A stretch of 36,187 nt of DNA, taken from IMG/VR virus record IMGVR_UViG_3300020414_000984, one strand, 5' to 3'. This document shows positions 1-36,187 of the stretch, piece by piece (the stretch's first letter is position 1; each line of letters begins with the position of its first letter). The stretch comes from an uncultured virus (IMG/VR IMGVR_UViG_3300020414_000984) (taxonomy: Duplodnaviria > Heunggongvirae > Uroviricota > Caudoviricetes > Crassvirales). Below the pieces are notes generated by a model. That model searched no databases and was not told the DNA's origin. It saw nothing but the letters and a program-made list of their open reading frames with translations. The translations under genes were made by a program, and so were the position numbers.

Positions 1-2
1 CA

Positions 3-1475
3 CAAGGGCCTTCAAATAGCGCTATAGCAACTTTTGCAGGTAATGTAGTTGCTGGAAATAGATTTGAAGCCGCGGTTGGAAGCGCGGGTGCCCCAACATA
101 TACTTTTACTGGTAAAACCGACACTGGTATGTATGCTCGTGATCATAGTAGTAATGATAGATTAGGATTTTCAATAGATGGCACAGAAAGAGCTTATATA
201 GATGCAAATGGTATTACTTCGATGGGTAACTTTTATGCGCCATCAGGTAATTCGTTTAGAAATTACAGTGGTGTTTGGGCTGCTACAACGGGTACGAGTG
301 GTAATGGATTTACATTTGCTAACACAGCGGACAACAGCGGTGCTGTATTACTAAGCATTACATCTGACTCTTCTGCGGCTTCAGCTTCAGTTGCTACTTT
401 TGCAGGTGATATGCAAGCCGCAAGAGTATATGTAGGCTCCACAAACACAAGTTATGATTTTTACAATAATGGAACTAGCTATTTAAATGGTAATGTAACA
501 GTAGATGCTGCATTTACACAAACAGGCGGAGCTGCATTAACTTTTTCAGGTGATGTAAATATGTCAACAGGTAAATCAGTTTATATTAGTGGCACATCAG
601 GACTAAGACTTATACATGATGGTACAAATGGTCATGTTATTTCTGGTACTGGACAACTTAAAATAACTAACGGTGCTCAAGATGAAGATATAATATTTAG
701 AGGCAACGATAATGGCAGTTCTTTTACAGCTCTTACTTTAGATATGTCAGAAGCCGGTTATGCAATATTTAATAGTACTGTTAAAGCGCCTACACTTACA
801 GGAGCCAATAATTTAGGCGCAACAGTATATACAATAGATTCAACAGGGGTTGTATTACATCCAACTGGGTCTGTTGTTAGAGCTGGTACTGGTACTAAAG
901 GTGCGCCATCATTTAGTTTTGCAGGTGACTCAAATACAGGAATGTACTCAGATTCTTCTGATACATTAAAATTTACTGCAGGTGGAAATAATATGTTACA
1001 GGTAAACGTGGATGCAGGAAAAGTAGGAGTTGTTGGTAGTTTAAAAGTATCTTCAAATATTGAAGATAGAAACATACCTTGTTTATTTAATAGCAATTTT
1101 GAAGACGCTTATGGCACTAGTATTGTAGTAGTTCCTTTTAACAATAATACAGAAAATAACGTTTCAACTAGAACTTATAATCATAATTTAACTATGCCTT
1201 ATGCTGGTAAGTTAACAAAAATAGTTATGAAGCACGTTAGCGGAAGTTTAAGTAGTGGGTTTACAACACAATTATTCTTGTATGTAAATGGTTCCCAGCA
1301 AGCAAGTAGTAGTGAAATAAGTTTGTCAAGCAGTTCTGTAACATGGACACCAACATCAAACAACACATTTTCAGCTGGGGATGTGCTTACTTTTGCTTAT
1401 CAAAAAAGTGCTATAAAAACATTTGGAGGCGTTTCATTTGGAGTAGCAATAGAATTAACAGATTACGATATATAA
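3..1475 (+). CDS. Tail fibre / receptor-binding protein, 5'-truncated
   Basis: The frame is open from position 3 (QGPSNSAIATFAG...), upstream of the track ATG at 129. G/S/T/N-rich, with repeated ATFAG and G..GAP[ST][YF][TS]F.G..[DN]TGMY motifs typical of phage fibres, and a distinct beta-rich C-terminal domain. Confidence 0.8.
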   Translation, partial: QGPSNSAIATFAGNVVAGNRFEAAVGSAGAPTYTFTGKTDTGMYARDHSSNDRLGFSIDGTERAYIDANGITSMGNFYAPSGNSFRNYSGVWAATTGTSGNGFTFANTADNSGAVLLSITSDSSAASASVATFAGDMQAARVYVGSTNTSYDFYNNGTSYLNGNVTVDAAFTQTGGAALTFSGDVNMSTGKSVYISGTSGLRLIHDGTNGHVISGTGQLKITNGAQDEDIIFRGNDNGSSFTALTLDMSEAGYAIFNSTVKAPTLTGANNLGATVYTIDSTGVVLHPTGSVVRAGTGTKGAPSFSFAGDSNTGMYSDSSDTLKFTAGGNNMLQVNVDAGKVGVVGSLKVSSNIEDRNIPCLFNSNFEDAYGTSIVVVPFNNNTENNVSTRTYNHNLTMPYAGKLTKIVMKHVSGSLSSGFTTQLFLYVNGSQQASSSEISLSSSSVTWTPTSNNTFSAGDVLTFAYQKSAIKTFGGVSFGVAIELTDYDI

Positions 1476-1476
1476 T

Positions 1477-1971
1477 ATGGGATATTTTGAAAACATAAAC
1501 AAAAACGATTTAAATCTTTTAACCGATGGGGAGGTAAGATATGTAAATGGAGCATATACATTAGTTCCTTGGATGGAAGGGTTGGATGATGCCATATATC
1601 AAGGGTGTATTGATGATTTATTAAAAATGAATTGGGCACATTACAAATTATATTTAGTTGGTGGTCTTTTACAAGGTTGGAAAACAACTGATATAGATAT
1701 TTGTATAACTGGTGAAATTGATGAAAACTTACCAATTTTAATGAAAGCAGCAATGGAGTTAGGCCCATTTGATATGTATTATGTAAAGTCTTTAGACGAT
1801 ATAAAAGGATCAGGCAATAGAATATGGGAATTTGCAAAACCAGACTGTAAAGCACATGAAGGAGCACAAAGATGGCATGGCCAATGGAAATCTGATGGTA
1901 TGTTCTGGATGACTGAAAAATTTGATCCTAAGGGCAGAACTTACGATAAAGAACCTTTAGCATTAAATTAA
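1477..1971 (+). CDS. Small nucleotidyltransferase-like protein (Pol-beta superfamily), paralog 1
   Basis: YKLYLVGGLLQGWKTTDIDICITG matches hGG-x8-DhD; a candidate third acidic residue lies in GPFDMYYV. Confidence 0.65.
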   Translation: MGYFENINKNDLNLLTDGEVRYVNGAYTLVPWMEGLDDAIYQGCIDDLLKMNWAHYKLYLVGGLLQGWKTTDIDICITGEIDENLPILMKAAMELGPFDMYYVKSLDDIKGSGNRIWEFAKPDCKAHEGAQRWHGQWKSDGMFWMTEKFDPKGRTYDKEPLALN

Positions 1972-1990
1972 TAAAGTAAAAATTACGTAA

Positions 1991-2004
1991 AATACGTAAT
2001 GATA
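1991..2004 (+). promoter_or_regulatory. Putative late-promoter motif, copy 1 (AATACGTAATGATA)
   Basis: Intergenic; matches the AAYAMGTRATRATA copies at 11449 and 18182. Confidence 0.4.
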
Positions 2005-2037
2005 TAAACATAGTAATAATAATTAAAATTAAATTTT

Positions 2038-2304
2038 ATGGCAAAGAAAACAGACGATTTAAAAATCACAGACGAAGAATTAAAACTAATTCAAGAAAAA
2101 GTACAACAAATCAATAATTTGCAAATGCAAGTTGGAGGATTAGAAGTACAAAAAGCTACTGCTATTGCAATGGTTGGACAAGCCCAGGCAGAGCTAGGTA
2201 AAACTCAAGAAATGCTGGAAGAGAAATATGGTAAGGTTTCAGTTAATTTAACTGATGGTACTATAAAAGAGATTGAAGAAGATGAGCCTAATAAGGAAGA
2301 TTAG
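2038..2304 (+). CDS. Small coiled-coil protein, possibly an assembly chaperone
   Basis: 88 aa, helical heptad-like pattern, LEEKYGKVSVNLTDG end; A/T-rich leader. Confidence 0.6.
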   Translation: MAKKTDDLKITDEELKLIQEKVQQINNLQMQVGGLEVQKATAIAMVGQAQAELGKTQEMLEEKYGKVSVNLTDGTIKEIEEDEPNKED

Positions 2305-2500
2305 TATTGGTAGAGATTATAAAAACGATGCAATGCATTACGCTGTCGGCCAAGAAGTATATGGCGGGCATACCATATGCGATATAATTGAACAAGAAAG
2401 TAAATTTTCTATATTAATTAAAAAAGGTAAAGATGTTTTACCTTGGAAAGATTTTAATAAGAATATGGCGGTTTCTGTTGAATATAATTTAGAATATTAA
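2282..2500 (+). CDS. Hypothetical phage protein (MSLIRKISIG...)
   Basis: ATG at 2282 is in frame with the track ORF; its stop overlaps the next start (TAATG). Confidence 0.7.
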   Translation: MSLIRKISIGRDYKNDAMHYAVGQEVYGGHTICDIIEQESKFSILIKKGKDVLPWKDFNKNMAVSVEYNLEY

Positions 2501-3090
2501 TGCAAAGTTTATTTAACTTTATAGTCGAACCAAAAAATAAAAGATACGATAATACAAAACATATTGATGATAAAGAGCTGATATTAAATTCAGAAATATC
2601 TGATCATCGATATGTTAGTCGTGTCGGTAAAGTACTTAGCGTACCTAAAGCTATCAAAACAAAAATTAATGTAGGTGACGAAGTTATAGTACACCACAAT
2701 GTTTTTCGTAGATGGTACGACATTAGGGGCGTAGAGAAGAATAGCAAAAGCTATTGGAAAGAAAATAAATATTTTGTTGCTACAGACCAAATATTTCTGT
2801 ATAAAAGAAATAATGAATGGCATGCACCAGAAGGTTATTCTTTTATAAAACCAATTATATCAAATAATATATTGCAAAATGAAAAAGAGATTCCATTGCG
2901 TGGAATTATAAAGTATGTTGACCCAAAACTAAAAGATATACAAAAAGAAGATTTAATTGGATTTACACCGGAAAGCGAATATGAATTTGTTGTTGACGGT
3001 GAAAGATTATATAGAGTGCCAAATAATTCAATATCTATTAAGTATGAACGTCAAGGAAACGAAAAAGAATATAATCCAAGCTGGACATAA
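2500..3090 (+). CDS. GroES-like co-chaperonin
   Basis: FIVEP...G.VLSVP....I.VGDEVIVHHNVF pattern resembles the GroES fold, with a second similar half (IKPI...GIIKY...EDLIGF). Confidence 0.65.
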   Translation: MQSLFNFIVEPKNKRYDNTKHIDDKELILNSEISDHRYVSRVGKVLSVPKAIKTKINVGDEVIVHHNVFRRWYDIRGVEKNSKSYWKENKYFVATDQIFLYKRNNEWHAPEGYSFIKPIISNNILQNEKEIPLRGIIKYVDPKLKDIQKEDLIGFTPESEYEFVVDGERLYRVPNNSISIKYERQGNEKEYNPSWT

Positions 3091-3319
3091 AGCAGTTGAA
3101 GAATTAATTAAAGTTGCTAAAGAAAGAATTGTTGATTCAGATGATGATGTTTCAGCAGATAGATTAAAAAACGCGGCTGCTACAAAAAAGCTAGCTATAT
3201 TTGATGCTTTTGAAATACTTAATCGTATTGAAGAAGAAAAAAATATGTTAGAAGATAAACCTAAAGAAGTTAAAAAAGAAAAAACTTTTAGAGGGTTTGC
3301 AGAAGGGAGATCCAAATAA
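3044..3319 (+). CDS. Helical protein upstream of terL, candidate small terminase subunit
   Basis: Likely start is the ATG at 3044 (MNVKETKKNIIQAG); stop overlaps the terL ATG; assignment is positional only. Confidence 0.5.
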   Translation: MNVKETKKNIIQAGHKAVEELIKVAKERIVDSDDDVSADRLKNAAATKKLAIFDAFEILNRIEEEKNMLEDKPKEVKKEKTFRGFAEGRSK

Positions 3320-5535
3320 TGTATAAGCAATCATTATATAGCGTTATAGAGCCTATAAAAATTAATACAATTAAAAGGCTTAATAAAGCAAAAAAGTGGA
3401 AATACGGCTATAATAAAGAGCACGACGTAGTTGTTATAAGCAAGTCCGGTCAGATCGGGGAGGTGTATAGCATACAAAACTTAAAAATAGCTTTACCTAA
3501 ACAAAAAAATATACATAAGTTTGAAGATAACAAATGGAATAGATTTGAATATCCAAAAGCTTTAGAAAAAATAAAAACTGTTTTTGATTTTAAACAGTAC
3601 CCTCAAGATTTTAAAGAAAAATGGTATGATTACATCGATAATGAATTCACTCGTAGAGAAGAAGGTTTTTGGTTTTATAACAAAGGCATTCCTACTTACA
3701 TTAGTGGTACTCATTACATGTACTTGCAGTGGTCTAAAATTGACGTCGGGAATCCCGAATTCAGAGAGTCAAATAGATTATTCTTTATTTTCTGGGAAGC
3801 TTGTAAGGCAGATTCACGATCCTATGGGATGTGTTACCTTAAGAACAGGCGTTCCGGGTTTTCTTTCATGGCCTCAGGAGAGGTGGTTAACTTGGCAACC
3901 ATATCAAGTGACAGTAGGTATGGTATATTATCCAAGTCCGGTCCTGATGCAAAGAAGATGTTCACAGATAAGGTGGTACCCATATCAGTTAATTATCCCT
4001 TCTTTTTCAAGCCGACCCAGGACGGAATGGACCGTCCAAAGACCGAACTTGCCTACCGTGTCCCCGCAACCAAGTACACCCGTCGTAAGCTCACCGCCTC
4101 CGCCGATGAAACCTTACAGGACGAATTACAGGGACTTGATACCACCATCGATTGGAAGAACACCGGTGATAACTCCTACGACGGTGAGAAACTCAAACTC
4201 CTCGTACATGACGAGTCCGGTAAATGGGAGAAGCCGAACAACATCCTCAACAACTGGCGGGTCACCAAGACCACGTTACGATTAGGTAGTAGAATTATTG
4301 GTAAATGTATGATGGGTTCAACTAGTAACTCATTAGATAAAGGTGGTAGAAACTTTAAAAAACTATACGATGACTCAGATGTTACCAAGAGAAACAGCAA
4401 CGGACAGACTCGTTCAGGATTATATAGTTTGTTCATACCTATGGAATGGAACTACGAAGGATACATTGATTCTTATGGATTACCTGTATTCGATACACCG
4501 AAAAAATCGATTAAAGGACCTCAAAATGAGAAAATAAATTTAGGGGTTATTGAATATTGGGAAAATGAAGTTGAAGGATTAAAAGATGATCAAGACGCTT
4601 TAAATGAATTTTACAGACAATTTCCAAGAACAACAAAACATGCTTTTAGAGATGAATCAAAACAATCTTTATTTAATCTAACTAAAATTTATGAACAAAT
4701 AGATTTTAATGAAGATTTAAAAAATTCTATAGAAGTAACAAAAGGTAATTTTCAATGGGAAAATAGTGAAAAAGATACTAAAGTAATATTTGTACCTAAC
4801 AATAATGGTAGGTTTCTTGTTACTTGGGTTCCTCCTGTTTCACTACAAAATAAAAGATTTATTAAAAACGGAGTTAATTATCCTGGTAATGAACATATGG
4901 GAGCTTTTGGATGCGATCCTTATGATATATCAGGAACTGTAGATAAAAGAGGTTCTAATGGATCTTTGCATGGATTAACAAAGTTTAGCATGGAAAATGC
5001 ACCGCCAAATCATTTTTTCTTAGAATATATAGCTAGACCACAAACAGCTGAAATATTTTTTGAAGATGTTTTAATGGCTTGTGTTTTTTACGGTATGCCT
5101 ATATTAGCAGAAAACAATAAACCAAGATTACTATATTATTTTAAACGTAGAGGTTATAGAGGTTTTGCTATGAATAGACCTGATAAACTAAGAAATAAAT
5201 TATCAGTTACTGAAAGAGAAATAGGTGGTATACCAAATTCAAGCGAAGATATAAAACAAGCTCATGCTTCTGCCATAGAAACTTACATAGAACATTTTGT
5301 AGGTTTAAAAGAAACTGGATACGGTGACATGTATTTTCAGAGAACACTAGAAGACTGGGCAAAATTTAACATAAACAATAGAACAACACATGATGCTTCT
5401 ATTAGCTCTGGTCTAGCTTTAATGGCTTGCAATAAACATAGATATAAACCTAATGTTAAAAGAATATTAAAACCAGTAGATTTAGGTATAAAAAAATATA
5501 ATAATAAAGGATCAATGTCAAAAATAATTGAATAG
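3319..5535 (+). CDS. terL: Terminase large subunit
   Basis: 738 aa; Walker A-like YLKNRRSGFS, Walker B LLVHDESGKW, MMGST coupling motif, nuclease acidic motifs FGCDPYD and HDASISSGLA; lies directly before the portal gene. Confidence 0.93.
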   Translation: MYKQSLYSVIEPIKINTIKRLNKAKKWKYGYNKEHDVVVISKSGQIGEVYSIQNLKIALPKQKNIHKFEDNKWNRFEYPKALEKIKTVFDFKQYPQDFKEKWYDYIDNEFTRREEGFWFYNKGIPTYISGTHYMYLQWSKIDVGNPEFRESNRLFFIFWEACKADSRSYGMCYLKNRRSGFSFMASGEVVNLATISSDSRYGILSKSGPDAKKMFTDKVVPISVNYPFFFKPTQDGMDRPKTELAYRVPATKYTRRKLTASADETLQDELQGLDTTIDWKNTGDNSYDGEKLKLLVHDESGKWEKPNNILNNWRVTKTTLRLGSRIIGKCMMGSTSNSLDKGGRNFKKLYDDSDVTKRNSNGQTRSGLYSLFIPMEWNYEGYIDSYGLPVFDTPKKSIKGPQNEKINLGVIEYWENEVEGLKDDQDALNEFYRQFPRTTKHAFRDESKQSLFNLTKIYEQIDFNEDLKNSIEVTKGNFQWENSEKDTKVIFVPNNNGRFLVTWVPPVSLQNKRFIKNGVNYPGNEHMGAFGCDPYDISGTVDKRGSNGSLHGLTKFSMENAPPNHFFLEYIARPQTAEIFFEDVLMACVFYGMPILAENNKPRLLYYFKRRGYRGFAMNRPDKLRNKLSVTEREIGGIPNSSEDIKQAHASAIETYIEHFVGLKETGYGDMYFQRTLEDWAKFNINNRTTHDASISSGLALMACNKHRYKPNVKRILKPVDLGIKKYNNKGSMSKIIE
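3641..4285 (+). CDS. Candidate overprinted ORF in the +1 frame of terL (Pro/Ser/Thr-rich)
   Basis: Stop-free from 3584 to 4285 with ATGs at 3626 and 3641; coincides with a GC-rich island that ends at its TAG. Confidence 0.4.
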   Translation: MNSLVEKKVFGFITKAFLLTLVVLITCTCSGLKLTSGIPNSESQIDYSLFSGKLVRQIHDPMGCVTLRTGVPGFLSWPQERWLTWQPYQVTVGMVYYPSPVLMQRRCSQIRWYPYQLIIPSFSSRPRTEWTVQRPNLPTVSPQPSTPVVSSPPPPMKPYRTNYRDLIPPSIGRTPVITPTTVRNSNSSYMTSPVNGRSRTTSSTTGGSPRPRYD

Positions 5536-7926
5536 ATGAATATATATAGTGACACTAATAGTCCTTTTCCAAGTCAAGTTGTAAGTGATGCGGAAAAAGC
5601 TAGTCTTGAATATGGCAAGCAAGTTGCACAAGCTATAGAGCAAGAGTGGTTTAATCAAGGAAGAACTAGTGGTAATAGATACTTAACTAACTGGAATAAT
5701 TTTCATCAGTTAAGAACATATGCTAGAGGAGAGCAATCAATACAAAAATATAAAGATGAATTAGCGATTAACGGTGATTTGTCTTATCTTAATTTAGACT
5801 GGAAACCAGTTCCTATATTATCTAAGTTTGTAGATATAGTAGTAAATGGTATATCTTCAAAAACATATGATATAAAAGCTTATGCACAAGATCCTGAGTC
5901 TATAAAGAAAAGAACTAACTATGCTTCTAAAATATATGAAGACATGGTTGCTAGTGAGTATTTAGATAAATTAAGTCAAACATTAGGATTAGATTTATAT
6001 CAGTCTCCATTAAAAGATATAATTCCAGAAACATCAGATGAATTAGAGCTTCACATGCAGCTTTCATACAAACAAAGTGTAGAAATAGCAGAAGAAGAAG
6101 CAATATCTACTGTATTAGCTCAAAACAAATATGACCTAATAAGACGTAGATTGAATATGGATTTAGTTACTTGTGGTATAGCAGCTGCAAAAACTAGTTT
6201 TAACACAGCTAATGGCGTTACTGTAGATTATGTTGATCCTGCTTATATGGTTTATTCTTACACAGAAGATCCAAACTTTGAAGATATATACTATGTAGGT
6301 GAATTAAAATCTATTTCATTATCAGAATTAAAAAAAGAATTTCCACATATAACAGATAAAGAACTAGAAAGAATACAAGCAATGCCAGGTAATAGATCTT
6401 ATATTACAGGGTGGGGTGATTATGATGTTAATACTGTTCAGGTTTTGTATTTTGATTATAAAACTTATCACAATCAAGTTTTTAAAATAAAACAAACAGA
6501 TCAAGGTTTAATGAAAGCTATTGAAAAACCTGACACATTTAATCCACCTGAAAATGAAATGTTTGAAAGAGTTTCAAGATCTATTGAAGTTTTATATAGT
6601 GGCGCGAAAGTATTAGGTACAGATACCATGTTAAAATGGGAGTTAGCAGAAAACATGTCAAGACCTTATGCTGACACTACTAAAGTTAAAATGAATTATG
6701 CTATTTGTGCACCACGTATGTATAAAGGTAGAATAGAATCTATAGTTAGTAAATGTACTGGTTTTGCAGATATGATTCAACTAACTCATCTAAAACTACA
6801 GCAAGTTATATCTCGTATGGTACCAGATGGTGTTTATTTAGATATGGACGGTCTTGCTGAAGTTGATTTAGGTAATGGTACTAATTATAATCCAGCTGAA
6901 GCATTGAATATGTATTTCCAAACTGGTAGTATTGTAGGTAGATCACTAACTCAAGAAGGTGATATGAACGCGGGTAAAGTGCCTATACAAGAATTACAGT
7001 CTGGAAGTGGTAATGCTAAAATATCTAGTCTTATACAGACTTATCAATACTATTTACAAATGATAAGAGACGTGACCGGACTAAACGAAGCTAGAGATGG
7101 TAGTTTACCAGACCGTAACACACTTGTAGGATTACAGAAACTAGCCGCTAATGCATCAAATGTAGCAACTAGACATATTGTACAGTCTAGTTTGTTTTTG
7201 ACTCTTAAATTAGCAGAAAATATTAGCTTAAAAATAGCTGATGCTTTAGAGTTTCCTTTAACAAAATCATCGTTACAAAACTCTATTTCTACCTACAATG
7301 TTAAAACTTTGAAAGAAGTTGTTAATCTTAATTTACATGACTTTGGTATTTTCTTAGAATTAGAACCAGATGAGGAAGAAAAACAACAATTAGAAGCAAA
7401 TATACAAATAGCTTTGCAAGCTAAAAATATTGATGTTGAAGATGCTATAGATTTAAGACAAATTAAAAATCTTAAACTAGCAAATCAAATGCTTAAAGTT
7501 AAACGTAAACAAAAAGCAAAACAAGATCAAGCTAATCAACAAGCGAATATACAAGCACAAGCTCAAGCTCAAGCACAGACAGCAGAAAAAACAGCTATGG
7601 CTGAAGTACAAAAACAACAAGCTATATCTGGTGCTAATGTAGAGTATGAAAAAGCTAAAAGTGAGTTTGAAAAAGATCGTATGCAGTTACAAGCTCAGTT
7701 AGATCAGCAAAAAATGATGCAACAACATAAAAATGATATGGAACTTGCTAAATTACAAGAGCAAGGAACAACATCAAGAGAACAACAAAGAGAAAAAGCC
7801 AAGGATAAAAGAATAAAAATGGAGGGTACTCAACAAAGTAAAATGATTTCTCAAAGAAAAAACGATAGTAATCCAATAAACTTTGAATTAGAAGGTAAAC
7901 AAACCATGGGTGTTCCTAATCCTTAA
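5536..7926 (+). CDS. Portal protein
   Basis: 796 aa between terL and scaffold; motifs LDWKPVPILSKFVDIVVNG and RDVTGLNEARDG; long Q/K/E coiled-coil C-terminus. Confidence 0.88.
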   Translation: MNIYSDTNSPFPSQVVSDAEKASLEYGKQVAQAIEQEWFNQGRTSGNRYLTNWNNFHQLRTYARGEQSIQKYKDELAINGDLSYLNLDWKPVPILSKFVDIVVNGISSKTYDIKAYAQDPESIKKRTNYASKIYEDMVASEYLDKLSQTLGLDLYQSPLKDIIPETSDELELHMQLSYKQSVEIAEEEAISTVLAQNKYDLIRRRLNMDLVTCGIAAAKTSFNTANGVTVDYVDPAYMVYSYTEDPNFEDIYYVGELKSISLSELKKEFPHITDKELERIQAMPGNRSYITGWGDYDVNTVQVLYFDYKTYHNQVFKIKQTDQGLMKAIEKPDTFNPPENEMFERVSRSIEVLYSGAKVLGTDTMLKWELAENMSRPYADTTKVKMNYAICAPRMYKGRIESIVSKCTGFADMIQLTHLKLQQVISRMVPDGVYLDMDGLAEVDLGNGTNYNPAEALNMYFQTGSIVGRSLTQEGDMNAGKVPIQELQSGSGNAKISSLIQTYQYYLQMIRDVTGLNEARDGSLPDRNTLVGLQKLAANASNVATRHIVQSSLFLTLKLAENISLKIADALEFPLTKSSLQNSISTYNVKTLKEVVNLNLHDFGIFLELEPDEEEKQQLEANIQIALQAKNIDVEDAIDLRQIKNLKLANQMLKVKRKQKAKQDQANQQANIQAQAQAQAQTAEKTAMAEVQKQQAISGANVEYEKAKSEFEKDRMQLQAQLDQQKMMQQHKNDMELAKLQEQGTTSREQQREKAKDKRIKMEGTQQSKMISQRKNDSNPINFELEGKQTMGVPNP

Positions 7927-7953
7927 TCATTAATTATTTAATTATATTATATT

Positions 7954-9159
7954 ATGTCAGAAGAAGTAAAAACAAATGAACCTGTTAAACAGGAAGGTGA
8001 CTTTAAAATAAAAAGTAAACCTAAAAAACCAAAACAATTAGGTAATAAAGAACAAGAAATACCAAAGGTTAATATTAAAGAACCTTTAGTAGAAGTTGAA
8101 CCTGCTGTTAAAAAGGTTGAAATTAAAAAAGAAGACGATGCCATTCAAATCGGAGAAACAAAGGAGATACCTGTGGGCGAACCATCCGGAGATAGCGCAA
8201 AGGTGGGAGAACCTGTACAAAAGTCCGACGAGACTACTGAAGGGTTTTCTCCGATCCAAGAAGTAACTGAAGAAGAAGTTAAAAAAGTTGAAGCTGAAGT
8301 TAAAGAAGCTGTAAGAGACGAACAAGTATTAGGTAAACAATTACCTGAAAATGTAGAAAAACTTGTTAACTTCATGGAAGAAACCGGTGGAACTGTAGAA
8401 GATTACGTTAGATTAAATGCTGACTACAGTAATGTTGATGAAACAGCATTGTTAAAAGAATATTACAAAAAAAATAAACCTCATTTAGATTCAGACGATA
8501 TTAATCTTATATTAGAAGATTATACATGGGACGAAGATATACATGAAGAAAAAGAAATACGCAGGAAAAAACTTGCGTTTAAAGAAGAAGTTGCAAAAGC
8601 CAAAAACTATTTGGAAGACTTGAAACAAAAATATTACGACGAGATCAAGTTGAGACCGGGTGTTACTCAAGAACAACAAAAAGCAATGGACTTTTTCAAC
8701 CGATACAATAAGGAGCAAGCAAAAGCTGAGCAATTACACGAAGAGTTTAAACGTAAAACTAACAACCTTTTCAATGAAGATTTCAAAGGTTTTGATATTA
8801 AAGTTGGAGATAAAAGATATAAGTATAACGTTCAGAATCGTGAAAAAATTGCAGAAAACCAGTCAAACATTAATAATCTCATAGGGAAGTTCCTAGATGG
8901 AGATGGTAATGTGGTAGACCCAGCTGGTTATCATAAAGCAATGTATGCTGCTGAAAACGTAGATAAAATCGCTGCTCATTTTTACGAACAAGGTAAAGCC
9001 GACGCTGTAAAAGACGTCGTAAATAAATCTAAAAATCTTTCTGATGTAAAAGCAAGAGAAGGTAATAAAGGTGATATTTACATAGGTGGCTTGAAAGTAA
9101 AAGCGATTAGTGGTGCTGATTCTACAAAATTGAAAATTAAAACAAGAAAATTTAACTAA
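7954..9159 (+). CDS. Capsid scaffolding protein
   Basis: Acidic, low-complexity N-terminus and helical C-terminus; lies between portal and major capsid genes. Confidence 0.7.
   Translation: MSEEVKTNEPVKQEGDFKIKSKPKKPKQLGNKEQEIPKVNIKEPLVEVEPAVKKVEIKKEDDAIQIGETKEIPVGEPSGDSAKVGEPVQKSDETTEGFSPIQEVTEEEVKKVEAEVKEAVRDEQVLGKQLPENVEKLVNFMEETGGTVEDYVRLNADYSNVDETALLKEYYKKNKPHLDSDDINLILEDYTWDEDIHEEKEIRRKKLAFKEEVAKAKNYLEDLKQKYYDEIKLRPGVTQEQQKAMDFFNRYNKEQAKAEQLHEEFKRKTNNLFNEDFKGFDIKVGDKRYKYNVQNREKIAENQSNINNLIGKFLDGDGNVVDPAGYHKAMYAAENVDKIAAHFYEQGKADAVKDVVNKSKNLSDVKAREGNKGDIYIGGLKVKAISGADSTKLKIKTRKFN
8138..8266 (+). CDS. Overprinted 42-aa basic protein MPFKSEKQRRYLWANHPEIAQRWENLYKSPTRLLKGFLRSKK
   Basis: ATG-to-TAA ORF in the +1 frame of the scaffold gene that spans a GC-richer patch; resembles small phage proteins starting MPFKS.KQRR..WA..PEIA..W (from recollection). 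Confidence 0.7.
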   Translation: MPFKSEKQRRYLWANHPEIAQRWENLYKSPTRLLKGFLRSKK

Positions 9160-9175
9160 TTAAAAATTACAAATT

Positions 9176-10621
9176 ATGAGTTTATCTCCACAATTTGGGT
9201 CAATCATACCTTCATCAAAACAAGAGTTGTTGAATGAAAACTACTTGAAGTTTAACGATGGAACTAGTGATTTTGCCCAGCAATATTTACCAGAGGTCTA
9301 CGAACAAGAAGTAGAGCGTTATGGAAACAGAACGTTATCTGGATTTTTAAGAATGGTCGGTGCAGAAATGCCTATGACCTCTGATCAAGTAATCTGGTCT
9401 GAACAAAATAGATTACACATTGCTTATGACAAATGTACTTATGCAGGTGGTGCTCCAACAATATTGGTTATTCCAGTTGGTGGTACTGAACCAGCAGGTA
9501 CTTTAGTAGAAAATGTAATCTCTATTAACGACACTGTTGTTATTATGGATACAGTTACTGGTGTTGAAGGAAAAGCTATTGTAACTGCAAGAGCTGCTAA
9601 CAGTATTACTGTTCAGTTCTTTGACAATGCTGCTGCAACGCTTACGTCTAAAGGCTTTGTTTCTGGACAAATCAAAGTATTTGTTTATGGTTCTGCTTAT
9701 AGTAAAGGAAGAAATACAGATGGTACTGGAGCTGATGCTGAAAGAATATCTGTTGAGCCTTCTTTCAGACAATTTTCTAACTCACCAATCATTATTAGAA
9801 GCCAATACGTAGTTAATGGTTCTGATATGGCGCAAATCGGTTGGGTTGAAGTTGCTACTGAAGATGGTGCTTCTGGATACTTATGGTATTTAAAAGCTGA
9901 GTCTGAAACAAGATTAAGATTTGAAGACTACTTAGAAATGGCTATGGTAGAAGGTGAATTAAATGCTGCTGCAGGTAATGCTGATTACCAAGCAGGTAAA
10001 TTACCTGGAACACAAGGTTTATTTGCTGCTATCGAAGATAGAGGTAATGTACAAGTAGGATTCACTGCTGCTGCAGGTCTTGATGATTTTGATGCTATTC
10101 TTAAAAACTTAGATACTCAAGGTGCTATTGAAGAAAACATGCTTTTCTTACAAAGACAAACTGCTTTAGATTTTGATGATATGTTAGCTAATATTTCTGG
10201 CGGATTTGCTGGTGGTGTTGCTTTCGGTTTATTTGAAAACTCTGAAGAAATGGCACTTAACTTAGGTTTTTCTGGATTTAGAAGAGGTTCTTATGACTTT
10301 TACAAAACTGATTGGAAATACTTAAATGACGCTTCTACAAGAGGTGCTATTTCTGGTATCAATTCAATCGAAGGTGTATTAGTACCTGCTGGAACTTCTA
10401 CAGTTTATGATCAAATCTTAGGTACTAACATTAGAAGACCTTTCTTACACGTAAGATATAGAGCTTCTCAAGCTGACGATAGAAGAATGAAGTCTTGGAT
10501 TACTGGTTCTGCTGGTGGTGCGTTTACTTCAACTCTTGATGCAATGCAAGTAAACTTCTTATCTGAAAGATGTTTAGTTACTCAAGCTGCTAACAACTTT
10601 GTATTATTCAAAGGAGTATAG
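9176..10621 (+). CDS. Major capsid protein
   Basis: 481 aa after the scaffold; strongly biased codons (GCT/GGT/TCT); followed by a stable hairpin; motifs QQYLPEVYEQEVERYG and GFRRGSYDFYKTDWKYLND. Confidence 0.88.
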   Translation: MSLSPQFGSIIPSSKQELLNENYLKFNDGTSDFAQQYLPEVYEQEVERYGNRTLSGFLRMVGAEMPMTSDQVIWSEQNRLHIAYDKCTYAGGAPTILVIPVGGTEPAGTLVENVISINDTVVIMDTVTGVEGKAIVTARAANSITVQFFDNAAATLTSKGFVSGQIKVFVYGSAYSKGRNTDGTGADAERISVEPSFRQFSNSPIIIRSQYVVNGSDMAQIGWVEVATEDGASGYLWYLKAESETRLRFEDYLEMAMVEGELNAAAGNADYQAGKLPGTQGLFAAIEDRGNVQVGFTAAAGLDDFDAILKNLDTQGAIEENMLFLQRQTALDFDDMLANISGGFAGGVAFGLFENSEEMALNLGFSGFRRGSYDFYKTDWKYLNDASTRGAISGINSIEGVLVPAGTSTVYDQILGTNIRRPFLHVRYRASQADDRRMKSWITGSAGGAFTSTLDAMQVNFLSERCLVTQAANNFVLFKGV

Positions 10622-10631
10622 TGATTTATAT

Positions 10632-10662
10632 AGGTAAGGGCGCTTCGGCGCCCAATACCTTT
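10632..10662 (+). terminator. Hairpin after the capsid gene (cUUCGg tetraloop), terminator or mRNA stabiliser
   Basis: AGGTA-A-GGGCGC-TTCG-GCGCCC-AA-TACCT followed by a short T run. Confidence 0.75.
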
Positions 10663-10685
10663 AACTTATTTAATTATATTATATT

Positions 10686-11450
10686 ATGTCAAAAAAAGAA
10701 AAAGTGGCAGAGCCACAATGGGAAGTGAAGGAAAGAGTTTATTTACTTACTGGTAGTAAAACACCTTTAACATTAACTATACCTTCAAAACACACACAAA
10801 AACATTCATTATTATATTTTGATTCTGAACAGCAAAGACAAAGAGAATTAAGATATGCTACTAATATGAGCTCACCGTTTGTAGATGAACAAAAAGGTGA
10901 AGCAACGTTAGGACATATAATGTTTAAAGATGGTAAGCTAACAGTTCCAGCTAATAAAATAGCATTACAAAAACTTTTAAGCTTATACCATCCGTTAAAA
11001 AATAAATTATACTATGAATTTAGCGCTGCAGAAGTAGCTAAAGATGAATTAGTAGATTTGGAAATGGAAATAGATGCTTTAAACGCTGCAAGATCTATTG
11101 ATATTGATCAAGCTGAAGCAATAATGAGAGTTGAAATAGGTTCACAAGTAAATGAAATGACTTCTAAAGAGTTAAAAAGAGATTTACTAGTGTTTGCTAA
11201 AAACAATCCAAGGTTGTTTATAGAACTAGCTAATGACGAAAACGTTCAGCTTAGAAACTTTGCAATTAAAGCTCAAGAAAATGGAATTATTAAGTTATCA
11301 CAAGATCAAAGAACTTTCTTCTGGGGATCAACTGATAGAAAATTAATGAACGTTCCATTTGATGAAAATCCATATTCTGCATTTGCGGCTTTCTTAAAAA
11401 CAGACGAAGGTGTAGAAATCTATAAATCTATAGATAAAAAACTTAATTAA
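10686..11450 (+). CDS. Hypothetical protein downstream of the capsid gene, probably virion-associated
   Basis: 254-aa ORF in the structural operon. Confidence 0.7.
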   Translation: MSKKEKVAEPQWEVKERVYLLTGSKTPLTLTIPSKHTQKHSLLYFDSEQQRQRELRYATNMSSPFVDEQKGEATLGHIMFKDGKLTVPANKIALQKLLSLYHPLKNKLYYEFSAAEVAKDELVDLEMEIDALNAARSIDIDQAEAIMRVEIGSQVNEMTSKELKRDLLVFAKNNPRLFIELANDENVQLRNFAIKAQENGIIKLSQDQRTFFWGSTDRKLMNVPFDENPYSAFAAFLKTDEGVEIYKSIDKKLN

Positions 11451-11462
11451 CAAGTGATAATA
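11449..11462 (+). promoter_or_regulatory. Putative late-promoter motif, copy 2 (AACAAGTGATAATA)
   Basis: Same consensus as the copies at 1991 and 18182; precedes the tail genes. Confidence 0.4.
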
Positions 11463-11494
11463 ATATAGAGGTAGCGAAAGTTACCTCTATGTTA
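11461..11494 (+). other. Long RNA hairpin with a GAAA tetraloop
   Basis: TAATATAGAGGTAGC-GAAA-GTTACCTCTATGTTA forms a 15-bp stem with two G-U pairs; no strong U tract. Confidence 0.7.
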
Positions 11495-11511
11495 TAATTA
11501 AAAAGAATATA

Positions 11512-12273
11512 ATGGCGGTAAATGTAAATACAGTATATACTACAGTCTTGTACATATTAAACAAAGAACAAAGAGGTTATATTCCACCAGCGGAATTTAA
11601 TAGCCTGGCAACACAAGTGCAAGAAGAAATATTTGAATCGTATTTTCCAGATGGAAATCAATTAAATCGTCAAAATCAAAATAATACTCAAAACGATACA
11701 GACTTTTTCAACATGTATAAAAACAACTCATATAAGTTGTTTCCATTTGAAGGTGATCAACCTTTTGCTTACAATACAGCAAACGATGGCTGGAGGTTTA
11801 ATAACGCTGGCGCTGGAACACTATACAATGTTGGTCAAATTATATCTAAATACTCGGGTCAACCTCAATATGACTCTATAACTCAATTGGTAAGTAAAAG
11901 TGAATTTGATAAAATAACAAGATCAAAACTAACTGCTCCTACAAGTCAATATCCTTTGGCTTATTTAACAAACGCAACTATATCTCCATCAACAACACCG
12001 GAAGTTATAATTAAGATAAGTCCTAAACCTACTACTGTTTCTGCTAACTGTGTTTTAAAACCCGCACCTCCTGTTTGGGGTTTTACAGTTGGAACATTAG
12101 GTCAGTATTTATACAGCGGAACAGCATCAACAGATTTTCAATTAGATATATCAGAGCAAAGTAATATTATAATTGGTATATTAAAATATGCAGGAGTAAT
12201 AATAAATGACCCAACAATAATTCAAGCTGCAAGTCAAGAAGCTAGCAAAGTTGAACAAAATGAAAAATCATAA
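11512..12273 (+). CDS. Tail ring / head-tail adaptor protein
   Basis: N-terminal VY.TVL.ILNKEQRGYI.P.EFN.LA.Q.Q motif; first gene of the tail module. Confidence 0.65.
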   Translation: MAVNVNTVYTTVLYILNKEQRGYIPPAEFNSLATQVQEEIFESYFPDGNQLNRQNQNNTQNDTDFFNMYKNNSYKLFPFEGDQPFAYNTANDGWRFNNAGAGTLYNVGQIISKYSGQPQYDSITQLVSKSEFDKITRSKLTAPTSQYPLAYLTNATISPSTTPEVIIKISPKPTTVSANCVLKPAPPVWGFTVGTLGQYLYSGTASTDFQLDISEQSNIIIGILKYAGVIINDPTIIQAASQEASKVEQNEKS

Positions 12274-13505
12274 TGGCATTAGTAACTGAAACAAATCAAC
12301 AATATTACGCTGGAGCTCAACCTTTCAGAGGCGATGCAGGAAATACTGCTAATCAAAAATTCACTACTACCTTTAATACAGATTTAGTTTTTGGTAGTCA
12401 TGATCCAAACAATGCTGATTATATTAAAAATAATTTTAAAATATATACTAGCACACAAGGAATACCAGGAACATGGAGTGAATACACGGCTGCTTACACA
12501 GTTTCTAATAATGTAATTACTATAACAGGAACTCCAGGAGCTAATATATATATAGTTGTACAATTAAAATCGCTAGACGGTGGTAAATATGGTAATACTA
12601 ACCCTGAAAAAGCTTTTGGTGATGCTGTAGAAGAAAATTATGGTAGTTATTCTTATATAAAATTAGGTGATATAATAGATAACTTTATGGTAGGTTATGT
12701 AGGTGATGGTAAAGTAATACAAACATGTAAAAAATCTGATGTTGTGTTTTTTGCTAAAAGATCTTTACAAGAATTTAGCTATGATACTTTAAAAAGTATA
12801 AAATCTCAAGAATTAACAATACCTGATAGTTTATCTTTAGTGATACCTCAAGACTATGTAAACTATGTAAGTTTTGACTGGATAGATAGTTTAGGTGTAA
12901 AACATCCTATTTATCCTGCTAATAATTTAACTACTGATCCTTACAGCACTCCATTACAAGATGATGATGGTATACCTACTCAAGATAATTTAGGTGAAAA
13001 CTTAGAAGGTACTTCTCAAACAATTGAACGATGGGGAGATGCTAACACTAAATTATTAAATGGTCAATGGTATAGAGATTATGATTACTATGGTTTTGCT
13101 AATCCAGATTTATATAGTTTAAACGGTCCTTGGAATTGGGGTAGATTATACGGTATTGATCCAAAACTAGCTCAATCTAATGGTTGGTTTGGAATAGACG
13201 AAAGAGATGGAAAATTTACATTTTCAAGTAATTTAAGAGATAAATTAATAGTAGTAGAATATGTATCTGATGGTTTAGCTTATGATTTAGATAGTAGAGT
13301 GCCTAAATTAGTTGAAGACGCGATGTACAAAAGTATACTTTACAATATAGTTTCAGTAAGAGCTAATCAACCAGAAGGCATAGTTCAAAGATACAAAAAA
13401 GATAGATACGCAGCTTTGCGTAATGCTAAAATAAGATTATCTAATATAAAACTTGACGAGTTTATTCAAGTAATGAGAGGTAAATCTAAATGGATTAAAC
13501 ACTAA
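12273..13505 (+). CDS. Second tail ring / tubular protein
   Basis: 410 aa, translationally coupled (TAATG); motifs IPQDYVNYV and ALRNAKIRLSN. Confidence 0.6.
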   Translation: MALVTETNQQYYAGAQPFRGDAGNTANQKFTTTFNTDLVFGSHDPNNADYIKNNFKIYTSTQGIPGTWSEYTAAYTVSNNVITITGTPGANIYIVVQLKSLDGGKYGNTNPEKAFGDAVEENYGSYSYIKLGDIIDNFMVGYVGDGKVIQTCKKSDVVFFAKRSLQEFSYDTLKSIKSQELTIPDSLSLVIPQDYVNYVSFDWIDSLGVKHPIYPANNLTTDPYSTPLQDDDGIPTQDNLGENLEGTSQTIERWGDANTKLLNGQWYRDYDYYGFANPDLYSLNGPWNWGRLYGIDPKLAQSNGWFGIDERDGKFTFSSNLRDKLIVVEYVSDGLAYDLDSRVPKLVEDAMYKSILYNIVSVRANQPEGIVQRYKKDRYAALRNAKIRLSNIKLDEFIQVMRGKSKWIKH

Positions 13506-13511
13506 AATTTA

Positions 13512-16500
13512 ATGGCACAAAGTATTAATACTTTTTTAAAAGGTAAACTTAATAAAGACCTAGATGCTCGTTTGTTACCAAACGGAGAGTATAGAGATGC
13601 TAAAAATATACAAGTAAGTAAATCTGAAGGTCCAAATGTTGGATCGTTAGAAAACGTGCTGGGTAATGAACTTGCGTTAAATTTTAAAACACTTACAGGT
13701 GTTAGCAATTTAAGATGTATTGGTTACTTAACAAGTGAAGTAGACGAGTGCATATTTTTATTTTTAACAGATTATGATGATCCTAAACCTCAGTTTTTAA
13801 CATATTATAATCAAGCAAACAACTTTATAATAAAATATAAAGTAGGAACTAGCGTTAGCACTTCAAGTTCTACAATTTTAGTACAAGGTGCTTTTTTAAA
13901 TTTTTCACAATCACACCCTATTTACGGTGTTAATTTACTAGAGACTTTACTATTTTTTACAGATAATAGAAATCAACCTAGAGTTATAAATGTACAAAAA
14001 GCTGAAGAAATAGGTGTTAATCATTATACTACTGAAGATCAAATAAGTGTAGCTAAATATAATCCTTATAATCCTATATATTTATGGGATAAAAACGCAG
14101 GTTCAAGTGCGTCTGTTCCTTTTGAAACAACTATGAAAGATGTTACTTCAAAGTTTATGCCAAATGGTGGATCTGCTTTTTGTAGAGGAGCTCATAGTGG
14201 AGGGACTAGTATAGATATTGATAATATAAAAGGTGATATTTTACAAGCTGGTCTAGGTGTAACAAACCCTTATCAAGCTTTAGGCGCTACAGTATCTTAT
14301 ATTAATAATAACGGTGAAATAGTTAGCACAGGAACTACGGTAAACACTTATAATTCAGCAACAGGTGTGTTAACAACGGTTGCAAGTGTAGCTGCATTAG
14401 GCGATAACACAGAGTTAGTATTTAATGCTAATCCTTTTTATGATAAAAATTTTGCTGGTGATGAGGATTATTTAGAAGATAAATTTGTTAGATTTAGTTA
14501 TAGATTTAAATTTGAAGATGGTGAATATTCTTTAATGGCTCCGTTTACTCAAGCTGCTTTTATACCTAAACAAGACGGGTATTTCATGTATGTTAAGCAT
14601 GATAACACAGGTACATATCCTATTCCTACAAAAGATGATCAAACAGATTCATTTAGAAGTACTGTTGTTTCTTTTATGGAAAACAAAACAGATGAAATAA
14701 CTTTAAAAGTTCCATTACCTTTTGCAGCAAATACTTTAGAGTCTAGTTTAAAAGTTACAGAATTAGAATTACTTTATAAAGAGTCTGATGGATTGGCAGT
14801 TAAAGTTATAGATACAGTTACTATAAGTGAAATAGCAACCGCTAGTGTAGGTAAAGATTATTATGATTACAAATATTTATCTAAAAAACCTTTTAAAACT
14901 TTACCAGATGATGAAATAATAAGAGTTTTTGATCAAACTCCTGTTAGAGCATTGTCACAAGAAATATCAGGTAACAGAGTTATTTATGGTAATTTCCAAA
15001 ACAAGCACACTCCTTTAGAATCAATTGATTACAATGTAGCTGCTAGTCCTAAAGATGATTTTGATTTAAAAACTGGAACAGCAACTGGAGCAGCAGGTAA
15101 TTACAATGCTAATGCCACTGTTAATATTTCAAGTGTTACAGGTACTATACAAATAGGTAGTATTGTAACTGGTCCTTCTGGATCAACTATACCTGCTAAT
15201 ACTCAAGTTACAGGAGGTAATTTTTCAAGTACAGTTACTTTTAATAAAGCTATTGTTTTAACTGCTTTAGGTGGTTCTGCTTTAGTTTTTAATCCAATTG
15301 GACCAGACACTCAAAATGTTACTAAAGTAGAATATCCTAATTCTTCTTTAAAACAAAATAGAAATTATCAAGTAGGTGTTGTGCTATCAGATAGATATGG
15401 TAGACAATCTAGTGTTATATTATCAAACAATGATACGATAAGCGCTGTTGGTGGTTCTTCTTTTGTTGGAGATACAATATATTCTGCTTATAACACTGAA
15501 GGAGTTCAACAGGAAAATTGGCCTGGTGATAGTTTAAAGGTTTTATTTAATCAACCTTTAGCACCTAGCTCTAAAAACATGGTTACAAAATGGCCTGGAC
15601 TTTACAATGGAGATACTACAGATAAAAATTATAATCCATTAGGTTGGTATTCATATAAAATAGTAGTTAAACAAACAGAACAAGAATATTACAATGTTTA
15701 TTTACCAGGTATTATGGCTTCATATCCTGAAGATCAAACACTAGAACTTGGTGGAACTTCTTTTGTTAGTTTAATAAATGATAATATTAATAAAGTTCCA
15801 AGAGATTTAACCGAGCTTGGTCCTGAACAAAGACAATTTAGAAGTTCTGTTCAATTATTTGGTAGAGTTGAAAACACGTCTACAGCTGTAACATATAGCG
15901 GTGTAGATATACAAAATATAGGACTAACCAACACACCTTATTATCCAGGTAAATCAAGTGATACTGTTTCTACAGTTTCTACTATAGATGACTTATTTGC
16001 TTATAATGCTAGTAATCCACCTAGACCTAACTATTTTCCACAGTTTTATGCTTTAGATTCAAATCCTTTAATAGCTAAGATAAGTACAGAAGCTCAAATA
16101 GGTCAAATAGCTACAACTAATTTTGATACAGCTAGCGCGCTTACAAATGCAGCGGTTAATGACGCTAGTTCTTTTGTTTTAAAAAATGTAATAGGAAATA
16201 TAACTCCAGGTGATTTTGTTAGCGGTATAGGTGTTCCTGAAGGTGTTTTTGTAACAGCTTTTAATTCAGGTACTAGCACGGTTCAAATAGTAGATTCTTC
16301 TAATAATCCGTATAATATTACGCTTCCGGTAGATGCGGTTTTATTTTTTAGTCCAGGATTTGCGAATCCTAACTTAGGTAATTTAAAAAGACCAGGTGTG
16401 CAGTATTTAGCGGTTTATGAAACAGAAGCTGTAGATTCATTGTTAGATATATTCTGGGAAACAACTAGTGCTGGTTTAATTAGTGATTTAAATAATTTAA

Positions 16501-17768
16501 TTATTAATTCAGCAGAAGGTGCTGCTGGTTTAAGCAGCTTTAACACATCACCATGGGACGAATTTACTGGTGGTATGAATTTTGCAGCTGAAGATATACT
16601 ACAGTCTGACTTTACTTTAGTTGATAGCTTTGGCGTTGATATACCTAATTCAGATATTGATAGTGTTACTCTTGAATCAGCTGTAGATGCAAATGGTGTG
16701 GATAGACAATTAGCTTCAAATGGTGGACCTTATTTTACACTTACAAATCCAAATCCAGGTGATTTTAATATACAAATAACACAAAATTACTGGAACAATG
16801 TATTTTTTGGTGATAATGCTAATGTTAGGCTTTTTACTTTTAAAATAAACACTACAACAAGTGTTAATGGTAATATATCTAGTAACAGCTTTTTTGAAAG
16901 CGCTGGTCCAGATAACATGCCTCCTCAAAGAGGTACTCAAATAAGTCCAGGTACTGCTGGAACAGAATCACCCACATCTGGTTCTACAGTATACACTAAT
17001 AGAACTATAACTACTACTCAAGCCACTTGTGATTTTGTTAATGGAGCTGCTAATGTAAATTTAAGAACAAATGACTTAGATATAAGTCTAGCTGCTGTAG
17101 ATAGTGATGGAACAGATGTAACAAGCAATAATTATTTTAGTCTAAATACAGCTATAGTAACTGGAACTTTAGTTAAAAATATTCAAGCAACAGTAGCTAT
17201 ACAAAACAGCTCTATGCCTATTGATATTTATACCTTAACAGTAACAGGTACTGATTCTGGTATATCTCCAGTAGCTAACTATGTTGTTAATATTGATGTA
17301 AGAGAAAATGTTTCTTACGCTGAGCAAGTGTTTAGATGTGTTACCGGCGAATATGATTGTGGTGGTTATAGTGTACTTGTAATGGCTGTAAGTACTAGTG
17401 GTATTAGTAACAATAGAGGTTGGTATGCTTATGTAGGTGCTATAAATTCTTTAGCAGACGGAACAAATGTTACTCTTGATAAAACAAATGCTTACACGTC
17501 AGCTCAATCAGCTTATGGTAGTTATGCTGGAAACTTTTTCTTTTTCCAACAAAATACGCCAGATCAAACAGGTTTAAATACTTTACTAGGTTATGTTAGT
17601 GGTAGTTTAGATGATTATTGGCTTGGTAATATTGATGGAGCTGGAACTCCAGGTTGGTGTTACAATTATGGAACAGGATCTAATCCTTCGCCTTGTGGTT
17701 GTGATGGTCTTGGTTGTAATGATCCTTTTTTAGTTAGTGTAAGTAATTACAATTTTGAAATAGTGTAA
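13512..17768 (+). CDS. Large tail stabilisation / nozzle-type protein with inserted domains and a Cys-rich C-terminus
   Basis: Starts FLKGKLNKDLDARLLPNGEYRDAKNI; contains LLFFTDNRNQPRVIN, KFVRFSYRFKFEDGEYS and YQVGVVLSDRYGR, which resemble tail stabilisation proteins of Bacteroidota podoviruses. Confidence 0.7.
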   Translation: MAQSINTFLKGKLNKDLDARLLPNGEYRDAKNIQVSKSEGPNVGSLENVLGNELALNFKTLTGVSNLRCIGYLTSEVDECIFLFLTDYDDPKPQFLTYYNQANNFIIKYKVGTSVSTSSSTILVQGAFLNFSQSHPIYGVNLLETLLFFTDNRNQPRVINVQKAEEIGVNHYTTEDQISVAKYNPYNPIYLWDKNAGSSASVPFETTMKDVTSKFMPNGGSAFCRGAHSGGTSIDIDNIKGDILQAGLGVTNPYQALGATVSYINNNGEIVSTGTTVNTYNSATGVLTTVASVAALGDNTELVFNANPFYDKNFAGDEDYLEDKFVRFSYRFKFEDGEYSLMAPFTQAAFIPKQDGYFMYVKHDNTGTYPIPTKDDQTDSFRSTVVSFMENKTDEITLKVPLPFAANTLESSLKVTELELLYKESDGLAVKVIDTVTISEIATASVGKDYYDYKYLSKKPFKTLPDDEIIRVFDQTPVRALSQEISGNRVIYGNFQNKHTPLESIDYNVAASPKDDFDLKTGTATGAAGNYNANATVNISSVTGTIQIGSIVTGPSGSTIPANTQVTGGNFSSTVTFNKAIVLTALGGSALVFNPIGPDTQNVTKVEYPNSSLKQNRNYQVGVVLSDRYGRQSSVILSNNDTISAVGGSSFVGDTIYSAYNTEGVQQENWPGDSLKVLFNQPLAPSSKNMVTKWPGLYNGDTTDKNYNPLGWYSYKIVVKQTEQEYYNVYLPGIMASYPEDQTLELGGTSFVSLINDNINKVPRDLTELGPEQRQFRSSVQLFGRVENTSTAVTYSGVDIQNIGLTNTPYYPGKSSDTVSTVSTIDDLFAYNASNPPRPNYFPQFYALDSNPLIAKISTEAQIGQIATTNFDTASALTNAAVNDASSFVLKNVIGNITPGDFVSGIGVPEGVFVTAFNSGTSTVQIVDSSNNPYNITLPVDAVLFFSPGFANPNLGNLKRPGVQYLAVYETEAVDSLLDIFWETTSAGLISDLNNLIINSAEGAAGLSSFNTSPWDEFTGGMNFAAEDILQSDFTLVDSFGVDIPNSDIDSVTLESAVDANGVDRQLASNGGPYFTLTNPNPGDFNIQITQNYWNNVFFGDNANVRLFTFKINTTTSVNGNISSNSFFESAGPDNMPPQRGTQISPGTAGTESPTSGSTVYTNRTITTTQATCDFVNGAANVNLRTNDLDISLAAVDSDGTDVTSNNYFSLNTAIVTGTLVKNIQATVAIQNSSMPIDIYTLTVTGTDSGISPVANYVVNIDVRENVSYAEQVFRCVTGEYDCGGYSVLVMAVSTSGISNNRGWYAYVGAINSLADGTNVTLDKTNAYTSAQSAYGSYAGNFFFFQQNTPDQTGLNTLLGYVSGSLDDYWLGNIDGAGTPGWCYNYGTGSNPSPCGCDGLGCNDPFLVSVSNYNFEIV

Positions 17769-18175
17769 TGATAAGCGCTGATAAAATAGAAGAAGTAATT
17801 GTTAAAATACATAATCAAAATTGGAAAGGATATAAACTTTATTTTATAGGAGGTGTTTTAAATAATAAAGAAACAAAAGATATAGATATTTTTATAACAG
17901 GATCAGGTGATGAAGAAGAGTTAGTAAAGTCAATAAAAAATGTTCAAGAAAGAGGTTTAGTGGATTTTTTTGTAGTAGATTATATAGATGAAAAAGAACC
18001 TAATACTTATTATTTAAAAAGATTTGCTAAAACATATCCTAAATACCCACATGATTTTAAAAAAGAGCACGCTCTATATTGGAGAAATTTTATAAATAAG
18101 GATTGTAAGTGTGGTAAAAAAACAAAAAGAAATTATACACAAAAGCCAGTATTAATATATAATGGCGTAATTTAG
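17768..18175 (+). CDS. Small nucleotidyltransferase-like protein, paralog 2
   Basis: YKLYFIGGVLNNKETKDIDIFITG; candidate third Asp in GLVDFFVV; start coupled to the upstream stop (TAATG). Confidence 0.6.
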   Translation: MISADKIEEVIVKIHNQNWKGYKLYFIGGVLNNKETKDIDIFITGSGDEEELVKSIKNVQERGLVDFFVVDYIDEKEPNTYYLKRFAKTYPKYPHDFKKEHALYWRNFINKDCKCGKKTKRNYTQKPVLIYNGVI

Positions 18176-18181
18176 TGAAAA

Positions 18182-18195
18182 AATAAGTAATAATA
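18182..18195 (+). promoter_or_regulatory. Putative late-promoter motif, copy 3 (AATAAGTAATAATA)
   Basis: Fills the short intergenic gap; same consensus as the other two copies. Confidence 0.35.
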
Positions 18196-18199
18196 ATAA

Positions 18200-19690
18200 A
18201 TGGGAGCTATAGTAGAAGTAAAATTCTTTAATAATTTTGTATTAAAAAAGACAATAAATCAATCACAACCTGTGTGGATGGGTTCTTTTGGTATTCCTGC
18301 CGATAAATCAGGTTATCCTTCAATAACAGGATTAACTACACAAGAAGAAAATTGGGCTATAGAAGAAAGTAGAATTAGAGGTGGTTATAATAATACTTCT
18401 ACTGCTTATGGTGCAAAAGCTTATTTAGTTGAAGAAGATCCAAATGGATATATTAGATTTAATTCATTAATATATTCAGGTATATATAATTCAAGAACTG
18501 GTGTAAACGATACTAATGTGTTTTCAACAGGTCAAGATATAACTAAGTCTACCGATCCTGCAAATGGTTCTATACAAAAACTATACGCTGAAGATACTAA
18601 TTTAATAATATTTCAAGAAAATAAAATTAGTAGAGCATTGATAGATAAAGATGCTATATACTCAGCTGAAGGTGGTGGCGCTATAACTAATTCTAATTTA
18701 GTAATAGGAACTATACAGCCTTTTCCAGGTAAATATGGAATTAGTAAAAATCCTGAAAGTTTTGCTGTATATGGTTATAATAAATATTTTTCAGATAAAA
18801 ATAACAATGTTATATTAAAATTGTCTGGAGGTAATATTGCTGAAATCTCAGGTGTAGGTATGAGAGATTATTTTAGAGATGAATTAAATACTCTAGATTT
18901 AGCTGGTACACCAGGATTTATAATAGGTGGTTGGGATTTATATAATAGTCAATATGTTATTTCTACACAACAAGATTCAAGTAAATCTTCAAAACCTAGA
19001 TTTAATACTCTTTCTTGGGACGAGCAAGTTGGTGGTTGGACAAGTTTCTATGATTACAGACCTGATCAAGCTTTTAGTGTTAGAAATAATTTTTATACTA
19101 CAAATGAAGATAATTTATATAAACATTATTCTACAACTTCTCCAAGAGCTCAGTTTTATGGAGTTACAAATCCAGCTAGTGTTACTTTTATTTTTAATCC
19201 AGAACCTACTAGATCAAAATATTTTAAAACTTTAAATTACGAAGGAAGTAATGGTTGGCAAGCTAGTAGCGTTGTATCTGATCCTACTGGACAAGACCAG
19301 TCTGTTTCTTCAACTAGTGTTTATATAAATAATAATGACACAGGTCAAACAATACTTAGCCAATTAGGTGGTGAATATGCTTATGATTCTAATGGAAATG
19401 TAATAACGAGAGCTAATTACAATTTAAATCCACCAAATGGTTTTGGAACAAATAACCCAGCAGTACCTAGATACTATGCTGGTTTTAATAGAAAAGAAAA
19501 TAATTACGCGGCAAACCTAGTAAACGATTCTTCAGCTATGAGAAGCGAAGTTATATTTGGTAATCAAATAAGTGGTTTAAAAGGTTATTATTTAACTGTA
19601 CAAATGAGTACAGACGCAGTAACTAATGTAGGTGCAGAAAAACAACTTTTTTCTGTTGCTACAAATTATTCAAATAACAATGGATATTAA
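18200..19690 (+). CDS. Tail stabilisation-type protein (beta-rich)
   Basis: Motifs GSIQKLYAEDTNLIIFQENK, YGISKNPESFA and GWTSFYDY. Confidence 0.65.
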   Translation: MGAIVEVKFFNNFVLKKTINQSQPVWMGSFGIPADKSGYPSITGLTTQEENWAIEESRIRGGYNNTSTAYGAKAYLVEEDPNGYIRFNSLIYSGIYNSRTGVNDTNVFSTGQDITKSTDPANGSIQKLYAEDTNLIIFQENKISRALIDKDAIYSAEGGGAITNSNLVIGTIQPFPGKYGISKNPESFAVYGYNKYFSDKNNNVILKLSGGNIAEISGVGMRDYFRDELNTLDLAGTPGFIIGGWDLYNSQYVISTQQDSSKSSKPRFNTLSWDEQVGGWTSFYDYRPDQAFSVRNNFYTTNEDNLYKHYSTTSPRAQFYGVTNPASVTFIFNPEPTRSKYFKTLNYEGSNGWQASSVVSDPTGQDQSVSSTSVYINNNDTGQTILSQLGGEYAYDSNGNVITRANYNLNPPNGFGTNNPAVPRYYAGFNRKENNYAANLVNDSSAMRSEVIFGNQISGLKGYYLTVQMSTDAVTNVGAEKQLFSVATNYSNNNGY

Positions 19691-19708
19691 TAATAAAAAT
19701 TTAAAATT

Positions 19709-20368
19709 ATGCCAGCAGGAGCAATTATAGGAGGCGTTGTATCAATTGCAGGAGGTATTTTTGGAGCTAGCGCAGCTAAAAGAGAAGCTAGGCGTAGAGA
19801 AAATCAAGCTAGAGCTCTAGAATACAAACTGAATCAACTTGAAGAAAACAGACAAGAAATCATAAATCCTTATGAAAGCATAACGGATTTAAGTAGTATG
19901 ATGTCTAATCCTTTTGCTAGTTTAGGCGTAGCTACACAAGCTGCAGAAATGCAAATTGAACAAACAGATATAGCTTTAGCTAACACTCTTGATACTATTA
20001 GAGCTACAGGTGGTGGCGCAGGTGGTGCAACAGCTTTAGCTCAAGCGGCTTTACAGTCTAAAAAAGGAGTTGCAGCAAGTATAGAACAACAAGAAGCTGC
20101 TAATGAAAAACAAAGAGCTCAAGGTGAAGCTGATTTACAGCGACAAAAAGTAGCAGAAGCTCAAAGATTACAGCAGGCAGAGGTTTCAGGTGATCAATTT
20201 GTGTTTCAACAACAAGAAGCTAGAGATATGCAGCAACTTAATAGATTGTCTAATCAAATCGGTGCTTTACGTGGAGCAGCTGCTCAAGCAAGAGCAGATT
20301 CTACCGCTGCAATAACTGGAGCTATAGGTAGCGCGGCAAGTATGTTTGGTACTTTAGGTGGAAAATAA
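19709..20368 (+). CDS. Internal virion / DNA ejection (pilot-like) protein
   Basis: Gly/Ala-rich hydrophobic termini (GAIIGGVVSIAGGIFG; AITGAIGSAASMFG) around Q/A/E coiled coils. Confidence 0.6.
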   Translation: MPAGAIIGGVVSIAGGIFGASAAKREARRRENQARALEYKLNQLEENRQEIINPYESITDLSSMMSNPFASLGVATQAAEMQIEQTDIALANTLDTIRATGGGAGGATALAQAALQSKKGVAASIEQQEAANEKQRAQGEADLQRQKVAEAQRLQQAEVSGDQFVFQQQEARDMQQLNRLSNQIGALRGAAAQARADSTAAITGAIGSAASMFGTLGGK

Positions 20369-20377
20369 TTAATTAAC

Positions 20378-21481
20378 ATGGAAGATAAAAATATAAAAGT
20401 TAATCTGTTTATACAACAATTAAATAAGAGTAATGCGCTTGGTTATAATAAACAATATATAGCTAGTGAAGTTGACTATAATTTTAAACTGTTAGATAAT
20501 GCTTATGAAAACACTGGTAGAGTTTATGCTAAGTTAAAAACAGATATAGAAAACGGAACATGCGATGATCCAACATGTTTTACAGAAAATCAAAGATTAA
20601 AAATGTTAATGGAAGCTCCTGAAAAATCTATAACATTTCTACAAAACATAGCTGCTCAATTATCTATAACAGAAGATTTATATTATGATGTTAATCAGAA
20701 TTATGCTTTTATGGTAGCAAACTCTATATTAACAGGTAAACCTACATTTGCAAAAAGTGATGGTTATAATATAGAATTAATATTAAGATCAAACGGTAGT
20801 CAAGATATTATTTTTTCTGGACCTTTATTAGAAGAAGTATATATAATTAATAGCGAAGCTTTAGATGCTTTATTAGAAGCTGGTACTGATATAGTTACAG
20901 AAACACCTGACATAAACAAAGACATGCTTAGATTATTAAGCGAAGTTGGTGTTATGGCTGGTGGATCAACTAATCCTGAAACAGGTGAACTTATGCCTCA
21001 AGCTAAAATTGCAGAAGAATTTGTAATGAAAAATCCTGATGGTTCTTATGATTATGAAATTATTGATATAGGTAATGGTAAAGGTAGAAATATACTTAAG
21101 TATGATTTAGATAAAATTGAAAGAAAAGTTACACCTTTTATAAATGCTGAAGTAGCAGGTATGCTAAGCCATGAACAATCTGTAGTTGCAGCATGGAACG
21201 TGTTTATTGGAGCACAAACTAGTGTATCAGAAGATGATCAAATGGCTCAAAACGCTAATGCTGGTTTTGTAGCTTGGAATTATGAAAAAGATTTACCATT
21301 ACAACAAGATAAAAAAGAATTATTTATGTCTAAGTATAAACAATACTTTATGAATAATTATTTAAAACAATTTACCAGTAATCAAATACCTAGCGTGCAA
21401 GCTGATGCAGCTGTTTTTGATTTAGAAGAAGGTAAAAGAAAACAAGCTCAAGCTTTTATAAAAGCTAATCCACCTAAATAA
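20378..21481 (+). CDS. Hypothetical protein, probable internal virion protein
   Basis: 367-aa acidic ORF between the pilot-like gene and the giant gene. Confidence 0.55.
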   Translation: MEDKNIKVNLFIQQLNKSNALGYNKQYIASEVDYNFKLLDNAYENTGRVYAKLKTDIENGTCDDPTCFTENQRLKMLMEAPEKSITFLQNIAAQLSITEDLYYDVNQNYAFMVANSILTGKPTFAKSDGYNIELILRSNGSQDIIFSGPLLEEVYIINSEALDALLEAGTDIVTETPDINKDMLRLLSEVGVMAGGSTNPETGELMPQAKIAEEFVMKNPDGSYDYEIIDIGNGKGRNILKYDLDKIERKVTPFINAEVAGMLSHEQSVVAAWNVFIGAQTSVSEDDQMAQNANAGFVAWNYEKDLPLQQDKKELFMSKYKQYFMNNYLKQFTSNQIPSVQADAAVFDLEEGKRKQAQAFIKANPPK

Positions 21482-21487
21482 AATTAA

Positions 21488-24400
21488 ATGACAGAAGAAG
21501 AATTTTTAATGTCTCTACCACAAAGTCTTGATCCAGATGAAAAATTAAAAAGACTTGAGCAATGGAGACAAGAAAATCCTCAACCTGAAGTTGAAGAAGA
21601 AGTAGTTGAAGAAGAAGTATCTGAGCAACAACCTAAAGAAGAAATAATATCTTCTGAAAATGTTAATTTTAGTTTTCCTAGTTCATTTAACAATCAACAA
21701 AAACCAAGTTTATTTTCTTTAGGTTCTGATGGACAGATTGATATAAACTCTTCTATTTTTAACACATCTAATACAGATACTTTAAATTATCAGTTTCAAG
21801 GAACGTCTTTGCCTACTACTAACTTAAATTTAAGTTTAGGTGGTTTGCAAAACAATGTTGAAGCAATGGAGGCTCAACAAAGACTTACTGCTGTAAGTAA
21901 ACCTAATGAAATCATGAATACTTTTGATAAGTCATATGAATATAAATATGATCTTGTTGATGGTAAAATGATTTATTATACTAGAAAAAATGGCACTGAA
22001 GACGAGTGGGATGTAATAGATAATCCAGAAGATAATAGATATTTTGATATTGGAGCTAAAGTTTTTAAACATTTTGATTATGACGAAGAAGCTTATGACC
22101 AAGGACAAAGTATAATAAGACAAGGTAAGAAAGTAGGTAAAAAATACAGTTCTTTTATGGAAGAATCAGAAACTATATTGTTAGATGAAACTTCCACAGA
22201 AGAATTTGTAGATATAGAAAAAATATTTACAGAGCGCGTGCAAATGACTGATGAACAAGAGGAAAATAATGAAGATGCAGCCACTTCATTTGTTGAAAAT
22301 AAACAAAGAGAAAGAGTAGAGGTTAAAGAAGTAACAACTAAAATTGGAAGTGAAGGTGGAAAACCTATATATTCTACACAAAAAGTAAAAGTAAAAACTG
22401 GTGAGATGGAGGATAATCCAGATTACATAGCTGCAAGAGATGAGGCTATAAAACAGTTAAAAAATGAAAAAGGTATACTTGATAAAGATTTTGATTTAAA
22501 CGATCCAGAAATCATGAAAATGGTAGATGCTCGTATTTATCAAAATAAATTACGTGAATTAAACTCTGCAACTACTATTAATAATTTAGAAAATTATATT
22601 GAAGGTTTAGGTACAGATTTTGATCTTGCTGATTATTATGAAGTAGGTGTTGACTTTTTAACTGACGCAAGTCCTATTTTTAATACTTTAAAAGATAAAC
22701 TTTTACCAAAAATAAACGAAGAATTAGGTACTAATCTTGGTGAAAAAACAATACTAGATGTTTTTGATAGAACTGAACTTCAACAACGAATGGAGAAGTT
22801 TATTGATATTAAACAAAGTAATTTAGATAATAAATCAAAAAAGCTAGAAACTTTCATGGCTAGTGGTGAGGATTTATTAAAACAACTTAATCGAGTTGCT
22901 CTTAATATATCAAAAGGTAATTATCAAACACCTAGTCAAGTAGACGAAGCGAATAAAGCTTTAACTAATATTAATAAACAGATAGACGAAACATTAAACC
23001 TTATAAATAAAAAATATGATGAGTTTAGTGATGAGTTAGAAAAAAACCCTGATCTTGCTGGTTTTGCTGATAAGCTAAAAAGAAACTATGGTGCTTTTCC
23101 TTTAATGGTTAATAATTTTAAAGCAGCTGGTACTGAAATGTTTTTAGGTGTAGAAGAAATGGCTTACCAAGTGTACAATTTATATGACGCAGGTGTAGAC
23201 TGGGTAGATGATAATGTGTTTGGTGGTTATAATTTATTTTCATCAACTTTAAATCCAGCAGGAGAATTAGTTTCATTATTTGGTATGGAGAGTGATTTAG
23301 AAGAATGGAGAACAAACAACATAGAGCTTACTGAAAAATGGATACAAGATTCGTTAAGAGGTACTATTGCTGAAGCGAAAAGCGTTAGTGATATAACAGA
23401 TTTTGGTGATTTTGTTACATGGGGTTTTACTAATGTAGGAACTTTAACACCTCAAGTCATGGCTATGACAGTATCTCCTCATACTGGGTTGCTTATTGTA
23501 GGTTCTAGTGCTGGTGGTAATAAATTTAAAGAGCTTACAAAAATAGAAGAACAAAGTGTAGAAGATTATAGAAAATGGAATGATTTAAAACCTACACAAA
23601 GAGATGGTGAAAGCGATGAGTTATTTAAAGAGAGAACACAGAGATGGCAAGATGAAAAACCTGAAATAGTAAACTATACCGCTCTTCAAAAATATGGTGG
23701 TGCTATGATGACCATGGGATTAGAACTAGGTTTAGGTAGAGTTGTTAGTTTACCTTTTGCTAAAGGTAATTCACTAGTGTCTCCTATTTTAAATAGAATA
23801 AAAGTATTACCAGGTGCTCAAAATAAATGGTCTAGGATGTTTGCTAATGGAGTAAGAAAATCAGCAGTAGGTTTTGGAGATGCTCAATTAGAAGGATTTG
23901 AAGAAGGTTTAATAGGTGTAGGAGATAATTGGTATAGAAGATACGTATTAGGTGATACTAGTGTTAATTTATTTGATGGTTTTTGGGATCAATACTCAGC
24001 TGGAGTTATGGGTGGTTATTATTTCAAAGCACCGCATCTTATGACTAGTGTTTTAAATACAGTTCAAACACCAAAAGATGTATCTAATATTACAGGATTA
24101 CAAAATGAAATTAAAAGTATTAATAATACAATACTCAATAATCCTAAAATGTCTGCTAATACTAAAGATATATTAAACGACAATGTTGCAACAAAAATTA
24201 ATCAGATAACAAACAGTATAAATACTTCTTTAAATACATTTACTCAAATGTCTGAAACAGATTTTAATTTGTTAGGAACTATAGATCAACAACTTTTTGA
24301 AATTAATAGTCAAATTGAGCAAATACAAAATGACGATGGCATCGTTGAAGGAAAAGAACAATTAATAGAAGATCTTCAAAACGAAAGAAACAATTTAACA

Positions 24401-27400
24401 GGTCAAAAAAATACAGTATTAGAGGCGTATCAACAAATAGACTCACAACAAGTTACATTAGGTAATGGTCAAATTATTCCTATAGCTACAATAAGAAAAG
24501 GATCTGAAGTAGTTGCAGAGCAACTAGGCGATACTGATATTGTAAGATTTGATACTACACAAGATTTTATTGGTGGTATAGAAACTTTAAGAGCTGAAGG
24601 TGTAGAAGTTGAATTAGCACAAGATACTGAAGGAAATACTTTACCAGCTGATCAACAAAGTTATGGATTAATTGCTACTTTACCAGATGGCACTAAGCAA
24701 GTAATAATCAATAATGCTTCACAAGAAGCAGATGGGGTTATACCTGCTGATAAACATGAAGTATTACATGCTTTTGCAGCTAAGATGGATCCTGAGGTTA
24801 AATTAAAAATGGGACAAGATTTATATAATCTTCTTGTTAATGACACAGGTGATGTTACGAGTAGGGTTGAAATTGACCCTAGAACTAGAGCTTCACTAGA
24901 TACTTATAGAAAAGATTTATTAGAAGGAAAAATAGATGAAGCGCAGTTTTATGAAGAAGTTATGGCTGTTGTTAGTGATGGTTTAACTCAAGGTACTGTA
25001 GATGTTAAAGAAACAGGACCAATAATGAGTCTTGTAAATAAATTTTTAGAAACTATAGGTTTTAAACAAAGTTTTGAAGATGGTAAACAGGTTATAGATT
25101 TCTTAAAAGATTTTAATAAAGATGTATTAAGCGGTAAAGGTTTATCTCAACAAACTTTAGATAAAGCTGGAGTAAATTTAGACCAAGAAGTAGATATGGG
25201 TCTTGAAACAGAAGTTGATTTAGGTGTTGTACAAAGTCAAAAACTACCTGAAGCAACTGAAGTTTACATGGATGTAGATAACAATGCTCTTCAACAAGGT
25301 TTAAACAATGCAATACAAAACCAAACAGATCAACAGTTTCCAATAGCTCAAGCAATTGTAGAAAAAAACTGGCCATTAATAAGTAAATCACTTAATATAA
25401 ATAGTCAGCAAGAAATGGAAGCTGCTAAAGAAGTTGTTATTGATCAAGTATTAGGACAGTTTGAAGGATCTGGTCAAGGTAAATATGGTCCTAGAAACAC
25501 TAGTGCATTAGCTGGTTTTTCGTTGGAAGGTGGAGCACAAGTTAGTACATATTTAGCTGAAACAATAAGAACTAGAAAACCTGAAATTGATGCAGCTATA
25601 GCTGATAGAACTGGTGGTCCAGGTATACAAGCTGACCAAATGGGTGATGTAGCTGTAGAAACCGATGTAACAGAAGTTGCAGAAACTAGACGTACACCTA
25701 GTCAAACAACTACATATTCTGATGCTATATTAGAAAATGTACAAACAGATAAAAATGGTTTAGAAACTAGAATAACTGAGTCAATTCAAGAGTCATATCC
25801 CGGAAGAACAGATGTAACTTTAGCTGAAACTAGAAATATACCTACACAAGTAGCTCAAGTATACGGTGATATGTTTGGTATTAATCCACAAACATTATCA
25901 GATAAAACAAGAAACTTTCAAAAAACAGATGCAGATGGTTTAAACGCTGCAAAACGTTTTTTAATTGATAACGCTCAAGCTGATTTTGCTAATTTACCTG
26001 ATGCGCTAGACGTAGATGGTAAAGGTACATTTATACCTCTTAATGTTAAAAAAGCATTATATACTGACGGTAAAAAAACAGGTACATTAAAAGATTATTT
26101 AGATTTAATTAGAATAAAACCTGAAAAACCTATTTATAGAGACAGAGCTGGTCAAACTATTAGAGGGTTGTTAAATACTCATATTAGAAACAGAATACTA
26201 GAAACATCTAATCCTGATCCTGCTTCAAGAAAACGAAGTGGTGCTAAGTTTAGTAAAAGAGCAAAGGTTAAAAGTACCCAAGTAGATAACCGTACACCAA
26301 ATCAAGTTTTAGCAGATATGGGTAGAGGACCAATGAGAATACAAACAGCAGCTGATGGTAGTTTAGTTGTAGATTCTGGTCCTGTTGAACCTTTAACAAA
26401 GTCGGGAAGAACTTTTCCTAAAGTTAAAGCTTCTAAAAAAATTGATGTTAAAGAGGTAATAAAACTAGAAGAAACAGCGGTAGATCAAACAGTTTCCGAA
26501 ATATCTAAAGCTGAACCTATTCCAACTATAAGCTATCAAAAACTAGAAAAAGATTTAAAGCCTGGAAATATAAAAGATAAAGTATACACAGGTTTAAGAG
26601 ATCAAAGTGCTCCTTATAAAAAAGATAAAAAAGGTAAAACTATAGAAACCTATGAGCAAGCTAGAAATAGAGTAGTAAATGATTTTTTAGATAAACATCC
26701 TAAATGGAAAAGTTTTATTAGAAGAGGAATGGCAGGTGGTATCGAAAACAGTTTATTTCTTAGTACTCAAGAATATAGAAACGCAACAGCAAATGTACCA
26801 GCTAGTGTTCAAACAGATATTTTGCCTTCTAGCATTGGAACTAAAACTTCTGATATACAAGGCTCTAATAAATTAAATCCAAAAGGATTAAAAGATTTTA
26901 ATAAAGATAATGAAGCTTTAAAACCAGAAATATTAATTGAGTTTTGGGGAGATGTAGCAGATTTTTTACAAGATAATAAAAAAGATGCTTGGTTTTTTGG
27001 TGAAATGGTTAATGATTCTAGAAATCACACTGCTGGTCCACTAAGATCAGCTGCTGCTTATTCTTTTTATCCTATAAATCCTAAATCTAAAAAAGCTAAT
27101 TTTGAAGTACCTATTTTAATAGAACATGGTATGCCTAATTTTGCTGCTAACAAACCTCTGTTTGCAGCCGCGATGAAAGGAAGAAATTATGTAAATGCTT
27201 TAAAAGACGTTACTGTTGCTTCGTATGGGCAAGGAGCTATAATGAACGACACTACAACTGATAAATCTAAAAGTGATGATGATTTAGTTAATGTTGATTA
27301 TAAAAATAACATGCCGGCTTGGTTTTATACTAATACAATTCCAGCTATTAAATCAGGTCAATTAAATAATATTATAGATAAATACCCTGGATTAATTGGA

Positions 27401-30400
27401 CCTGTTGCAAGAATGTCGGCATCTGGCGTAAATCAAAATTCTTATGCTAGTCCTGTTGATGGTAAATCTATACCTGAAATATTCGATGTTGAAGTAGATC
27501 CTCAGTTTAGAGACGGCGCAAACGTAGTTGTTGCTCAAAACAAAGCTATAATTAATACCTTAAAAGGTATGACTAAAGCTGACGTGCAAAAACAATTTAA
27601 ACTTGATTTAAAAATAGCTAAAGATAAAGATGTTGCAACAAAAAAATCACTTGTAGATAAAGGTCCTGAAGTATTTGACTCTAACATGACAGTTGAAAAA
27701 ATGAAAACTGTTGCTACAAACTCGTTAAAAACCAAGGTTTTATCTAGTAAAAGAACACCAAAACCAAAAGGTATAAGTGTATTTGATTTTGATGATACAC
27801 TTGCTAAAACAAAAGAAAAGGTTATAGTAAAAACACCTGACGGTAAAACAAAAGAGATAAGTGCTGCTGAATTTGCTAGAGAAGCTGCTAATCTTGTAGA
27901 AGCAGGTGCTGAATTTGATTTTAGTAATTTTGAAAATGTAGCTAGCGACACAGCAGAAGGACCATTAGCAGATCTTGCTAGAAAACGTCAAGGTAAATTT
28001 GGTAGCGGCGATATATTTGTTTTAACTGCAAGACCCGCGACAGCTGCACCAGCTATACAACAATTCTTAAAAAGCATTGGTATTAATATACCTTTAGCTA
28101 ATATTACAGGATTAGGTGATGGATCACCACAAGCTAAGGTTGATTTTGTTTTAAATAAAACCGCTGAAGGTTATAATGATTTTTATTTTGCAGATGATTC
28201 ATTTGCTAATGTCGAAGCTGTTAGTCAAATATTAGATGCTGTTGATGTTAAAAATAGAGTTGAACAAGCTCAAACTAAAGAAGTTAAATTAAATAATGAT
28301 ATAAATCAAATAATTGAAGAAGTTACAGGTGTTGAGTCATTTAAAAAGTATTCTACAGTTAGAGCAAGATTAGAAGGTAAGAAAAAAGATGGAGGTATAT
28401 TTAAACGTATAGGAAAACAACTTACTATTACAGCATCTGCTGAAGATTTTGAAGGATTAACATATGCTTTAAGAGGAAAAGGCGAACAAGGTGATAGACA
28501 CGCTAAATGGATAAATGATAACTTACTTGATCCTTACAATAAAGCAGAGCTAGAATTATTAAGTGCAAAAGTAAATGTTGGTAGAGATTTTGCTGCTTTA
28601 AGAAAAAAGTTTCCAACATTAAAAGGTAGTAAACTTAGCTTTAATAATCCACTATTAAAAGAAATAGATGGTGGACCATTTAATAAAGAACAAGCTGTAA
28701 GAGTTTATTTATGGAATAAGCAAGGTAATGAAATACCTGATATGTCAAAAAGAGATGTTAATCGTTTAGTAAAAGCAGTAGAAGCAGATATTGAACTTCA
28801 AACTTTTGCCGATGAACTAGCATCAATACAAAGAAGTCCTGAATATCCAGCGCCAGGTAAAAATTGGTTAGGTGGAAGTATTAAAAATGATATATTAAAT
28901 GCTATGGACGGATCATTTAGATCTGAGTTAATGGCTGAGTTTAATGAAAATGTAGATATTATATTTAGTCCAGAAAATTTAAATAAGCTTGAGGCTATAT
29001 ATGGAAGCAAATATGTAGAAGCATTAAAAGATTCTATACGTAGAATGAAGTCGGGTAGCAATAGGCCTGTAATTACTGGTAGTGGCGCTAGAGTTGTAAA
29101 TGAAATGCTTGATTGGCTTAATGCTTCTGTTGCTAACGTAATGTTTTTAAATTCAAGATCTGGACTACTTCAAACATTATCAACGGTAAATTTCATAAAT
29201 TGGGGTGATAATAATCTATATGCAGCCGCTAAAGCTTTTGGAAGTAAAGAAATGTGGCCTACATTTATGAAATTAATGAACTCTGATTATTTAATAAACA
29301 GACGTGATGGTTTAAGAATTAATGTAAATGAAGCTGAACTTGCTGACGCTGCTAAAAAAGGTGGTATAAAAGGTGCTTTTAGTTATTTAATGGATAAAGG
29401 TTTTGCTATTACTAGAGTTATGGATAGTTTTGCTATTGCACTTGGTGGTTCTACATTTTTTATTAATCGTAAAAAAGCTTTATTAAATAGAGTTAATCCT
29501 GACACAGGTAAATTATATACTGAAGCAGAAGCTGATGAAAAAGCTTTTCAAGATTTTTATGCAATAGCAGAAGAAACTCAACAGTCGAGTAATCCTGCAA
29601 GAATATCATCTCAACAAGCTAGTATTGCTGGTCGTGTATTGTTATCTTTTCAAAACATAACAATGCAGATGAATAGAAAAACTAAAAAATCTATATTAGA
29701 TCTGTATAACAGACGTAAAAAACCTGGCATGACACAGCGAGAAAGTGATTTAAGTAACATGTCAAGCGTTATTTATTATGTTGGTATGCAAAACTTAATA
29801 TTTAATTCTTTACAACAAGGTTTATTTGCAATGTTGTTTGATGATGAAGAAGAAGAAGATAAAAGAAAACAAGAAAGATTTGCTAATACTTTAAATGGTA
29901 TGACTGATTCTTTATTATTTGGACTTGGTTTTGGTGGAGCAATAATAGCAACAAGTAAAAATATACTTATGCGTATAGCTGATGAGTCAGATAAAAATAA
30001 ACCAGATTATAGAGATATACCTGACGATGTGTTTGATGTAAGTTCGGTTATAGATGCTAAGTTTAGAAAACTTAAATCAGCTGCTAGAACTTTTACTTTT
30101 GAAAGAGACGAAATAAAAAGAAGAGGTTGGAGTATAGATAATCCTGCTTACTTAGCAGTTGCTCAAATTATAGCGGCGTTTACTAACGCACCTGTTGATA
30201 GAGTATTAATGAAGGTGAATAACTTAAGACAAGCTTCTGATGAATCAGTAAGAACTTGGCAAAGAGTTGCTTTAGTACTTGGTTGGAGCGGTTGGCAGTT
30301 TGGTTTACCATATTATGGTAGACAAAGTACTATTGATCGTGAAAATAAAGAAGATGAAAAGATAAAAGAAAACTATGCTAAGCAGGTTAAAGAAGTTAAA

Positions 30401-30535
30401 GCAAAAGGTTTTACTAAAAAAATACCTTTATCAGGACCAAATCATTATAAACCAAAAGGTGAACTAGGAGTTGATTACATGCAAGTAGAAAGACCTGATG
30501 GTACAATACAATATTACGTAAAACATAAAAAATGA
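21488..30535 (+). CDS. Giant (3015 aa) polyvalent internal virion protein with zincin-like and HAD-like domains
   Basis: HEVLH at 24755-24769 with downstream YEEVMA; HAD motifs VFDFDDTL (27785), VLTAR, K and YFADDS; hydrophobic Gly-rich segments. Confidence 0.75.
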   Translation: MTEEEFLMSLPQSLDPDEKLKRLEQWRQENPQPEVEEEVVEEEVSEQQPKEEIISSENVNFSFPSSFNNQQKPSLFSLGSDGQIDINSSIFNTSNTDTLNYQFQGTSLPTTNLNLSLGGLQNNVEAMEAQQRLTAVSKPNEIMNTFDKSYEYKYDLVDGKMIYYTRKNGTEDEWDVIDNPEDNRYFDIGAKVFKHFDYDEEAYDQGQSIIRQGKKVGKKYSSFMEESETILLDETSTEEFVDIEKIFTERVQMTDEQEENNEDAATSFVENKQRERVEVKEVTTKIGSEGGKPIYSTQKVKVKTGEMEDNPDYIAARDEAIKQLKNEKGILDKDFDLNDPEIMKMVDARIYQNKLRELNSATTINNLENYIEGLGTDFDLADYYEVGVDFLTDASPIFNTLKDKLLPKINEELGTNLGEKTILDVFDRTELQQRMEKFIDIKQSNLDNKSKKLETFMASGEDLLKQLNRVALNISKGNYQTPSQVDEANKALTNINKQIDETLNLINKKYDEFSDELEKNPDLAGFADKLKRNYGAFPLMVNNFKAAGTEMFLGVEEMAYQVYNLYDAGVDWVDDNVFGGYNLFSSTLNPAGELVSLFGMESDLEEWRTNNIELTEKWIQDSLRGTIAEAKSVSDITDFGDFVTWGFTNVGTLTPQVMAMTVSPHTGLLIVGSSAGGNKFKELTKIEEQSVEDYRKWNDLKPTQRDGESDELFKERTQRWQDEKPEIVNYTALQKYGGAMMTMGLELGLGRVVSLPFAKGNSLVSPILNRIKVLPGAQNKWSRMFANGVRKSAVGFGDAQLEGFEEGLIGVGDNWYRRYVLGDTSVNLFDGFWDQYSAGVMGGYYFKAPHLMTSVLNTVQTPKDVSNITGLQNEIKSINNTILNNPKMSANTKDILNDNVATKINQITNSINTSLNTFTQMSETDFNLLGTIDQQLFEINSQIEQIQNDDGIVEGKEQLIEDLQNERNNLTGQKNTVLEAYQQIDSQQVTLGNGQIIPIATIRKGSEVVAEQLGDTDIVRFDTTQDFIGGIETLRAEGVEVELAQDTEGNTLPADQQSYGLIATLPDGTKQVIINNASQEADGVIPADKHEVLHAFAAKMDPEVKLKMGQDLYNLLVNDTGDVTSRVEIDPRTRASLDTYRKDLLEGKIDEAQFYEEVMAVVSDGLTQGTVDVKETGPIMSLVNKFLETIGFKQSFEDGKQVIDFLKDFNKDVLSGKGLSQQTLDKAGVNLDQEVDMGLETEVDLGVVQSQKLPEATEVYMDVDNNALQQGLNNAIQNQTDQQFPIAQAIVEKNWPLISKSLNINSQQEMEAAKEVVIDQVLGQFEGSGQGKYGPRNTSALAGFSLEGGAQVSTYLAETIRTRKPEIDAAIADRTGGPGIQADQMGDVAVETDVTEVAETRRTPSQTTTYSDAILENVQTDKNGLETRITESIQESYPGRTDVTLAETRNIPTQVAQVYGDMFGINPQTLSDKTRNFQKTDADGLNAAKRFLIDNAQADFANLPDALDVDGKGTFIPLNVKKALYTDGKKTGTLKDYLDLIRIKPEKPIYRDRAGQTIRGLLNTHIRNRILETSNPDPASRKRSGAKFSKRAKVKSTQVDNRTPNQVLADMGRGPMRIQTAADGSLVVDSGPVEPLTKSGRTFPKVKASKKIDVKEVIKLEETAVDQTVSEISKAEPIPTISYQKLEKDLKPGNIKDKVYTGLRDQSAPYKKDKKGKTIETYEQARNRVVNDFLDKHPKWKSFIRRGMAGGIENSLFLSTQEYRNATANVPASVQTDILPSSIGTKTSDIQGSNKLNPKGLKDFNKDNEALKPEILIEFWGDVADFLQDNKKDAWFFGEMVNDSRNHTAGPLRSAAAYSFYPINPKSKKANFEVPILIEHGMPNFAANKPLFAAAMKGRNYVNALKDVTVASYGQGAIMNDTTTDKSKSDDDLVNVDYKNNMPAWFYTNTIPAIKSGQLNNIIDKYPGLIGPVARMSASGVNQNSYASPVDGKSIPEIFDVEVDPQFRDGANVVVAQNKAIINTLKGMTKADVQKQFKLDLKIAKDKDVATKKSLVDKGPEVFDSNMTVEKMKTVATNSLKTKVLSSKRTPKPKGISVFDFDDTLAKTKEKVIVKTPDGKTKEISAAEFAREAANLVEAGAEFDFSNFENVASDTAEGPLADLARKRQGKFGSGDIFVLTARPATAAPAIQQFLKSIGINIPLANITGLGDGSPQAKVDFVLNKTAEGYNDFYFADDSFANVEAVSQILDAVDVKNRVEQAQTKEVKLNNDINQIIEEVTGVESFKKYSTVRARLEGKKKDGGIFKRIGKQLTITASAEDFEGLTYALRGKGEQGDRHAKWINDNLLDPYNKAELELLSAKVNVGRDFAALRKKFPTLKGSKLSFNNPLLKEIDGGPFNKEQAVRVYLWNKQGNEIPDMSKRDVNRLVKAVEADIELQTFADELASIQRSPEYPAPGKNWLGGSIKNDILNAMDGSFRSELMAEFNENVDIIFSPENLNKLEAIYGSKYVEALKDSIRRMKSGSNRPVITGSGARVVNEMLDWLNASVANVMFLNSRSGLLQTLSTVNFINWGDNNLYAAAKAFGSKEMWPTFMKLMNSDYLINRRDGLRINVNEAELADAAKKGGIKGAFSYLMDKGFAITRVMDSFAIALGGSTFFINRKKALLNRVNPDTGKLYTEAEADEKAFQDFYAIAEETQQSSNPARISSQQASIAGRVLLSFQNITMQMNRKTKKSILDLYNRRKKPGMTQRESDLSNMSSVIYYVGMQNLIFNSLQQGLFAMLFDDEEEEDKRKQERFANTLNGMTDSLLFGLGFGGAIIATSKNILMRIADESDKNKPDYRDIPDDVFDVSSVIDAKFRKLKSAARTFTFERDEIKRRGWSIDNPAYLAVAQIIAAFTNAPVDRVLMKVNNLRQASDESVRTWQRVALVLGWSGWQFGLPYYGRQSTIDRENKEDEKIKENYAKQVKEVKAKGFTKKIPLSGPNHYKPKGELGVDYMQVERPDGTIQYYVKHKK

Positions 30536-30621
30536 AAAAGAAAATTATAAAACTAATCGATAAAATTCAACAAGCTTGGAATAGTTTGTTATATAAATTA
30601 ATGTTTAAAAAATACAAATAA
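30532..30621 (+). CDS. 29-aa basic amphipathic peptide MKKKIIKLIDKIQQAWNSLLYKLMFKKYK
   Basis: ATGA overlap with the giant gene stop; fills the intergenic gap; below the track length cutoff. Confidence 0.5.
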   Translation: MKKKIIKLIDKIQQAWNSLLYKLMFKKYK

Positions 30622-30627
30622 TGAAAA

Positions 30628-31812
30628 ATGAAAAAACTAGTCCTTGTCCTCTTTGCGGCGGTTATTGCGGTATCTGTTAACGCTCAAGAAAAGAAAAGCT
30701 TATTTAAAAGTATATACGAAGATATATTTAAGTATAGTACTATTTATGTAGCTGGTGATATACAAAACCCTAAAGAAGAACCAAAAGATTATTTTGTAAG
30801 AACTAATCCTAGTGGAAACATATACGAACCACCTGTTGTAGTAGATGGTACAGACTATTATGACTTTGATTATCGCTATGGTTTTGGTATTCGTAAGATT
30901 GCTAGATTTGATTATGAAATAAAAGGCAAAAACTATTATGATGGTACTGAATCTAACGTAGGTTTAGCAGCTTCTAACTCACCGATTAAAGGTCTTGAAT
31001 ATGTATTTCATACTGAAAAAGAAAGATCCAGAGATGAAGTATTTAAAAATCACCGTTATTTTCTAAAACATAGCGGTAAATACCACATGGTTAAAGTTGA
31101 AAGTAGAAAACAAGGTAAAGTAAACTTTAATTATAAGTCAGCTGAAATTAGAGGTAAAATACCCATGGGTGATAAATTTTCATTTAATGCTGGAGTTATA
31201 TACCGTACACATGATAGAGCTTATGGATATAATCCAATTGAAATATGGTTAAATGAAACAGACGAAAATGGTTGGCCTGTTAACTATTGGTATCAATTAG
31301 GATATAACTATGGATATACTGATCAATGGGTTACTATTAACATTGATGGTGAAGATGTTTATGATTATTATTGGTATGATCCACAAGGAAATGAAGTAGC
31401 TTACACTGATTTACAGTTCCGTGACACTATATTTGAATCACTTATTAATCGTTATAATAACGAGCAGTGGGATTTATTAGATCCGTTTGGTGTTGTGTCA
31501 CCTGTTGTCGGTTTTGACTTCTATCATTATAAAAATAATTTCTGGCTTCATGCTTATGGTTCTTATTTATTACCATATCACAAGTATGTAAAAGGCGATG
31601 AAGACTTTAGTTATTTAAATAGAAACAATTGGGGATTAGGCGGATTACGTCAAGACTCAGACTTAGAGCAATGGGAAGATTATCAAGCTGGTGTAGTATT
31701 TGGCTGGAAACTAAACAAATCAATTGGTGTATTTTTTGAAGGCGAATATACTAAGTTCTGGGATAGTAAAATTTATAATGGATCAGTAGGTTTAAATATA
31801 ACACTAAGATAA
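30628..31812 (+). CDS. Secreted protein, probable outer-membrane beta-barrel
   Basis: Sec signal peptide ending VSVNA-Q; aromatic-rich alternating strands; C-terminal strand YNGSVGLNITLR. Confidence 0.6.
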   Translation: MKKLVLVLFAAVIAVSVNAQEKKSLFKSIYEDIFKYSTIYVAGDIQNPKEEPKDYFVRTNPSGNIYEPPVVVDGTDYYDFDYRYGFGIRKIARFDYEIKGKNYYDGTESNVGLAASNSPIKGLEYVFHTEKERSRDEVFKNHRYFLKHSGKYHMVKVESRKQGKVNFNYKSAEIRGKIPMGDKFSFNAGVIYRTHDRAYGYNPIEIWLNETDENGWPVNYWYQLGYNYGYTDQWVTINIDGEDVYDYYWYDPQGNEVAYTDLQFRDTIFESLINRYNNEQWDLLDPFGVVSPVVGFDFYHYKNNFWLHAYGSYLLPYHKYVKGDEDFSYLNRNNWGLGGLRQDSDLEQWEDYQAGVVFGWKLNKSIGVFFEGEYTKFWDSKIYNGSVGLNITLR

Positions 31813-31813
31813 T

Positions 31814-32101
31814 ATGGCACAGAAGATAGGTGAAGAAACACAGGTAACGCTTGATCTTAAAACAATAGGCATGATAGTAGGTTTTGTAATTATGTTAGCT
31901 GGTATGTGGTTTACATTACAAGCAGATATAGCTCAAGCTAAAGAATTACCTGCACCAGTTATTGATAGAGTAGAATATGATTTAAAAGACGAGTTGATAC
32001 GTCAAACCATCATGGATACGCAAGAAGATGTTGAAGAGATAAAAGAAACTATTGATAAGATTGACGAAAGACTGTACGAGATACAAAAAAACGGAAGATG
32101 A
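31814..32101 (+). CDS. Single-TM membrane protein with a C-terminal coiled coil
   Basis: IGMIVGFVIMLAGMWFTL transmembrane segment, then DVEEIKETIDKIDERLYEI heptads. Confidence 0.7.
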   Translation: MAQKIGEETQVTLDLKTIGMIVGFVIMLAGMWFTLQADIAQAKELPAPVIDRVEYDLKDELIRQTIMDTQEDVEEIKETIDKIDERLYEIQKNGR

Positions 32102-32496
32102 AATACTTAAATATAATTTTATTATTATTATCATTTAATGTATCTGCTCAAGAGTGGATAACAGATGATAACTTTGATAATAAAATAAATGAAAAACAAG
32201 CTTTTGGTGATGATCAAAGTAAACCTGTTATTGTAGAGTTTTACGCTAAGTTTAACGATGCTAATAAGTTTGATCAATGGTCTGAACTAAAAGATGTTAT
32301 ATATTATAGAGCAGATATAGCCGTATGTCCAGCTGCTAAGAAAAAATATAAAGTACGTATGGCACCAACACTTATTATATTTAAAGATGGTATAAAAGAA
32401 ACTGTTTTTAAAGCTGGTTTAGATTTAACACTACCAGCAGATCTAAGTGATATACAAGAAGCAATAAATGAAGTTAATAATGCAAGTAAATTTTAA
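32098..32496 (+). CDS. Secreted thioredoxin-fold protein lacking CxxC
   Basis: Signal peptide (VSA-Q); ITDDNFD...PVIVEFYAKFN in place of WCxxC; cis-Pro loop MAPTLIIFKDG. Confidence 0.7.
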   Translation: MKYLNIILLLLSFNVSAQEWITDDNFDNKINEKQAFGDDQSKPVIVEFYAKFNDANKFDQWSELKDVIYYRADIAVCPAAKKKYKVRMAPTLIIFKDGIKETVFKAGLDLTLPADLSDIQEAINEVNNASKF

Positions 32497-32499
32497 ATT

Positions 32500-32889
32500 A
32501 TGAGTAGTAAGTTTTCTAGTCCCTTTATGAATAAAAGTCCTTTAAGAGATGCTAAGTTTAATACTTCGCTACAACCTCGAGTAATGGATCCTACGCAAAA
32601 TATAAATATGACGCAACAAGAAATAGTTAATGAGAGAGAAGCTCTTACAGACGCTGTTGTAGGAGGAGTAACTCTTAATCCAACTTTTGCGGGCGTTAGC
32701 ACTGCGGGTAAAGGTATTGCAGCTACAGCAAAAGCTATAACTTCAGGAGGTTTGCGTAATTTAGTTGCGAAAAATGTTAACAAAATTACTGGATTTTTTG
32801 CTAAAAAATTAGGTTTAAAAGGTGGTACTAGTGGGGTTAGTAGTACTAAAAATTTAAATAAAAAAGTACCTGATCTAGGCAATATGTAA
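32500..32889 (+). CDS. Hypothetical basic protein with an N-terminal SPF/SPL motif
   Basis: MSSKFSSPFMNKSPL; coupled to its neighbours. Confidence 0.6.
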   Translation: MSSKFSSPFMNKSPLRDAKFNTSLQPRVMDPTQNINMTQQEIVNEREALTDAVVGGVTLNPTFAGVSTAGKGIAATAKAITSGGLRNLVAKNVNKITGFFAKKLGLKGGTSGVSSTKNLNKKVPDLGNM

Positions 32890-33038
32890 TGAAAAAAAGA
32901 AAATTAAATAGTACCAATCCTAAATATTATCCAATTAAAGAAGAAGAAGTAAAAGAGAGAAAAGAATTAATAGCTACCATACGCAAAGGCAGAAAACGTA
33001 ACGTTAAAGTCTACGCGGTGTTTAGCGAAATAGAATAA
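32889..33038 (+). CDS. 49-aa basic hypothetical protein (MKKRKLNSTNPKYYP...)
   Basis: TAATG coupling; fills a gap missed by the track. Confidence 0.6.
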   Translation: MKKRKLNSTNPKYYPIKEEEVKERKELIATIRKGRKRNVKVYAVFSEIE

Positions 33039-33040
33039 TT

Positions 33041-33196
33041 ATGAGTTCACCATTATACGGAAAAATTAGTTCAGCTTGTAAAGCTGCTGCAAAAAGAAAA
33101 TTTAAAGTTTGGCCAAGTGCTTATGCTTCAGGTTGGGGTGTGAGATGTACAAAAGCTGGAGGTCCAAGTAAATTTGGAGGTAAAAGCAAAAAGTAA
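33041..33196 (+). CDS. 51-aa basic protein with an AKRKFKVWPSAYAS motif
   Basis: Own translation MSSPLYGKISSACKAAAKRKFKVWPSAYASGWGVRCTKAGG...; the motif resembles DUF5872-type viral proteins (from recollection). Confidence 0.7.
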   Translation: MSSPLYGKISSACKAAAKRKFKVWPSAYASGWGVRCTKAGGPSKFGGKSKK

Positions 33197-33471
33197 TGAC
33201 TTACATACAGCACAACTCACCATTCGCAAAGCAAAAAGGCGGTGGTACAACTAAAACTTGTTTGCCAGCTTCTAAAATAAGAAGCATGAGTAAAGAGCAA
33301 AGAGAAAAACTAGTTAATGCAAAAAGATCTGCAGGAGCTAAAGGTAAATATAAACGATCATCTAAAACAAATGTAAAAGGAGCTCGTAAAAAAGGAGCTA
33401 CATTACGTGACTGGTTTGAAAAAGAAGACTGGAGAAGAGTTGATGATCCATCTAAAAAATGCGGAGAATAA
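33196..33471 (+). CDS. Basic protein with CLP and LRDWFEKEDW motifs
   Basis: Coupled ORF, Lys/Arg-rich. Confidence 0.7.
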   Translation: MTYIQHNSPFAKQKGGGTTKTCLPASKIRSMSKEQREKLVNAKRSAGAKGKYKRSSKTNVKGARKKGATLRDWFEKEDWRRVDDPSKKCGE

Positions 33472-33884
33472 TGAGTACACCAATTAAACATTGTGCTGCT
33501 AGTGTTATGCACACTAAGGTATGGAACGATATGCGAGCTAGACAAGCTGCTGTAGCAGGTAGAGGTTCTGGTAATAAAGTAGGTATTAATCATGCTGAAG
33601 ATAAGCGTAAAACACCGTTAGCTATAAAAGAAGCTGCTTATGAAAAGCAAAATAGAAAAATGCGTGCAGATCATAAAAAAGATACAGGTAAAACTTTAGG
33701 TAAAAGACAAACATCTGGTACAGGTAAACGTAGAGTTTCTTTTGCTTGTAGGTTTGCTGGCATGAAAGGTTCAATGAAGAATAAAAAAGGTGAACCAACA
33801 AGATATGCTATGGCATTAAAAAAATGGGGTTTTGGTAGTAGAGAAGCTGCTAGAAACTTCTGTAATAAAAATAAAGAAAAATAA
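33471..33884 (+). CDS. Basic protein with an RRVSFACRFAGM...ALKKW motif (DUF6321-like)
   Basis: Likely start is the ATG at 33471 (TAATG coupling); family name from recollection. Confidence 0.65.
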   Translation: MSTPIKHCAASVMHTKVWNDMRARQAAVAGRGSGNKVGINHAEDKRKTPLAIKEAAYEKQNRKMRADHKKDTGKTLGKRQTSGTGKRRVSFACRFAGMKGSMKNKKGEPTRYAMALKKWGFGSREAARNFCNKNKEK

Positions 33885-33885
33885 T

Positions 33886-34152
33886 ATGTACACATCACCA
33901 TTTTTTAAACGTATGGGTGAGTTTAAACATTCTGACGCACCTGATGCTAAAGGTAAATTCAATGATCTATCTGCAAGTGAATTAGCTAGTTGGTTAATTA
34001 AAACTAGAAAAGGTAATTTAAAAAAGATTATTGGAAGTTTAAATCAACAAGTTGTATTCAATAGAAAGAAAAGACCTAGCTATGCTAAGAAGATGAAAAC
34101 AACTATGAACATTGTAAGAAAAAGATTAAAGAAAGATGAAGATAAGTCATAA
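33886..34152 (+). CDS. Basic hypothetical protein (MYTSPFFKR...HSDAPDAKG)
   Basis: ATG at 33886 lies just after the upstream stop. Confidence 0.65.
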   Translation: MYTSPFFKRMGEFKHSDAPDAKGKFNDLSASELASWLIKTRKGNLKKIIGSLNQQVVFNRKKRPSYAKKMKTTMNIVRKRLKKDEDKS

Positions 34153-34597
34153 CATAAGCTATGCAGAAGCAATACATTCTAACACTGCTAAAAGAAAAGG
34201 TATAGATAATACACCTAATCCAACGCAGGTAGAAAATATGAAAGTTACTGCAGAAAAAATATTTCAACCACTACGTGAGTGGGTTGGTGGACCAATAAAA
34301 GTTAATTCGTTTTTTAGATCACCAGAACTTAATGAAGCAATCGGCGGAAGTAAAACCAGTCAACATTGTAAAGGTCAAGCAATTGATATTGACGATGTAT
34401 ATGGTTACAAAACAAACGCAGAAATGTATCATTGGGTAAAAGAAAATTTAAATTTTGATCAAATGATATGGGAGTTTGGAACAGATATGAATCCTAACTG
34501 GGTACATATATCATACGTGTCAGAAGAAGATAATAGAAACAGATGTCTAAAAGCCTATAAAGATGATATGGGTAGAACTAAATACAAAGTAATATGA
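34136..34597 (+). CDS. Peptidase M15A-family endolysin
   Basis: SFFRSPELNEAIGGSKTSQHCKGQAIDI (R, SxH-x6-D) and WVHISY zinc-ligand motifs. Confidence 0.88.
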   Translation: MKISHNISYAEAIHSNTAKRKGIDNTPNPTQVENMKVTAEKIFQPLREWVGGPIKVNSFFRSPELNEAIGGSKTSQHCKGQAIDIDDVYGYKTNAEMYHWVKENLNFDQMIWEFGTDMNPNWVHISYVSEEDNRNRCLKAYKDDMGRTKYKVI

Positions 34598-35265
34598 ATA
34601 AGTTTAATATTGGTGGTTTTAAACTGCCACACATGTCTAACTCTGCTTTGCCAGTAAAAAAATACAAAAAAGTAGAACAACAAAGAATTGGGGCAAACCT
34701 ACCACCACAAAAGCCAATCCAACAGCCAAAGCCATTGCATCCTAACTCTGGAGGATCATCTATAACATATCATAAAGATGGTCACGCTCCTAAAATAGCA
34801 AGCATGGATAGAGCTCCAGAATTAAGTGAAGATTTAAAAGCTCAACTACATGAACAAGCTAATGTATTAGGTAGACCATTTTGGAGTGAAGAACACCAAG
34901 TTAATGTAGATCCAGAAGACGGTGTGTTGCATAATAGACCTGTGTACGATGATGGTACAAAACTAACTTATGATCCTTATAAAAAACCTGATTTTGAAAG
35001 TAGTACTGGAGGTGATGAATTTGATATAGATTATTCTGGTGCAGAACCTGTGGATCTAGGTACTATAAAACCTAGTGAGTTTACTAAAGCTAAAACAAAA
35101 TTAGTTGAAGACTATGGTGGTGCGGATAATCCAGAATATCAAATGGAAAAAGAAGCATATTTTTGGAATCCAACAAAAGGTAAAATGAGAAGTAGTTATT
35201 TAGAATATCCAGAGGATGCAGCAGGTATTGAACCAAGATATTTAGGTAAAAACTGGGATAATTAA
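34594..35265 (+). CDS. Hypothetical protein (basic Pro-rich N-terminus, acidic C-terminus)
   Basis: 223-aa ORF with ATGA overlap; last gene of the + strand operon. Confidence 0.6.
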   Translation: MNKFNIGGFKLPHMSNSALPVKKYKKVEQQRIGANLPPQKPIQQPKPLHPNSGGSSITYHKDGHAPKIASMDRAPELSEDLKAQLHEQANVLGRPFWSEEHQVNVDPEDGVLHNRPVYDDGTKLTYDPYKKPDFESSTGGDEFDIDYSGAEPVDLGTIKPSEFTKAKTKLVEDYGGADNPEYQMEKEAYFWNPTKGKMRSSYLEYPEDAAGIEPRYLGKNWDN

Positions 35266-35311
35266 TAGGATCAAAATATAATGGGCGTACCATACCCAAA
35301 GATCCTGTAAC

Positions 35312-35345
35312 AAAAAAGGGGACCACGATTGTGATCCCCTTTTTT
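35312..35345. terminator. Bidirectional intrinsic terminator
   Basis: AAAAAAGGGGACCAC-GATT-GTGATCCCCTTTTTT between convergent genes. Confidence 0.85.
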
Positions 35346-35361
35346 AATTATAATAAATAAA

Positions 35362-36186
35362 CTAACCATCACACGCAATGCACTCTTCCATTGCTTTTTG
35401 TGCAATATCTCCACGCAACACACTTTCTGTACGCATATAATATAAAGTTTTAATTCCTTTTTTCCATGCGTCTAAATGTACTTTATTAATCCATTTAGGT
35501 GTTGCTTCAGCTGGAAACGCTAAATTAAGACTTACTGATTGATCTATATATTGTTGGCGTATTCCTGCTTGTCTTACTAATTCTAATTGATTTATTTCTT
35601 TAAATGTCTTAAATACTTCTTTAGTATCTTCGTCTAATCCTTTTATATCCTGTATAGAACCACCATCTGCTAATATTTTGTCCCATACTTCTTTTGTATT
35701 TAATCCTCTTTTGTCCAACACTTTTTGTAGTGTAGGATTTTTGCGTATAAACGTTCCTTTTGCGCTTTGTTCAGTGAAAACGTTAGCTGCCCACGGTTCA
35801 ATTCCGGGAGACACATTTCCAGAAAGTTTACTATTACTAACAGTGGGAGCAATAGCGCGTAAATGGGTATTGCGAAAGCCAGTACCCACACACCAAAGAG
35901 GTTCTCCATAAACATCAGCAAGAGCCATACTAGCTCTTTCAGATTCGATTTTGATTTGGCTAAAAATTCTTCTTGTTTCATATTGTGCTAATAAACCCTC
36001 AAATGGTAAACCTTTTTCTTGTAAGTACGTATGATAACCTAATACACCTAAACCTAATGCTCTACCTTTTTCAGCAGATCTTACAGAGTTTTCAAAGCCT
36101 TTTCTATATTTAGCTCTTTGTATAAACTCTTCAAGTACTCCATCAAGAAACCATATTGAGTCATAAATGATATTTGTATTTTTCCA
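35362..36186 (-). CDS. nrdA: Class I ribonucleotide reductase alpha subunit, C-terminal part (5'-truncated)
   Basis: The frame is open to the window end (WKNTNIIYDSIWFLD...GRALGLGVLG...); motifs AIAPT, SPGIEP, QQYIDQSVSLN, KTLYYMR and C-terminal CIAC. Confidence 0.95.
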   Translation of the reverse strand, partial: WKNTNIIYDSIWFLDGVLEEFIQRAKYRKGFENSVRSAEKGRALGLGVLGYHTYLQEKGLPFEGLLAQYETRRIFSQIKIESERASMALADVYGEPLWCVGTGFRNTHLRAIAPTVSNSKLSGNVSPGIEPWAANVFTEQSAKGTFIRKNPTLQKVLDKRGLNTKEVWDKILADGGSIQDIKGLDEDTKEVFKTFKEINQLELVRQAGIRQQYIDQSVSLNLAFPAEATPKWINKVHLDAWKKGIKTLYYMRTESVLRGDIAQKAMEECIACDG

Positions 36187-36187
36187 C

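What the first reader, a model, noticed from the sequence alone, without database searches (positions are those of the whole stretch)
1477..18175. Two paralogous minimal nucleotidyltransferases, each placed directly behind a tail gene
ORFs 1477-1971 and 17768-18175 share W..YKLY[LF][VI]GG-x8-DIDI.ITG, a later G..D[MF][YF][YV]V, FAK, [FY]W and a terminal Y..[EK]P[LV] motif. This matches the catalytic signature of Pol-beta-superfamily NTases (GG as in the CCA/poly(A) polymerase head), without body domains. Each follows the C-terminal end of a tail gene (1-nt gap; TAATG overlap) and precedes the same promoter-like motif. The repeated layout suggests a tail-tip + NTase cassette that travels as a unit. 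Candidate roles are nucleotidylation or maturation of the cognate tail tip, or a counter-defence or RNA-repair function. I know of no described system like this.
Basis: partly seen in the sequence, partly recalled or inferred. Interest (0 to 1): 0.8.

Follow-up and report, generated by a model that had tools for sequence, protein, structure and literature searches.

The report
Small nucleotidyltransferases riding phage tail-tip cassettes
A marine phage carries two distantly related copies of a tiny enzyme-like protein (nucleotidyltransferase fold), each placed right behind a tail gene; one copy changes in step with the tail fibre's receptor-binding knob, a pairing not found in print that may point to a new way of finishing phage tails.

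Summary
ORFs 1477-1971 (164 aa) and 17768-18175 (135 aa) are paralogs (BLASTP E 4e-13). Both belong to a small, apparently phage-only family. Its members keep the Pol-beta nucleotidyltransferase signature: G-[GSA]-x8-DxD invariant in 35 of 35, and a third Asp in 31 of 35. A confident model's best fold matches are minimal nucleotidyltransferases.

The window is a marine phage with a crAss-like/Pervagoviridae-like structural module. The upstream genes are a tail fibre ending in a jelly-roll knob and the N-terminal half of a split muzzle protein.

At the fibre site the gene behaves as part of the host-range cassette. Its sequence co-varies with the fibre's last 200 aa (rho 0.88) but not with the downstream genes (rho 0.16). 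It occurs almost only behind this knob type. A distant phage lineage also keeps it directly behind a large tail-module protein.

It is not obligatory or exclusive, though. It is absent from 17 of 22 muzzle junctions. In four contigs it sits beside ribonucleotide reductase, and in another lineage it sits in the head module on the opposite strand. The shared downstream motif belongs to the next gene.

Function is untested. My best reading is a tail-tip companion enzyme or cap (0.42). The main rival is a passenger counter-defence enzyme.

The parts
3..1475 (+). C-terminal 490 aa of a long tail-fibre gene (1874 aa in the identical contig L003). The last ~136 aa (about 1065-1472) form a jelly-roll, C1q/TNF-like knob.
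   Evidence: PHROG tail fibre hits. Full length seen in L003. A knob HMM matches residues 355-490 at E 1.4e-62. AF2 model has pLDDT 75.5 overall and above 80 in the knob. VIA gives Z 8.9 to 8gtc_S and 8.8 to the phage 1358 RBP 4l92, also PRD1 P5. Foldseek gives 2.6e-4 to lambda gpJ.
1477..1971 (+). NT1 (P0001, 164 aa), a minimal Pol-beta-fold nucleotidyltransferase-like protein. It has an N-terminal beta-hairpin extension (residues 1-35). Key residues: G62-G63 (1660-1665), D72 (1690-1692), D74 (1696-1698), D99 (1771-1773), K121.
1982..2000 (+). Perfect 8-bp inverted repeat ATTACGTA-AAA-TACGTAAT just after the NT1 stop. It is also present in related spacers, including one locus without the gene (L110).
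   Evidence: Read from the sequence. Related spacers are shown.
2012..2023 (+). AGTAATAATAAT motif upstream of ORF 2038-2304.
13512..17768 (+). N-terminal 'muzzle' gene (1418 aa). Residues 1-648 align to residues 1-405 of the single-gene muzzle-like protein gp097 of Cellulophaga phage phi38:1. The C-terminal part is variable and ends ...SNYNFEIV.
17768..18175 (+). NT2 (P0002, 135 aa), a paralog of NT1 without the N-terminal extension. Key residues: G28-G29, D38 (17879-17881), D40 (17885-17887), D66 (17963-17965), K88.
18186..18197 (+). AGTAATAATAAT motif 2 nt upstream of the ATG at 18200. A similar (A)GT[AG]ATAAT-like string is visible at this position in 21 of the 22 related junctions printed, whether or not they carry NT2 (my reading of the printout).
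18200..19690 (+). C-terminal 'muzzle' gene (496 aa, PF25729 crAss_MUZ_C). Residues 53-395 align to residues 875-1198 of phi38:1 gp097.

Best explanation
NT1 and NT2 are catalytically competent-looking minimal Pol-beta-fold nucleotidyltransferases. They are made late, translationally coupled to receptor-binding tail proteins, and belong to the phage's exchangeable tail-tip (host-range) modules.

The most likely role is as a companion of the distal tail domain. This could be an enzyme that nucleotidylates (for example AMPylates) the tail protein or something bound to it during assembly. It could also be a nucleotide-binding assembly factor or transient cap for the knob.

Shown here: the fold and motif, conservation of the catalytic residues, the tight junctions, co-variation and co-occurrence with the fibre knob, and conserved placement behind a large structural-module protein in a second phage lineage.

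Inferred only: that the protein touches or modifies the tail protein, the kind of nucleotide, and the target residue.
For: 1. Enzyme-like family.
- G62, D72, D74 and G79 are invariant in 35 of 35 members. D99 is present in 31 of 35 and W53 in 33 of 35.
- 14 of 35 members hit Pfam NTP_transf_2 at E below 0.1. One tandem member passes the curated cut-off, 26.7 against 21 bits.
- The best PDB profile hit is the minimal NTase 1ylq, E 0.0014.
- The AF2 model has pLDDT 89.5. Its six best VIA matches are minimal NTases or an aminoglycoside adenylyltransferase, Z 5.6-6.3.

2. Coupling to the tail genes. Across all loci the gap to the upstream gene is 1 nt (20 loci), 3 nt (15) or 12 nt (9) at the fibre site and -1 nt in 11 of 11 at the muzzle site. 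It is -1, -4, -10, +1 or +2 in the distant lineage.

3. Co-variation at the fibre site. Over 19 unique loci, NT identity tracks the identity of the fibre's last 200 aa (Mantel Spearman 0.88; 0 of 2000 permutations as high). It does not track the three downstream genes (0.16; p 0.09).

4. Co-occurrence with the knob. Of 51 unique fibre-end/slot combinations, 18 were NT with a knob-type end, 1 NT without, 29 no NT with another end type, and 3 knob-type without NT. Other fibre ends carry other slot genes instead: DUF7936, a 300-aa family and others.

5. One complete genome (G002) has its only NT copy next to RNR but still encodes a knob-type fibre.

6. A distant lineage (NT about 30% identical). 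In 20 of 27 metagenome loci the gene lies in a same-strand structural-gene array. In the 12 of these where the upstream ORF is complete it directly follows a 704-1035-aa protein, one of which has an SprB adhesin repeat. That protein's tail role is inferred from position only.
Against: - At the muzzle junction the gene is present in only 5 of 22 loci. Five loci lacking it have the same type of muzzle C-terminus, so it is dispensable there.
- The muzzle-C tree needs at least 3 gains or losses.
- Four contigs carry the gene directly upstream of RNR. A third lineage has it on the opposite strand between portal-side and capsid genes.
- G011 (97% complete) and G037 have a divergent knob but no NT.
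- L011 combines an NT about 90% identical to that of L006/L007/L009 with a fibre end only about 42% identical. The pairing is therefore not allele-specific.
- Co-variation of adjacent genes can arise from shared descent of a recombination block without any functional tie.
- The fibre knob and the muzzle C-terminus are not detectably homologous.
- No known tail-fibre chaperone has this fold (recalled). No paper linking the two was found.
Confidence: 0.42

Rival explanations
1. Passenger counter-defence enzyme. This would be a stand-alone MNT-like nucleotidyltransferase that acts in the host cytoplasm, for instance by AMPylating and silencing host HEPN-type RNase toxins or another defence protein. 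It could be delivered with the virion. It would sit in tail modules only because these are the phage's hypervariable, frequently exchanged regions.
For: - The best fold matches are MNT antitoxins and minimal NTases: 8xeh_E Z 6.3, 1no5_B 6.1, 1wot 5.7, 1ylq 5.7.
- The best PDB sequence hit is 1ylq.
- Distribution is sporadic: 7 of 36 long records, 5 of 22 muzzle junctions and 2 of 77 assessable RNR junctions.
- The gene uses several alternative insertion slots, and gains or losses are needed on the muzzle tree.
Against: - No HEPN or other partner gene lies nearby (Pfam scan of 25 window ORFs).
- Placement is in late structural operons with start codons overlapping tail-gene stops, which is poor timing unless the protein is packaged.
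- Association with one fibre-knob family is strong, and one genome keeps that association with the gene elsewhere.
- Placement is conserved in a second lineage.
- The motif is GG-x8-DxD, whereas MNTs have GS-x10-DxD (recalled).
- The C-terminal half, beta-rich with conserved FAK, DR and W, is not MNT-like.
Confidence: 0.25
2. Selfish or neutral mobile ORF. This would be a small gene that spreads between intergenic junctions of conserved phage genes, in the manner of free-standing homing endonuclease genes, without serving the tail.
For: - Presence/absence polymorphism has precise boundaries: the gene lies between the upstream stop codon and the conserved upstream motif of the next gene.
- Three different slots are used in related phages, including next to RNR.
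- Only the window carries two copies, whereas each of the 10 long NT-positive records has one.
Against: - There is no nuclease motif or family hit.
- Catalytic NTase residues are under strong conservation.
- The copies are old. NT1 and NT2 are 33% identical, and the slot labels cluster on the NT tree, needing 6 changes, the minimum possible. There is no sign of recent transposition.
- No flanking repeats were noticed at the two junctions read; no repeat search was run.
Confidence: 0.1
3. RNA or nucleotide-metabolism enzyme unrelated to tails. This would be a head-only relative of class II CCA-adding enzymes or poly(A) polymerases that tails or repairs an RNA, or converts a nucleotide.
For: - The GG motif gives weak matches to poly(A) polymerase and CCA-adding heads: 4wby, 1vfg, 6ibp at E about 0.2-0.3.
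- VIA aligns 3h37 at 25% identity, Z 4.4.
- PHROG 'tRNA nucleotidyltransferase' hits at E 0.016.
- Four contigs place the gene beside RNR.
Against: - There are no neck or body domains to hold an RNA, since the proteins are only 135-164 aa.
- No tRNA genes are found in the window.
- Most copies lie in structural modules.
Confidence: 0.08

Closest known systems
Minimal nucleotidyltransferases (MNT) of HEPN-MNT type VII toxin-antitoxin pairs, such as HI0073, AF0614 (1ylq) and 8xeh
   Same: Similar size (about 100-160 aa), the same alpha/beta NTase core, a G-[GS]...DxD motif plus a third carboxylate, and the best structural and profile matches.
   Different: No HEPN partner gene. Spacing is GG-x8-DxD. 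The family has an extra conserved beta-rich C-terminal half and, in NT1-type members, an N-terminal hairpin. It is encoded in phage tail modules. Neither window protein reaches the Pfam gathering cut-off: NT1 has no hit and NT2 scores 20.1 against 21 bits.
Tail-fibre plus cognate chaperone or 'cap' cassettes, such as Alteromonas phages V22/A5 (PMC10579305, abstract read) and lambda Stf-Tfa or T4 gp37-gp38 (recalled)
   Same: A small gene lies immediately downstream of the fibre gene, is tightly coupled to it, is exchanged together with the fibre's C-terminal receptor-binding domain, and co-varies with it.
   Different: The fold is an NTase with conserved catalytic residues, not a known chaperone fold. 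The pairing is not allele-specific (L011). The gene can sit elsewhere in the genome. Binding has not been shown.
Head domain of class II CCA-adding enzymes and bacterial poly(A) polymerases
   Same: The hVGG...DxDh motif and weak profile and fold matches.
   Different: The neck, body and tail domains needed for RNA binding are absent.
Protein-AMPylating NTase-fold enzymes such as MNT, GlnE and DrrA (recalled)
   Same: They provide a precedent that this fold can nucleotidylate Tyr, Ser or Thr residues of proteins.
   Different: No sequence relationship beyond the superfamily, and no target is known here.

Membership tests
Pol-beta-like nucleotidyltransferase superfamily (Pfam clan of NTP_transf_2, PF01909) | hG[GS] motif followed by [DE]h[DE]h on the next strand | tested here: met
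   G62 is invariant with G/S/A at position 63. D72 and D74 are invariant in 35 of 35 members. The spacing is 8 residues, slightly shorter than the usual 9-13 (range recalled).
Pol-beta-like nucleotidyltransferase superfamily (Pfam clan of NTP_transf_2, PF01909) | Third carboxylate on an adjacent strand | tested here: met
   D99 (D66 in NT2) is present in 31 of 35 members. It is replaced by S or Q in P0040, P0049, P0053 and P0058.
Pol-beta-like nucleotidyltransferase superfamily (Pfam clan of NTP_transf_2, PF01909) | alpha-beta-alpha-beta-alpha-beta core fold | tested here: met
   The AF2 model has pLDDT 89.5 with the expected order of elements. The top six VIA matches are NTases at Z 5.6-6.3, which is modest. 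Foldseek against the PDB found no match with E at or below 0.001.
Pol-beta-like nucleotidyltransferase superfamily (Pfam clan of NTP_transf_2, PF01909) | Score above the Pfam gathering cut-off | tested here: not met
   NT1 has no hit. NT2 scores 20.1 bits against a cut-off of 21. A tandem family member, P0039, passes at 26.7 bits. 14 of 35 members hit at E below 0.1.
MNT antitoxin of HEPN-MNT systems | Adjacent HEPN toxin gene | tested here: not met
   The neighbours are tail genes, and no HEPN family appears among 25 window ORFs. The same neighbours are seen in related loci.
MNT antitoxin of HEPN-MNT systems | AMPylation of a HEPN tyrosine | not testable with these tools
   This needs biochemistry.
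Class II CCA-adding enzyme / poly(A) polymerase | Neck and body domains following the head | tested here: not met
   The proteins are 135-164 aa. One longer relative turned up, the 310-aa P0063, which has a different, weakly WecG-like C-terminal part.
Tail-fibre assembly chaperone or cap (functional class) | Encoded directly downstream of the fibre gene and exchanged with its C-terminal domain | tested here: met
Tail-fibre assembly chaperone or cap (functional class) | Physical binding to the fibre tip, or a requirement for fibre folding | not testable with these tools
   This needs co-expression and pull-down experiments.
Free-standing homing endonuclease | A nuclease domain (GIY-YIG, HNH, LAGLIDADG and similar) | tested here: not met
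   No such Pfam or PHROG hit, and the fold is an NTase.

The most novel reading that the evidence does not exclude
A phage-specific family of minimal nucleotidyltransferases is a dedicated maturation enzyme of receptor-binding tail tips. It would be co-translated with the fibre knob or muzzle protein and would covalently nucleotidylate it, or remain on it as a nucleotide-loaded cap. It would be swapped between phages together with the knob as a two-gene host-range cassette. This would be an enzyme-dependent post-translational step in phage adsorption organelles that none of the four literature searches run here turned up.
Probability: 0.18. Interest if true: 0.85.

Novelty: new variant of a known kind. 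Interest (0 to 1): 0.6.

Why it matters
Receptor-binding modules decide phage host range and are the parts that engineers swap. If a conserved enzyme travels with, and is needed for, one widespread marine knob type, host-range transplants would have to move two genes rather than one. Nucleotidylation would also join glycosylation as a covalent modification of phage tails.

Even if the passenger reading is right, this is an uncharacterised, phage-restricted minimal nucleotidyltransferase family with intact catalytic residues. It has 46 cluster representatives among 1.84 billion and is a candidate counter-defence enzyme of abundant flavobacterial phages.

Tried and rejected
- Complex prediction of three copies of the fibre knob (residues 40-200 of A3) with NT1 gave no verdict: score 0.00 in two runs, and controls were not run. 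This is neither support nor evidence against binding.
- Megablast and tblastn of the window and both proteins against 50,697 GenBank phage records found nothing. No cultured phage in that collection carries the family.
- The window's own assembly is not held. The nearest record, G001 (6 kb), has no match.
- The search for related loci with the whole family alignment failed for lack of a conserved stretch. I used single proteins and a sub-alignment instead.
- Searches for fused forms gave little. NT1 'longer' returned one 310-aa protein from a 1.1-kb contig: an NT core plus a weak WecG-like region (E 6.9e-4, below cut-off). NT2 'longer' returned none. This is too thin to build on.
- Homology between the fibre knob and the muzzle C-terminus was not found, by BLASTP or by the knob HMM.
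- Homology between the large upstream proteins of the distant lineage and the muzzle N protein gave only a 48%-probability match in a C-terminal insert. L244/L245 also matched the L044 muzzle C-terminus weakly by BLASTP, E 8e-6. I regard this as not established.
- I first read the fibre and NT as uncoupled, from whole-ORF identities (for example L004: NT 97%, fibre 50%). Restricting the comparison to the last 200 aa reversed that reading.
- Earlier-findings look-ups returned nothing.
- Four literature searches found no paper linking nucleotidyltransferases to tail fibres. The library lacks most subscription journals.
- The Atlas feature search gave only leads below 0.9. The best BFVD hit is an unnamed 192-aa viral protein, E 2.7e-4.
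Full report
**What the window is.** The 36-kb window encodes, on the + strand, the following genes:
- the end of a tail-fibre gene (3-1475);
- a large terminase (3319-5535) and a portal (5536-7926);
- virion structural proteins;
- a 1418-aa protein (13512-17768) and a 496-aa protein (18200-19690);
- a 3015-aa giant ORF;
- thioredoxin and an M15 endolysin;
- a ribonucleotide reductase large subunit on the - strand.

The 1418-aa and 496-aa proteins both match PHROG 14478. The 496-aa protein also carries the crAss muzzle C-terminal domain PF25729.

The nearest cultured relatives by tblastn are flavobacterial podophages: Cellulophaga phi38:1 (Pervagoviridae), Flavobacterium 'elemo' phages and Maribacter phage Panino. 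No GenBank phage record matches at the DNA level.

In phi38:1 one gene, gp097 (1324 aa), covers what the window splits in two. Residues 1-405 of gp097 align to the 1418-aa protein, and residues 875-1198 align to the 496-aa protein. The two window proteins are not paralogs of each other.

**The observation.** Both small ORFs are real and are paralogs, with 33% identity over 97 residues and E 4e-13. The junctions (a 1-nt gap and a TAATG overlap) are as described.

The shared 12-mer AGTAATAATAAT lies after both genes and nowhere else exactly. A similar string at the same position before the muzzle-C start codon is visible in 21 of the 22 related junctions printed, with or without the small gene (my reading of the printout). 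The 8-mer GTAATAAT is likewise found before the next gene at the fibre site in loci without the gene, 7 of 29, against 2 of 11 with it. The motif therefore belongs to the downstream genes.

**Fold and family.**
- The family is small. There are 46 cluster representatives at E ≤ 1e-3 among 1.84 billion for NT1, and 14 clusters at 90% identity for NT2.
- In an alignment of 35 members, G62, D72, D74 and G79 are invariant. W53 is present in 33 of 35 and the third carboxylate D99 in 31 of 35.
- Pfam NTP_transf_2 is hit weakly. NT2 scores 20.1 bits against a cut-off of 21, and NT1 is not hit. 14 of 35 members hit at E < 0.1. A tandem member, P0039, passes at 26.7 bits.
- The family profile's best PDB hit is the archaeal minimal NTase 1ylq, E 0.0014, followed by poly(A) polymerase and CCA-enzyme heads at E about 0.2-0.3.
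- The AF2 model of NT1 is confident, with pLDDT 89.5.
- Foldseek gave no PDB match with E at or below 0.001. An all-against-representatives structural search put six NTases on top, Z 5.6-6.3: MNT antitoxin 8xeh, HI0073, AAD(9), 1wot, 1ylq and 2rff.

I conclude that these are minimal Pol-beta-fold nucleotidyltransferases with an intact-looking active site. They also have a family-specific beta-rich C-terminal half and, in NT1-type members, an N-terminal hairpin.

**Where homologs sit.** Using 41 + 2 related viral loci, I found three slots in this phage clade.
- Slot A lies behind the tail-fibre gene array and before the conserved 88-aa/75-aa/196-aa/terminase block.
- Slot B lies between the two muzzle genes.
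- Slot C lies directly upstream of the RNR large subunit.

The gene is present in only some loci at each slot.
- Slot B holds the gene in 5 of 22 muzzle-C-centred loci. In the other 17 the two muzzle genes are still separate, with a short spacer. A tree of 22 distinct muzzle-C proteins needs at least three gains or losses.
- Slot C holds it in 2 of 77 assessable RNR-centred loci, plus two more contigs found through NT1.
- Slot A is a variable slot. It holds the NT gene, or a DUF7936 protein, or a 300-aa PHROG-26179 protein, or others.

Among 36 long records, 7 carry the family, one copy each. Three further long records also have one copy each. The window is the only sequence I saw with two copies.

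On a tree of 41 NT proteins the slot labels cluster, needing 6 changes, the minimum possible. The copies are therefore old residents of their slots and not recent transpositions.

**The link to the fibre tip.** Whole-ORF identities first suggested that the fibre and the NT were uncoupled. Restricting the comparison to the fibre's last 200 aa showed the opposite.

Over 19 unique loci, NT identity and fibre-end identity correlate at Spearman 0.88, with 0 of 2000 permutations as high. NT identity against the three downstream genes gives 0.16, p 0.09. L013 and L014 illustrate this: their NTs are 93% identical, their fibre ends 70% and their downstream genes 34%.

Presence follows the same line. 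Among 51 unique combinations the counts were as follows:
- NT with a window-like fibre end: 18;
- NT without such an end: 1 (L036, where another gene lies between the fibre and the NT);
- no NT with another end type: 29;
- no NT with a window-like end: 3.

A knob HMM finds the domain at the C-terminus of every fibre that directly precedes an NT. It also finds the domain in L036, L041, L042 and L056, where a small collagen-like fibre protein lies in between. Finally it finds a divergent '...EYNIT' subtype that is followed by that small fibre protein and no NT (L106, L107, L110, G011, G037).

The knob is a jelly-roll of the C1q/TNF type, as in several phage receptor-binding heads.

In the complete genome G002 the only NT copy is in slot C, yet a knob-type fibre is present. 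G004, also slot C, is cut off just before the place where the knob would be.

There are exceptions.
- L011 pairs an NT about 90% identical to that of L006, L007 and L009 with a fibre end only about 42% identical.
- G011 (97% complete) has a divergent knob and no NT.

**Slot B.** All eight NT-positive muzzle-N proteins end in an aromatic-x-[FVI]-[EVA]-[IV]-x strand, as do five NT-negative ones. Twelve NT-negative ones end differently. The muzzle end and the fibre knob show no detectable homology.

**Other lineages.** A sub-alignment of distant members retrieved 27 metagenome loci.

In 20 of them the NT lies in a same-strand array of structural genes. In the 12 where the upstream ORF is complete it directly follows a 704-1035-aa protein; in the other 8 that ORF is cut by the contig end or is short. 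The stop and start overlap or nearly touch. Nearby genes include a neck-type protein, a tape-measure-like protein and a head protein. The large protein itself has no tail annotation, so calling it a tail protein rests on position. One of these large proteins carries an SprB adhesin repeat.

The other seven loci belong to a different context. In five of them (L264-L267, L269) the gene lies on the opposite strand. In the one locus annotated (L267) its neighbours are a portal gene and capsid-side genes. L263 and L268 are too short to judge.

**Reading.** Three lines of evidence favour a functional tie to distal tail domains:
- conserved catalytic residues;
- translational coupling to tail genes;
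- cassette-like co-variation and co-occurrence with one knob family, plus conserved placement in a second lineage.

This is why I rank 'tail-tip companion enzyme or cap' first, at 0.42.

Physical linkage inside a recombination block can mimic much of this. The gene's facultative presence and its alternative slots fit a passenger enzyme, for example one that is MNT-like and aimed at host defence (0.25). A selfish ORF (0.10) and an RNA/nucleotide enzyme (0.08) are less likely.

Nothing here shows what the enzyme transfers or to what. I found no paper describing such a pairing. The closest described layout is the fibre-plus-chaperone 'cap' module of Alteromonas phages (PMC10579305, abstract read), whose chaperones, according to that abstract, resemble intramolecular chaperone domains and so are of a different kind.

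**Verdict.** This is a real, uncharacterised, phage-restricted nucleotidyltransferase family. Its claims of exclusivity and of a linked promoter motif are not. I rate the novelty as a new variant of a known kind, and the interest at 0.6.

Noticed in passing
window 13512-19690; L050 (phi38:1) 6379-10353; L051 (Panino) 6403-10316: The muzzle-like tail protein is one gene in Cellulophaga phage phi38:1 (gp097, 1324 aa). In the window's clade it is two genes, whether or not the small NT gene lies between them. In Maribacter phage Panino the C-terminal part continues in another frame, which looks like a frameshift or a second kind of split.
   Followed up: partly
slot between the fibre gene and the 88-aa ORF in L079-L152 (window equivalent 1476-2037): This slot holds alternative genes that each go with a particular fibre C-terminus. 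DUF7936 proteins (107-123 aa) follow coiled-coil fibre ends. A 300-aa PHROG-26179 family follows fibres ending ...QPG..HPRS. A family with a conserved ~94-aa N-terminal domain, often with collagen-like repeats (118-501 aa), follows knob-type fibres.
   Followed up: partly
window 21488-30535: A 3015-aa ORF has no Pfam or PHROG hit at E ≤ 0.001. By its position it may be the giant virion or cargo protein (RNA polymerase-like) of crAss-like phages, but this was not tested.
   Followed up: no
window 1982-2000: A perfect 8-bp inverted repeat, ATTACGTA-AAA-TACGTAAT, lies right after the NT1 stop. It is conserved in related spacers, including one locus without NT (L110). It could be a terminator or a regulatory hairpin.
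   Followed up: no
proteins P0039, P0046, P0063, P0016 (from public collections): Unusual family architectures were seen. Two are tandem NT-NT proteins (384-391 aa). One has an NT core fused to a weakly WecG/TagA-like region (310 aa, 1.1-kb contig). One has a fibre-repeat-like N-terminus joined to the C-terminal half of an NT2-type protein (224 aa). All come from short contigs and may be assembly or frameshift artefacts.
   Followed up: partly
L246 1524-4628: The large tail protein preceding the NT gene in a distant metagenomic phage lineage carries an SprB repeat (PF13573, E 9.6e-11), a domain of Bacteroidota gliding-motility adhesins. This fits a Bacteroidota host and an adhesin role.
   Followed up: no
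window 2500-3090: The 196-aa ORF just before the terminase matches PHROG 13932, annotated 'co-chaperonin GroES' (E 8.7e-21). It is highly conserved, with 491 related stretches in IMG/VR. It has no Pfam hit.
   Followed up: no

Follow-up and report, generated by a model that had tools for sequence, protein, structure and literature searches.

What makes one part of a large terminase gene GC-rich in an otherwise AT-rich phage genome, and why does this part end at a stop codon that belongs to a different reading frame? The locus lies in the 36,187-nt sequence IMG/VR IMGVR_UViG_3300020414_000984 (hereafter "the window," the whole stretch of DNA analyzed), which comes from an uncultured marine phage and is recorded as an uncultured virus (Crassvirales). 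The gene in question, terL (3319..5535, + strand, 738 codons, frame 0), encodes a protein that matches the PHROG family phrog_6681, "terminase large subunit," over residues 26-736 (E 8.7e-163); a Pfam search with the same protein gave no match at E≤0.01. The portal gene (phrog_6547) adjoins terL as the next gene along. Both the profile match over the whole length and the portal neighbor are as expected for a large terminase gene.

A GC-rich island and an open +1 frame within terL

A sequence-only reading of the locus had reported, from hand counts, a GC content of 128/240 over 4021-4260 and of 17/60 over 4561-4620, and a recount gave exactly these values (53.3 and 28.3%). When GC content was calculated in 240-nt segments along the window, the mean was 32.2% (SD of 4.1%), the maximum of 53.75% was reached by the segment starting at 3997, and values above 45% occurred solely in segments starting at 3791-4100. 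The rise is due to third codon positions alone; GC1 and GC2 do not differ between relatives that have the island and those that lack it. Measured as GC3, the island extends over 3679..4281 (+ strand, terL codons ~121-321), climbs toward its 3′ end, and falls at codon 321: GC3 is 0.45-0.85 in codons 121-320 versus 0.15 in codons 321-340.

The same region is free of stop codons in the +1 frame. The open run extends for 236 codons, from 3575 (after the TAA at 3572-3574) to the TAG at 4283..4285 (+ strand); the ORF listing gives it as 3584-4285, 233 amino acids from a TTG. It is the longest of the 2812 same-strand out-of-frame open runs found in the window's 27 large genes, among which the second longest measures 102 codons and the 99th percentile lies at 38. 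Thus, the earlier impression that this frame is open for much longer than other shadow ORFs was borne out, as was the coincidence of the end of the island with the TAG, right after which GC3 drops to background.

A conserved ATG at 3626..3628 (+ strand), made by the Tyr TAT and Asp GAT codons of terL, defines an embedded ORF at 3626..4285 (+ strand) of 219 codons plus the TAG, in which codon position 2 coincides with terL codon position 3. This ATG is kept in 51 of the 54 ORF-bearing sequences with data. Sorted by the classes of relatives defined below, it is present in 31/31 sequences of class I, 10/10 of class II, 10/13 of class III, and 11/21 of class IV. The sequence-only reading had started the product at a second in-frame ATG, 3641..3643 (+ strand). 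Its translation was correct as written, but the conserved start is ATG 3626. The second ATG is not conserved in class I; it is the sole start in some relatives, and some of those that lack ATG 3626 have an ATG or GTG at this position.

We consider it likely, judging from the sequence patterns described below, that the island is the imprint left by an overprinted gene (3626-4285), which would be translated from its own conserved ATG. The GC-rich patch is, in other words, probably explained by the embedded reading frame. The overprinted 219-codon gene would sit in the +1 frame across the terL ATPase core. Since the second codon position of the ORF is the third codon position of terL, selection on the ORF works only via synonymous sites of terL. 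Two constraints would then apply: NTA and NTG codons would be barred before purines, since TAA, TAG, or TGA would arise in the +1 frame, and C- or G-ending codons would be favored. The latter would turn what is otherwise junk, a hydrophobic frame rich in Lys, Ile, and Leu, into a basic, disordered polypeptide rich in Pro, Ser, Thr, Arg, and Gly behind an N-terminal helix. Past the ORF stop, this selection would cease, and codon usage would return to the AT-rich type of the genome.

Variation of the island and the frame among relatives

The distribution of the island was followed in the best 80 of more than 607 IMG/VR relatives, picked by terL similarity alone (76-100% amino acid identity). The +1 frame is open in 60 of these 80, in 24 of them over a shortened length. 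Class I (36/80) carries the full ORF, open from about codon 97 to codon 320/322. The frame is open to codon 291 in class II (10/80) and to codon 257 in class III (14/80). Class IV (20/80) has scattered +1 stops and no island. A +1 stop at terL codon 322 is found in almost all relatives, with a further one at codon 320 in many of them. With 20 of the best 80 relatives lacking it and 24 carrying shortened versions, the embedded ORF is dispensable. The sequence-only reading had counted scattered stops and AT-rich codons in close relatives against a coding role, and class IV shows both. The absence is nevertheless part of a structured polymorphism, which leaves the case for a gene in the carriers intact.

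In each class, GC3 rises only inside that class's own ORF and falls after its stop. In class I, values of 0.63 and 0.72 (the latter in codons 292-319) give way to 0.25 past codon 322 (codons 323-360). In class II, GC3 falls from 0.69 to 0.28 past codon 291, and in class III from 0.35 to 0.21 past codon 257; in class IV, it is 0.17-0.22 throughout. The composition shift is coextensive with the embedded ORF.

This tracking bears on the possibility that C-ending codons are selected for the sake of TerL itself, for translational accuracy or speed over its most conserved catalytic part. Among two-fold codons, AT-rich bacteria often prefer the C-ending ones. The overlap is the best-conserved portion of terL (amino acid identity to the window of 0.82-1.00 versus 0.75-1.00 downstream), and it contains what we take to be Walker A-like (KNRRSGFS, 3841..3864, + strand) and Walker B-like (LLVHDE, 4198..4215, + strand) motifs. 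However, class IV relatives encode the same protein segment at their uniformly low GC3, and the GC3 boundary follows the position of the +1 stop (at codon 257, 291, or 320) rather than any terL feature. Nor does such selection predict the avoidance of A- or G-ending Leu, Ile, and Val codons before purines and the retention of A-ending ones before pyrimidines, both documented below. We therefore regard codon selection on terL as highly unlikely to account for the island.

More distant carriers, L082-L095 (clade 2), came from a second scan that was seeded with the ORF itself and is thus biased toward ORF carriers. Compared to the window, terL of clade 2 is 63-71% identical (~67%) and differs at 50-58% of third positions, so that synonymous sites are saturated. 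The +1 frame of these sequences is open for 238-240 codons, its products are 26-35% identical to that of the window, and GC3 is 0.41-0.65 within the ORF versus 0.09-0.20 in the flanks. No island was found in five outside-group relatives (the cultured Flavobacterium phage elemoE, Cellulophaga phages phi19:3 and phi38:1, and Maribacter phage Panino, and the uncultured MW202828), whose longest open +1 stretches within terL measure 40-88 codons.

A database search with the ORF retrieved 87 homologues (clusters), all in the same embedded frame; no free-standing gene version was present among them. The stretch occurs in marine metagenomes from several studies, and parts of it occur in six RNA-library runs. 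In X15 and X16, most bins are covered by contigs, which by their nature are uninformative on transcription, ends, strand, and frame.

Several of these observations are also compatible with recombination, one of the alternatives named in the sequence-only reading. A GC-richer allele of the ATPase core may have spread by homologous recombination among AT-rich phages, the open +1 frame being a passive, noncoding by-product. The ORF classes are interleaved both in a tree built from terL codons 330-737 and in the amino acid tree of the overlap. In the allele group to which the window belongs, divergence is lower in the overlap than in its flanks: the third-position difference between the window and relatives L003 and L010 is 0.12-0.14 in the overlap versus 0.24-0.34 in the flanks, which fits a recent spread of the allele. 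AT-type alleles share samples with island alleles, and some contigs match the window only downstream of ~4276. Against a GC-rich import, no GC-rich donor was found: the sequences with the highest uniform GC3 (L001, 0.42; L017 and L018, 0.3-0.38) have scattered +1 stops. Moreover, island alleles that are 40-58% different at third positions retain both high GC3 and the open frame.

The nucleotide tree of the overlap sorts sequences by GC3 class, and the amino acid tree does not. A ladder from class IV through III and II to I, read from the nucleotide tree, was rejected since the amino acid tree interleaves the classes; the ladder may reflect compositional attraction. To see whether classes II and III recently recombined with class IV donors, the segments that follow their stops were compared with class IV; they are separated from it by a minimum of 0.26 and a median of 0.34, which is no nearer than AT-rich segments are among themselves.

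Stop avoidance in the +1 frame

Leu, Ile, and Val codons create a +1 stop when they end in A before a purine or in G before A. We tabulated these codons by the following base in terL codons 104-319 of the 31 class I sequences; the raw counts are non-independent because the sequences share ancestry. Before A, one of 258 codons was A-ending and none was G-ending. Before G, none of 321 was A-ending, while 78 were G-ending, which yields a harmless TGG. In total, an A-ending codon preceded a purine in 1/579 cases, compared to 231/446 before C or T. In ORF-less relatives, 189/345 of the Leu, Ile, and Val codons before purines were A-ending. The pattern recurs in clade 2, where stop-making bases were found in 0/136 codons before purines and A-ending codons made up 58/119 of those before pyrimidines.

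The same contrast was seen when third-base changes were counted as events by parsimony on the tree, which corrects for shared ancestry only approximately. In class I, 1/56 events at purine-context columns created a stop, while 16/36 events at pyrimidine-context columns were changes to A (Fisher P = 3e-7). Of the class IV events, 13/32 created a stop (P = 3e-6). Overall, the codon-context and substitution patterns show that the +1 frame is kept stop-free by selection, in two clades diverged to saturation.

The sequence-only reading had cautioned that high GC by itself removes stops. This is true in part, as stop frequency does drop with high GC, yet shuffling of synonymous codons within the island still predicts stops that are not there. 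With coarse blocks, 4 to 8 stops were expected and 0 observed; with 40-codon blocks, 0.8 to 4.2 were expected and 0 observed, a weak test for single sequences (P up to 0.26). In the controls (the +2 frame, terL codons 340-735, and ORF-less alleles), stop counts were near expectation; the +2 frame retains 13 to 27 stops, at or above the number expected from shuffling.

These data weigh against the spread of a GC-rich allele as the sole cause of the open frame. A passive by-product would not avoid stops in one phase while the +2 frame keeps them, and the substitutions still under way avoid stops. A-ending Leu, Ile, and Val codons persist before pyrimidines, as in the rest of the genome, which argues against uniformly GC-rich codon usage. 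A recombined segment alone thus fails to account for the phase-specific stop avoidance, and we consider it an unlikely explanation of the island.

Synonymous variation of terL, which the sequence-only reading expected to be suppressed over the overlap, is not lowered: the median pairwise third-position difference in class I is 0.40 in the overlap versus 0.33 downstream, and diversity at third positions is 0.46-0.54 in terL codons 166-300 versus ~0.35 elsewhere. Of the features that characterize overprinted genes, the locus thus shows excess length, openness across diverged relatives, a conserved start, and a composition bias, but not lowered synonymous variation in the host gene. The core idea of an embedded +1 gene is supported by stop avoidance in two clades, the conserved ATG, and the tracking of the ORF by GC3, whereas the proposed start, the lipoprotein signal (see below), and synonymous suppression were not upheld.

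The free variation of third positions also speaks against a nucleic acid element, i.e., a pac (packaging initiation) site, a structured RNA, or a regulatory site. The pac sites of some headful phages fall inside terminase genes, and the composition of the island is unique in the window. However, RNA folding over 3990-4289 (z = -0.16) and over 3690-3989 (z = -0.99) was no better than that of dinucleotide-shuffled sequences, Rfam gave no match at E≤1, and the repeats amount to one weak 19-nt direct and two weak inverted ones. The nucleotide sequence is unconserved, the island is missing in a quarter of the relatives, and an element of this kind has no reading phase. The pac and structured RNA alternatives offered in the sequence-only reading therefore find no support, and we consider any such element extremely improbable as the origin of the island.

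The predicted product and its parallels

Returning to the overprinted gene, its product would consist of an N-terminal hydrophobic helix and a basic, disordered tail rich in Pro, Ser, Thr, and Arg. The hydrophobic segment comprises residues 14-31 (3665..3718, + strand) and is followed by CTCSG (3719-3733); the Kyte-Doolittle peak is 1.5-1.9 at residues 13-43. AlphaFold2, run with 31 aligned ORFs, predicted a single helix (residues 2-34, pLDDT 50-72) and nothing folded beyond it (mean pLDDT 41.7). Searches of Pfam and PHROGs with the product gave no match. We infer that the product is membrane-anchored or exported; we place little confidence in the further suggestion of a role in lysis, in superinfection exclusion, or otherwise at the envelope.

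The amino acid composition of the ORF differs sharply from that of the same frame in ORF-less relatives: 8.5% Pro, 10.7% Ser, 11.4% Thr, 8.2% Arg, and 5.3% Ile in class I, compared to 0.8% Pro, 2.9% Ser, 2.3% Arg, 10.0% Ile, and 5.3% stops in class IV. The window ORF has 27 Pro residues (12%), including one PPPP run. The sequence itself is poorly conserved, with identities to the window product of 44-91% within class I. Among the 227 columns where the terL codon is degenerate, conservation of the ORF residue reaches or exceeds 90% in only 13, several of which are mere stop-avoidance sites. Two short motifs stand out. Residues C32, T33, C34, S35, and G36 are invariant in A1. In TTSSTTGG (4238..4261, + strand), which depends on consecutive C-ending codons in terL (Asn AAC, Ile ATC, and Leu CTC), T206, S208, and G211 are invariant in A1 and S207, T209, and T210 nearly so; the third base of terL codons 309-312 is C in 46 to 49 of the 49 ORF-bearing sequences and mostly A or T in ORF-less ones.

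A C-terminal extension of TerL would likewise fit a frame that is selected to stay open but shows little sequence conservation. In this case, the +1 frame would be entered by programmed ribosomal frameshifting near terL codons 97-105, yielding ~100 N-terminal TerL residues joined to the +1 polypeptide. Upstream +1 stops at codon 82, 85, or 96 leave a short space before the hydrophobic segment, and this space contains an A-rich run, TTT AAA GAA AAA TGG, kept in all classes. The run is equally kept in ORF-less relatives, though, because TerL needs DFKEKW, and no known +1 slippery motif is apparent. An ATG (GTG or TTG in L100, L106, and L096) always lies just upstream of the hydrophobic segment and shifts as the stops shift. 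The longer database homologues are frame-0/+1 chimeras, but they switch frames at scattered positions, as would result from indel errors. We regard entry by frameshifting as quite unlikely and favor translation from the ORF's own start.

The arrangement resembles that of lambda Rz1, to which the sequence-only reading had likened it. The architecture of Rz1 and the lipobox consensus used here are those given in PMC6139136. Like Rz1 within Rz, the ORF lies entirely inside another late gene, in its +1 frame, in a phage of a Gram-negative host, and its Pro-rich product, predicted to be unstructured, carries a hydrophobic segment at the N terminus with Cys right after it. Unlike Rz1, which is embedded in an i-spanin gene, it lies in terL, away from the endolysin region (34136-34597), beside which no i-spanin-like gene (a transmembrane domain plus a coiled coil) was seen. 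At 219 amino acids, it is several times longer than mature Rz1 (40 amino acids), and the two share no common sequence family. The strict lipobox [LVI][ASTVI][GAS]C was found in 0/31 class I ORFs (LITC, LIIC, LTIC, and similar) and 0/9 clade 2 ORFs (IGSC and TGSC), so that the proposed lipoprotein likeness is not supported in this strict form; the clade 2 sequences would presumably fit a looser, PROSITE-style pattern. The literature on spanins and on lipoproteins in flavobacterial phages, when searched, yielded no report of a gene embedded in terL.

The nearest case of a terL-embedded gene is provided by the annotated T7 genes 19.2 and 19.3, hypothetical ORFs that lie inside the large terminase gene (gene 19) in its +1 frame (38016-38273 and 38553-38726 within 37370-39130). 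They are much shorter (85 and 57 amino acids), and BLASTP detected no similarity between them and the window ORF (E = 0.38 and 0.12). The terL gene of T7 has a uniform GC3 of 0.4-0.65 and no island. We know of no evidence on the function or conservation of 19.2 and 19.3.

Long same-strand overlapping genes are textbook features of tiny viruses and are rare and short in tailed dsDNA phages. The product of phiX174 E, a gene inside D, has an N-terminal membrane helix, as is predicted for the window ORF. According to PMC6195259, proven viral overlapping genes (the set of Pavesi et al. 2018) are enriched in C and in Arg, Ser, and Pro, are depleted in A/T, Ile, and Tyr, and encode disorder-prone products; such genes arose within an older, structured gene in another frame, as is proposed for the window ORF, and the composition of the ORF agrees with their bias. 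The window ORF differs from them in being polymorphic in presence and length within one phage group, in leaving synonymous variation unsuppressed, and in showing an extreme composition shift on a 32% GC background. It also resides in a ~60-kb tailed dsDNA phage, in which space is not limiting, unlike in small viruses with overprinted genes.

The embedded ORF is probably a newly evolved overlapping gene, given the sequence patterns described here; we infer that it is translated and arose de novo within this phage group. A more specific scenario, which we put forward as a tentative possibility, is stepwise gene birth in a living population, inside the catalytic core of an essential enzyme, from no ORF in class IV through products of 155, 186, and ~218 amino acids, and 238 amino acids in clade 2. 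With every extension, terL would be synonymously recoded toward C and G, and the product, a new envelope-acting phage protein with a membrane-anchored, disordered basic tail serving lysis or superinfection exclusion, would sweep between backbones by recombination.

A literature search on overlapping genes and terminases returned no report of a terminase-embedded gene. Here, a 219-codon gene appears to be written over the Walker motifs of terL, and selection on it leaves an unusually clean trace, seen only as phase-specific stop avoidance and a shift in composition. Since this signature lacks a suppressed synonymous rate, such genes would be missed by Synplot2 and FRESCo, which seek that suppression. 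Gene callers already output this ORF and the frame-0/+1 chimeras (87 database clusters). The island skews nucleotide trees of terL, which is a standard phage marker. The polymorphism in presence and length within this phage group provides natural controls and may represent a time series of overprinting.

A GC-rich island and an open +1 frame within terL

The window, with 32.2% GC, comes from an AT-rich tailed phage and represents a late/structural module with a GroES-like gene, terL, a portal gene, virion protein genes, a 3015-aa ORF, and an endolysin gene. terL (3319–5535, plus strand) matches phrog_6681 (E = 8.7e-163). The GroES-like co-chaperonin gene (2500–3090) lies upstream of terL, and the order GroES-like, terL, portal is also annotated in Flavobacterium phage elemoE, Cellulophaga phi19:3, and Maribacter Panino. 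The closest cultured phages infect marine Flavobacteriia (Flavobacterium phage elemo; Cellulophaga and Maribacter phages) and are only 33 to 40% identical to the window over the segment of interest. The 3015-aa ORF (21488–30535) had no PHROG match at E ≤ 0.001.

The sequence-only reading described a GC-rich island in terL that ends at the stop codon of a long +1-frame ORF. A recount, an analysis of codon positions, and a ranking of run lengths showed that both the island and the open frame are real, and the GC counts of 128/240 and 17/60 were reproduced exactly. Over 240-nt intervals, GC averages 32.2% (SD 4.1%) and reaches a maximum of 53.75% in the island, the sole compositional outlier; no other place exceeds 45%. 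The rise is due exclusively to third codon positions, with GC3 of 0.45 to 0.85 at terL codons 121 to 320 compared to 0.15 at codons 321 to 340. The +1 frame is free of stops for 236 codons (3575–4282) and is terminated by the TAG at 4283–4285. It exceeds all other same-strand out-of-frame runs (2812 in total, in the 27 window genes), for which the 99th percentile is 38 codons. The runner-up, with 102 codons (18927–19232), is found in a gene for a virion structural protein (18200–19690), also in the +1 frame. The ATG of the embedded ORF, at 3626 on the plus strand, is made by a terL Tyr TAT and Asp GAT.

State and history of the +1 frame in relatives

We scanned IMG/VR with the terL protein and codon-aligned the best 80 of >607 matching loci (76 to 100% amino acid identity). 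A GC3 island (≥0.45 at codons 231 to 320) was present in 47/80 and absent (<0.31) in 32/80; GC1 and GC2 were identical between these groups. The islands share a sharp 3′ boundary at codon 321, whereas on the 5′ side GC3 rises gradually near codon 121. Scattered +1 stops in close relatives would have spoken against the earlier reading, and the outcome was mixed: among these best 80 of >607, the frame is open from about codon 86–97 to 320/322 in 36 loci, as in the window (class I; 6 of the 36 are partial), and carries scattered stops (codons 106, 128, 141/143, 174, 190/192, 219, 244, 258, and beyond) in 20 loci and the outgroup MW202828 (class IV). In 10 loci, it is open up to codon 291 (class II); in 14, it is mostly open to codon 257, with a few continuing to 269 or 291 (class III). 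The ORF is thus missing in a quarter of the best 80 relatives and shortened in 30%. Counted from the conserved ATG, its length is 209 to 220 aa in class I, 186 aa in class II, and 155 aa in class III. ATG 3626 is kept in 31/31 class I, 10/10 class II, 10/13 class III, and 11/21 class IV sequences; where it is lost, there is an ATG or GTG at the 3641 position or a Met further upstream.

GC3 tracks the extent of the ORF by class and segment. For codons 103–140, 141–200, 201–257, 258–291, 292–319, and 323–360, respectively, it is 0.39, 0.43, 0.52, 0.63, 0.72, and 0.25 in class I; 0.43, 0.42, 0.51, 0.69, 0.28, and 0.26 in class II; 0.36, 0.35, 0.35, 0.21, 0.22, and 0.29 in class III; and 0.22, 0.19, 0.19, 0.17, 0.20, and 0.22 in class IV.

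Since neither the island nor the long +1 run was found in five out-group relatives (four cultured phages and the uncultured MW202828), the embedded gene looks derived within the uncultured marine group. The ORF classes are interleaved in a tree of codons 330 to 737 and also in the amino acid tree of the overlap, and in the window's allele group the overlap has diverged by 0.12 to 0.14 compared to 0.24 to 0.34 in the flanks; this makes it probable that alleles of the segment were transferred between backbones. The nucleotide tree gives the nested order IV, III, II, I, which may reflect either stepwise extension or compositional attraction. In contigs of sequencing runs X1, X15, and X16, similarity to the window begins only at about 4276, and the sequence upstream is AT-rich (5, 3, and 11 loose ends near 4276, respectively). 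The samples therefore contain both AT-type and GC-type alleles, with similarity returning where the island ends on its 3′ side.

All 87 of 87 database homologues of the ORF are the embedded ORF itself. Eight (P0022, P0045, P0057, P0071, P0073, P0082, P0083, and P0085) join terL frame 0 to the +1 ORF as chimeras, at scattered switch points. Most likely, these are assembly indels; with the +1 frame open, gene callers continue across them.

Avoidance of +1 stops in two clades

When synonymous codons of 41 island sequences were shuffled in three blocks, 3.3 to 10 +1 stops were expected and 0 to 5 observed (P ≤ 0.017 in 41/41). The per-sequence test weakens once blocks are fine: with 40-codon blocks (17 of 37 class I sequences), 0.8 to 4.2 were expected and 0 to 1 observed (P = 0.000 to 0.26). 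In the controls (the +2 frame, codons 340 to 735, and 17 class IV sequences), observed numbers were close to expected.

Codon context was tabulated for Leu/Ile/Val codons at positions 104 to 319 of 31 class I sequences, excluding the six partial ones. Before a codon starting with A, 1/258 ended in A and 0/258 in G. Before G, the numbers were 0/321 for A and 78/321 for G, the resulting TGG being harmless; 231/446 ended in A before C or T. Among class IV sequences (n = 18), 189/345 such codons before purines were A-ending. Substitution events were counted by Fitch parsimony on a FastTree topology, using only columns invariantly Leu/Ile/Val. Stops were made in 1/56 events at class I risk columns, compared to 16/36 events to A at safe columns (Fisher P = 3e-7) and to 13/32 stop-making events at class IV risk columns (P = 3e-6). 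Together, shuffles, codon context, and substitution events indicate that the avoidance is phase-specific, context-specific, and ongoing. Judged from these sequence patterns, its phase would be explained only by ribosomes reading the +1 frame.

A database homologue of the ORF with just 37% identity (P0078) led to a second group with an open +1 frame, clade 2 (L082–L095), which serves as an independent replicate; the scan that recovered it was seeded with the ORF and is unusable for frequencies. Clade 2 terL proteins are 63 to 71% identical to that of the window, and their +1 frame is open between about codon 89 and codon 326 (238 to 240 codons), with GC3 of 0.41 to 0.65 inside the ORF and 0.09 to 0.20 in the flanks. 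In eight full-length members, 0/136 Leu/Ile/Val codons before purines had stop-making ends (A before A or G, G before A), compared to 58/119 ending in A before pyrimidines and, in codons 340 to 735 of the same genes, 193/333 ending in A before purines. Compared with the window, 50 to 58% of synonymous codons differ at the third position, and identity between the ORF products is 26 to 35%; the frame has therefore been kept open through saturation.

The check for suppressed synonymous variation of terL proposed earlier revealed no reduction over the overlap. Low synonymous diversity (0.20 to 0.23) was seen at 4399–4488 (terL codons ~361 to 390) in ORF-bearing and ORF-less relatives alike, with GC3 of about 0.6 at codons 371 to 380 in both; this constraint is common to all relatives and unrelated to the embedded ORF.

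Predicted product and known overlapping genes

Pfam and PHROG searches with the ORF returned zero matches. AlphaFold2, with a 31-sequence alignment, predicted one N-terminal helix (residues 2 to 34, pLDDT 50 to 72), with pLDDT <50 elsewhere (mean 41.7). CTCSG, directly after the helix, is invariant in class I; in clade 2, I/T-G-S-C closes the hydrophobic stretch. The C-terminal motif TTSSTTGG, kept in both clades, needs C-ending Asn, Ile, and Leu codons, which are present in 46 to 49 of 49 ORF-bearing sequences. The class IV +1 frame is rich in Ile, Leu, and Lys, with 5.3% stops; class I ORFs contain 8.5% Pro, 10.7% Ser, 11.4% Thr, 8.2% Arg, and 6.2% Gly, and the window ORF is strongly net positive (23 K+R versus 8 D+E). 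In its passages on composition, PMC6195259 reports that C, CG/CC, Arg, Ser, and Pro are increased and A, T, Ile, and Tyr decreased in experimentally proven viral overlapping genes, the same bias as in class I recoding.

The proposal of an embedded gene is strengthened by stop avoidance, its occurrence in two clades, and the conserved ATG; the lipoprotein-like start suggested at ATG 3641 fared worse, since the lipobox [LVI][ASTVI][GAS]C, as worded in the consensus passage of PMC6139136, matches 0/31 class I and 0/9 clade 2 ORFs. The arrangement resembles lambda Rz1-in-Rz and phiX174 E-in-D, where a +1 embedded gene encodes a membrane-associated, disorder-prone protein, as predicted here. However, the window ORF is five times longer than Rz1 and, unlike o-spanin genes, lies outside the endolysin region. 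Membership in the o-spanin family as defined was ruled out, given the absence of a canonical lipobox and of an i-spanin host or neighbor. No obvious holin- or spanin-like gene was found beside the endolysin gene (34136–34597); the region before it contains a 132-aa ORF (32098–32496) whose N terminus looks like a secretion signal (MKYLNIILLLLSFNVSAQE...). T7 likewise annotates two short ORFs, 19.2 and 19.3 (2017–2274 and 2554–2727 of locus L161, taken from NC_001604), in the +1 frame of its terminase gene 19, where the longest +1 open run is 95 codons; sequence comparison revealed no similarity to the window ORF.

Counting against the embedded gene are the undiminished synonymous variation over the overlap, the relatives in which the ORF is missing or shortened, and the weak per-sequence shuffle test with fine blocks. 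Most ORF residues are also variable, with just 13/227 columns at least 90% conserved, and RNA-library contigs covering the region carry no proof of frame, or even of transcription. The product may be merely tolerated, without use. Tolerance, however, leaves unexplained both the ongoing stop avoidance and a GC3 of 0.6 to 0.7 against a genome-wide drive to about 0.15 to 0.2. A translated +1 frame maintained by selection is the likely and well-supported reading of the sequence patterns. The novel aspects are the gene that hosts the ORF, the ORF's length and polymorphism, and a selection signature without a drop in synonymous rate.

What the first reader, a model, noticed from the sequence alone, without database searches (positions are those of the whole stretch)
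8138..8266. Hidden 42-aa gene overprinted inside the scaffold gene
The +1 frame reads MPFKSEKQRRYLWANHPEIAQRWENLYKSPTRLLKGFLRSKK*, which is absent from the ORF track. It spans a GC-richer patch with atypical codons in the low-complexity part of the scaffold and has an A-rich leader. The sequence is protein-like and resembles small stand-alone phage proteins beginning MPFKS.KQRR..WA..P (from recollection). This suggests an existing gene was engulfed by the disordered scaffold region, coupling a basic, possibly DNA-binding peptide to head assembly. With the terL case, nested genes may be a recurrent feature of this head module.
Basis: partly seen in the sequence, partly recalled or inferred. Interest (0 to 1): 0.8.

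Follow-up and report, generated by a model that had tools for sequence, protein, structure and literature searches.

The report
Conserved hidden gene inside phage scaffold gene
A 42-codon gene for a small basic protein lies one base out of step inside the head-assembly gene of an abundant group of marine phages; evolution protects it more strongly than the gene around it, yet gene finders never report it.

Summary
ATG 8138 to TAA 8266 is a 42-codon ORF in the +1 frame of the 401-codon gene 7954..9159, which lies between the portal and major capsid genes. It sits in a 48-51% GC patch in a 25-35% GC region.

It is a real gene. Every relative fetched through the host gene keeps an intact ORF at this site and in this frame (80 of 80, then 80 of 80). 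There are two very different alleles. Variation falls on the nested third codon positions, with pN/pS of 0.18 and 0.10. The host frame scores 1.3-1.7, the same as the unused frame.

The peptide matches the consensus of a large, unnamed family of phage proteins (1253 clusters). These proteins normally stand alone or head longer virion-module proteins, often just after the portal gene. None of 53 complete homologous ORFs elsewhere is nested.

The host frame reads the stretch as the end of a predicted disordered acidic arm. It stays open through rare non-T codon endings (chance 0.0003), which largely explains the GC patch. The small gene is therefore the older reading, and the scaffold-position gene threads through it.

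Function is inferred only: a low-copy basic head-assembly factor.

The parts
8138..8266 (+). Nested gene: 42 codons plus TAA, frame +1 of the host gene. It encodes a 5.2-kDa basic helical protein of the MPFKSEKQRRYLWA... family.
   Evidence: ORF and translation. Intact in 80 of 80 and 80 of 80 relatives. pN/pS 0.18 (allele A) and 0.10 (allele B). Family. Model with helices 6-15, 17-28 and 32-41, pLDDT 76.6.
8118..8137 (+). A-rich, unstructured leader of the nested start, with A at -3, -6, -12 and -13. No Shine-Dalgarno sequence is expected in a Bacteroidia host.
   Evidence: A at these four positions in 97, 98, 88 and 86% of 145 distinct relatives. All four are present in 71%, against 8% of 25 gene starts and 1% of 509 internal out-of-frame ATGs of the window. 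The role of these adenines in Flavobacterium johnsoniae: PMC6847099, section read. The leader is unpaired in the centroid fold.
8137..8268 (+). Dual-coding stretch: host codons 62-105, an acidic linker (pI 4.05) at the end of the predicted disordered N-terminal arm. It is kept free of stops but is not detectably constrained in residue identity.
   Evidence: Host frame open in 112 of 113 distinct sequences, while the third frame has at least 2 stops in every one. Probability of staying open under synonymous recoding with genome codon use is 0.00029. pN/pS 1.27-1.69, equal to the unused frame. pLDDT below 50 for residues 1-105 and first helix at 106.
7954..9159 (+). Host gene, 401 aa, in the scaffold position between portal and major capsid protein. 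It has a disordered N-terminal arm and a mostly helical body.
   Evidence: Relatives in phages of Flavobacterium, Cellulophaga, Tenacibaculum and Maribacter match only residues about 127-397. At least 8000 clusters of homologues in metagenomes. Model. No Pfam, PHROG or PDB match.
5536..7926 (+). Portal gene directly upstream (context).
   Evidence: phrog_6547 portal protein, E 1.5e-142.
9176..10621 (+). Major capsid-position gene directly downstream (context).
   Evidence: phrog_13704, head and packaging, virion structural protein, E 6e-92.

Best explanation
Bases 8138-8266 are a separate protein-coding gene embedded in the +1 frame of the gene between portal and capsid. SHOWN: the ORF, its ATG and its approximate length are kept in every relative examined. 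It is under strong purifying selection in its own frame. It belongs to a large family of phage proteins that are otherwise never nested. The host frame is held open across it by codon choice. INFERRED, step 1 (origin): the small gene is the older reading. The host gene came to read through it, turning it into part of a tolerant, disordered acidic linker. To avoid stops in the host frame, nested codons that precede AA-, AG- or GA-starting codons must not end in T. G-ending nested codons also give host codons that start with G (Glu, Asp, Gly, Ala, Val). Together these constraints produce the GC-rich patch and the rare codons. INFERRED, step 2 (expression): ribosomes start independently at ATG 8138 on the same mRNA, using an A-rich leader of the Bacteroidia type. 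Ribosomes translating the host frame run over this start site, so output should be low relative to the host protein. INFERRED, step 3 (function, about 40% likely): the 42-aa basic helical protein acts in head assembly or inside the virion. The reason is that relatives of its family are encoded right after portal genes, between portal and capsid genes, or as the N-terminal module of long virion-module proteins.
For: Presence: among loci fetched through the host protein, 75 of 80 carry allele A and 5 of 80 carry allele B at the same site and in the same frame. A second set fetched with an allele-B host protein gives 80 of 80. Together with the window these are 161 sequences and 113 distinct 350-nt contexts. 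Adding 80 loci found with the peptide itself gives 237 sequences and 145 distinct contexts, all with intact ORFs of 37-47 codons. Selection: variable sites at nested codon positions 1/2/3 are 19/17/35 of 42 in allele A and 6/5/22 of 37 in allele B. pN/pS for nested/host/unused frame is 0.176/1.27/1.51 (A, n=86) and 0.099/1.69/1.62 (B, n=16). Along the whole host gene, diversity peaks at host codon position 3, except in 8134-8268, where it peaks at host position 1, which is nested position 3. Family: 1253 clusters at E <= 0.001, with the motif at the N-terminus. In an alignment with 55 small members, M1, F3, S5, Q8, P17 and W23 are invariant, and the window peptide equals the consensus over its first 20 residues. 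phrog_1375 matches at E 1.4e-3. Dual coding: only 29 of 100,000 synonymous recodings leave the host frame open, and at all 9 codons where a T-ending synonym would make a host-frame stop a non-T codon is used. Start site. Context of relatives. Absence from the sister clade: 0 of 80 loci, best E 0.52.
Against: There is no direct evidence of translation: no Ribo-seq or peptide data. The RNA-library material consists of assembled contigs, which cannot show starts or levels and may contain DNA. pN/pS values in overlapping frames depend on each other, so the host-frame value near 1.3 does not prove neutrality. The host is inferred only from cultured relatives' hosts, so the rules used for the leader may not apply. 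The A-richness of the leader also follows from the Lys/Glu codons of the host frame. The function is guilt by association. Family contexts are mixed: beside a holin in FlowerPower, in an early region in P-RSP2, and after phrog_3287 rather than a recognised portal in many long forms. The codon-usage criterion on its own would mark the nested frame as the foreign or younger one.
Confidence: 0.85

Rival explanations
1. Frameshift product. Ribosomes that start at ATG 8138 slip back one base near the end of the nested ORF and continue in the host frame. This would give an MPFKS-headed scaffold body of about 335 aa, the long-form architecture seen in other phages. The 42-aa protein would be the non-shifted by-product or a second product.
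For: An in-phase X_XXY_YYZ heptamer (G_GGT_TTT or G_GGT_TTC, nested codons 35-37) is present in 114 of 145 distinct sequences. In unrelated viral contigs the same N-terminal module heads proteins of 186-798 aa (26 of 53 complete ORFs). Four predicted proteins from public assemblies (P0003, P0004, P0005, P0009) start with the motif and continue in the host frame.
Against: 21 of 145 sequences have no in-phase heptamer at all; only 10 in-phase heptamers were counted at allele-B-compatible positions, so at least 8 of the 18 allele-B sequences lack one. The heptamer is also explained by conserved Gly-Phe in both frames, since host Phe98 is 94% conserved. The nested stop position and the C-terminal tail are conserved. 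No unusual RNA structure is present (z 0.23). The four chimeric proteins switch frame at different points and are single-contig predictions. At least P0003 shows a second shift, as sequencing errors would give.
Confidence: 0.08
2. Silent relic. A foreign small gene was inserted recently into the tolerant linker and is not expressed. The open frame survives only because the insertion is young or GC-rich.
For: The patch is GC-rich and its codons are foreign-looking. GC-rich sequence carries few stops: four of six frames are open across it.
Against: The ORF is intact in every one of 113 distinct contexts from loci chosen by the host gene, although the C-terminal part of the host protein diverges to 68% identity. 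Nested-frame pN/pS is 0.10-0.18, and changes are concentrated at nested third positions. Two alleles sharing only about 20% identity (global-alignment measure) both keep the family's invariant residues and a stop after 37-47 codons.
Confidence: 0.03
3. The conservation belongs to a nucleic-acid element rather than to a second protein. Candidates are an RNA structure, a promoter, or a packaging or recombination site.
For: The stretch is the least variable part of the 5' half of the host gene at host codon position 3.
Against: The variation has a three-base period in the nested frame. Replacements are conservative (R/K, L/M, Y/F). The translation matches a protein family found in unrelated phages. 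The fold energy is not unusual (z 0.23). The only Rfam match is at chance level (16.5 bits against a threshold of 81).
Confidence: 0.02
4. The 401-codon ORF is not one protein. The true scaffold-position protein starts downstream of 8266, and the upstream 61 codons plus the read-through are untranslated. In that case nothing overlaps.
For: Cultured relatives' homologues are 339-357 aa and align only from about residue 127. In one relative (L049) the host frame is broken upstream of the nested ORF while the nested ORF is intact.
Against: The host frame is open across the nested ORF and 20 codons either side in 112 of 113 distinct sequences. The chance expectation is 0.0003, and the third frame has 2 or more stops in every sequence. 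The 5' part 7954-8133 has its highest diversity at host codon position 3, as coding sequence does. The window has no in-frame ATG, GTG or TTG between 8266 and codon 141, which lies inside the conserved body.
Confidence: 0.04

Closest known systems
Lambda Rz/Rz1 spanin genes (embedded architecture)
   Same: A small gene lies wholly inside a larger one in the +1 frame in a tailed phage. The embedded gene sits in a flexible linker region of the host protein. Gene callers routinely miss it. An origin from a formerly separate gene has been discussed (PMC6139136, passages read).
   Different: Rz1 is an outer-membrane lipoprotein of the lysis cassette and is known to bind Rz. The gene here is a basic soluble helical peptide in the head module, belongs to a different family, and no interaction with its host protein is shown. 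Here the same family is seen both nested and free-standing. The spanin survey reports no family that mixes the embedded architecture with the overlapped or separated ones.
phiX174 lysis gene E inside external scaffolding gene D
   Same: A small out-of-frame gene overlaps a scaffolding gene (PMC3324380, passages read). Low output from inside a heavily translated gene is a plausible shared logic; this last point is my inference.
   Different: This is a Microviridae ssDNA phage, not a tailed phage. E is, from my recollection, a membrane protein generally regarded as a de novo overprint. The peptide here has no hydrophobic segment (sequence) and belongs to a widespread older family.
phrog_1375 and the unnamed MPFKSEKQRRYLWA... 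family of small phage proteins
   Same: The N-terminal motif is shared, with M1, F3, S5, Q8, P17 and W23 invariant. Members are small and have a basic tail. The same helical hairpin is predicted, and the best matches among predicted viral structures are family members.
   Different: All 53 complete homologous ORFs examined in other viral contigs are free-standing or long forms, and none is nested. The window's C-terminal tail departs from the common W...YGS...K-rich tail, which allele B keeps. The family has no known function, no Pfam model and no solved structure.
Pfam DUF3008 (PF11450)
   Same: A language-model search names a cluster with DUF3008 on 15% of its members as the nearest family-bearing cluster (score 0.83). 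I also recalled a similar K-S-x-x-Q-x-R start; that recollection was not tested.
   Different: hmmscan at E <= 1 finds no Pfam family in the peptide. None of the 13 weak Pfam families listed for the 56 aligned members is DUF3008.

Membership tests
MPFKSEKQRRYLWA... small phage protein family (phrog_1375-like) | N-terminal motif with M1, F3, S5, Q8, P17 and W23 at the very start of the protein | tested here: met
   These six columns are invariant in the alignment of the window peptide with 55 small members, and the peptide equals the consensus over residues 1-20. phmmer gives E 4.8e-9 to a 47-aa stand-alone member.
MPFKSEKQRRYLWA... small phage protein family (phrog_1375-like) | Significant match to the PHROG profile | tested here: inconclusive
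   phrog_1375 at E 1.4e-3, 20 bits, residues 3-23 on profile positions 17-37 of 70. The match is weak because it is short. Only 5 of 36 family members scanned reach it at E <= 0.001.
MPFKSEKQRRYLWA... small phage protein family (phrog_1375-like) | Free-standing gene, or N-terminal module of a longer protein | tested here: not met
   Here the gene is nested out of frame. 0 of 53 complete homologous ORFs in other contigs are nested.
Embedded out-of-frame gene pairs of tailed phages (Rz/Rz1 type) | Small ORF wholly inside a larger ORF, same strand, other frame, with both frames kept | tested here: met
   8138-8266 lies inside 7954-9159 in frame +1. The nested ORF is intact in all sequences, and the host frame is open in 112 of 113.
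Embedded out-of-frame gene pairs of tailed phages (Rz/Rz1 type) | The two products act together | not testable with these tools
   No interaction between the peptide and its host protein was tested.
Programmed -1 ribosomal frameshift sites | In-phase slippery heptamer conserved across relatives, with a downstream stimulatory structure | tested here: not met
   21 of 145 distinct sequences have no in-phase heptamer. The fold z-score is 0.23.
Phage scaffolding proteins (for the host gene) | Gene between portal and major capsid genes; acidic, largely helical protein | tested here: met
   Gene order. pI 5.43. Long helices at 199-233, 239-272 and 336-370.
Phage scaffolding proteins (for the host gene) | Sequence or fold relationship to a characterised scaffolding protein | tested here: inconclusive
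   No Pfam or PHROG family. No PDB sequence match. Foldseek best E is 0.79, and the best Z is 5.3 on generic helical hairpins. The Elemovirus homologue is labelled 'structural protein' by its depositors.
Single-gene lysis proteins of the phiX174 E type | N-terminal transmembrane helix | tested here: not met
   The 42-aa sequence has no hydrophobic stretch. It has 11 K+R and pI 10.7.
Pfam DUF3008 (PF11450) | Match to the Pfam model | tested here: not met
   No Pfam hit at E <= 1 for the peptide. DUF3008 is not among the 13 weak families listed for the 56 aligned members.

The most novel reading that the evidence does not exclude
The MPFKSEKQRRYLWA module may be a general docking tag that brings proteins to the portal or procapsid in many tailed phages. 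It heads more than a thousand protein clusters of all lengths, often encoded just after the portal gene. In this clade the tag has been detached and is made from inside the scaffold-position gene. Ribosome traffic on the host frame would then throttle its start, fixing a low tag-to-scaffold ratio. The nesting itself would have arisen by a structural gene threading its frame through a neighbouring small gene, the reverse of classical overprinting.
Probability: 0.15. Interest if true: 0.8.

Novelty: new variant of a known kind. Interest (0 to 1): 0.62.

Why it matters
Out-of-frame embedded genes are well documented in tailed phages mainly for spanins. This one is a clean, strongly conserved case in the head module of a phage lineage that is very abundant in marine metagenomes: the host protein has at least 8000 clusters of homologues. 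The exact 42-aa protein was not among the hits of a search of 5.8 billion predicted proteins, so annotation pipelines miss it systematically.

It is also a clear example in which the nested gene is the older partner and the surrounding gene supplies the new, disordered reading. The compositional footprint is readable: rare non-T-ending codons and a GC spike. That footprint could be used to search for further cases.

It also attaches a testable role in head assembly to a large family of tiny phage proteins with no known function.

Tried and rejected
1. Complex prediction of the peptide with the portal monomer gave no verdict (score 0.00 in both runs, controls not folded). This says nothing for or against binding.

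2. Fold searches with the 42-aa model found no solved structure at E <= 0.001. The viral library returned only members of the same uncharacterised family.

3. A profile search of PDB sequences gave a best E of 1.4.

4. Pfam on 30 long-form relatives gave only DUF6321, in 2 of them. Pfam on 17 neighbouring proteins gave nothing. I therefore could not confirm that phrog_3287 proteins are portals.

5. The host protein has no PDB sequence match and no convincing fold match.

6. The window's own assembly is not held. The nearest record is a 6-kb fragment that is one of the loci already in hand.

7. All sequencing runs are kept as contigs. Contigs from four metatranscriptome libraries of three studies cover relatives of the region; one 1241-base contig spans 7934-8700. 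These can show neither transcription starts nor levels, and DNA carry-over is possible. Of the 40 differences listed there (92 more were not shown), three fall inside the nested ORF, at 8200, 8221 and 8227, and all three are nested third positions.

8. Literature: no paper in the library holds 'DUF3008'. No Elemovirus paper was found that explains the 'structural protein' label. Searches on overlapping genes, scaffolding proteins and tailed phages listed no description of this gene pair. These were keyword searches of an open-access library only.

9. Earlier notes of this scan hold nothing for this genome or this peptide.

10. An apparent likeness between the host-frame linker and the N-terminal region of a distant relative was not pursued. 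It is short and low in complexity, and that relative has no nested ORF.
Full report
WHAT IS THERE

The window is the structural region of a low-GC tailed phage. Gene order is large terminase 3319..5535 (phrog_6681, E 8.7e-163), portal 5536..7926 (phrog_6547, E 1.5e-142), a 401-codon gene at 7954..9159 with no family match, and a capsid-position gene at 9176..10621 (phrog_13704, E 6e-92). Inside the 401-codon gene, ATG 8138 opens a 42-codon frame that ends at TAA 8264-8266. Base 8137 is the first base of host codon 62, so the small frame is +1 relative to the host.

GC content rises to 0.51 at 8150-8249, against 0.23-0.34 on either side. The product has 11 Lys+Arg and 3 Asp+Glu, pI 10.7 and a mass of 5.2 kDa.

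IS IT MORE THAN CHANCE?

1. The host protein was used to fetch relatives from IMG/VR: 568 of 601 candidate stretches were relatives, and the best 80 were kept, at 67-100% identity. tblastn of the peptide finds a full-length, gap-free 42-residue match in 75 of these 80.

2. The other five (L047, L075, L076, L080, L081) carry a different 37-codon ORF at the same site and in the same frame. It begins MPFKHKRQ, keeps the family's later Pro and Trp, and ends in a Lys-rich tail. I call these allele A and allele B.

3. A second fetch, using an allele-B host protein as query, gave 80 loci, all with an intact nested ORF. Some of these contigs repeat those of the first set.

4. The window plus both sets make 161 sequences and 113 distinct 350-nt contexts. 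Adding 80 loci found with the peptide alignment itself gives 237 sequences and 145 distinct contexts, all with ORFs of 37-47 codons. This last set contains the ORF by construction, so it is not an unbiased test of presence.

WHICH FRAME IS UNDER SELECTION?

In allele A (86 distinct sequences), variable sites at nested codon positions 1, 2 and 3 number 19, 17 and 35 of 42. In allele B (16 distinct sequences) they number 6, 5 and 22 of 37.

Pooled pairwise pN/pS:

| Frame | Allele A | Allele B |
|---|---|---|
| Nested | 0.176 | 0.099 |
| Host | 1.27 | 1.69 |
| Unused third frame | 1.51 | 1.62 |

Along a codon alignment of 77 complete host genes, diversity is highest at host position 3 in every 90-base window (0.24-0.43). 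The exceptions are 8134-8223 and 8179-8268, where position 3 drops to 0.14-0.15 and host position 1, which is nested position 3, is highest at 0.20-0.22.

A caveat applies: these measures are not independent in overlapping frames. Even so, the phase switch coincides with the nested ORF and is repeated in two alleles. An RNA element does not explain it. The fold energy is ordinary (z 0.23), and the only Rfam match is at chance level.

THE FAMILY

The peptide hits phrog_1375 (unknown function) at E 1.4e-3. It also matches stand-alone ORFs in unrelated phages: a 39-aa protein of marine phage 023Pt_psg01, a 72-aa protein of Streptomyces phage FlowerPower and its relatives, and ORFs of 34-40 codons (from the shared MPF start) in phages C75C1 and P-RSP2.

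A search of 1.84 billion cluster representatives gives 1253 clusters at E <= 0.001. The match is almost always at residue 1, in proteins of 40 to 869 aa. Aligned with 55 small members, M1, F3, S5, Q8, P17 and W23 are invariant, and the window's first 20 residues equal the consensus.

There is no Pfam model and no relative among solved structures. AlphaFold2 gives a confident helix-kink-helix for residues 6-28 (pLDDT 85-92 for the first 20 residues) and a less certain third helix. The nearest predicted viral structures are family members. A language-model search also returns only small hypothetical viral proteins, with DUF3008 as a weak lead.

WHERE RELATIVES ARE ENCODED

Eighty viral contigs were fetched with a stand-alone member. 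The motif was found in 75 of them, and 53 ORFs were complete: 27 short (43-83 aa) and 26 long (186-798 aa). None lies inside a larger ORF of another frame.

In 42 of the 75, the start lies within 300 bases downstream of the end of an ORF of 450 aa or more, often overlapping its stop. Of the 19 upstream ORFs scanned, 7 are phrog_1216 portal proteins and 8 are phrog_3287, a head-and-packaging 'virion structural protein' that I could not identify further.

In a third arrangement, shared with phage 023Pt_psg01, the small gene sits between the portal and the major head protein, next to a GroES-like gene. Some contexts do not fit a head role: the gene lies beside a holin in FlowerPower and in a region of unnamed genes in P-RSP2. 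The link to virion modules is therefore frequent but not universal.

THE HOST FRAME

The host ORF is open across the nested ORF and 20 codons on either side in 112 of 113 distinct sequences, while the third frame has at least two stops in every one. The exception, L049, is broken upstream of the nested ORF, which is itself intact.

I recoded the window's peptide 100,000 times with the codon use of 16 large genes of the window. The host frame stayed open in 29 recodings (0.00029). Recoded GC was 0.30 +/- 0.018 (maximum 0.395), against 0.481 observed.

A host-frame stop arises whenever a nested codon ending in T precedes a codon starting with AA, AG or GA. At all 9 such places where T-ending synonyms exist (13-90% of genome usage), the gene uses a non-T codon, usually a rare one such as TTC, TCG, GCG, CCG, TAC, ACG or TCC. 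Nested GC3 is 0.62-0.66 in both alleles, against 0.15 for the genome. My inference is that G-ending nested codons also give host codons that start with G (Glu, Asp, Gly, Ala, Val), which fits the acidic linker (pI 4.05).

The AlphaFold2 model of the host protein has pLDDT below 50 and no secondary structure for residues 1-105. Its first helix begins at residue 106, directly after the nested stop. The 5' part 7954-8133 shows host-frame periodicity. There is no in-frame start codon between 8266 and Met141. The 401-codon protein is therefore most likely real, and it reads the small gene as the end of a floppy arm.

WHICH READING IS OLDER?

The small family is spread over many unrelated phages. 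The host-frame version of this segment exists only in this clade. Cultured relatives' homologues (339 and 357 aa) align only from about residue 127, about 45 residues further from the N-terminus than in those homologues (about residue 83), and have no such ORF. Eighty contigs around that sister clade have no family member within 1.5 kb of the gene (best E 0.52). By the usual distribution criterion the nested frame is ancestral and the host reading is the new one.

The alleles behave as cassettes. On a tree of the host protein's C-terminal part, the 18 allele-B sequences are not one clade (their common ancestor spans 73 of 113 leaves). Allele B shares about 20% global identity with the window's peptide, while the neighbouring host part is 73% identical. 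A similarly distant allele-A variant keeps 68%.

EXPRESSION (INFERRED)

The only cultured relatives infect Flavobacterium, Cellulophaga, Tenacibaculum and Maribacter, so a Bacteroidia host is likely. In Flavobacterium johnsoniae, adenines at -3, -6, -12 and -13 raise initiation, and Shine-Dalgarno sequences are not used (PMC6847099, abstract and section 15 read).

The nested start has A at all four positions. Among 145 distinct relatives, A occurs there in 97, 98, 88 and 86%. All four are present in 71%, against 2 of 25 gene starts and 1% of 509 internal out-of-frame ATGs of the window. The leader is unpaired in the centroid fold.

Part of this A-richness follows from the host frame's Lys and Glu codons. 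No data here show translation.

RIVALS

- A -1 frameshift from the nested frame into the host frame would recreate the long-form architecture. An in-phase G_GGT_TTT/C is present in 114 of 145 sequences. However, 21 of 145 lack any heptamer, the stop and the tail are conserved, and Gly-Phe is encoded in both frames at that spot. I give it 8%, as an additional product.
- A silent relic, a nucleic-acid element, and a mis-called host gene are each contradicted by the data above.

COMPARISON WITH KNOWN CASES

The closest known cases are lambda Rz1 in the +1 frame of Rz, a gene that callers also miss (PMC6139136, passages), and phiX174 gene E inside the external scaffolding gene D (PMC3324380, passages). 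This case differs from both in several ways: it is in a tailed-phage head module, the embedded member belongs to a large older family, and the same family occurs both free-standing and nested. I file it as a new variant of a known kind.

THE terL CLAIM

The 233-codon alternative-frame ORF 3584..4285 has no family match. It is stop-free in 9 of 69 terL sequences (68 relatives plus the window), and terL's own third-position pattern runs through it unchanged. Nested genes are therefore not shown to recur in this module.

VERDICT

I put the chance that this is a real, separately encoded and selected nested gene at about 85%. The head-assembly role is about 40% likely and untested. Interest is 0.62.

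Noticed in passing
terL keeps its normal third-position diversity across it. It is not a conserved nested gene.
   Followed up: yes
L049:3001-3200 (IMG/VR relative): In one relative the host frame is broken by a frame-changing deletion upstream of the nested ORF, while the nested ORF is intact. This is either an assembly error or a natural variant that makes the small protein without the full host N-terminal arm.
   Followed up: partly
Nested site in loci L007-L167: The nested gene comes in at least four variants (A1, A2, A3, B) that do not follow the tree of the neighbouring host-gene body. The 18 allele-B sequences are spread over a clade of 73 of 113 leaves. This suggests cassette exchange by recombination.
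   Followed up: partly
Proteins P0003, P0004, P0005, P0009, P0006, P0153 (public assemblies): The closest predicted proteins in public collections that carry this peptide are chimeras that switch between the nested and host frames at different points, or run on past the usual stop. They are either sequencing errors or rare natural fusions.
   Followed up: no
L325-L367 and similar viral contigs: The same N-terminal module heads long, low-complexity proteins of 186-798 aa. These start exactly at the stop of a 650-735-aa phrog_3287 'virion structural protein', in contigs that also carry 2OG-Fe(II) oxygenase and carbamoyltransferase genes. Some have segments that match tape-measure profiles.
   Followed up: partly
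Portal 3' region of relatives, about 500 bases upstream of the nested ORF (e.g. L048:1310-1378): Weak tblastn matches of the peptide (E 0.68-9) to an alternative-frame stretch reading roughly xKFKSKKQ...KWK. This is probably low-complexity noise.
   Followed up: no
window 21488..30535 and 13512..17768 (+): Two very large ORFs of 3015 and 1418 codons lie downstream in the structural region. They were not examined.
   Followed up: no
L168-L238 (sister clade of the host gene): Sister-clade homologues share a conserved N-terminus (MEIKVR...ELL.KHE) that the window's clade lacks. It is followed by a variable acidic linker of similar character. The two clades therefore have different N-terminal arms on a shared body.
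   Followed up: no
window 7954..9159: The host protein has at least 8000 clusters (90% identity) of homologues at E <= 1e-10 in public metagenomes, including Tara records, all labelled hypothetical. The phage lineage is very abundant in the sea.
   Followed up: no

Follow-up and report, generated by a model that had tools for sequence, protein, structure and literature searches.

How phages without spanins pass the outer membrane of their hosts is an open question. It is the background to a three-gene cassette (g1, g2 and g3) in the 36,187-nucleotide stretch of DNA analyzed here (the window), which belongs to a marine flavobacterial phage. Kongari et al. 2018 (PMC6139136) report no spanin for about 13% of the surveyed genomes, with Croceibacter and Bacteroides phages among the spanin-less, and Bartlau et al. 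2021 (PMC8776804) describe flavobacterial phage lysis genes as mostly unannotated beyond the endolysin. Because the trio is linked to a cell-wall-cutting enzyme, it may represent an undescribed way of opening the host outer membrane. The reading developed below, which is held tentatively and with somewhat less than even confidence, is that the trio is a lysis-associated envelope module performing, or needed for, outer-membrane breaching, a spanin-like device in which an integral outer-membrane protein (OMP) replaces the lipoprotein o-spanin.

The features of the locus are as follows.

30628-31812, + strand: g1, 394 aa, ORF with a signal-peptide-like N-terminus, predicted exported outer-membrane beta-barrel.
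31213-31485, + strand: conserved inserted alpha/beta domain of g1, ~90 residues (196-286), between two barrel strands.
31814-32101, + strand: g2, 95 aa, single-pass inner-membrane protein with an N-terminal transmembrane segment (TM), an AKELP motif and a C-terminal heptad helix.
32098-32496, + strand: g3, 132 aa, exported thioredoxin-fold protein without CxxC, matching PF00085.
32889-33038, + strand: g5, 49 aa, strongly basic, usually between g3 and the endolysin in relatives.
34136-34597, + strand: endolysin, peptidase M15_3 (PF08291 at 3.2e-17; phrog_894 endolysin at 1.1e-32).

The tight coupling of three + strand genes at 30628..32496, first described from the sequence alone, was reproduced exactly by the open reading frames: g1 and g2 are one base apart, while g2 and g3 have 4 bases in common. 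The endolysin that the same sequence-only reading had placed near the trio lies 1.64 kb downstream of g3 on the same strand, beyond six small unrelated ORFs (~1.6 kb). No terminator-like site was found on the + strand between g1 and position 35375.

The recurrence of the cassette in other genomes was analyzed at loci with at least 3 kb of flank on both sides of the g1 homologue. All of these informative loci (58/58) have both g2 and g3 on the same strand as g1 and no more than 3 kb from it; many of the loci are closely related to the window, and they are therefore not independent. The three genes therefore do co-occur elsewhere, where a failure to do so had been named in advance as counting against the cassette. 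The internal arrangement is also conserved, with g3 directly after g2 (within 15 nt) in 87/89 loci and only two gene orders, g1-g2-g3 (72 loci) and g2-g3-g1 (17 loci). The linkage persists to 27-35% g1 identity, on contigs ranging from 3.7 to 216 kb, and is far beyond chance.

The g1 family is large and looks phage-only, being essentially confined to phage contigs. At E<=1e-3, a protein collection contained 2382 relatives; among the 120 that were listed, not one carries a Pfam domain or a name beyond 'hypothetical protein'. A scan of one representative genome per species (185,579 species), run with a 9-sequence alignment, returned only 6 g1 matches, all on MAG contigs. In the GenBank phage collection, no record was matched by three divergent g1 queries or by g2, and the trio is absent from the nearest GenBank relative, MW202828.1 (62% terminase identity). 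Immediately upstream of its own M15 endolysin, this relative encodes a protein of 207 aa with an N-terminal anchor, an arrangement suggestive of a genomic slot shared with the trio. The nearest relative record, G001, is a 6-kb fragment without g1.

The first gene product, g1, is predicted to be an outer-membrane beta-barrel protein. Its N-terminus is signal-peptide-like (MKKLVLVLFAAVIAVSVNA|Q), and the protein contains no cysteine. The AF2 model (mean pLDDT 75.9) consists for the most part of long beta hairpins. Nearly all top rows of a VIA-align search with this model are outer-membrane barrels (Z 8-11.5), and the 7/7 Foldseek matches at E<=1e-3 are OMP barrels as well, with low TM-scores (0.2-0.3); a protein atlas offered leads only, toward OMP families at 0.92-0.93. 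Sequence searches gave no such placement: Pfam produced no meaningful match over 31 family members (best E 0.012, seven unrelated single-member matches), and a PDB sequence search returned nothing at E<=10. Distant g1 homologues have an aromatic last residue (e.g. ...NYLIF), whereas the window protein ends in ...NITLR, that is, in Arg instead of the aromatic residue usual for the OMP beta-signal. The combination of a signal peptide with a barrel-class fold from AF2, Foldseek and VIA-align agrees with the earlier assignment of g1 to the outer membrane, and the barrel whose absence would have told against that assignment is predicted.

The domain inserted at residues 196-286 is conserved in the family alignment and was modeled confidently when folded alone (pLDDT 89.9, pTM 0.75). 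It has no clear fold match (best VIA Z 3.5, best Foldseek E 0.19); the best VIA match corresponds to a generic alpha-beta-beta-beta-alpha arrangement, as in dsRBDs. Across the g1 family E124 is invariant, and R89, K90, R133, R175, R193, H195, S291, H308 and N390 are conserved at >=90%. Such conserved polar residues would also fit an enzyme, and g1 alone might act on the outer membrane, either as an OMPLA- or LpxR-like barrel hydrolyzing lipid or LPS or as a large channel or gated pore, with g2 and g3 keeping it inactive until the wall is gone. The VIA-align list does include LpxR (3fid, Z 10.0, rmsd 6.7, 175 aligned) and OMPLA (1fw2, Z 8.6, rmsd 4.6, 163 aligned), and the lysis context described below would serve this explanation as well as the spanin-like one. 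These Z values are, however, no better than those of two dozen non-enzymatic barrels in the same list, and the Pfam and PDB searches revealed no sequence relation to lipase- or LpxR-type families, so that an autonomous g1 is considered unlikely.

The second product, g2, fits the inner-membrane coiled coil proposed from the sequence, with a single hydrophobic segment (the TM at residues 17-35) followed by a C-terminal heptad helix in which I62, I66, T69, V73, I76, I80, I83, L87 and I90 follow a 3-4 hydrophobic spacing. It lacks cysteine, and in g2-family alignments E54 is invariant and L45 nearly so. In long homologues the N-terminus is extended by 60-120 residues and has no signal peptide, which argues for an N-in/C-out topology. 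Type II secretion ATPases have a nucleotide-binding N-terminal domain, and the extra domain of the long homologues was suspected to be of this kind; Pfam returned only DUF4388, below threshold in 5/5 (E 7.5e-4 to 0.047; 25-bit cut-off), which does not establish that assignment. PHROG matches of the g2 family are weak throughout and include phrog_1009, of unknown function (12/27 members).

A small single-pass protein with a periplasmic helical domain that travels with lysis genes also resembles a regulator of lysis timing. The model for this alternative is T4 RI, which is small and combines a membrane segment at its N-terminus with a domain in the periplasm. On this view g2 with g3 would form an antiholin or lysis-inhibition factor acting on the holin from the periplasm and g1 would be an outer-membrane sensor or anchor. 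The extra cytoplasmic domain of the long g2 variants could then be regulatory, and 3/27 g2 homologues weakly match phrog_1296, which is annotated as a holin (best E 8.8e-4). On the other hand, no significant match of g2 to a holin or antiholin family was found, including the phrog_3427 holin profile, which g2 does not match. The full records of window-type relatives (5/5, of which 4 have a completeness rating of 100%) encode a separate phrog_3427 holin elsewhere, tens of kb from the trio. This separate holin rules out g2 as the sole holin of these phages, and its distance speaks against a timing factor. Timing control would also leave the strict co-inheritance of a 394-aa barrel (58/58) unexplained, and it is accordingly given little probability.

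The third product, g3, starts with a signal-peptide-like segment and matches the Pfam Thioredoxin family PF00085 (E 5.6e-7, 30 bits against a cut-off of 23.5), as did 3/3 distant homologues scanned, all above cut-off. A g3 family profile retrieved thioredoxins and PDI domains from the PDB at 1e-11 to 5e-27. The CxxC motif is absent from the family: the aligned stretch is free of Cys in all 29 members, and the sole cysteine of g3, C77, is not conserved. Two residues show no variation across the 29 sequences, P90 at the cis-Pro position and F132 at the C-terminus. With its signal peptide, its PF00085 match and its missing CxxC, g3 answers closely to the periplasmic redox-inactive thioredoxin that had been described.

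In the genomic surroundings, an endolysin lies within 3 kb of the trio in 44/58 informative loci and a holin-like gene within 4 kb in 12/58; one or the other is near in 47/58, or 48/58 when L107, in which a third endolysin type directly follows the trio, is counted. The 44 endolysin-linked loci have 68-98% g1 identity to the window and are fairly close relatives, and they therefore amount to only two architectures. In the window type the order is g1-g2-g3-(g5)-M15 endolysin, while in the second type g2-g3-g1 is directly followed by an M15 or amidase endolysin and then by a holin-like gene. Overall, three types of endolysin occur near the trio, and at least four genome architectures are represented among the loci. 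A phrog_3427 gene stands beside the trio in 20 loci; in L097 and L099, this holin is encoded 0.5-1 kb after g3 (E 1e-25 to 5e-27). In the remaining 10/58 loci (the P0027 type and six of nine loci of the P0046 type), the 3-4 kb around the trio contained no recognized lysis gene.

These 10 loci count in favor of an explanation in which the trio remodels the envelope apart from lysis, through superinfection exclusion, receptor masking or help in exporting surface proteins, with the linkage to lysis genes reflecting shared late expression. The targeting of the trio products to all three envelope compartments suits this explanation too. Yet PADLOC defense and exclusion models matched 0/5 proteins, and the trio directly adjoins three different endolysin types. 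Exclusion genes are, moreover, usually variable add-ons, whereas the trio is conserved to about 27% identity with its internal order fixed. A role apart from lysis thus appears rather improbable. The sequence-only reading had proposed a new lysis, superinfection-exclusion or uptake apparatus; the positive context favors the lysis part of this proposal, and no positive context emerged for superinfection exclusion or uptake.

Recognizable spanins were looked for in the same genomes. No credible lipobox ORF was present in any frame of the 36-kb window, the Rz family PF03245, the one spanin family searched by accession, was found in 0/5 full records of relatives, and a Pfam scan of g1-g3 gave no PF03245 match. 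PADLOC and NCBIfam likewise gave nothing above cut-offs for g1-g3. The view that the cassette does not match canonical holin/spanin systems therefore stands, with g1-g3 in no such family.

Two other small gene products of the cassette could be the real outer-membrane effector, namely g5 or a phrog_29588 lipoprotein. With 15 K+R against 7 D+E, the net charge of g5 comes to about +8, and by tblastn g5 is found just before the endolysin in most window-type loci (66-96% identity). No PHROG family was matched, and Pfam gave nothing significant, the single match being at chance level (E 0.046, 14.7 bits; cut-off 29.4). In relative G005 the lipoprotein gene is located between g3 and the endolysin; in the second-arrangement lineage, a homologue from phrog_29588 is encoded between g3 and g1. 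Either could carry out the outer-membrane step while the trio serves another envelope role, and a preprint on phage phiKT (bioRxiv 10.1101/515445) provides a precedent in gp28, a cationic peptide (disruptin) that disrupts the outer membrane. Against this, g5 was not found in second-arrangement or distant lineages and its maximum helical hydrophobic moment is modest (0.44), the lipoprotein is absent from the window, and both are less widely linked to lysis genes than the trio. This explanation is regarded as quite improbable, and g5 may or may not be part of the module. Contigs assembled from two marine RNA libraries, which can contain DNA, included relatives' sequences over g2-g3 and over a g5-endolysin junction, as well as a 208-base contig identical to part of g4.

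Under the favored spanin-like reading, g1 would be exported late in infection to form a beta-barrel in the outer membrane, and g2 would be anchored in the inner membrane in an N-in/C-out orientation that places its coiled coil in the periplasm. Periplasmic g3 would act as a redox-dead thioredoxin-fold adaptor, binding either g2 or the conserved g1 insert through the retained cis-Pro groove and the invariant Phe at its C-terminus. Removal of the cell wall by the M15 endolysin and the holin, the latter encoded elsewhere, would come first, after which the linked inner- and outer-membrane components would destabilize or fuse the membranes in the manner of a two-component spanin. In this scheme we infer the mutual binding of the three proteins, the side faced by the g1 insert, the timing and the membrane-disruption activity. 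A complex prediction of g1 (20-394) and g2 (36-95) with g3 (18-132) as partner, run without controls, scored under the mark and points neither way. Several observations run against the spanin-like reading: the periplasmic part of g2, at only ~60 residues, is short to span the periplasm alone, g1 and g2 are Cys-free, the window g1 lacks the terminal aromatic, and the window endolysin is 1.6 kb away beyond six unrelated small ORFs. To these are added the loci without a recognized lysis gene, the restriction of the endolysin-linked loci to two architectures, and g5 and the phrog_29588 lipoprotein as other candidate effectors.

With 2382 relatives, confinement to phages, conservation across very different phage genomes and an association with lysis genes, the trio is a concrete and testable candidate for the missing step. 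The group concerned, phages of marine Flavobacteriia, is ecologically important in turning over algal-bloom carbon. If the spanin-like reading is true, an integral OMP can replace the lipoprotein o-spanin, and a cysteine-free periplasmic thioredoxin fold gains its first function. A broader proposal, which is possible but on balance doubtful, is that the trio represents a further, non-homologous class of phage outer-membrane-breaching systems, in addition to two-component spanins, unimolecular spanins and the cationic disruptin, and usual in marine Bacteroidota phages. The barrel would anchor the device through the whole outer membrane, the cis-Pro groove and C-terminal Phe of g3 would form a latch between the g1 insert and the g2 coiled coil, and the cytoplasmic domain gained by the inner-membrane subunit in some lineages could make the moment of lysis depend on a signal inside the cell.

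The individual components each have known counterparts. Phage-encoded outer-membrane proteins include lambda Lom and Bor, which are add-on (moron) products, that is, accessory lysogenic-conversion genes that occur singly, without fixed partners, and are not tied to lysis genes. Like them, g1 is a phage gene product bound for the host outer membrane, but it is much larger and strictly linked to g2 and g3. With outer-membrane beta-barrels of 12-16 strands (autotransporter translocators, OmpG, KdgM/NanC, Omp85 barrels, LpxR, OMPLA), g1 shares the predicted fold class, the signal peptide and, in its distant members, the aromatic end. It differs from these families in having no sequence relation to any of them, in carrying a conserved ~90-residue folded insert of no assignable fold, and in occurring on phage contigs only. 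Similarly, g3 shares with the thioredoxin superfamily (PF00085) the fold, by sequence profile, and the conserved cis-Pro of the substrate groove, the nearest solved sequences being TXNDC5 and PDI domains and bacterial thioredoxins. Unlike that superfamily it has neither CxxC nor any conserved Cys, and it carries a signal peptide for export, ends in an invariant Phe and consistently follows g2 directly.

As a complete system, the trio can be compared with two kinds of outer-membrane device. The disruptin gp28 of phiKT is, in the preprint, a non-spanin outer-membrane solution in a spanin-less phage, and the window also has a small basic protein, g5. The trio, in contrast, combines a barrel with a membrane anchor and a folded domain in the periplasm, none of them a small cationic peptide, and g5 is confined to one lineage. 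The literature search found no paper describing the trio or an OMP-type o-spanin. Kongari et al. (PMC6139136) allow that an OMP could in principle serve as o-spanin. The trio also resembles two-component spanins (lambda Rz/Rz1, T4 PseT.3/PseT.2). With its N-terminal TM and periplasmic coiled coil, g2 matches an i-spanin. It is paired with an outer-membrane-anchored g1 encoded by an adjacent gene, the trio is co-directional with lysis genes and often next to them, and the phage otherwise has no recognizable device for the outer-membrane step. There are also differences. The trio shows no Rz (PF03245) similarity and no embedded or overlapped gene architecture, and binding between its subunits is presumed. 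Neither g1 nor g2 has a periplasmic Cys for intermolecular disulfides, and the Cys of g3 is unconserved, whereas periplasmic Cys is absent from only about 4% of two-component spanins in the same survey (PMC6139136). Where an o-spanin is a small lipoprotein with a lipobox Cys, g1 is a predicted 394-aa integral beta-barrel, and to this pair the trio adds an obligatory periplasmic thioredoxin-fold subunit.

The three genes of the trio, proposed as an envelope cassette in the sequence-only reading, were found exactly where that reading had placed them:

30628-31812 (+), g1, 394 aa, predicted outer-membrane beta-barrel
31814-32101 (+), g2, 95 aa, transmembrane segment and heptad helix; starts one base past g1
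32098-32496 (+), g3, 132 aa, thioredoxin fold; overlaps g2 by 4 bases

The window comes from a tailed phage and covers its structural and late region. A GroES-like gene, large terminase, portal and virion proteins are encoded on the + strand; next come a 3015-aa ORF, the trio, a series of small basic ORFs and the gene for an M15 endolysin. The product of the 3015-aa ORF (21488-30535, +), directly 5' of the trio, is probably a very large protein, either virion or internal; it has no PHROG match, and relatives are only 36-67% identical in its C-terminal third. The C-terminal part of a ribonucleotide reductase gene (35362-36186, -) converges on the late operon, with a terminator-like hairpin (35375-35394) inside its 3' end, ~110 bases beyond the last + strand gene; no terminator-like site was found on the + strand between g1 and 35375. 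The terminase has relatives in 87 GenBank phage records, of which 68 are from Flavobacterium, 15 from Cellulophaga, 2 from Tenacibaculum and 1 from Maribacter, the remaining one being uncultured; the host is therefore likely a member of the Flavobacteriia. Terminase identity is ~44% to cultured phages and 62% to the nearest GenBank relative, MW202828.1. That relative has no trio; directly 5' of its M15 endolysin is a gene whose 207-aa product has a membrane anchor at the N-terminus (L117:6371-6994). At least four studies contributed marine metagenomes and viromes with DNA near-identical to the window.

To assess linkage, 107 loci were gathered: 80 from IMG/VR with g1 of the window as query (206 of 211 pattern matches confirmed), 21 with two distant g1 homologues and 6 from a genome collection. 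Every ORF was scanned with HMMs of g1, g2 and g3. In all 58 informative loci, those with at least 3 kb of flank on each side of g1, g2 and g3 lie within 3 kb of g1 on the same strand. This count leaves aside 48 loci whose flanks are shorter and one whose g1 is truncated. Short-flank loci without g2 or g3 have less than 1 kb of flank on the expected side; L103, with 917 bases downstream and no g2, is the unexplained exception. In 87 of 89 loci g3 comes next after g2, no more than 15 nt on. Of the two gene orders, g1-g2-g3 accounts for 72 loci and g2-g3-g1 for 17.

Clustering at 50% leaves 249 representatives of the g1 family, which has 2382 relatives at E<=1e-3 and is near-absent from prokaryote genomes. 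Among 185,579 species (one genome each) there were six matches, all on MAG contigs; these look like mis-binned phage DNA, since two are labelled archaeon and one Pelagibacter.

Genomic context links the trio to lysis genes, in the following arrangements:

Window type: g1-g2-g3-(g5)-M15 endolysin, g5 being a 49-aa basic ORF
Second architecture: g2-g3-(small phrog_29588 protein)-g1; an endolysin, either M15 or amidase, comes next after g1 and precedes a 47-aa ORF and a holin-like gene
L107: the trio, then directly an endolysin with a peptidoglycan-binding and an amidase domain
L097, L098 and L099: a holin-like gene 0.5-1 kb 3' of g3 (phrog_3427 in L097 and L099, E 1e-25 to 5e-27 against PHROGs)

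In many window-type relatives the endolysin is just 0.8 kb past g1; extra small ORFs separate the two in the window itself. The second architecture has tail-fibre genes upstream. An endolysin occurs within 3 kb in 44 of the 58 informative loci and a holin-like gene within 4 kb in 12; one or the other is near the trio in 47, or 48 with L107 added. As g1 in the 44 endolysin-linked loci is 68-98% identical to that of the window throughout, the independent support amounts to about four architectures rather than 48 cases. Our tentative reading is that the trio may work like a spanin, the phage device for the outer-membrane step of lysis, without belonging to that family; a rival is that it controls the timing of lysis. 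No recognised lysis gene is nearby in the remaining 10 loci (the P0027-type and six of nine P0046-type), and envelope remodelling independent of lysis is a further alternative.

On yet another rival reading, a different small gene, g5 or the lipoprotein, would be the true outer-membrane effector. The window contains no ORF with a lipobox in any frame, one 38-aa antisense candidate inside a gene being discounted. In the complete record of a relative, G005, a phrog_29588 lipoprotein gene lies between g3 and the endolysin; the window lacks it. This family, of unknown function (small lipoprotein or exported protein; L114:8667-9005, equal to G005 28667-29005, and L025:3812-4174), occurs within the cassette of some lineages. 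The g5 product (32889-33038, +; 15 K+R vs 7 D+E) is highly conserved, immediately 5' of the endolysin in many relatives, and may act on membranes as a cationic peptide within the lysis cassette.

Other neighbours vary. The 129-aa, Gly/Thr-rich g4 (32500-32889, +) has no family and appears to have been inserted recently; of 80 related loci only 2 gave a tblastn match to it, and metagenome DNA contigs join 32479/32493 straight to 32887, skipping it. Small, very basic ORFs (33041-33884, +) lie between trio and endolysin, including a DUF6321 protein (36.8 bits, cut-off 28.5) and a DUF5872-like protein; their presence and order differ among relatives. Distant trio-bearing phages encode three kinds of sensory or channel-like neighbour, unusual for phages: a protein with one TM and an MscS beta-domain, encoded just 5' of g1, a haem-NO-binding (HNOB) protein (E 2.3e-45) and a POPDC/cNMP-binding membrane protein (L081:4573-4989, L089:4113-4538; L087:7413-7964; L094:8091-8747).

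On sequence grounds the g1 family is an orphan: no meaningful Pfam match was found in any of 31 members, no PDB sequence match to g1 at E<=10 and no PHROG family. The protein has a signal-peptide-like N-terminus and no cysteine. An AF2 model from an alignment of 31 homologues (mean pLDDT 75.9) consists almost entirely of long beta hairpins. Of 48,161 chains compared by VIA-align, 25 matched with Z>=8, the top rows being almost without exception outer-membrane barrels of 12-16 strands: EstA (Z 11.5, rmsd 4.1, 170 aligned), CdiB (10.7), BamA and TamA (10.5 each), OmpG and KdgM (10.4 each) and LpxR (10.0). All seven Foldseek matches at E<=1e-3 are also OMP barrels, at low TM-scores of 0.2-0.3, and the nearest named clusters in a language-model atlas are OMP families (0.92-0.93, a lead only). 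Distant homologues end in an aromatic residue, like OMP beta-signals; the window's g1 ends in Arg. That g1 is an enzymatic or pore-forming barrel is a further rival to the spanin-like reading.

Residues 196-286 of g1 form a conserved insert flanked by two strands. Modelled alone it folds confidently (pLDDT 89.9), and structure comparison gave no assignable fold. Since six strands follow it in the model and the variable, low-confidence loops 91-121 and 323-350 have the opposite parity, the insert may face the periplasm, on the side of the C-terminus; this placement is not secure, depending on one short strand (319-322).

The single TM of g2 spans residues 17-35, followed by a conserved AKELP motif, an invariant Glu (E54) and about four heptads. 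Homologues in other phage lineages (L081:6099-6776, L087:7964-8632, L094:7045-7644, L099:7470-8048, L101:7010-7639) have N-termini longer by 60-120 residues without a signal peptide, so the g2 N-terminus should be cytoplasmic and its coiled coil periplasmic. The added cytoplasmic domain, which could be regulatory, contains two similar ~24-residue segments (...LGEILV..G.IT...L...), and in some cases a poly-Pro linker; its only Pfam matches, to DUF4388, are sub-threshold. No holin or spanin family matched g2; the PHROG matches are weak, to phrog_1009 (unknown function; 12 of 27 members) and phrog_1296 ('holin'; 3 of 27, best E 8.8e-4). All five full records of window-type relatives carry a phrog_3427 holin distant from the trio, and g2 therefore need not be the holin.

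The g3 product is an exported thioredoxin fold (PF00085 above cut-off), and its family profile matches thioredoxins and PDI domains in the PDB. The CxxC position lacks cysteine. Only two positions are invariant in 29 sequences, the C-terminal F132 and P90, which occupies the cis-Pro position in the substrate groove of thioredoxins. A shorter form of 107 aa, from a different lineage, is homologous by hhalign (probability 96%, E 1.6e-9) and likewise ends in ...SKF.

No account of the trio, or of an OMP-type o-spanin (the outer-membrane component of a spanin), turned up in a full-text literature search. Section 15 of Kongari et al. (PMC6139136) raises an OMP as o-spanin in general terms, and the relevant passages of Bartlau et al. 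2021 (PMC8776804), on new flavobacterial phages, annotate only endolysins and scattered TM proteins. Compared with a two-component spanin, the trio lacks a lipoprotein, periplasmic cysteine in g1 and g2, and sequence homology to Rz (PF03245, found in none of five relatives). With several features of spanins lacking, the trio is not placed in that family. Its anatomy nevertheless resembles that of a two-component spanin, in which an integral outer-membrane protein, g1, would take the lipoprotein's place and the thioredoxin-fold g3 would be an additional, third subunit.
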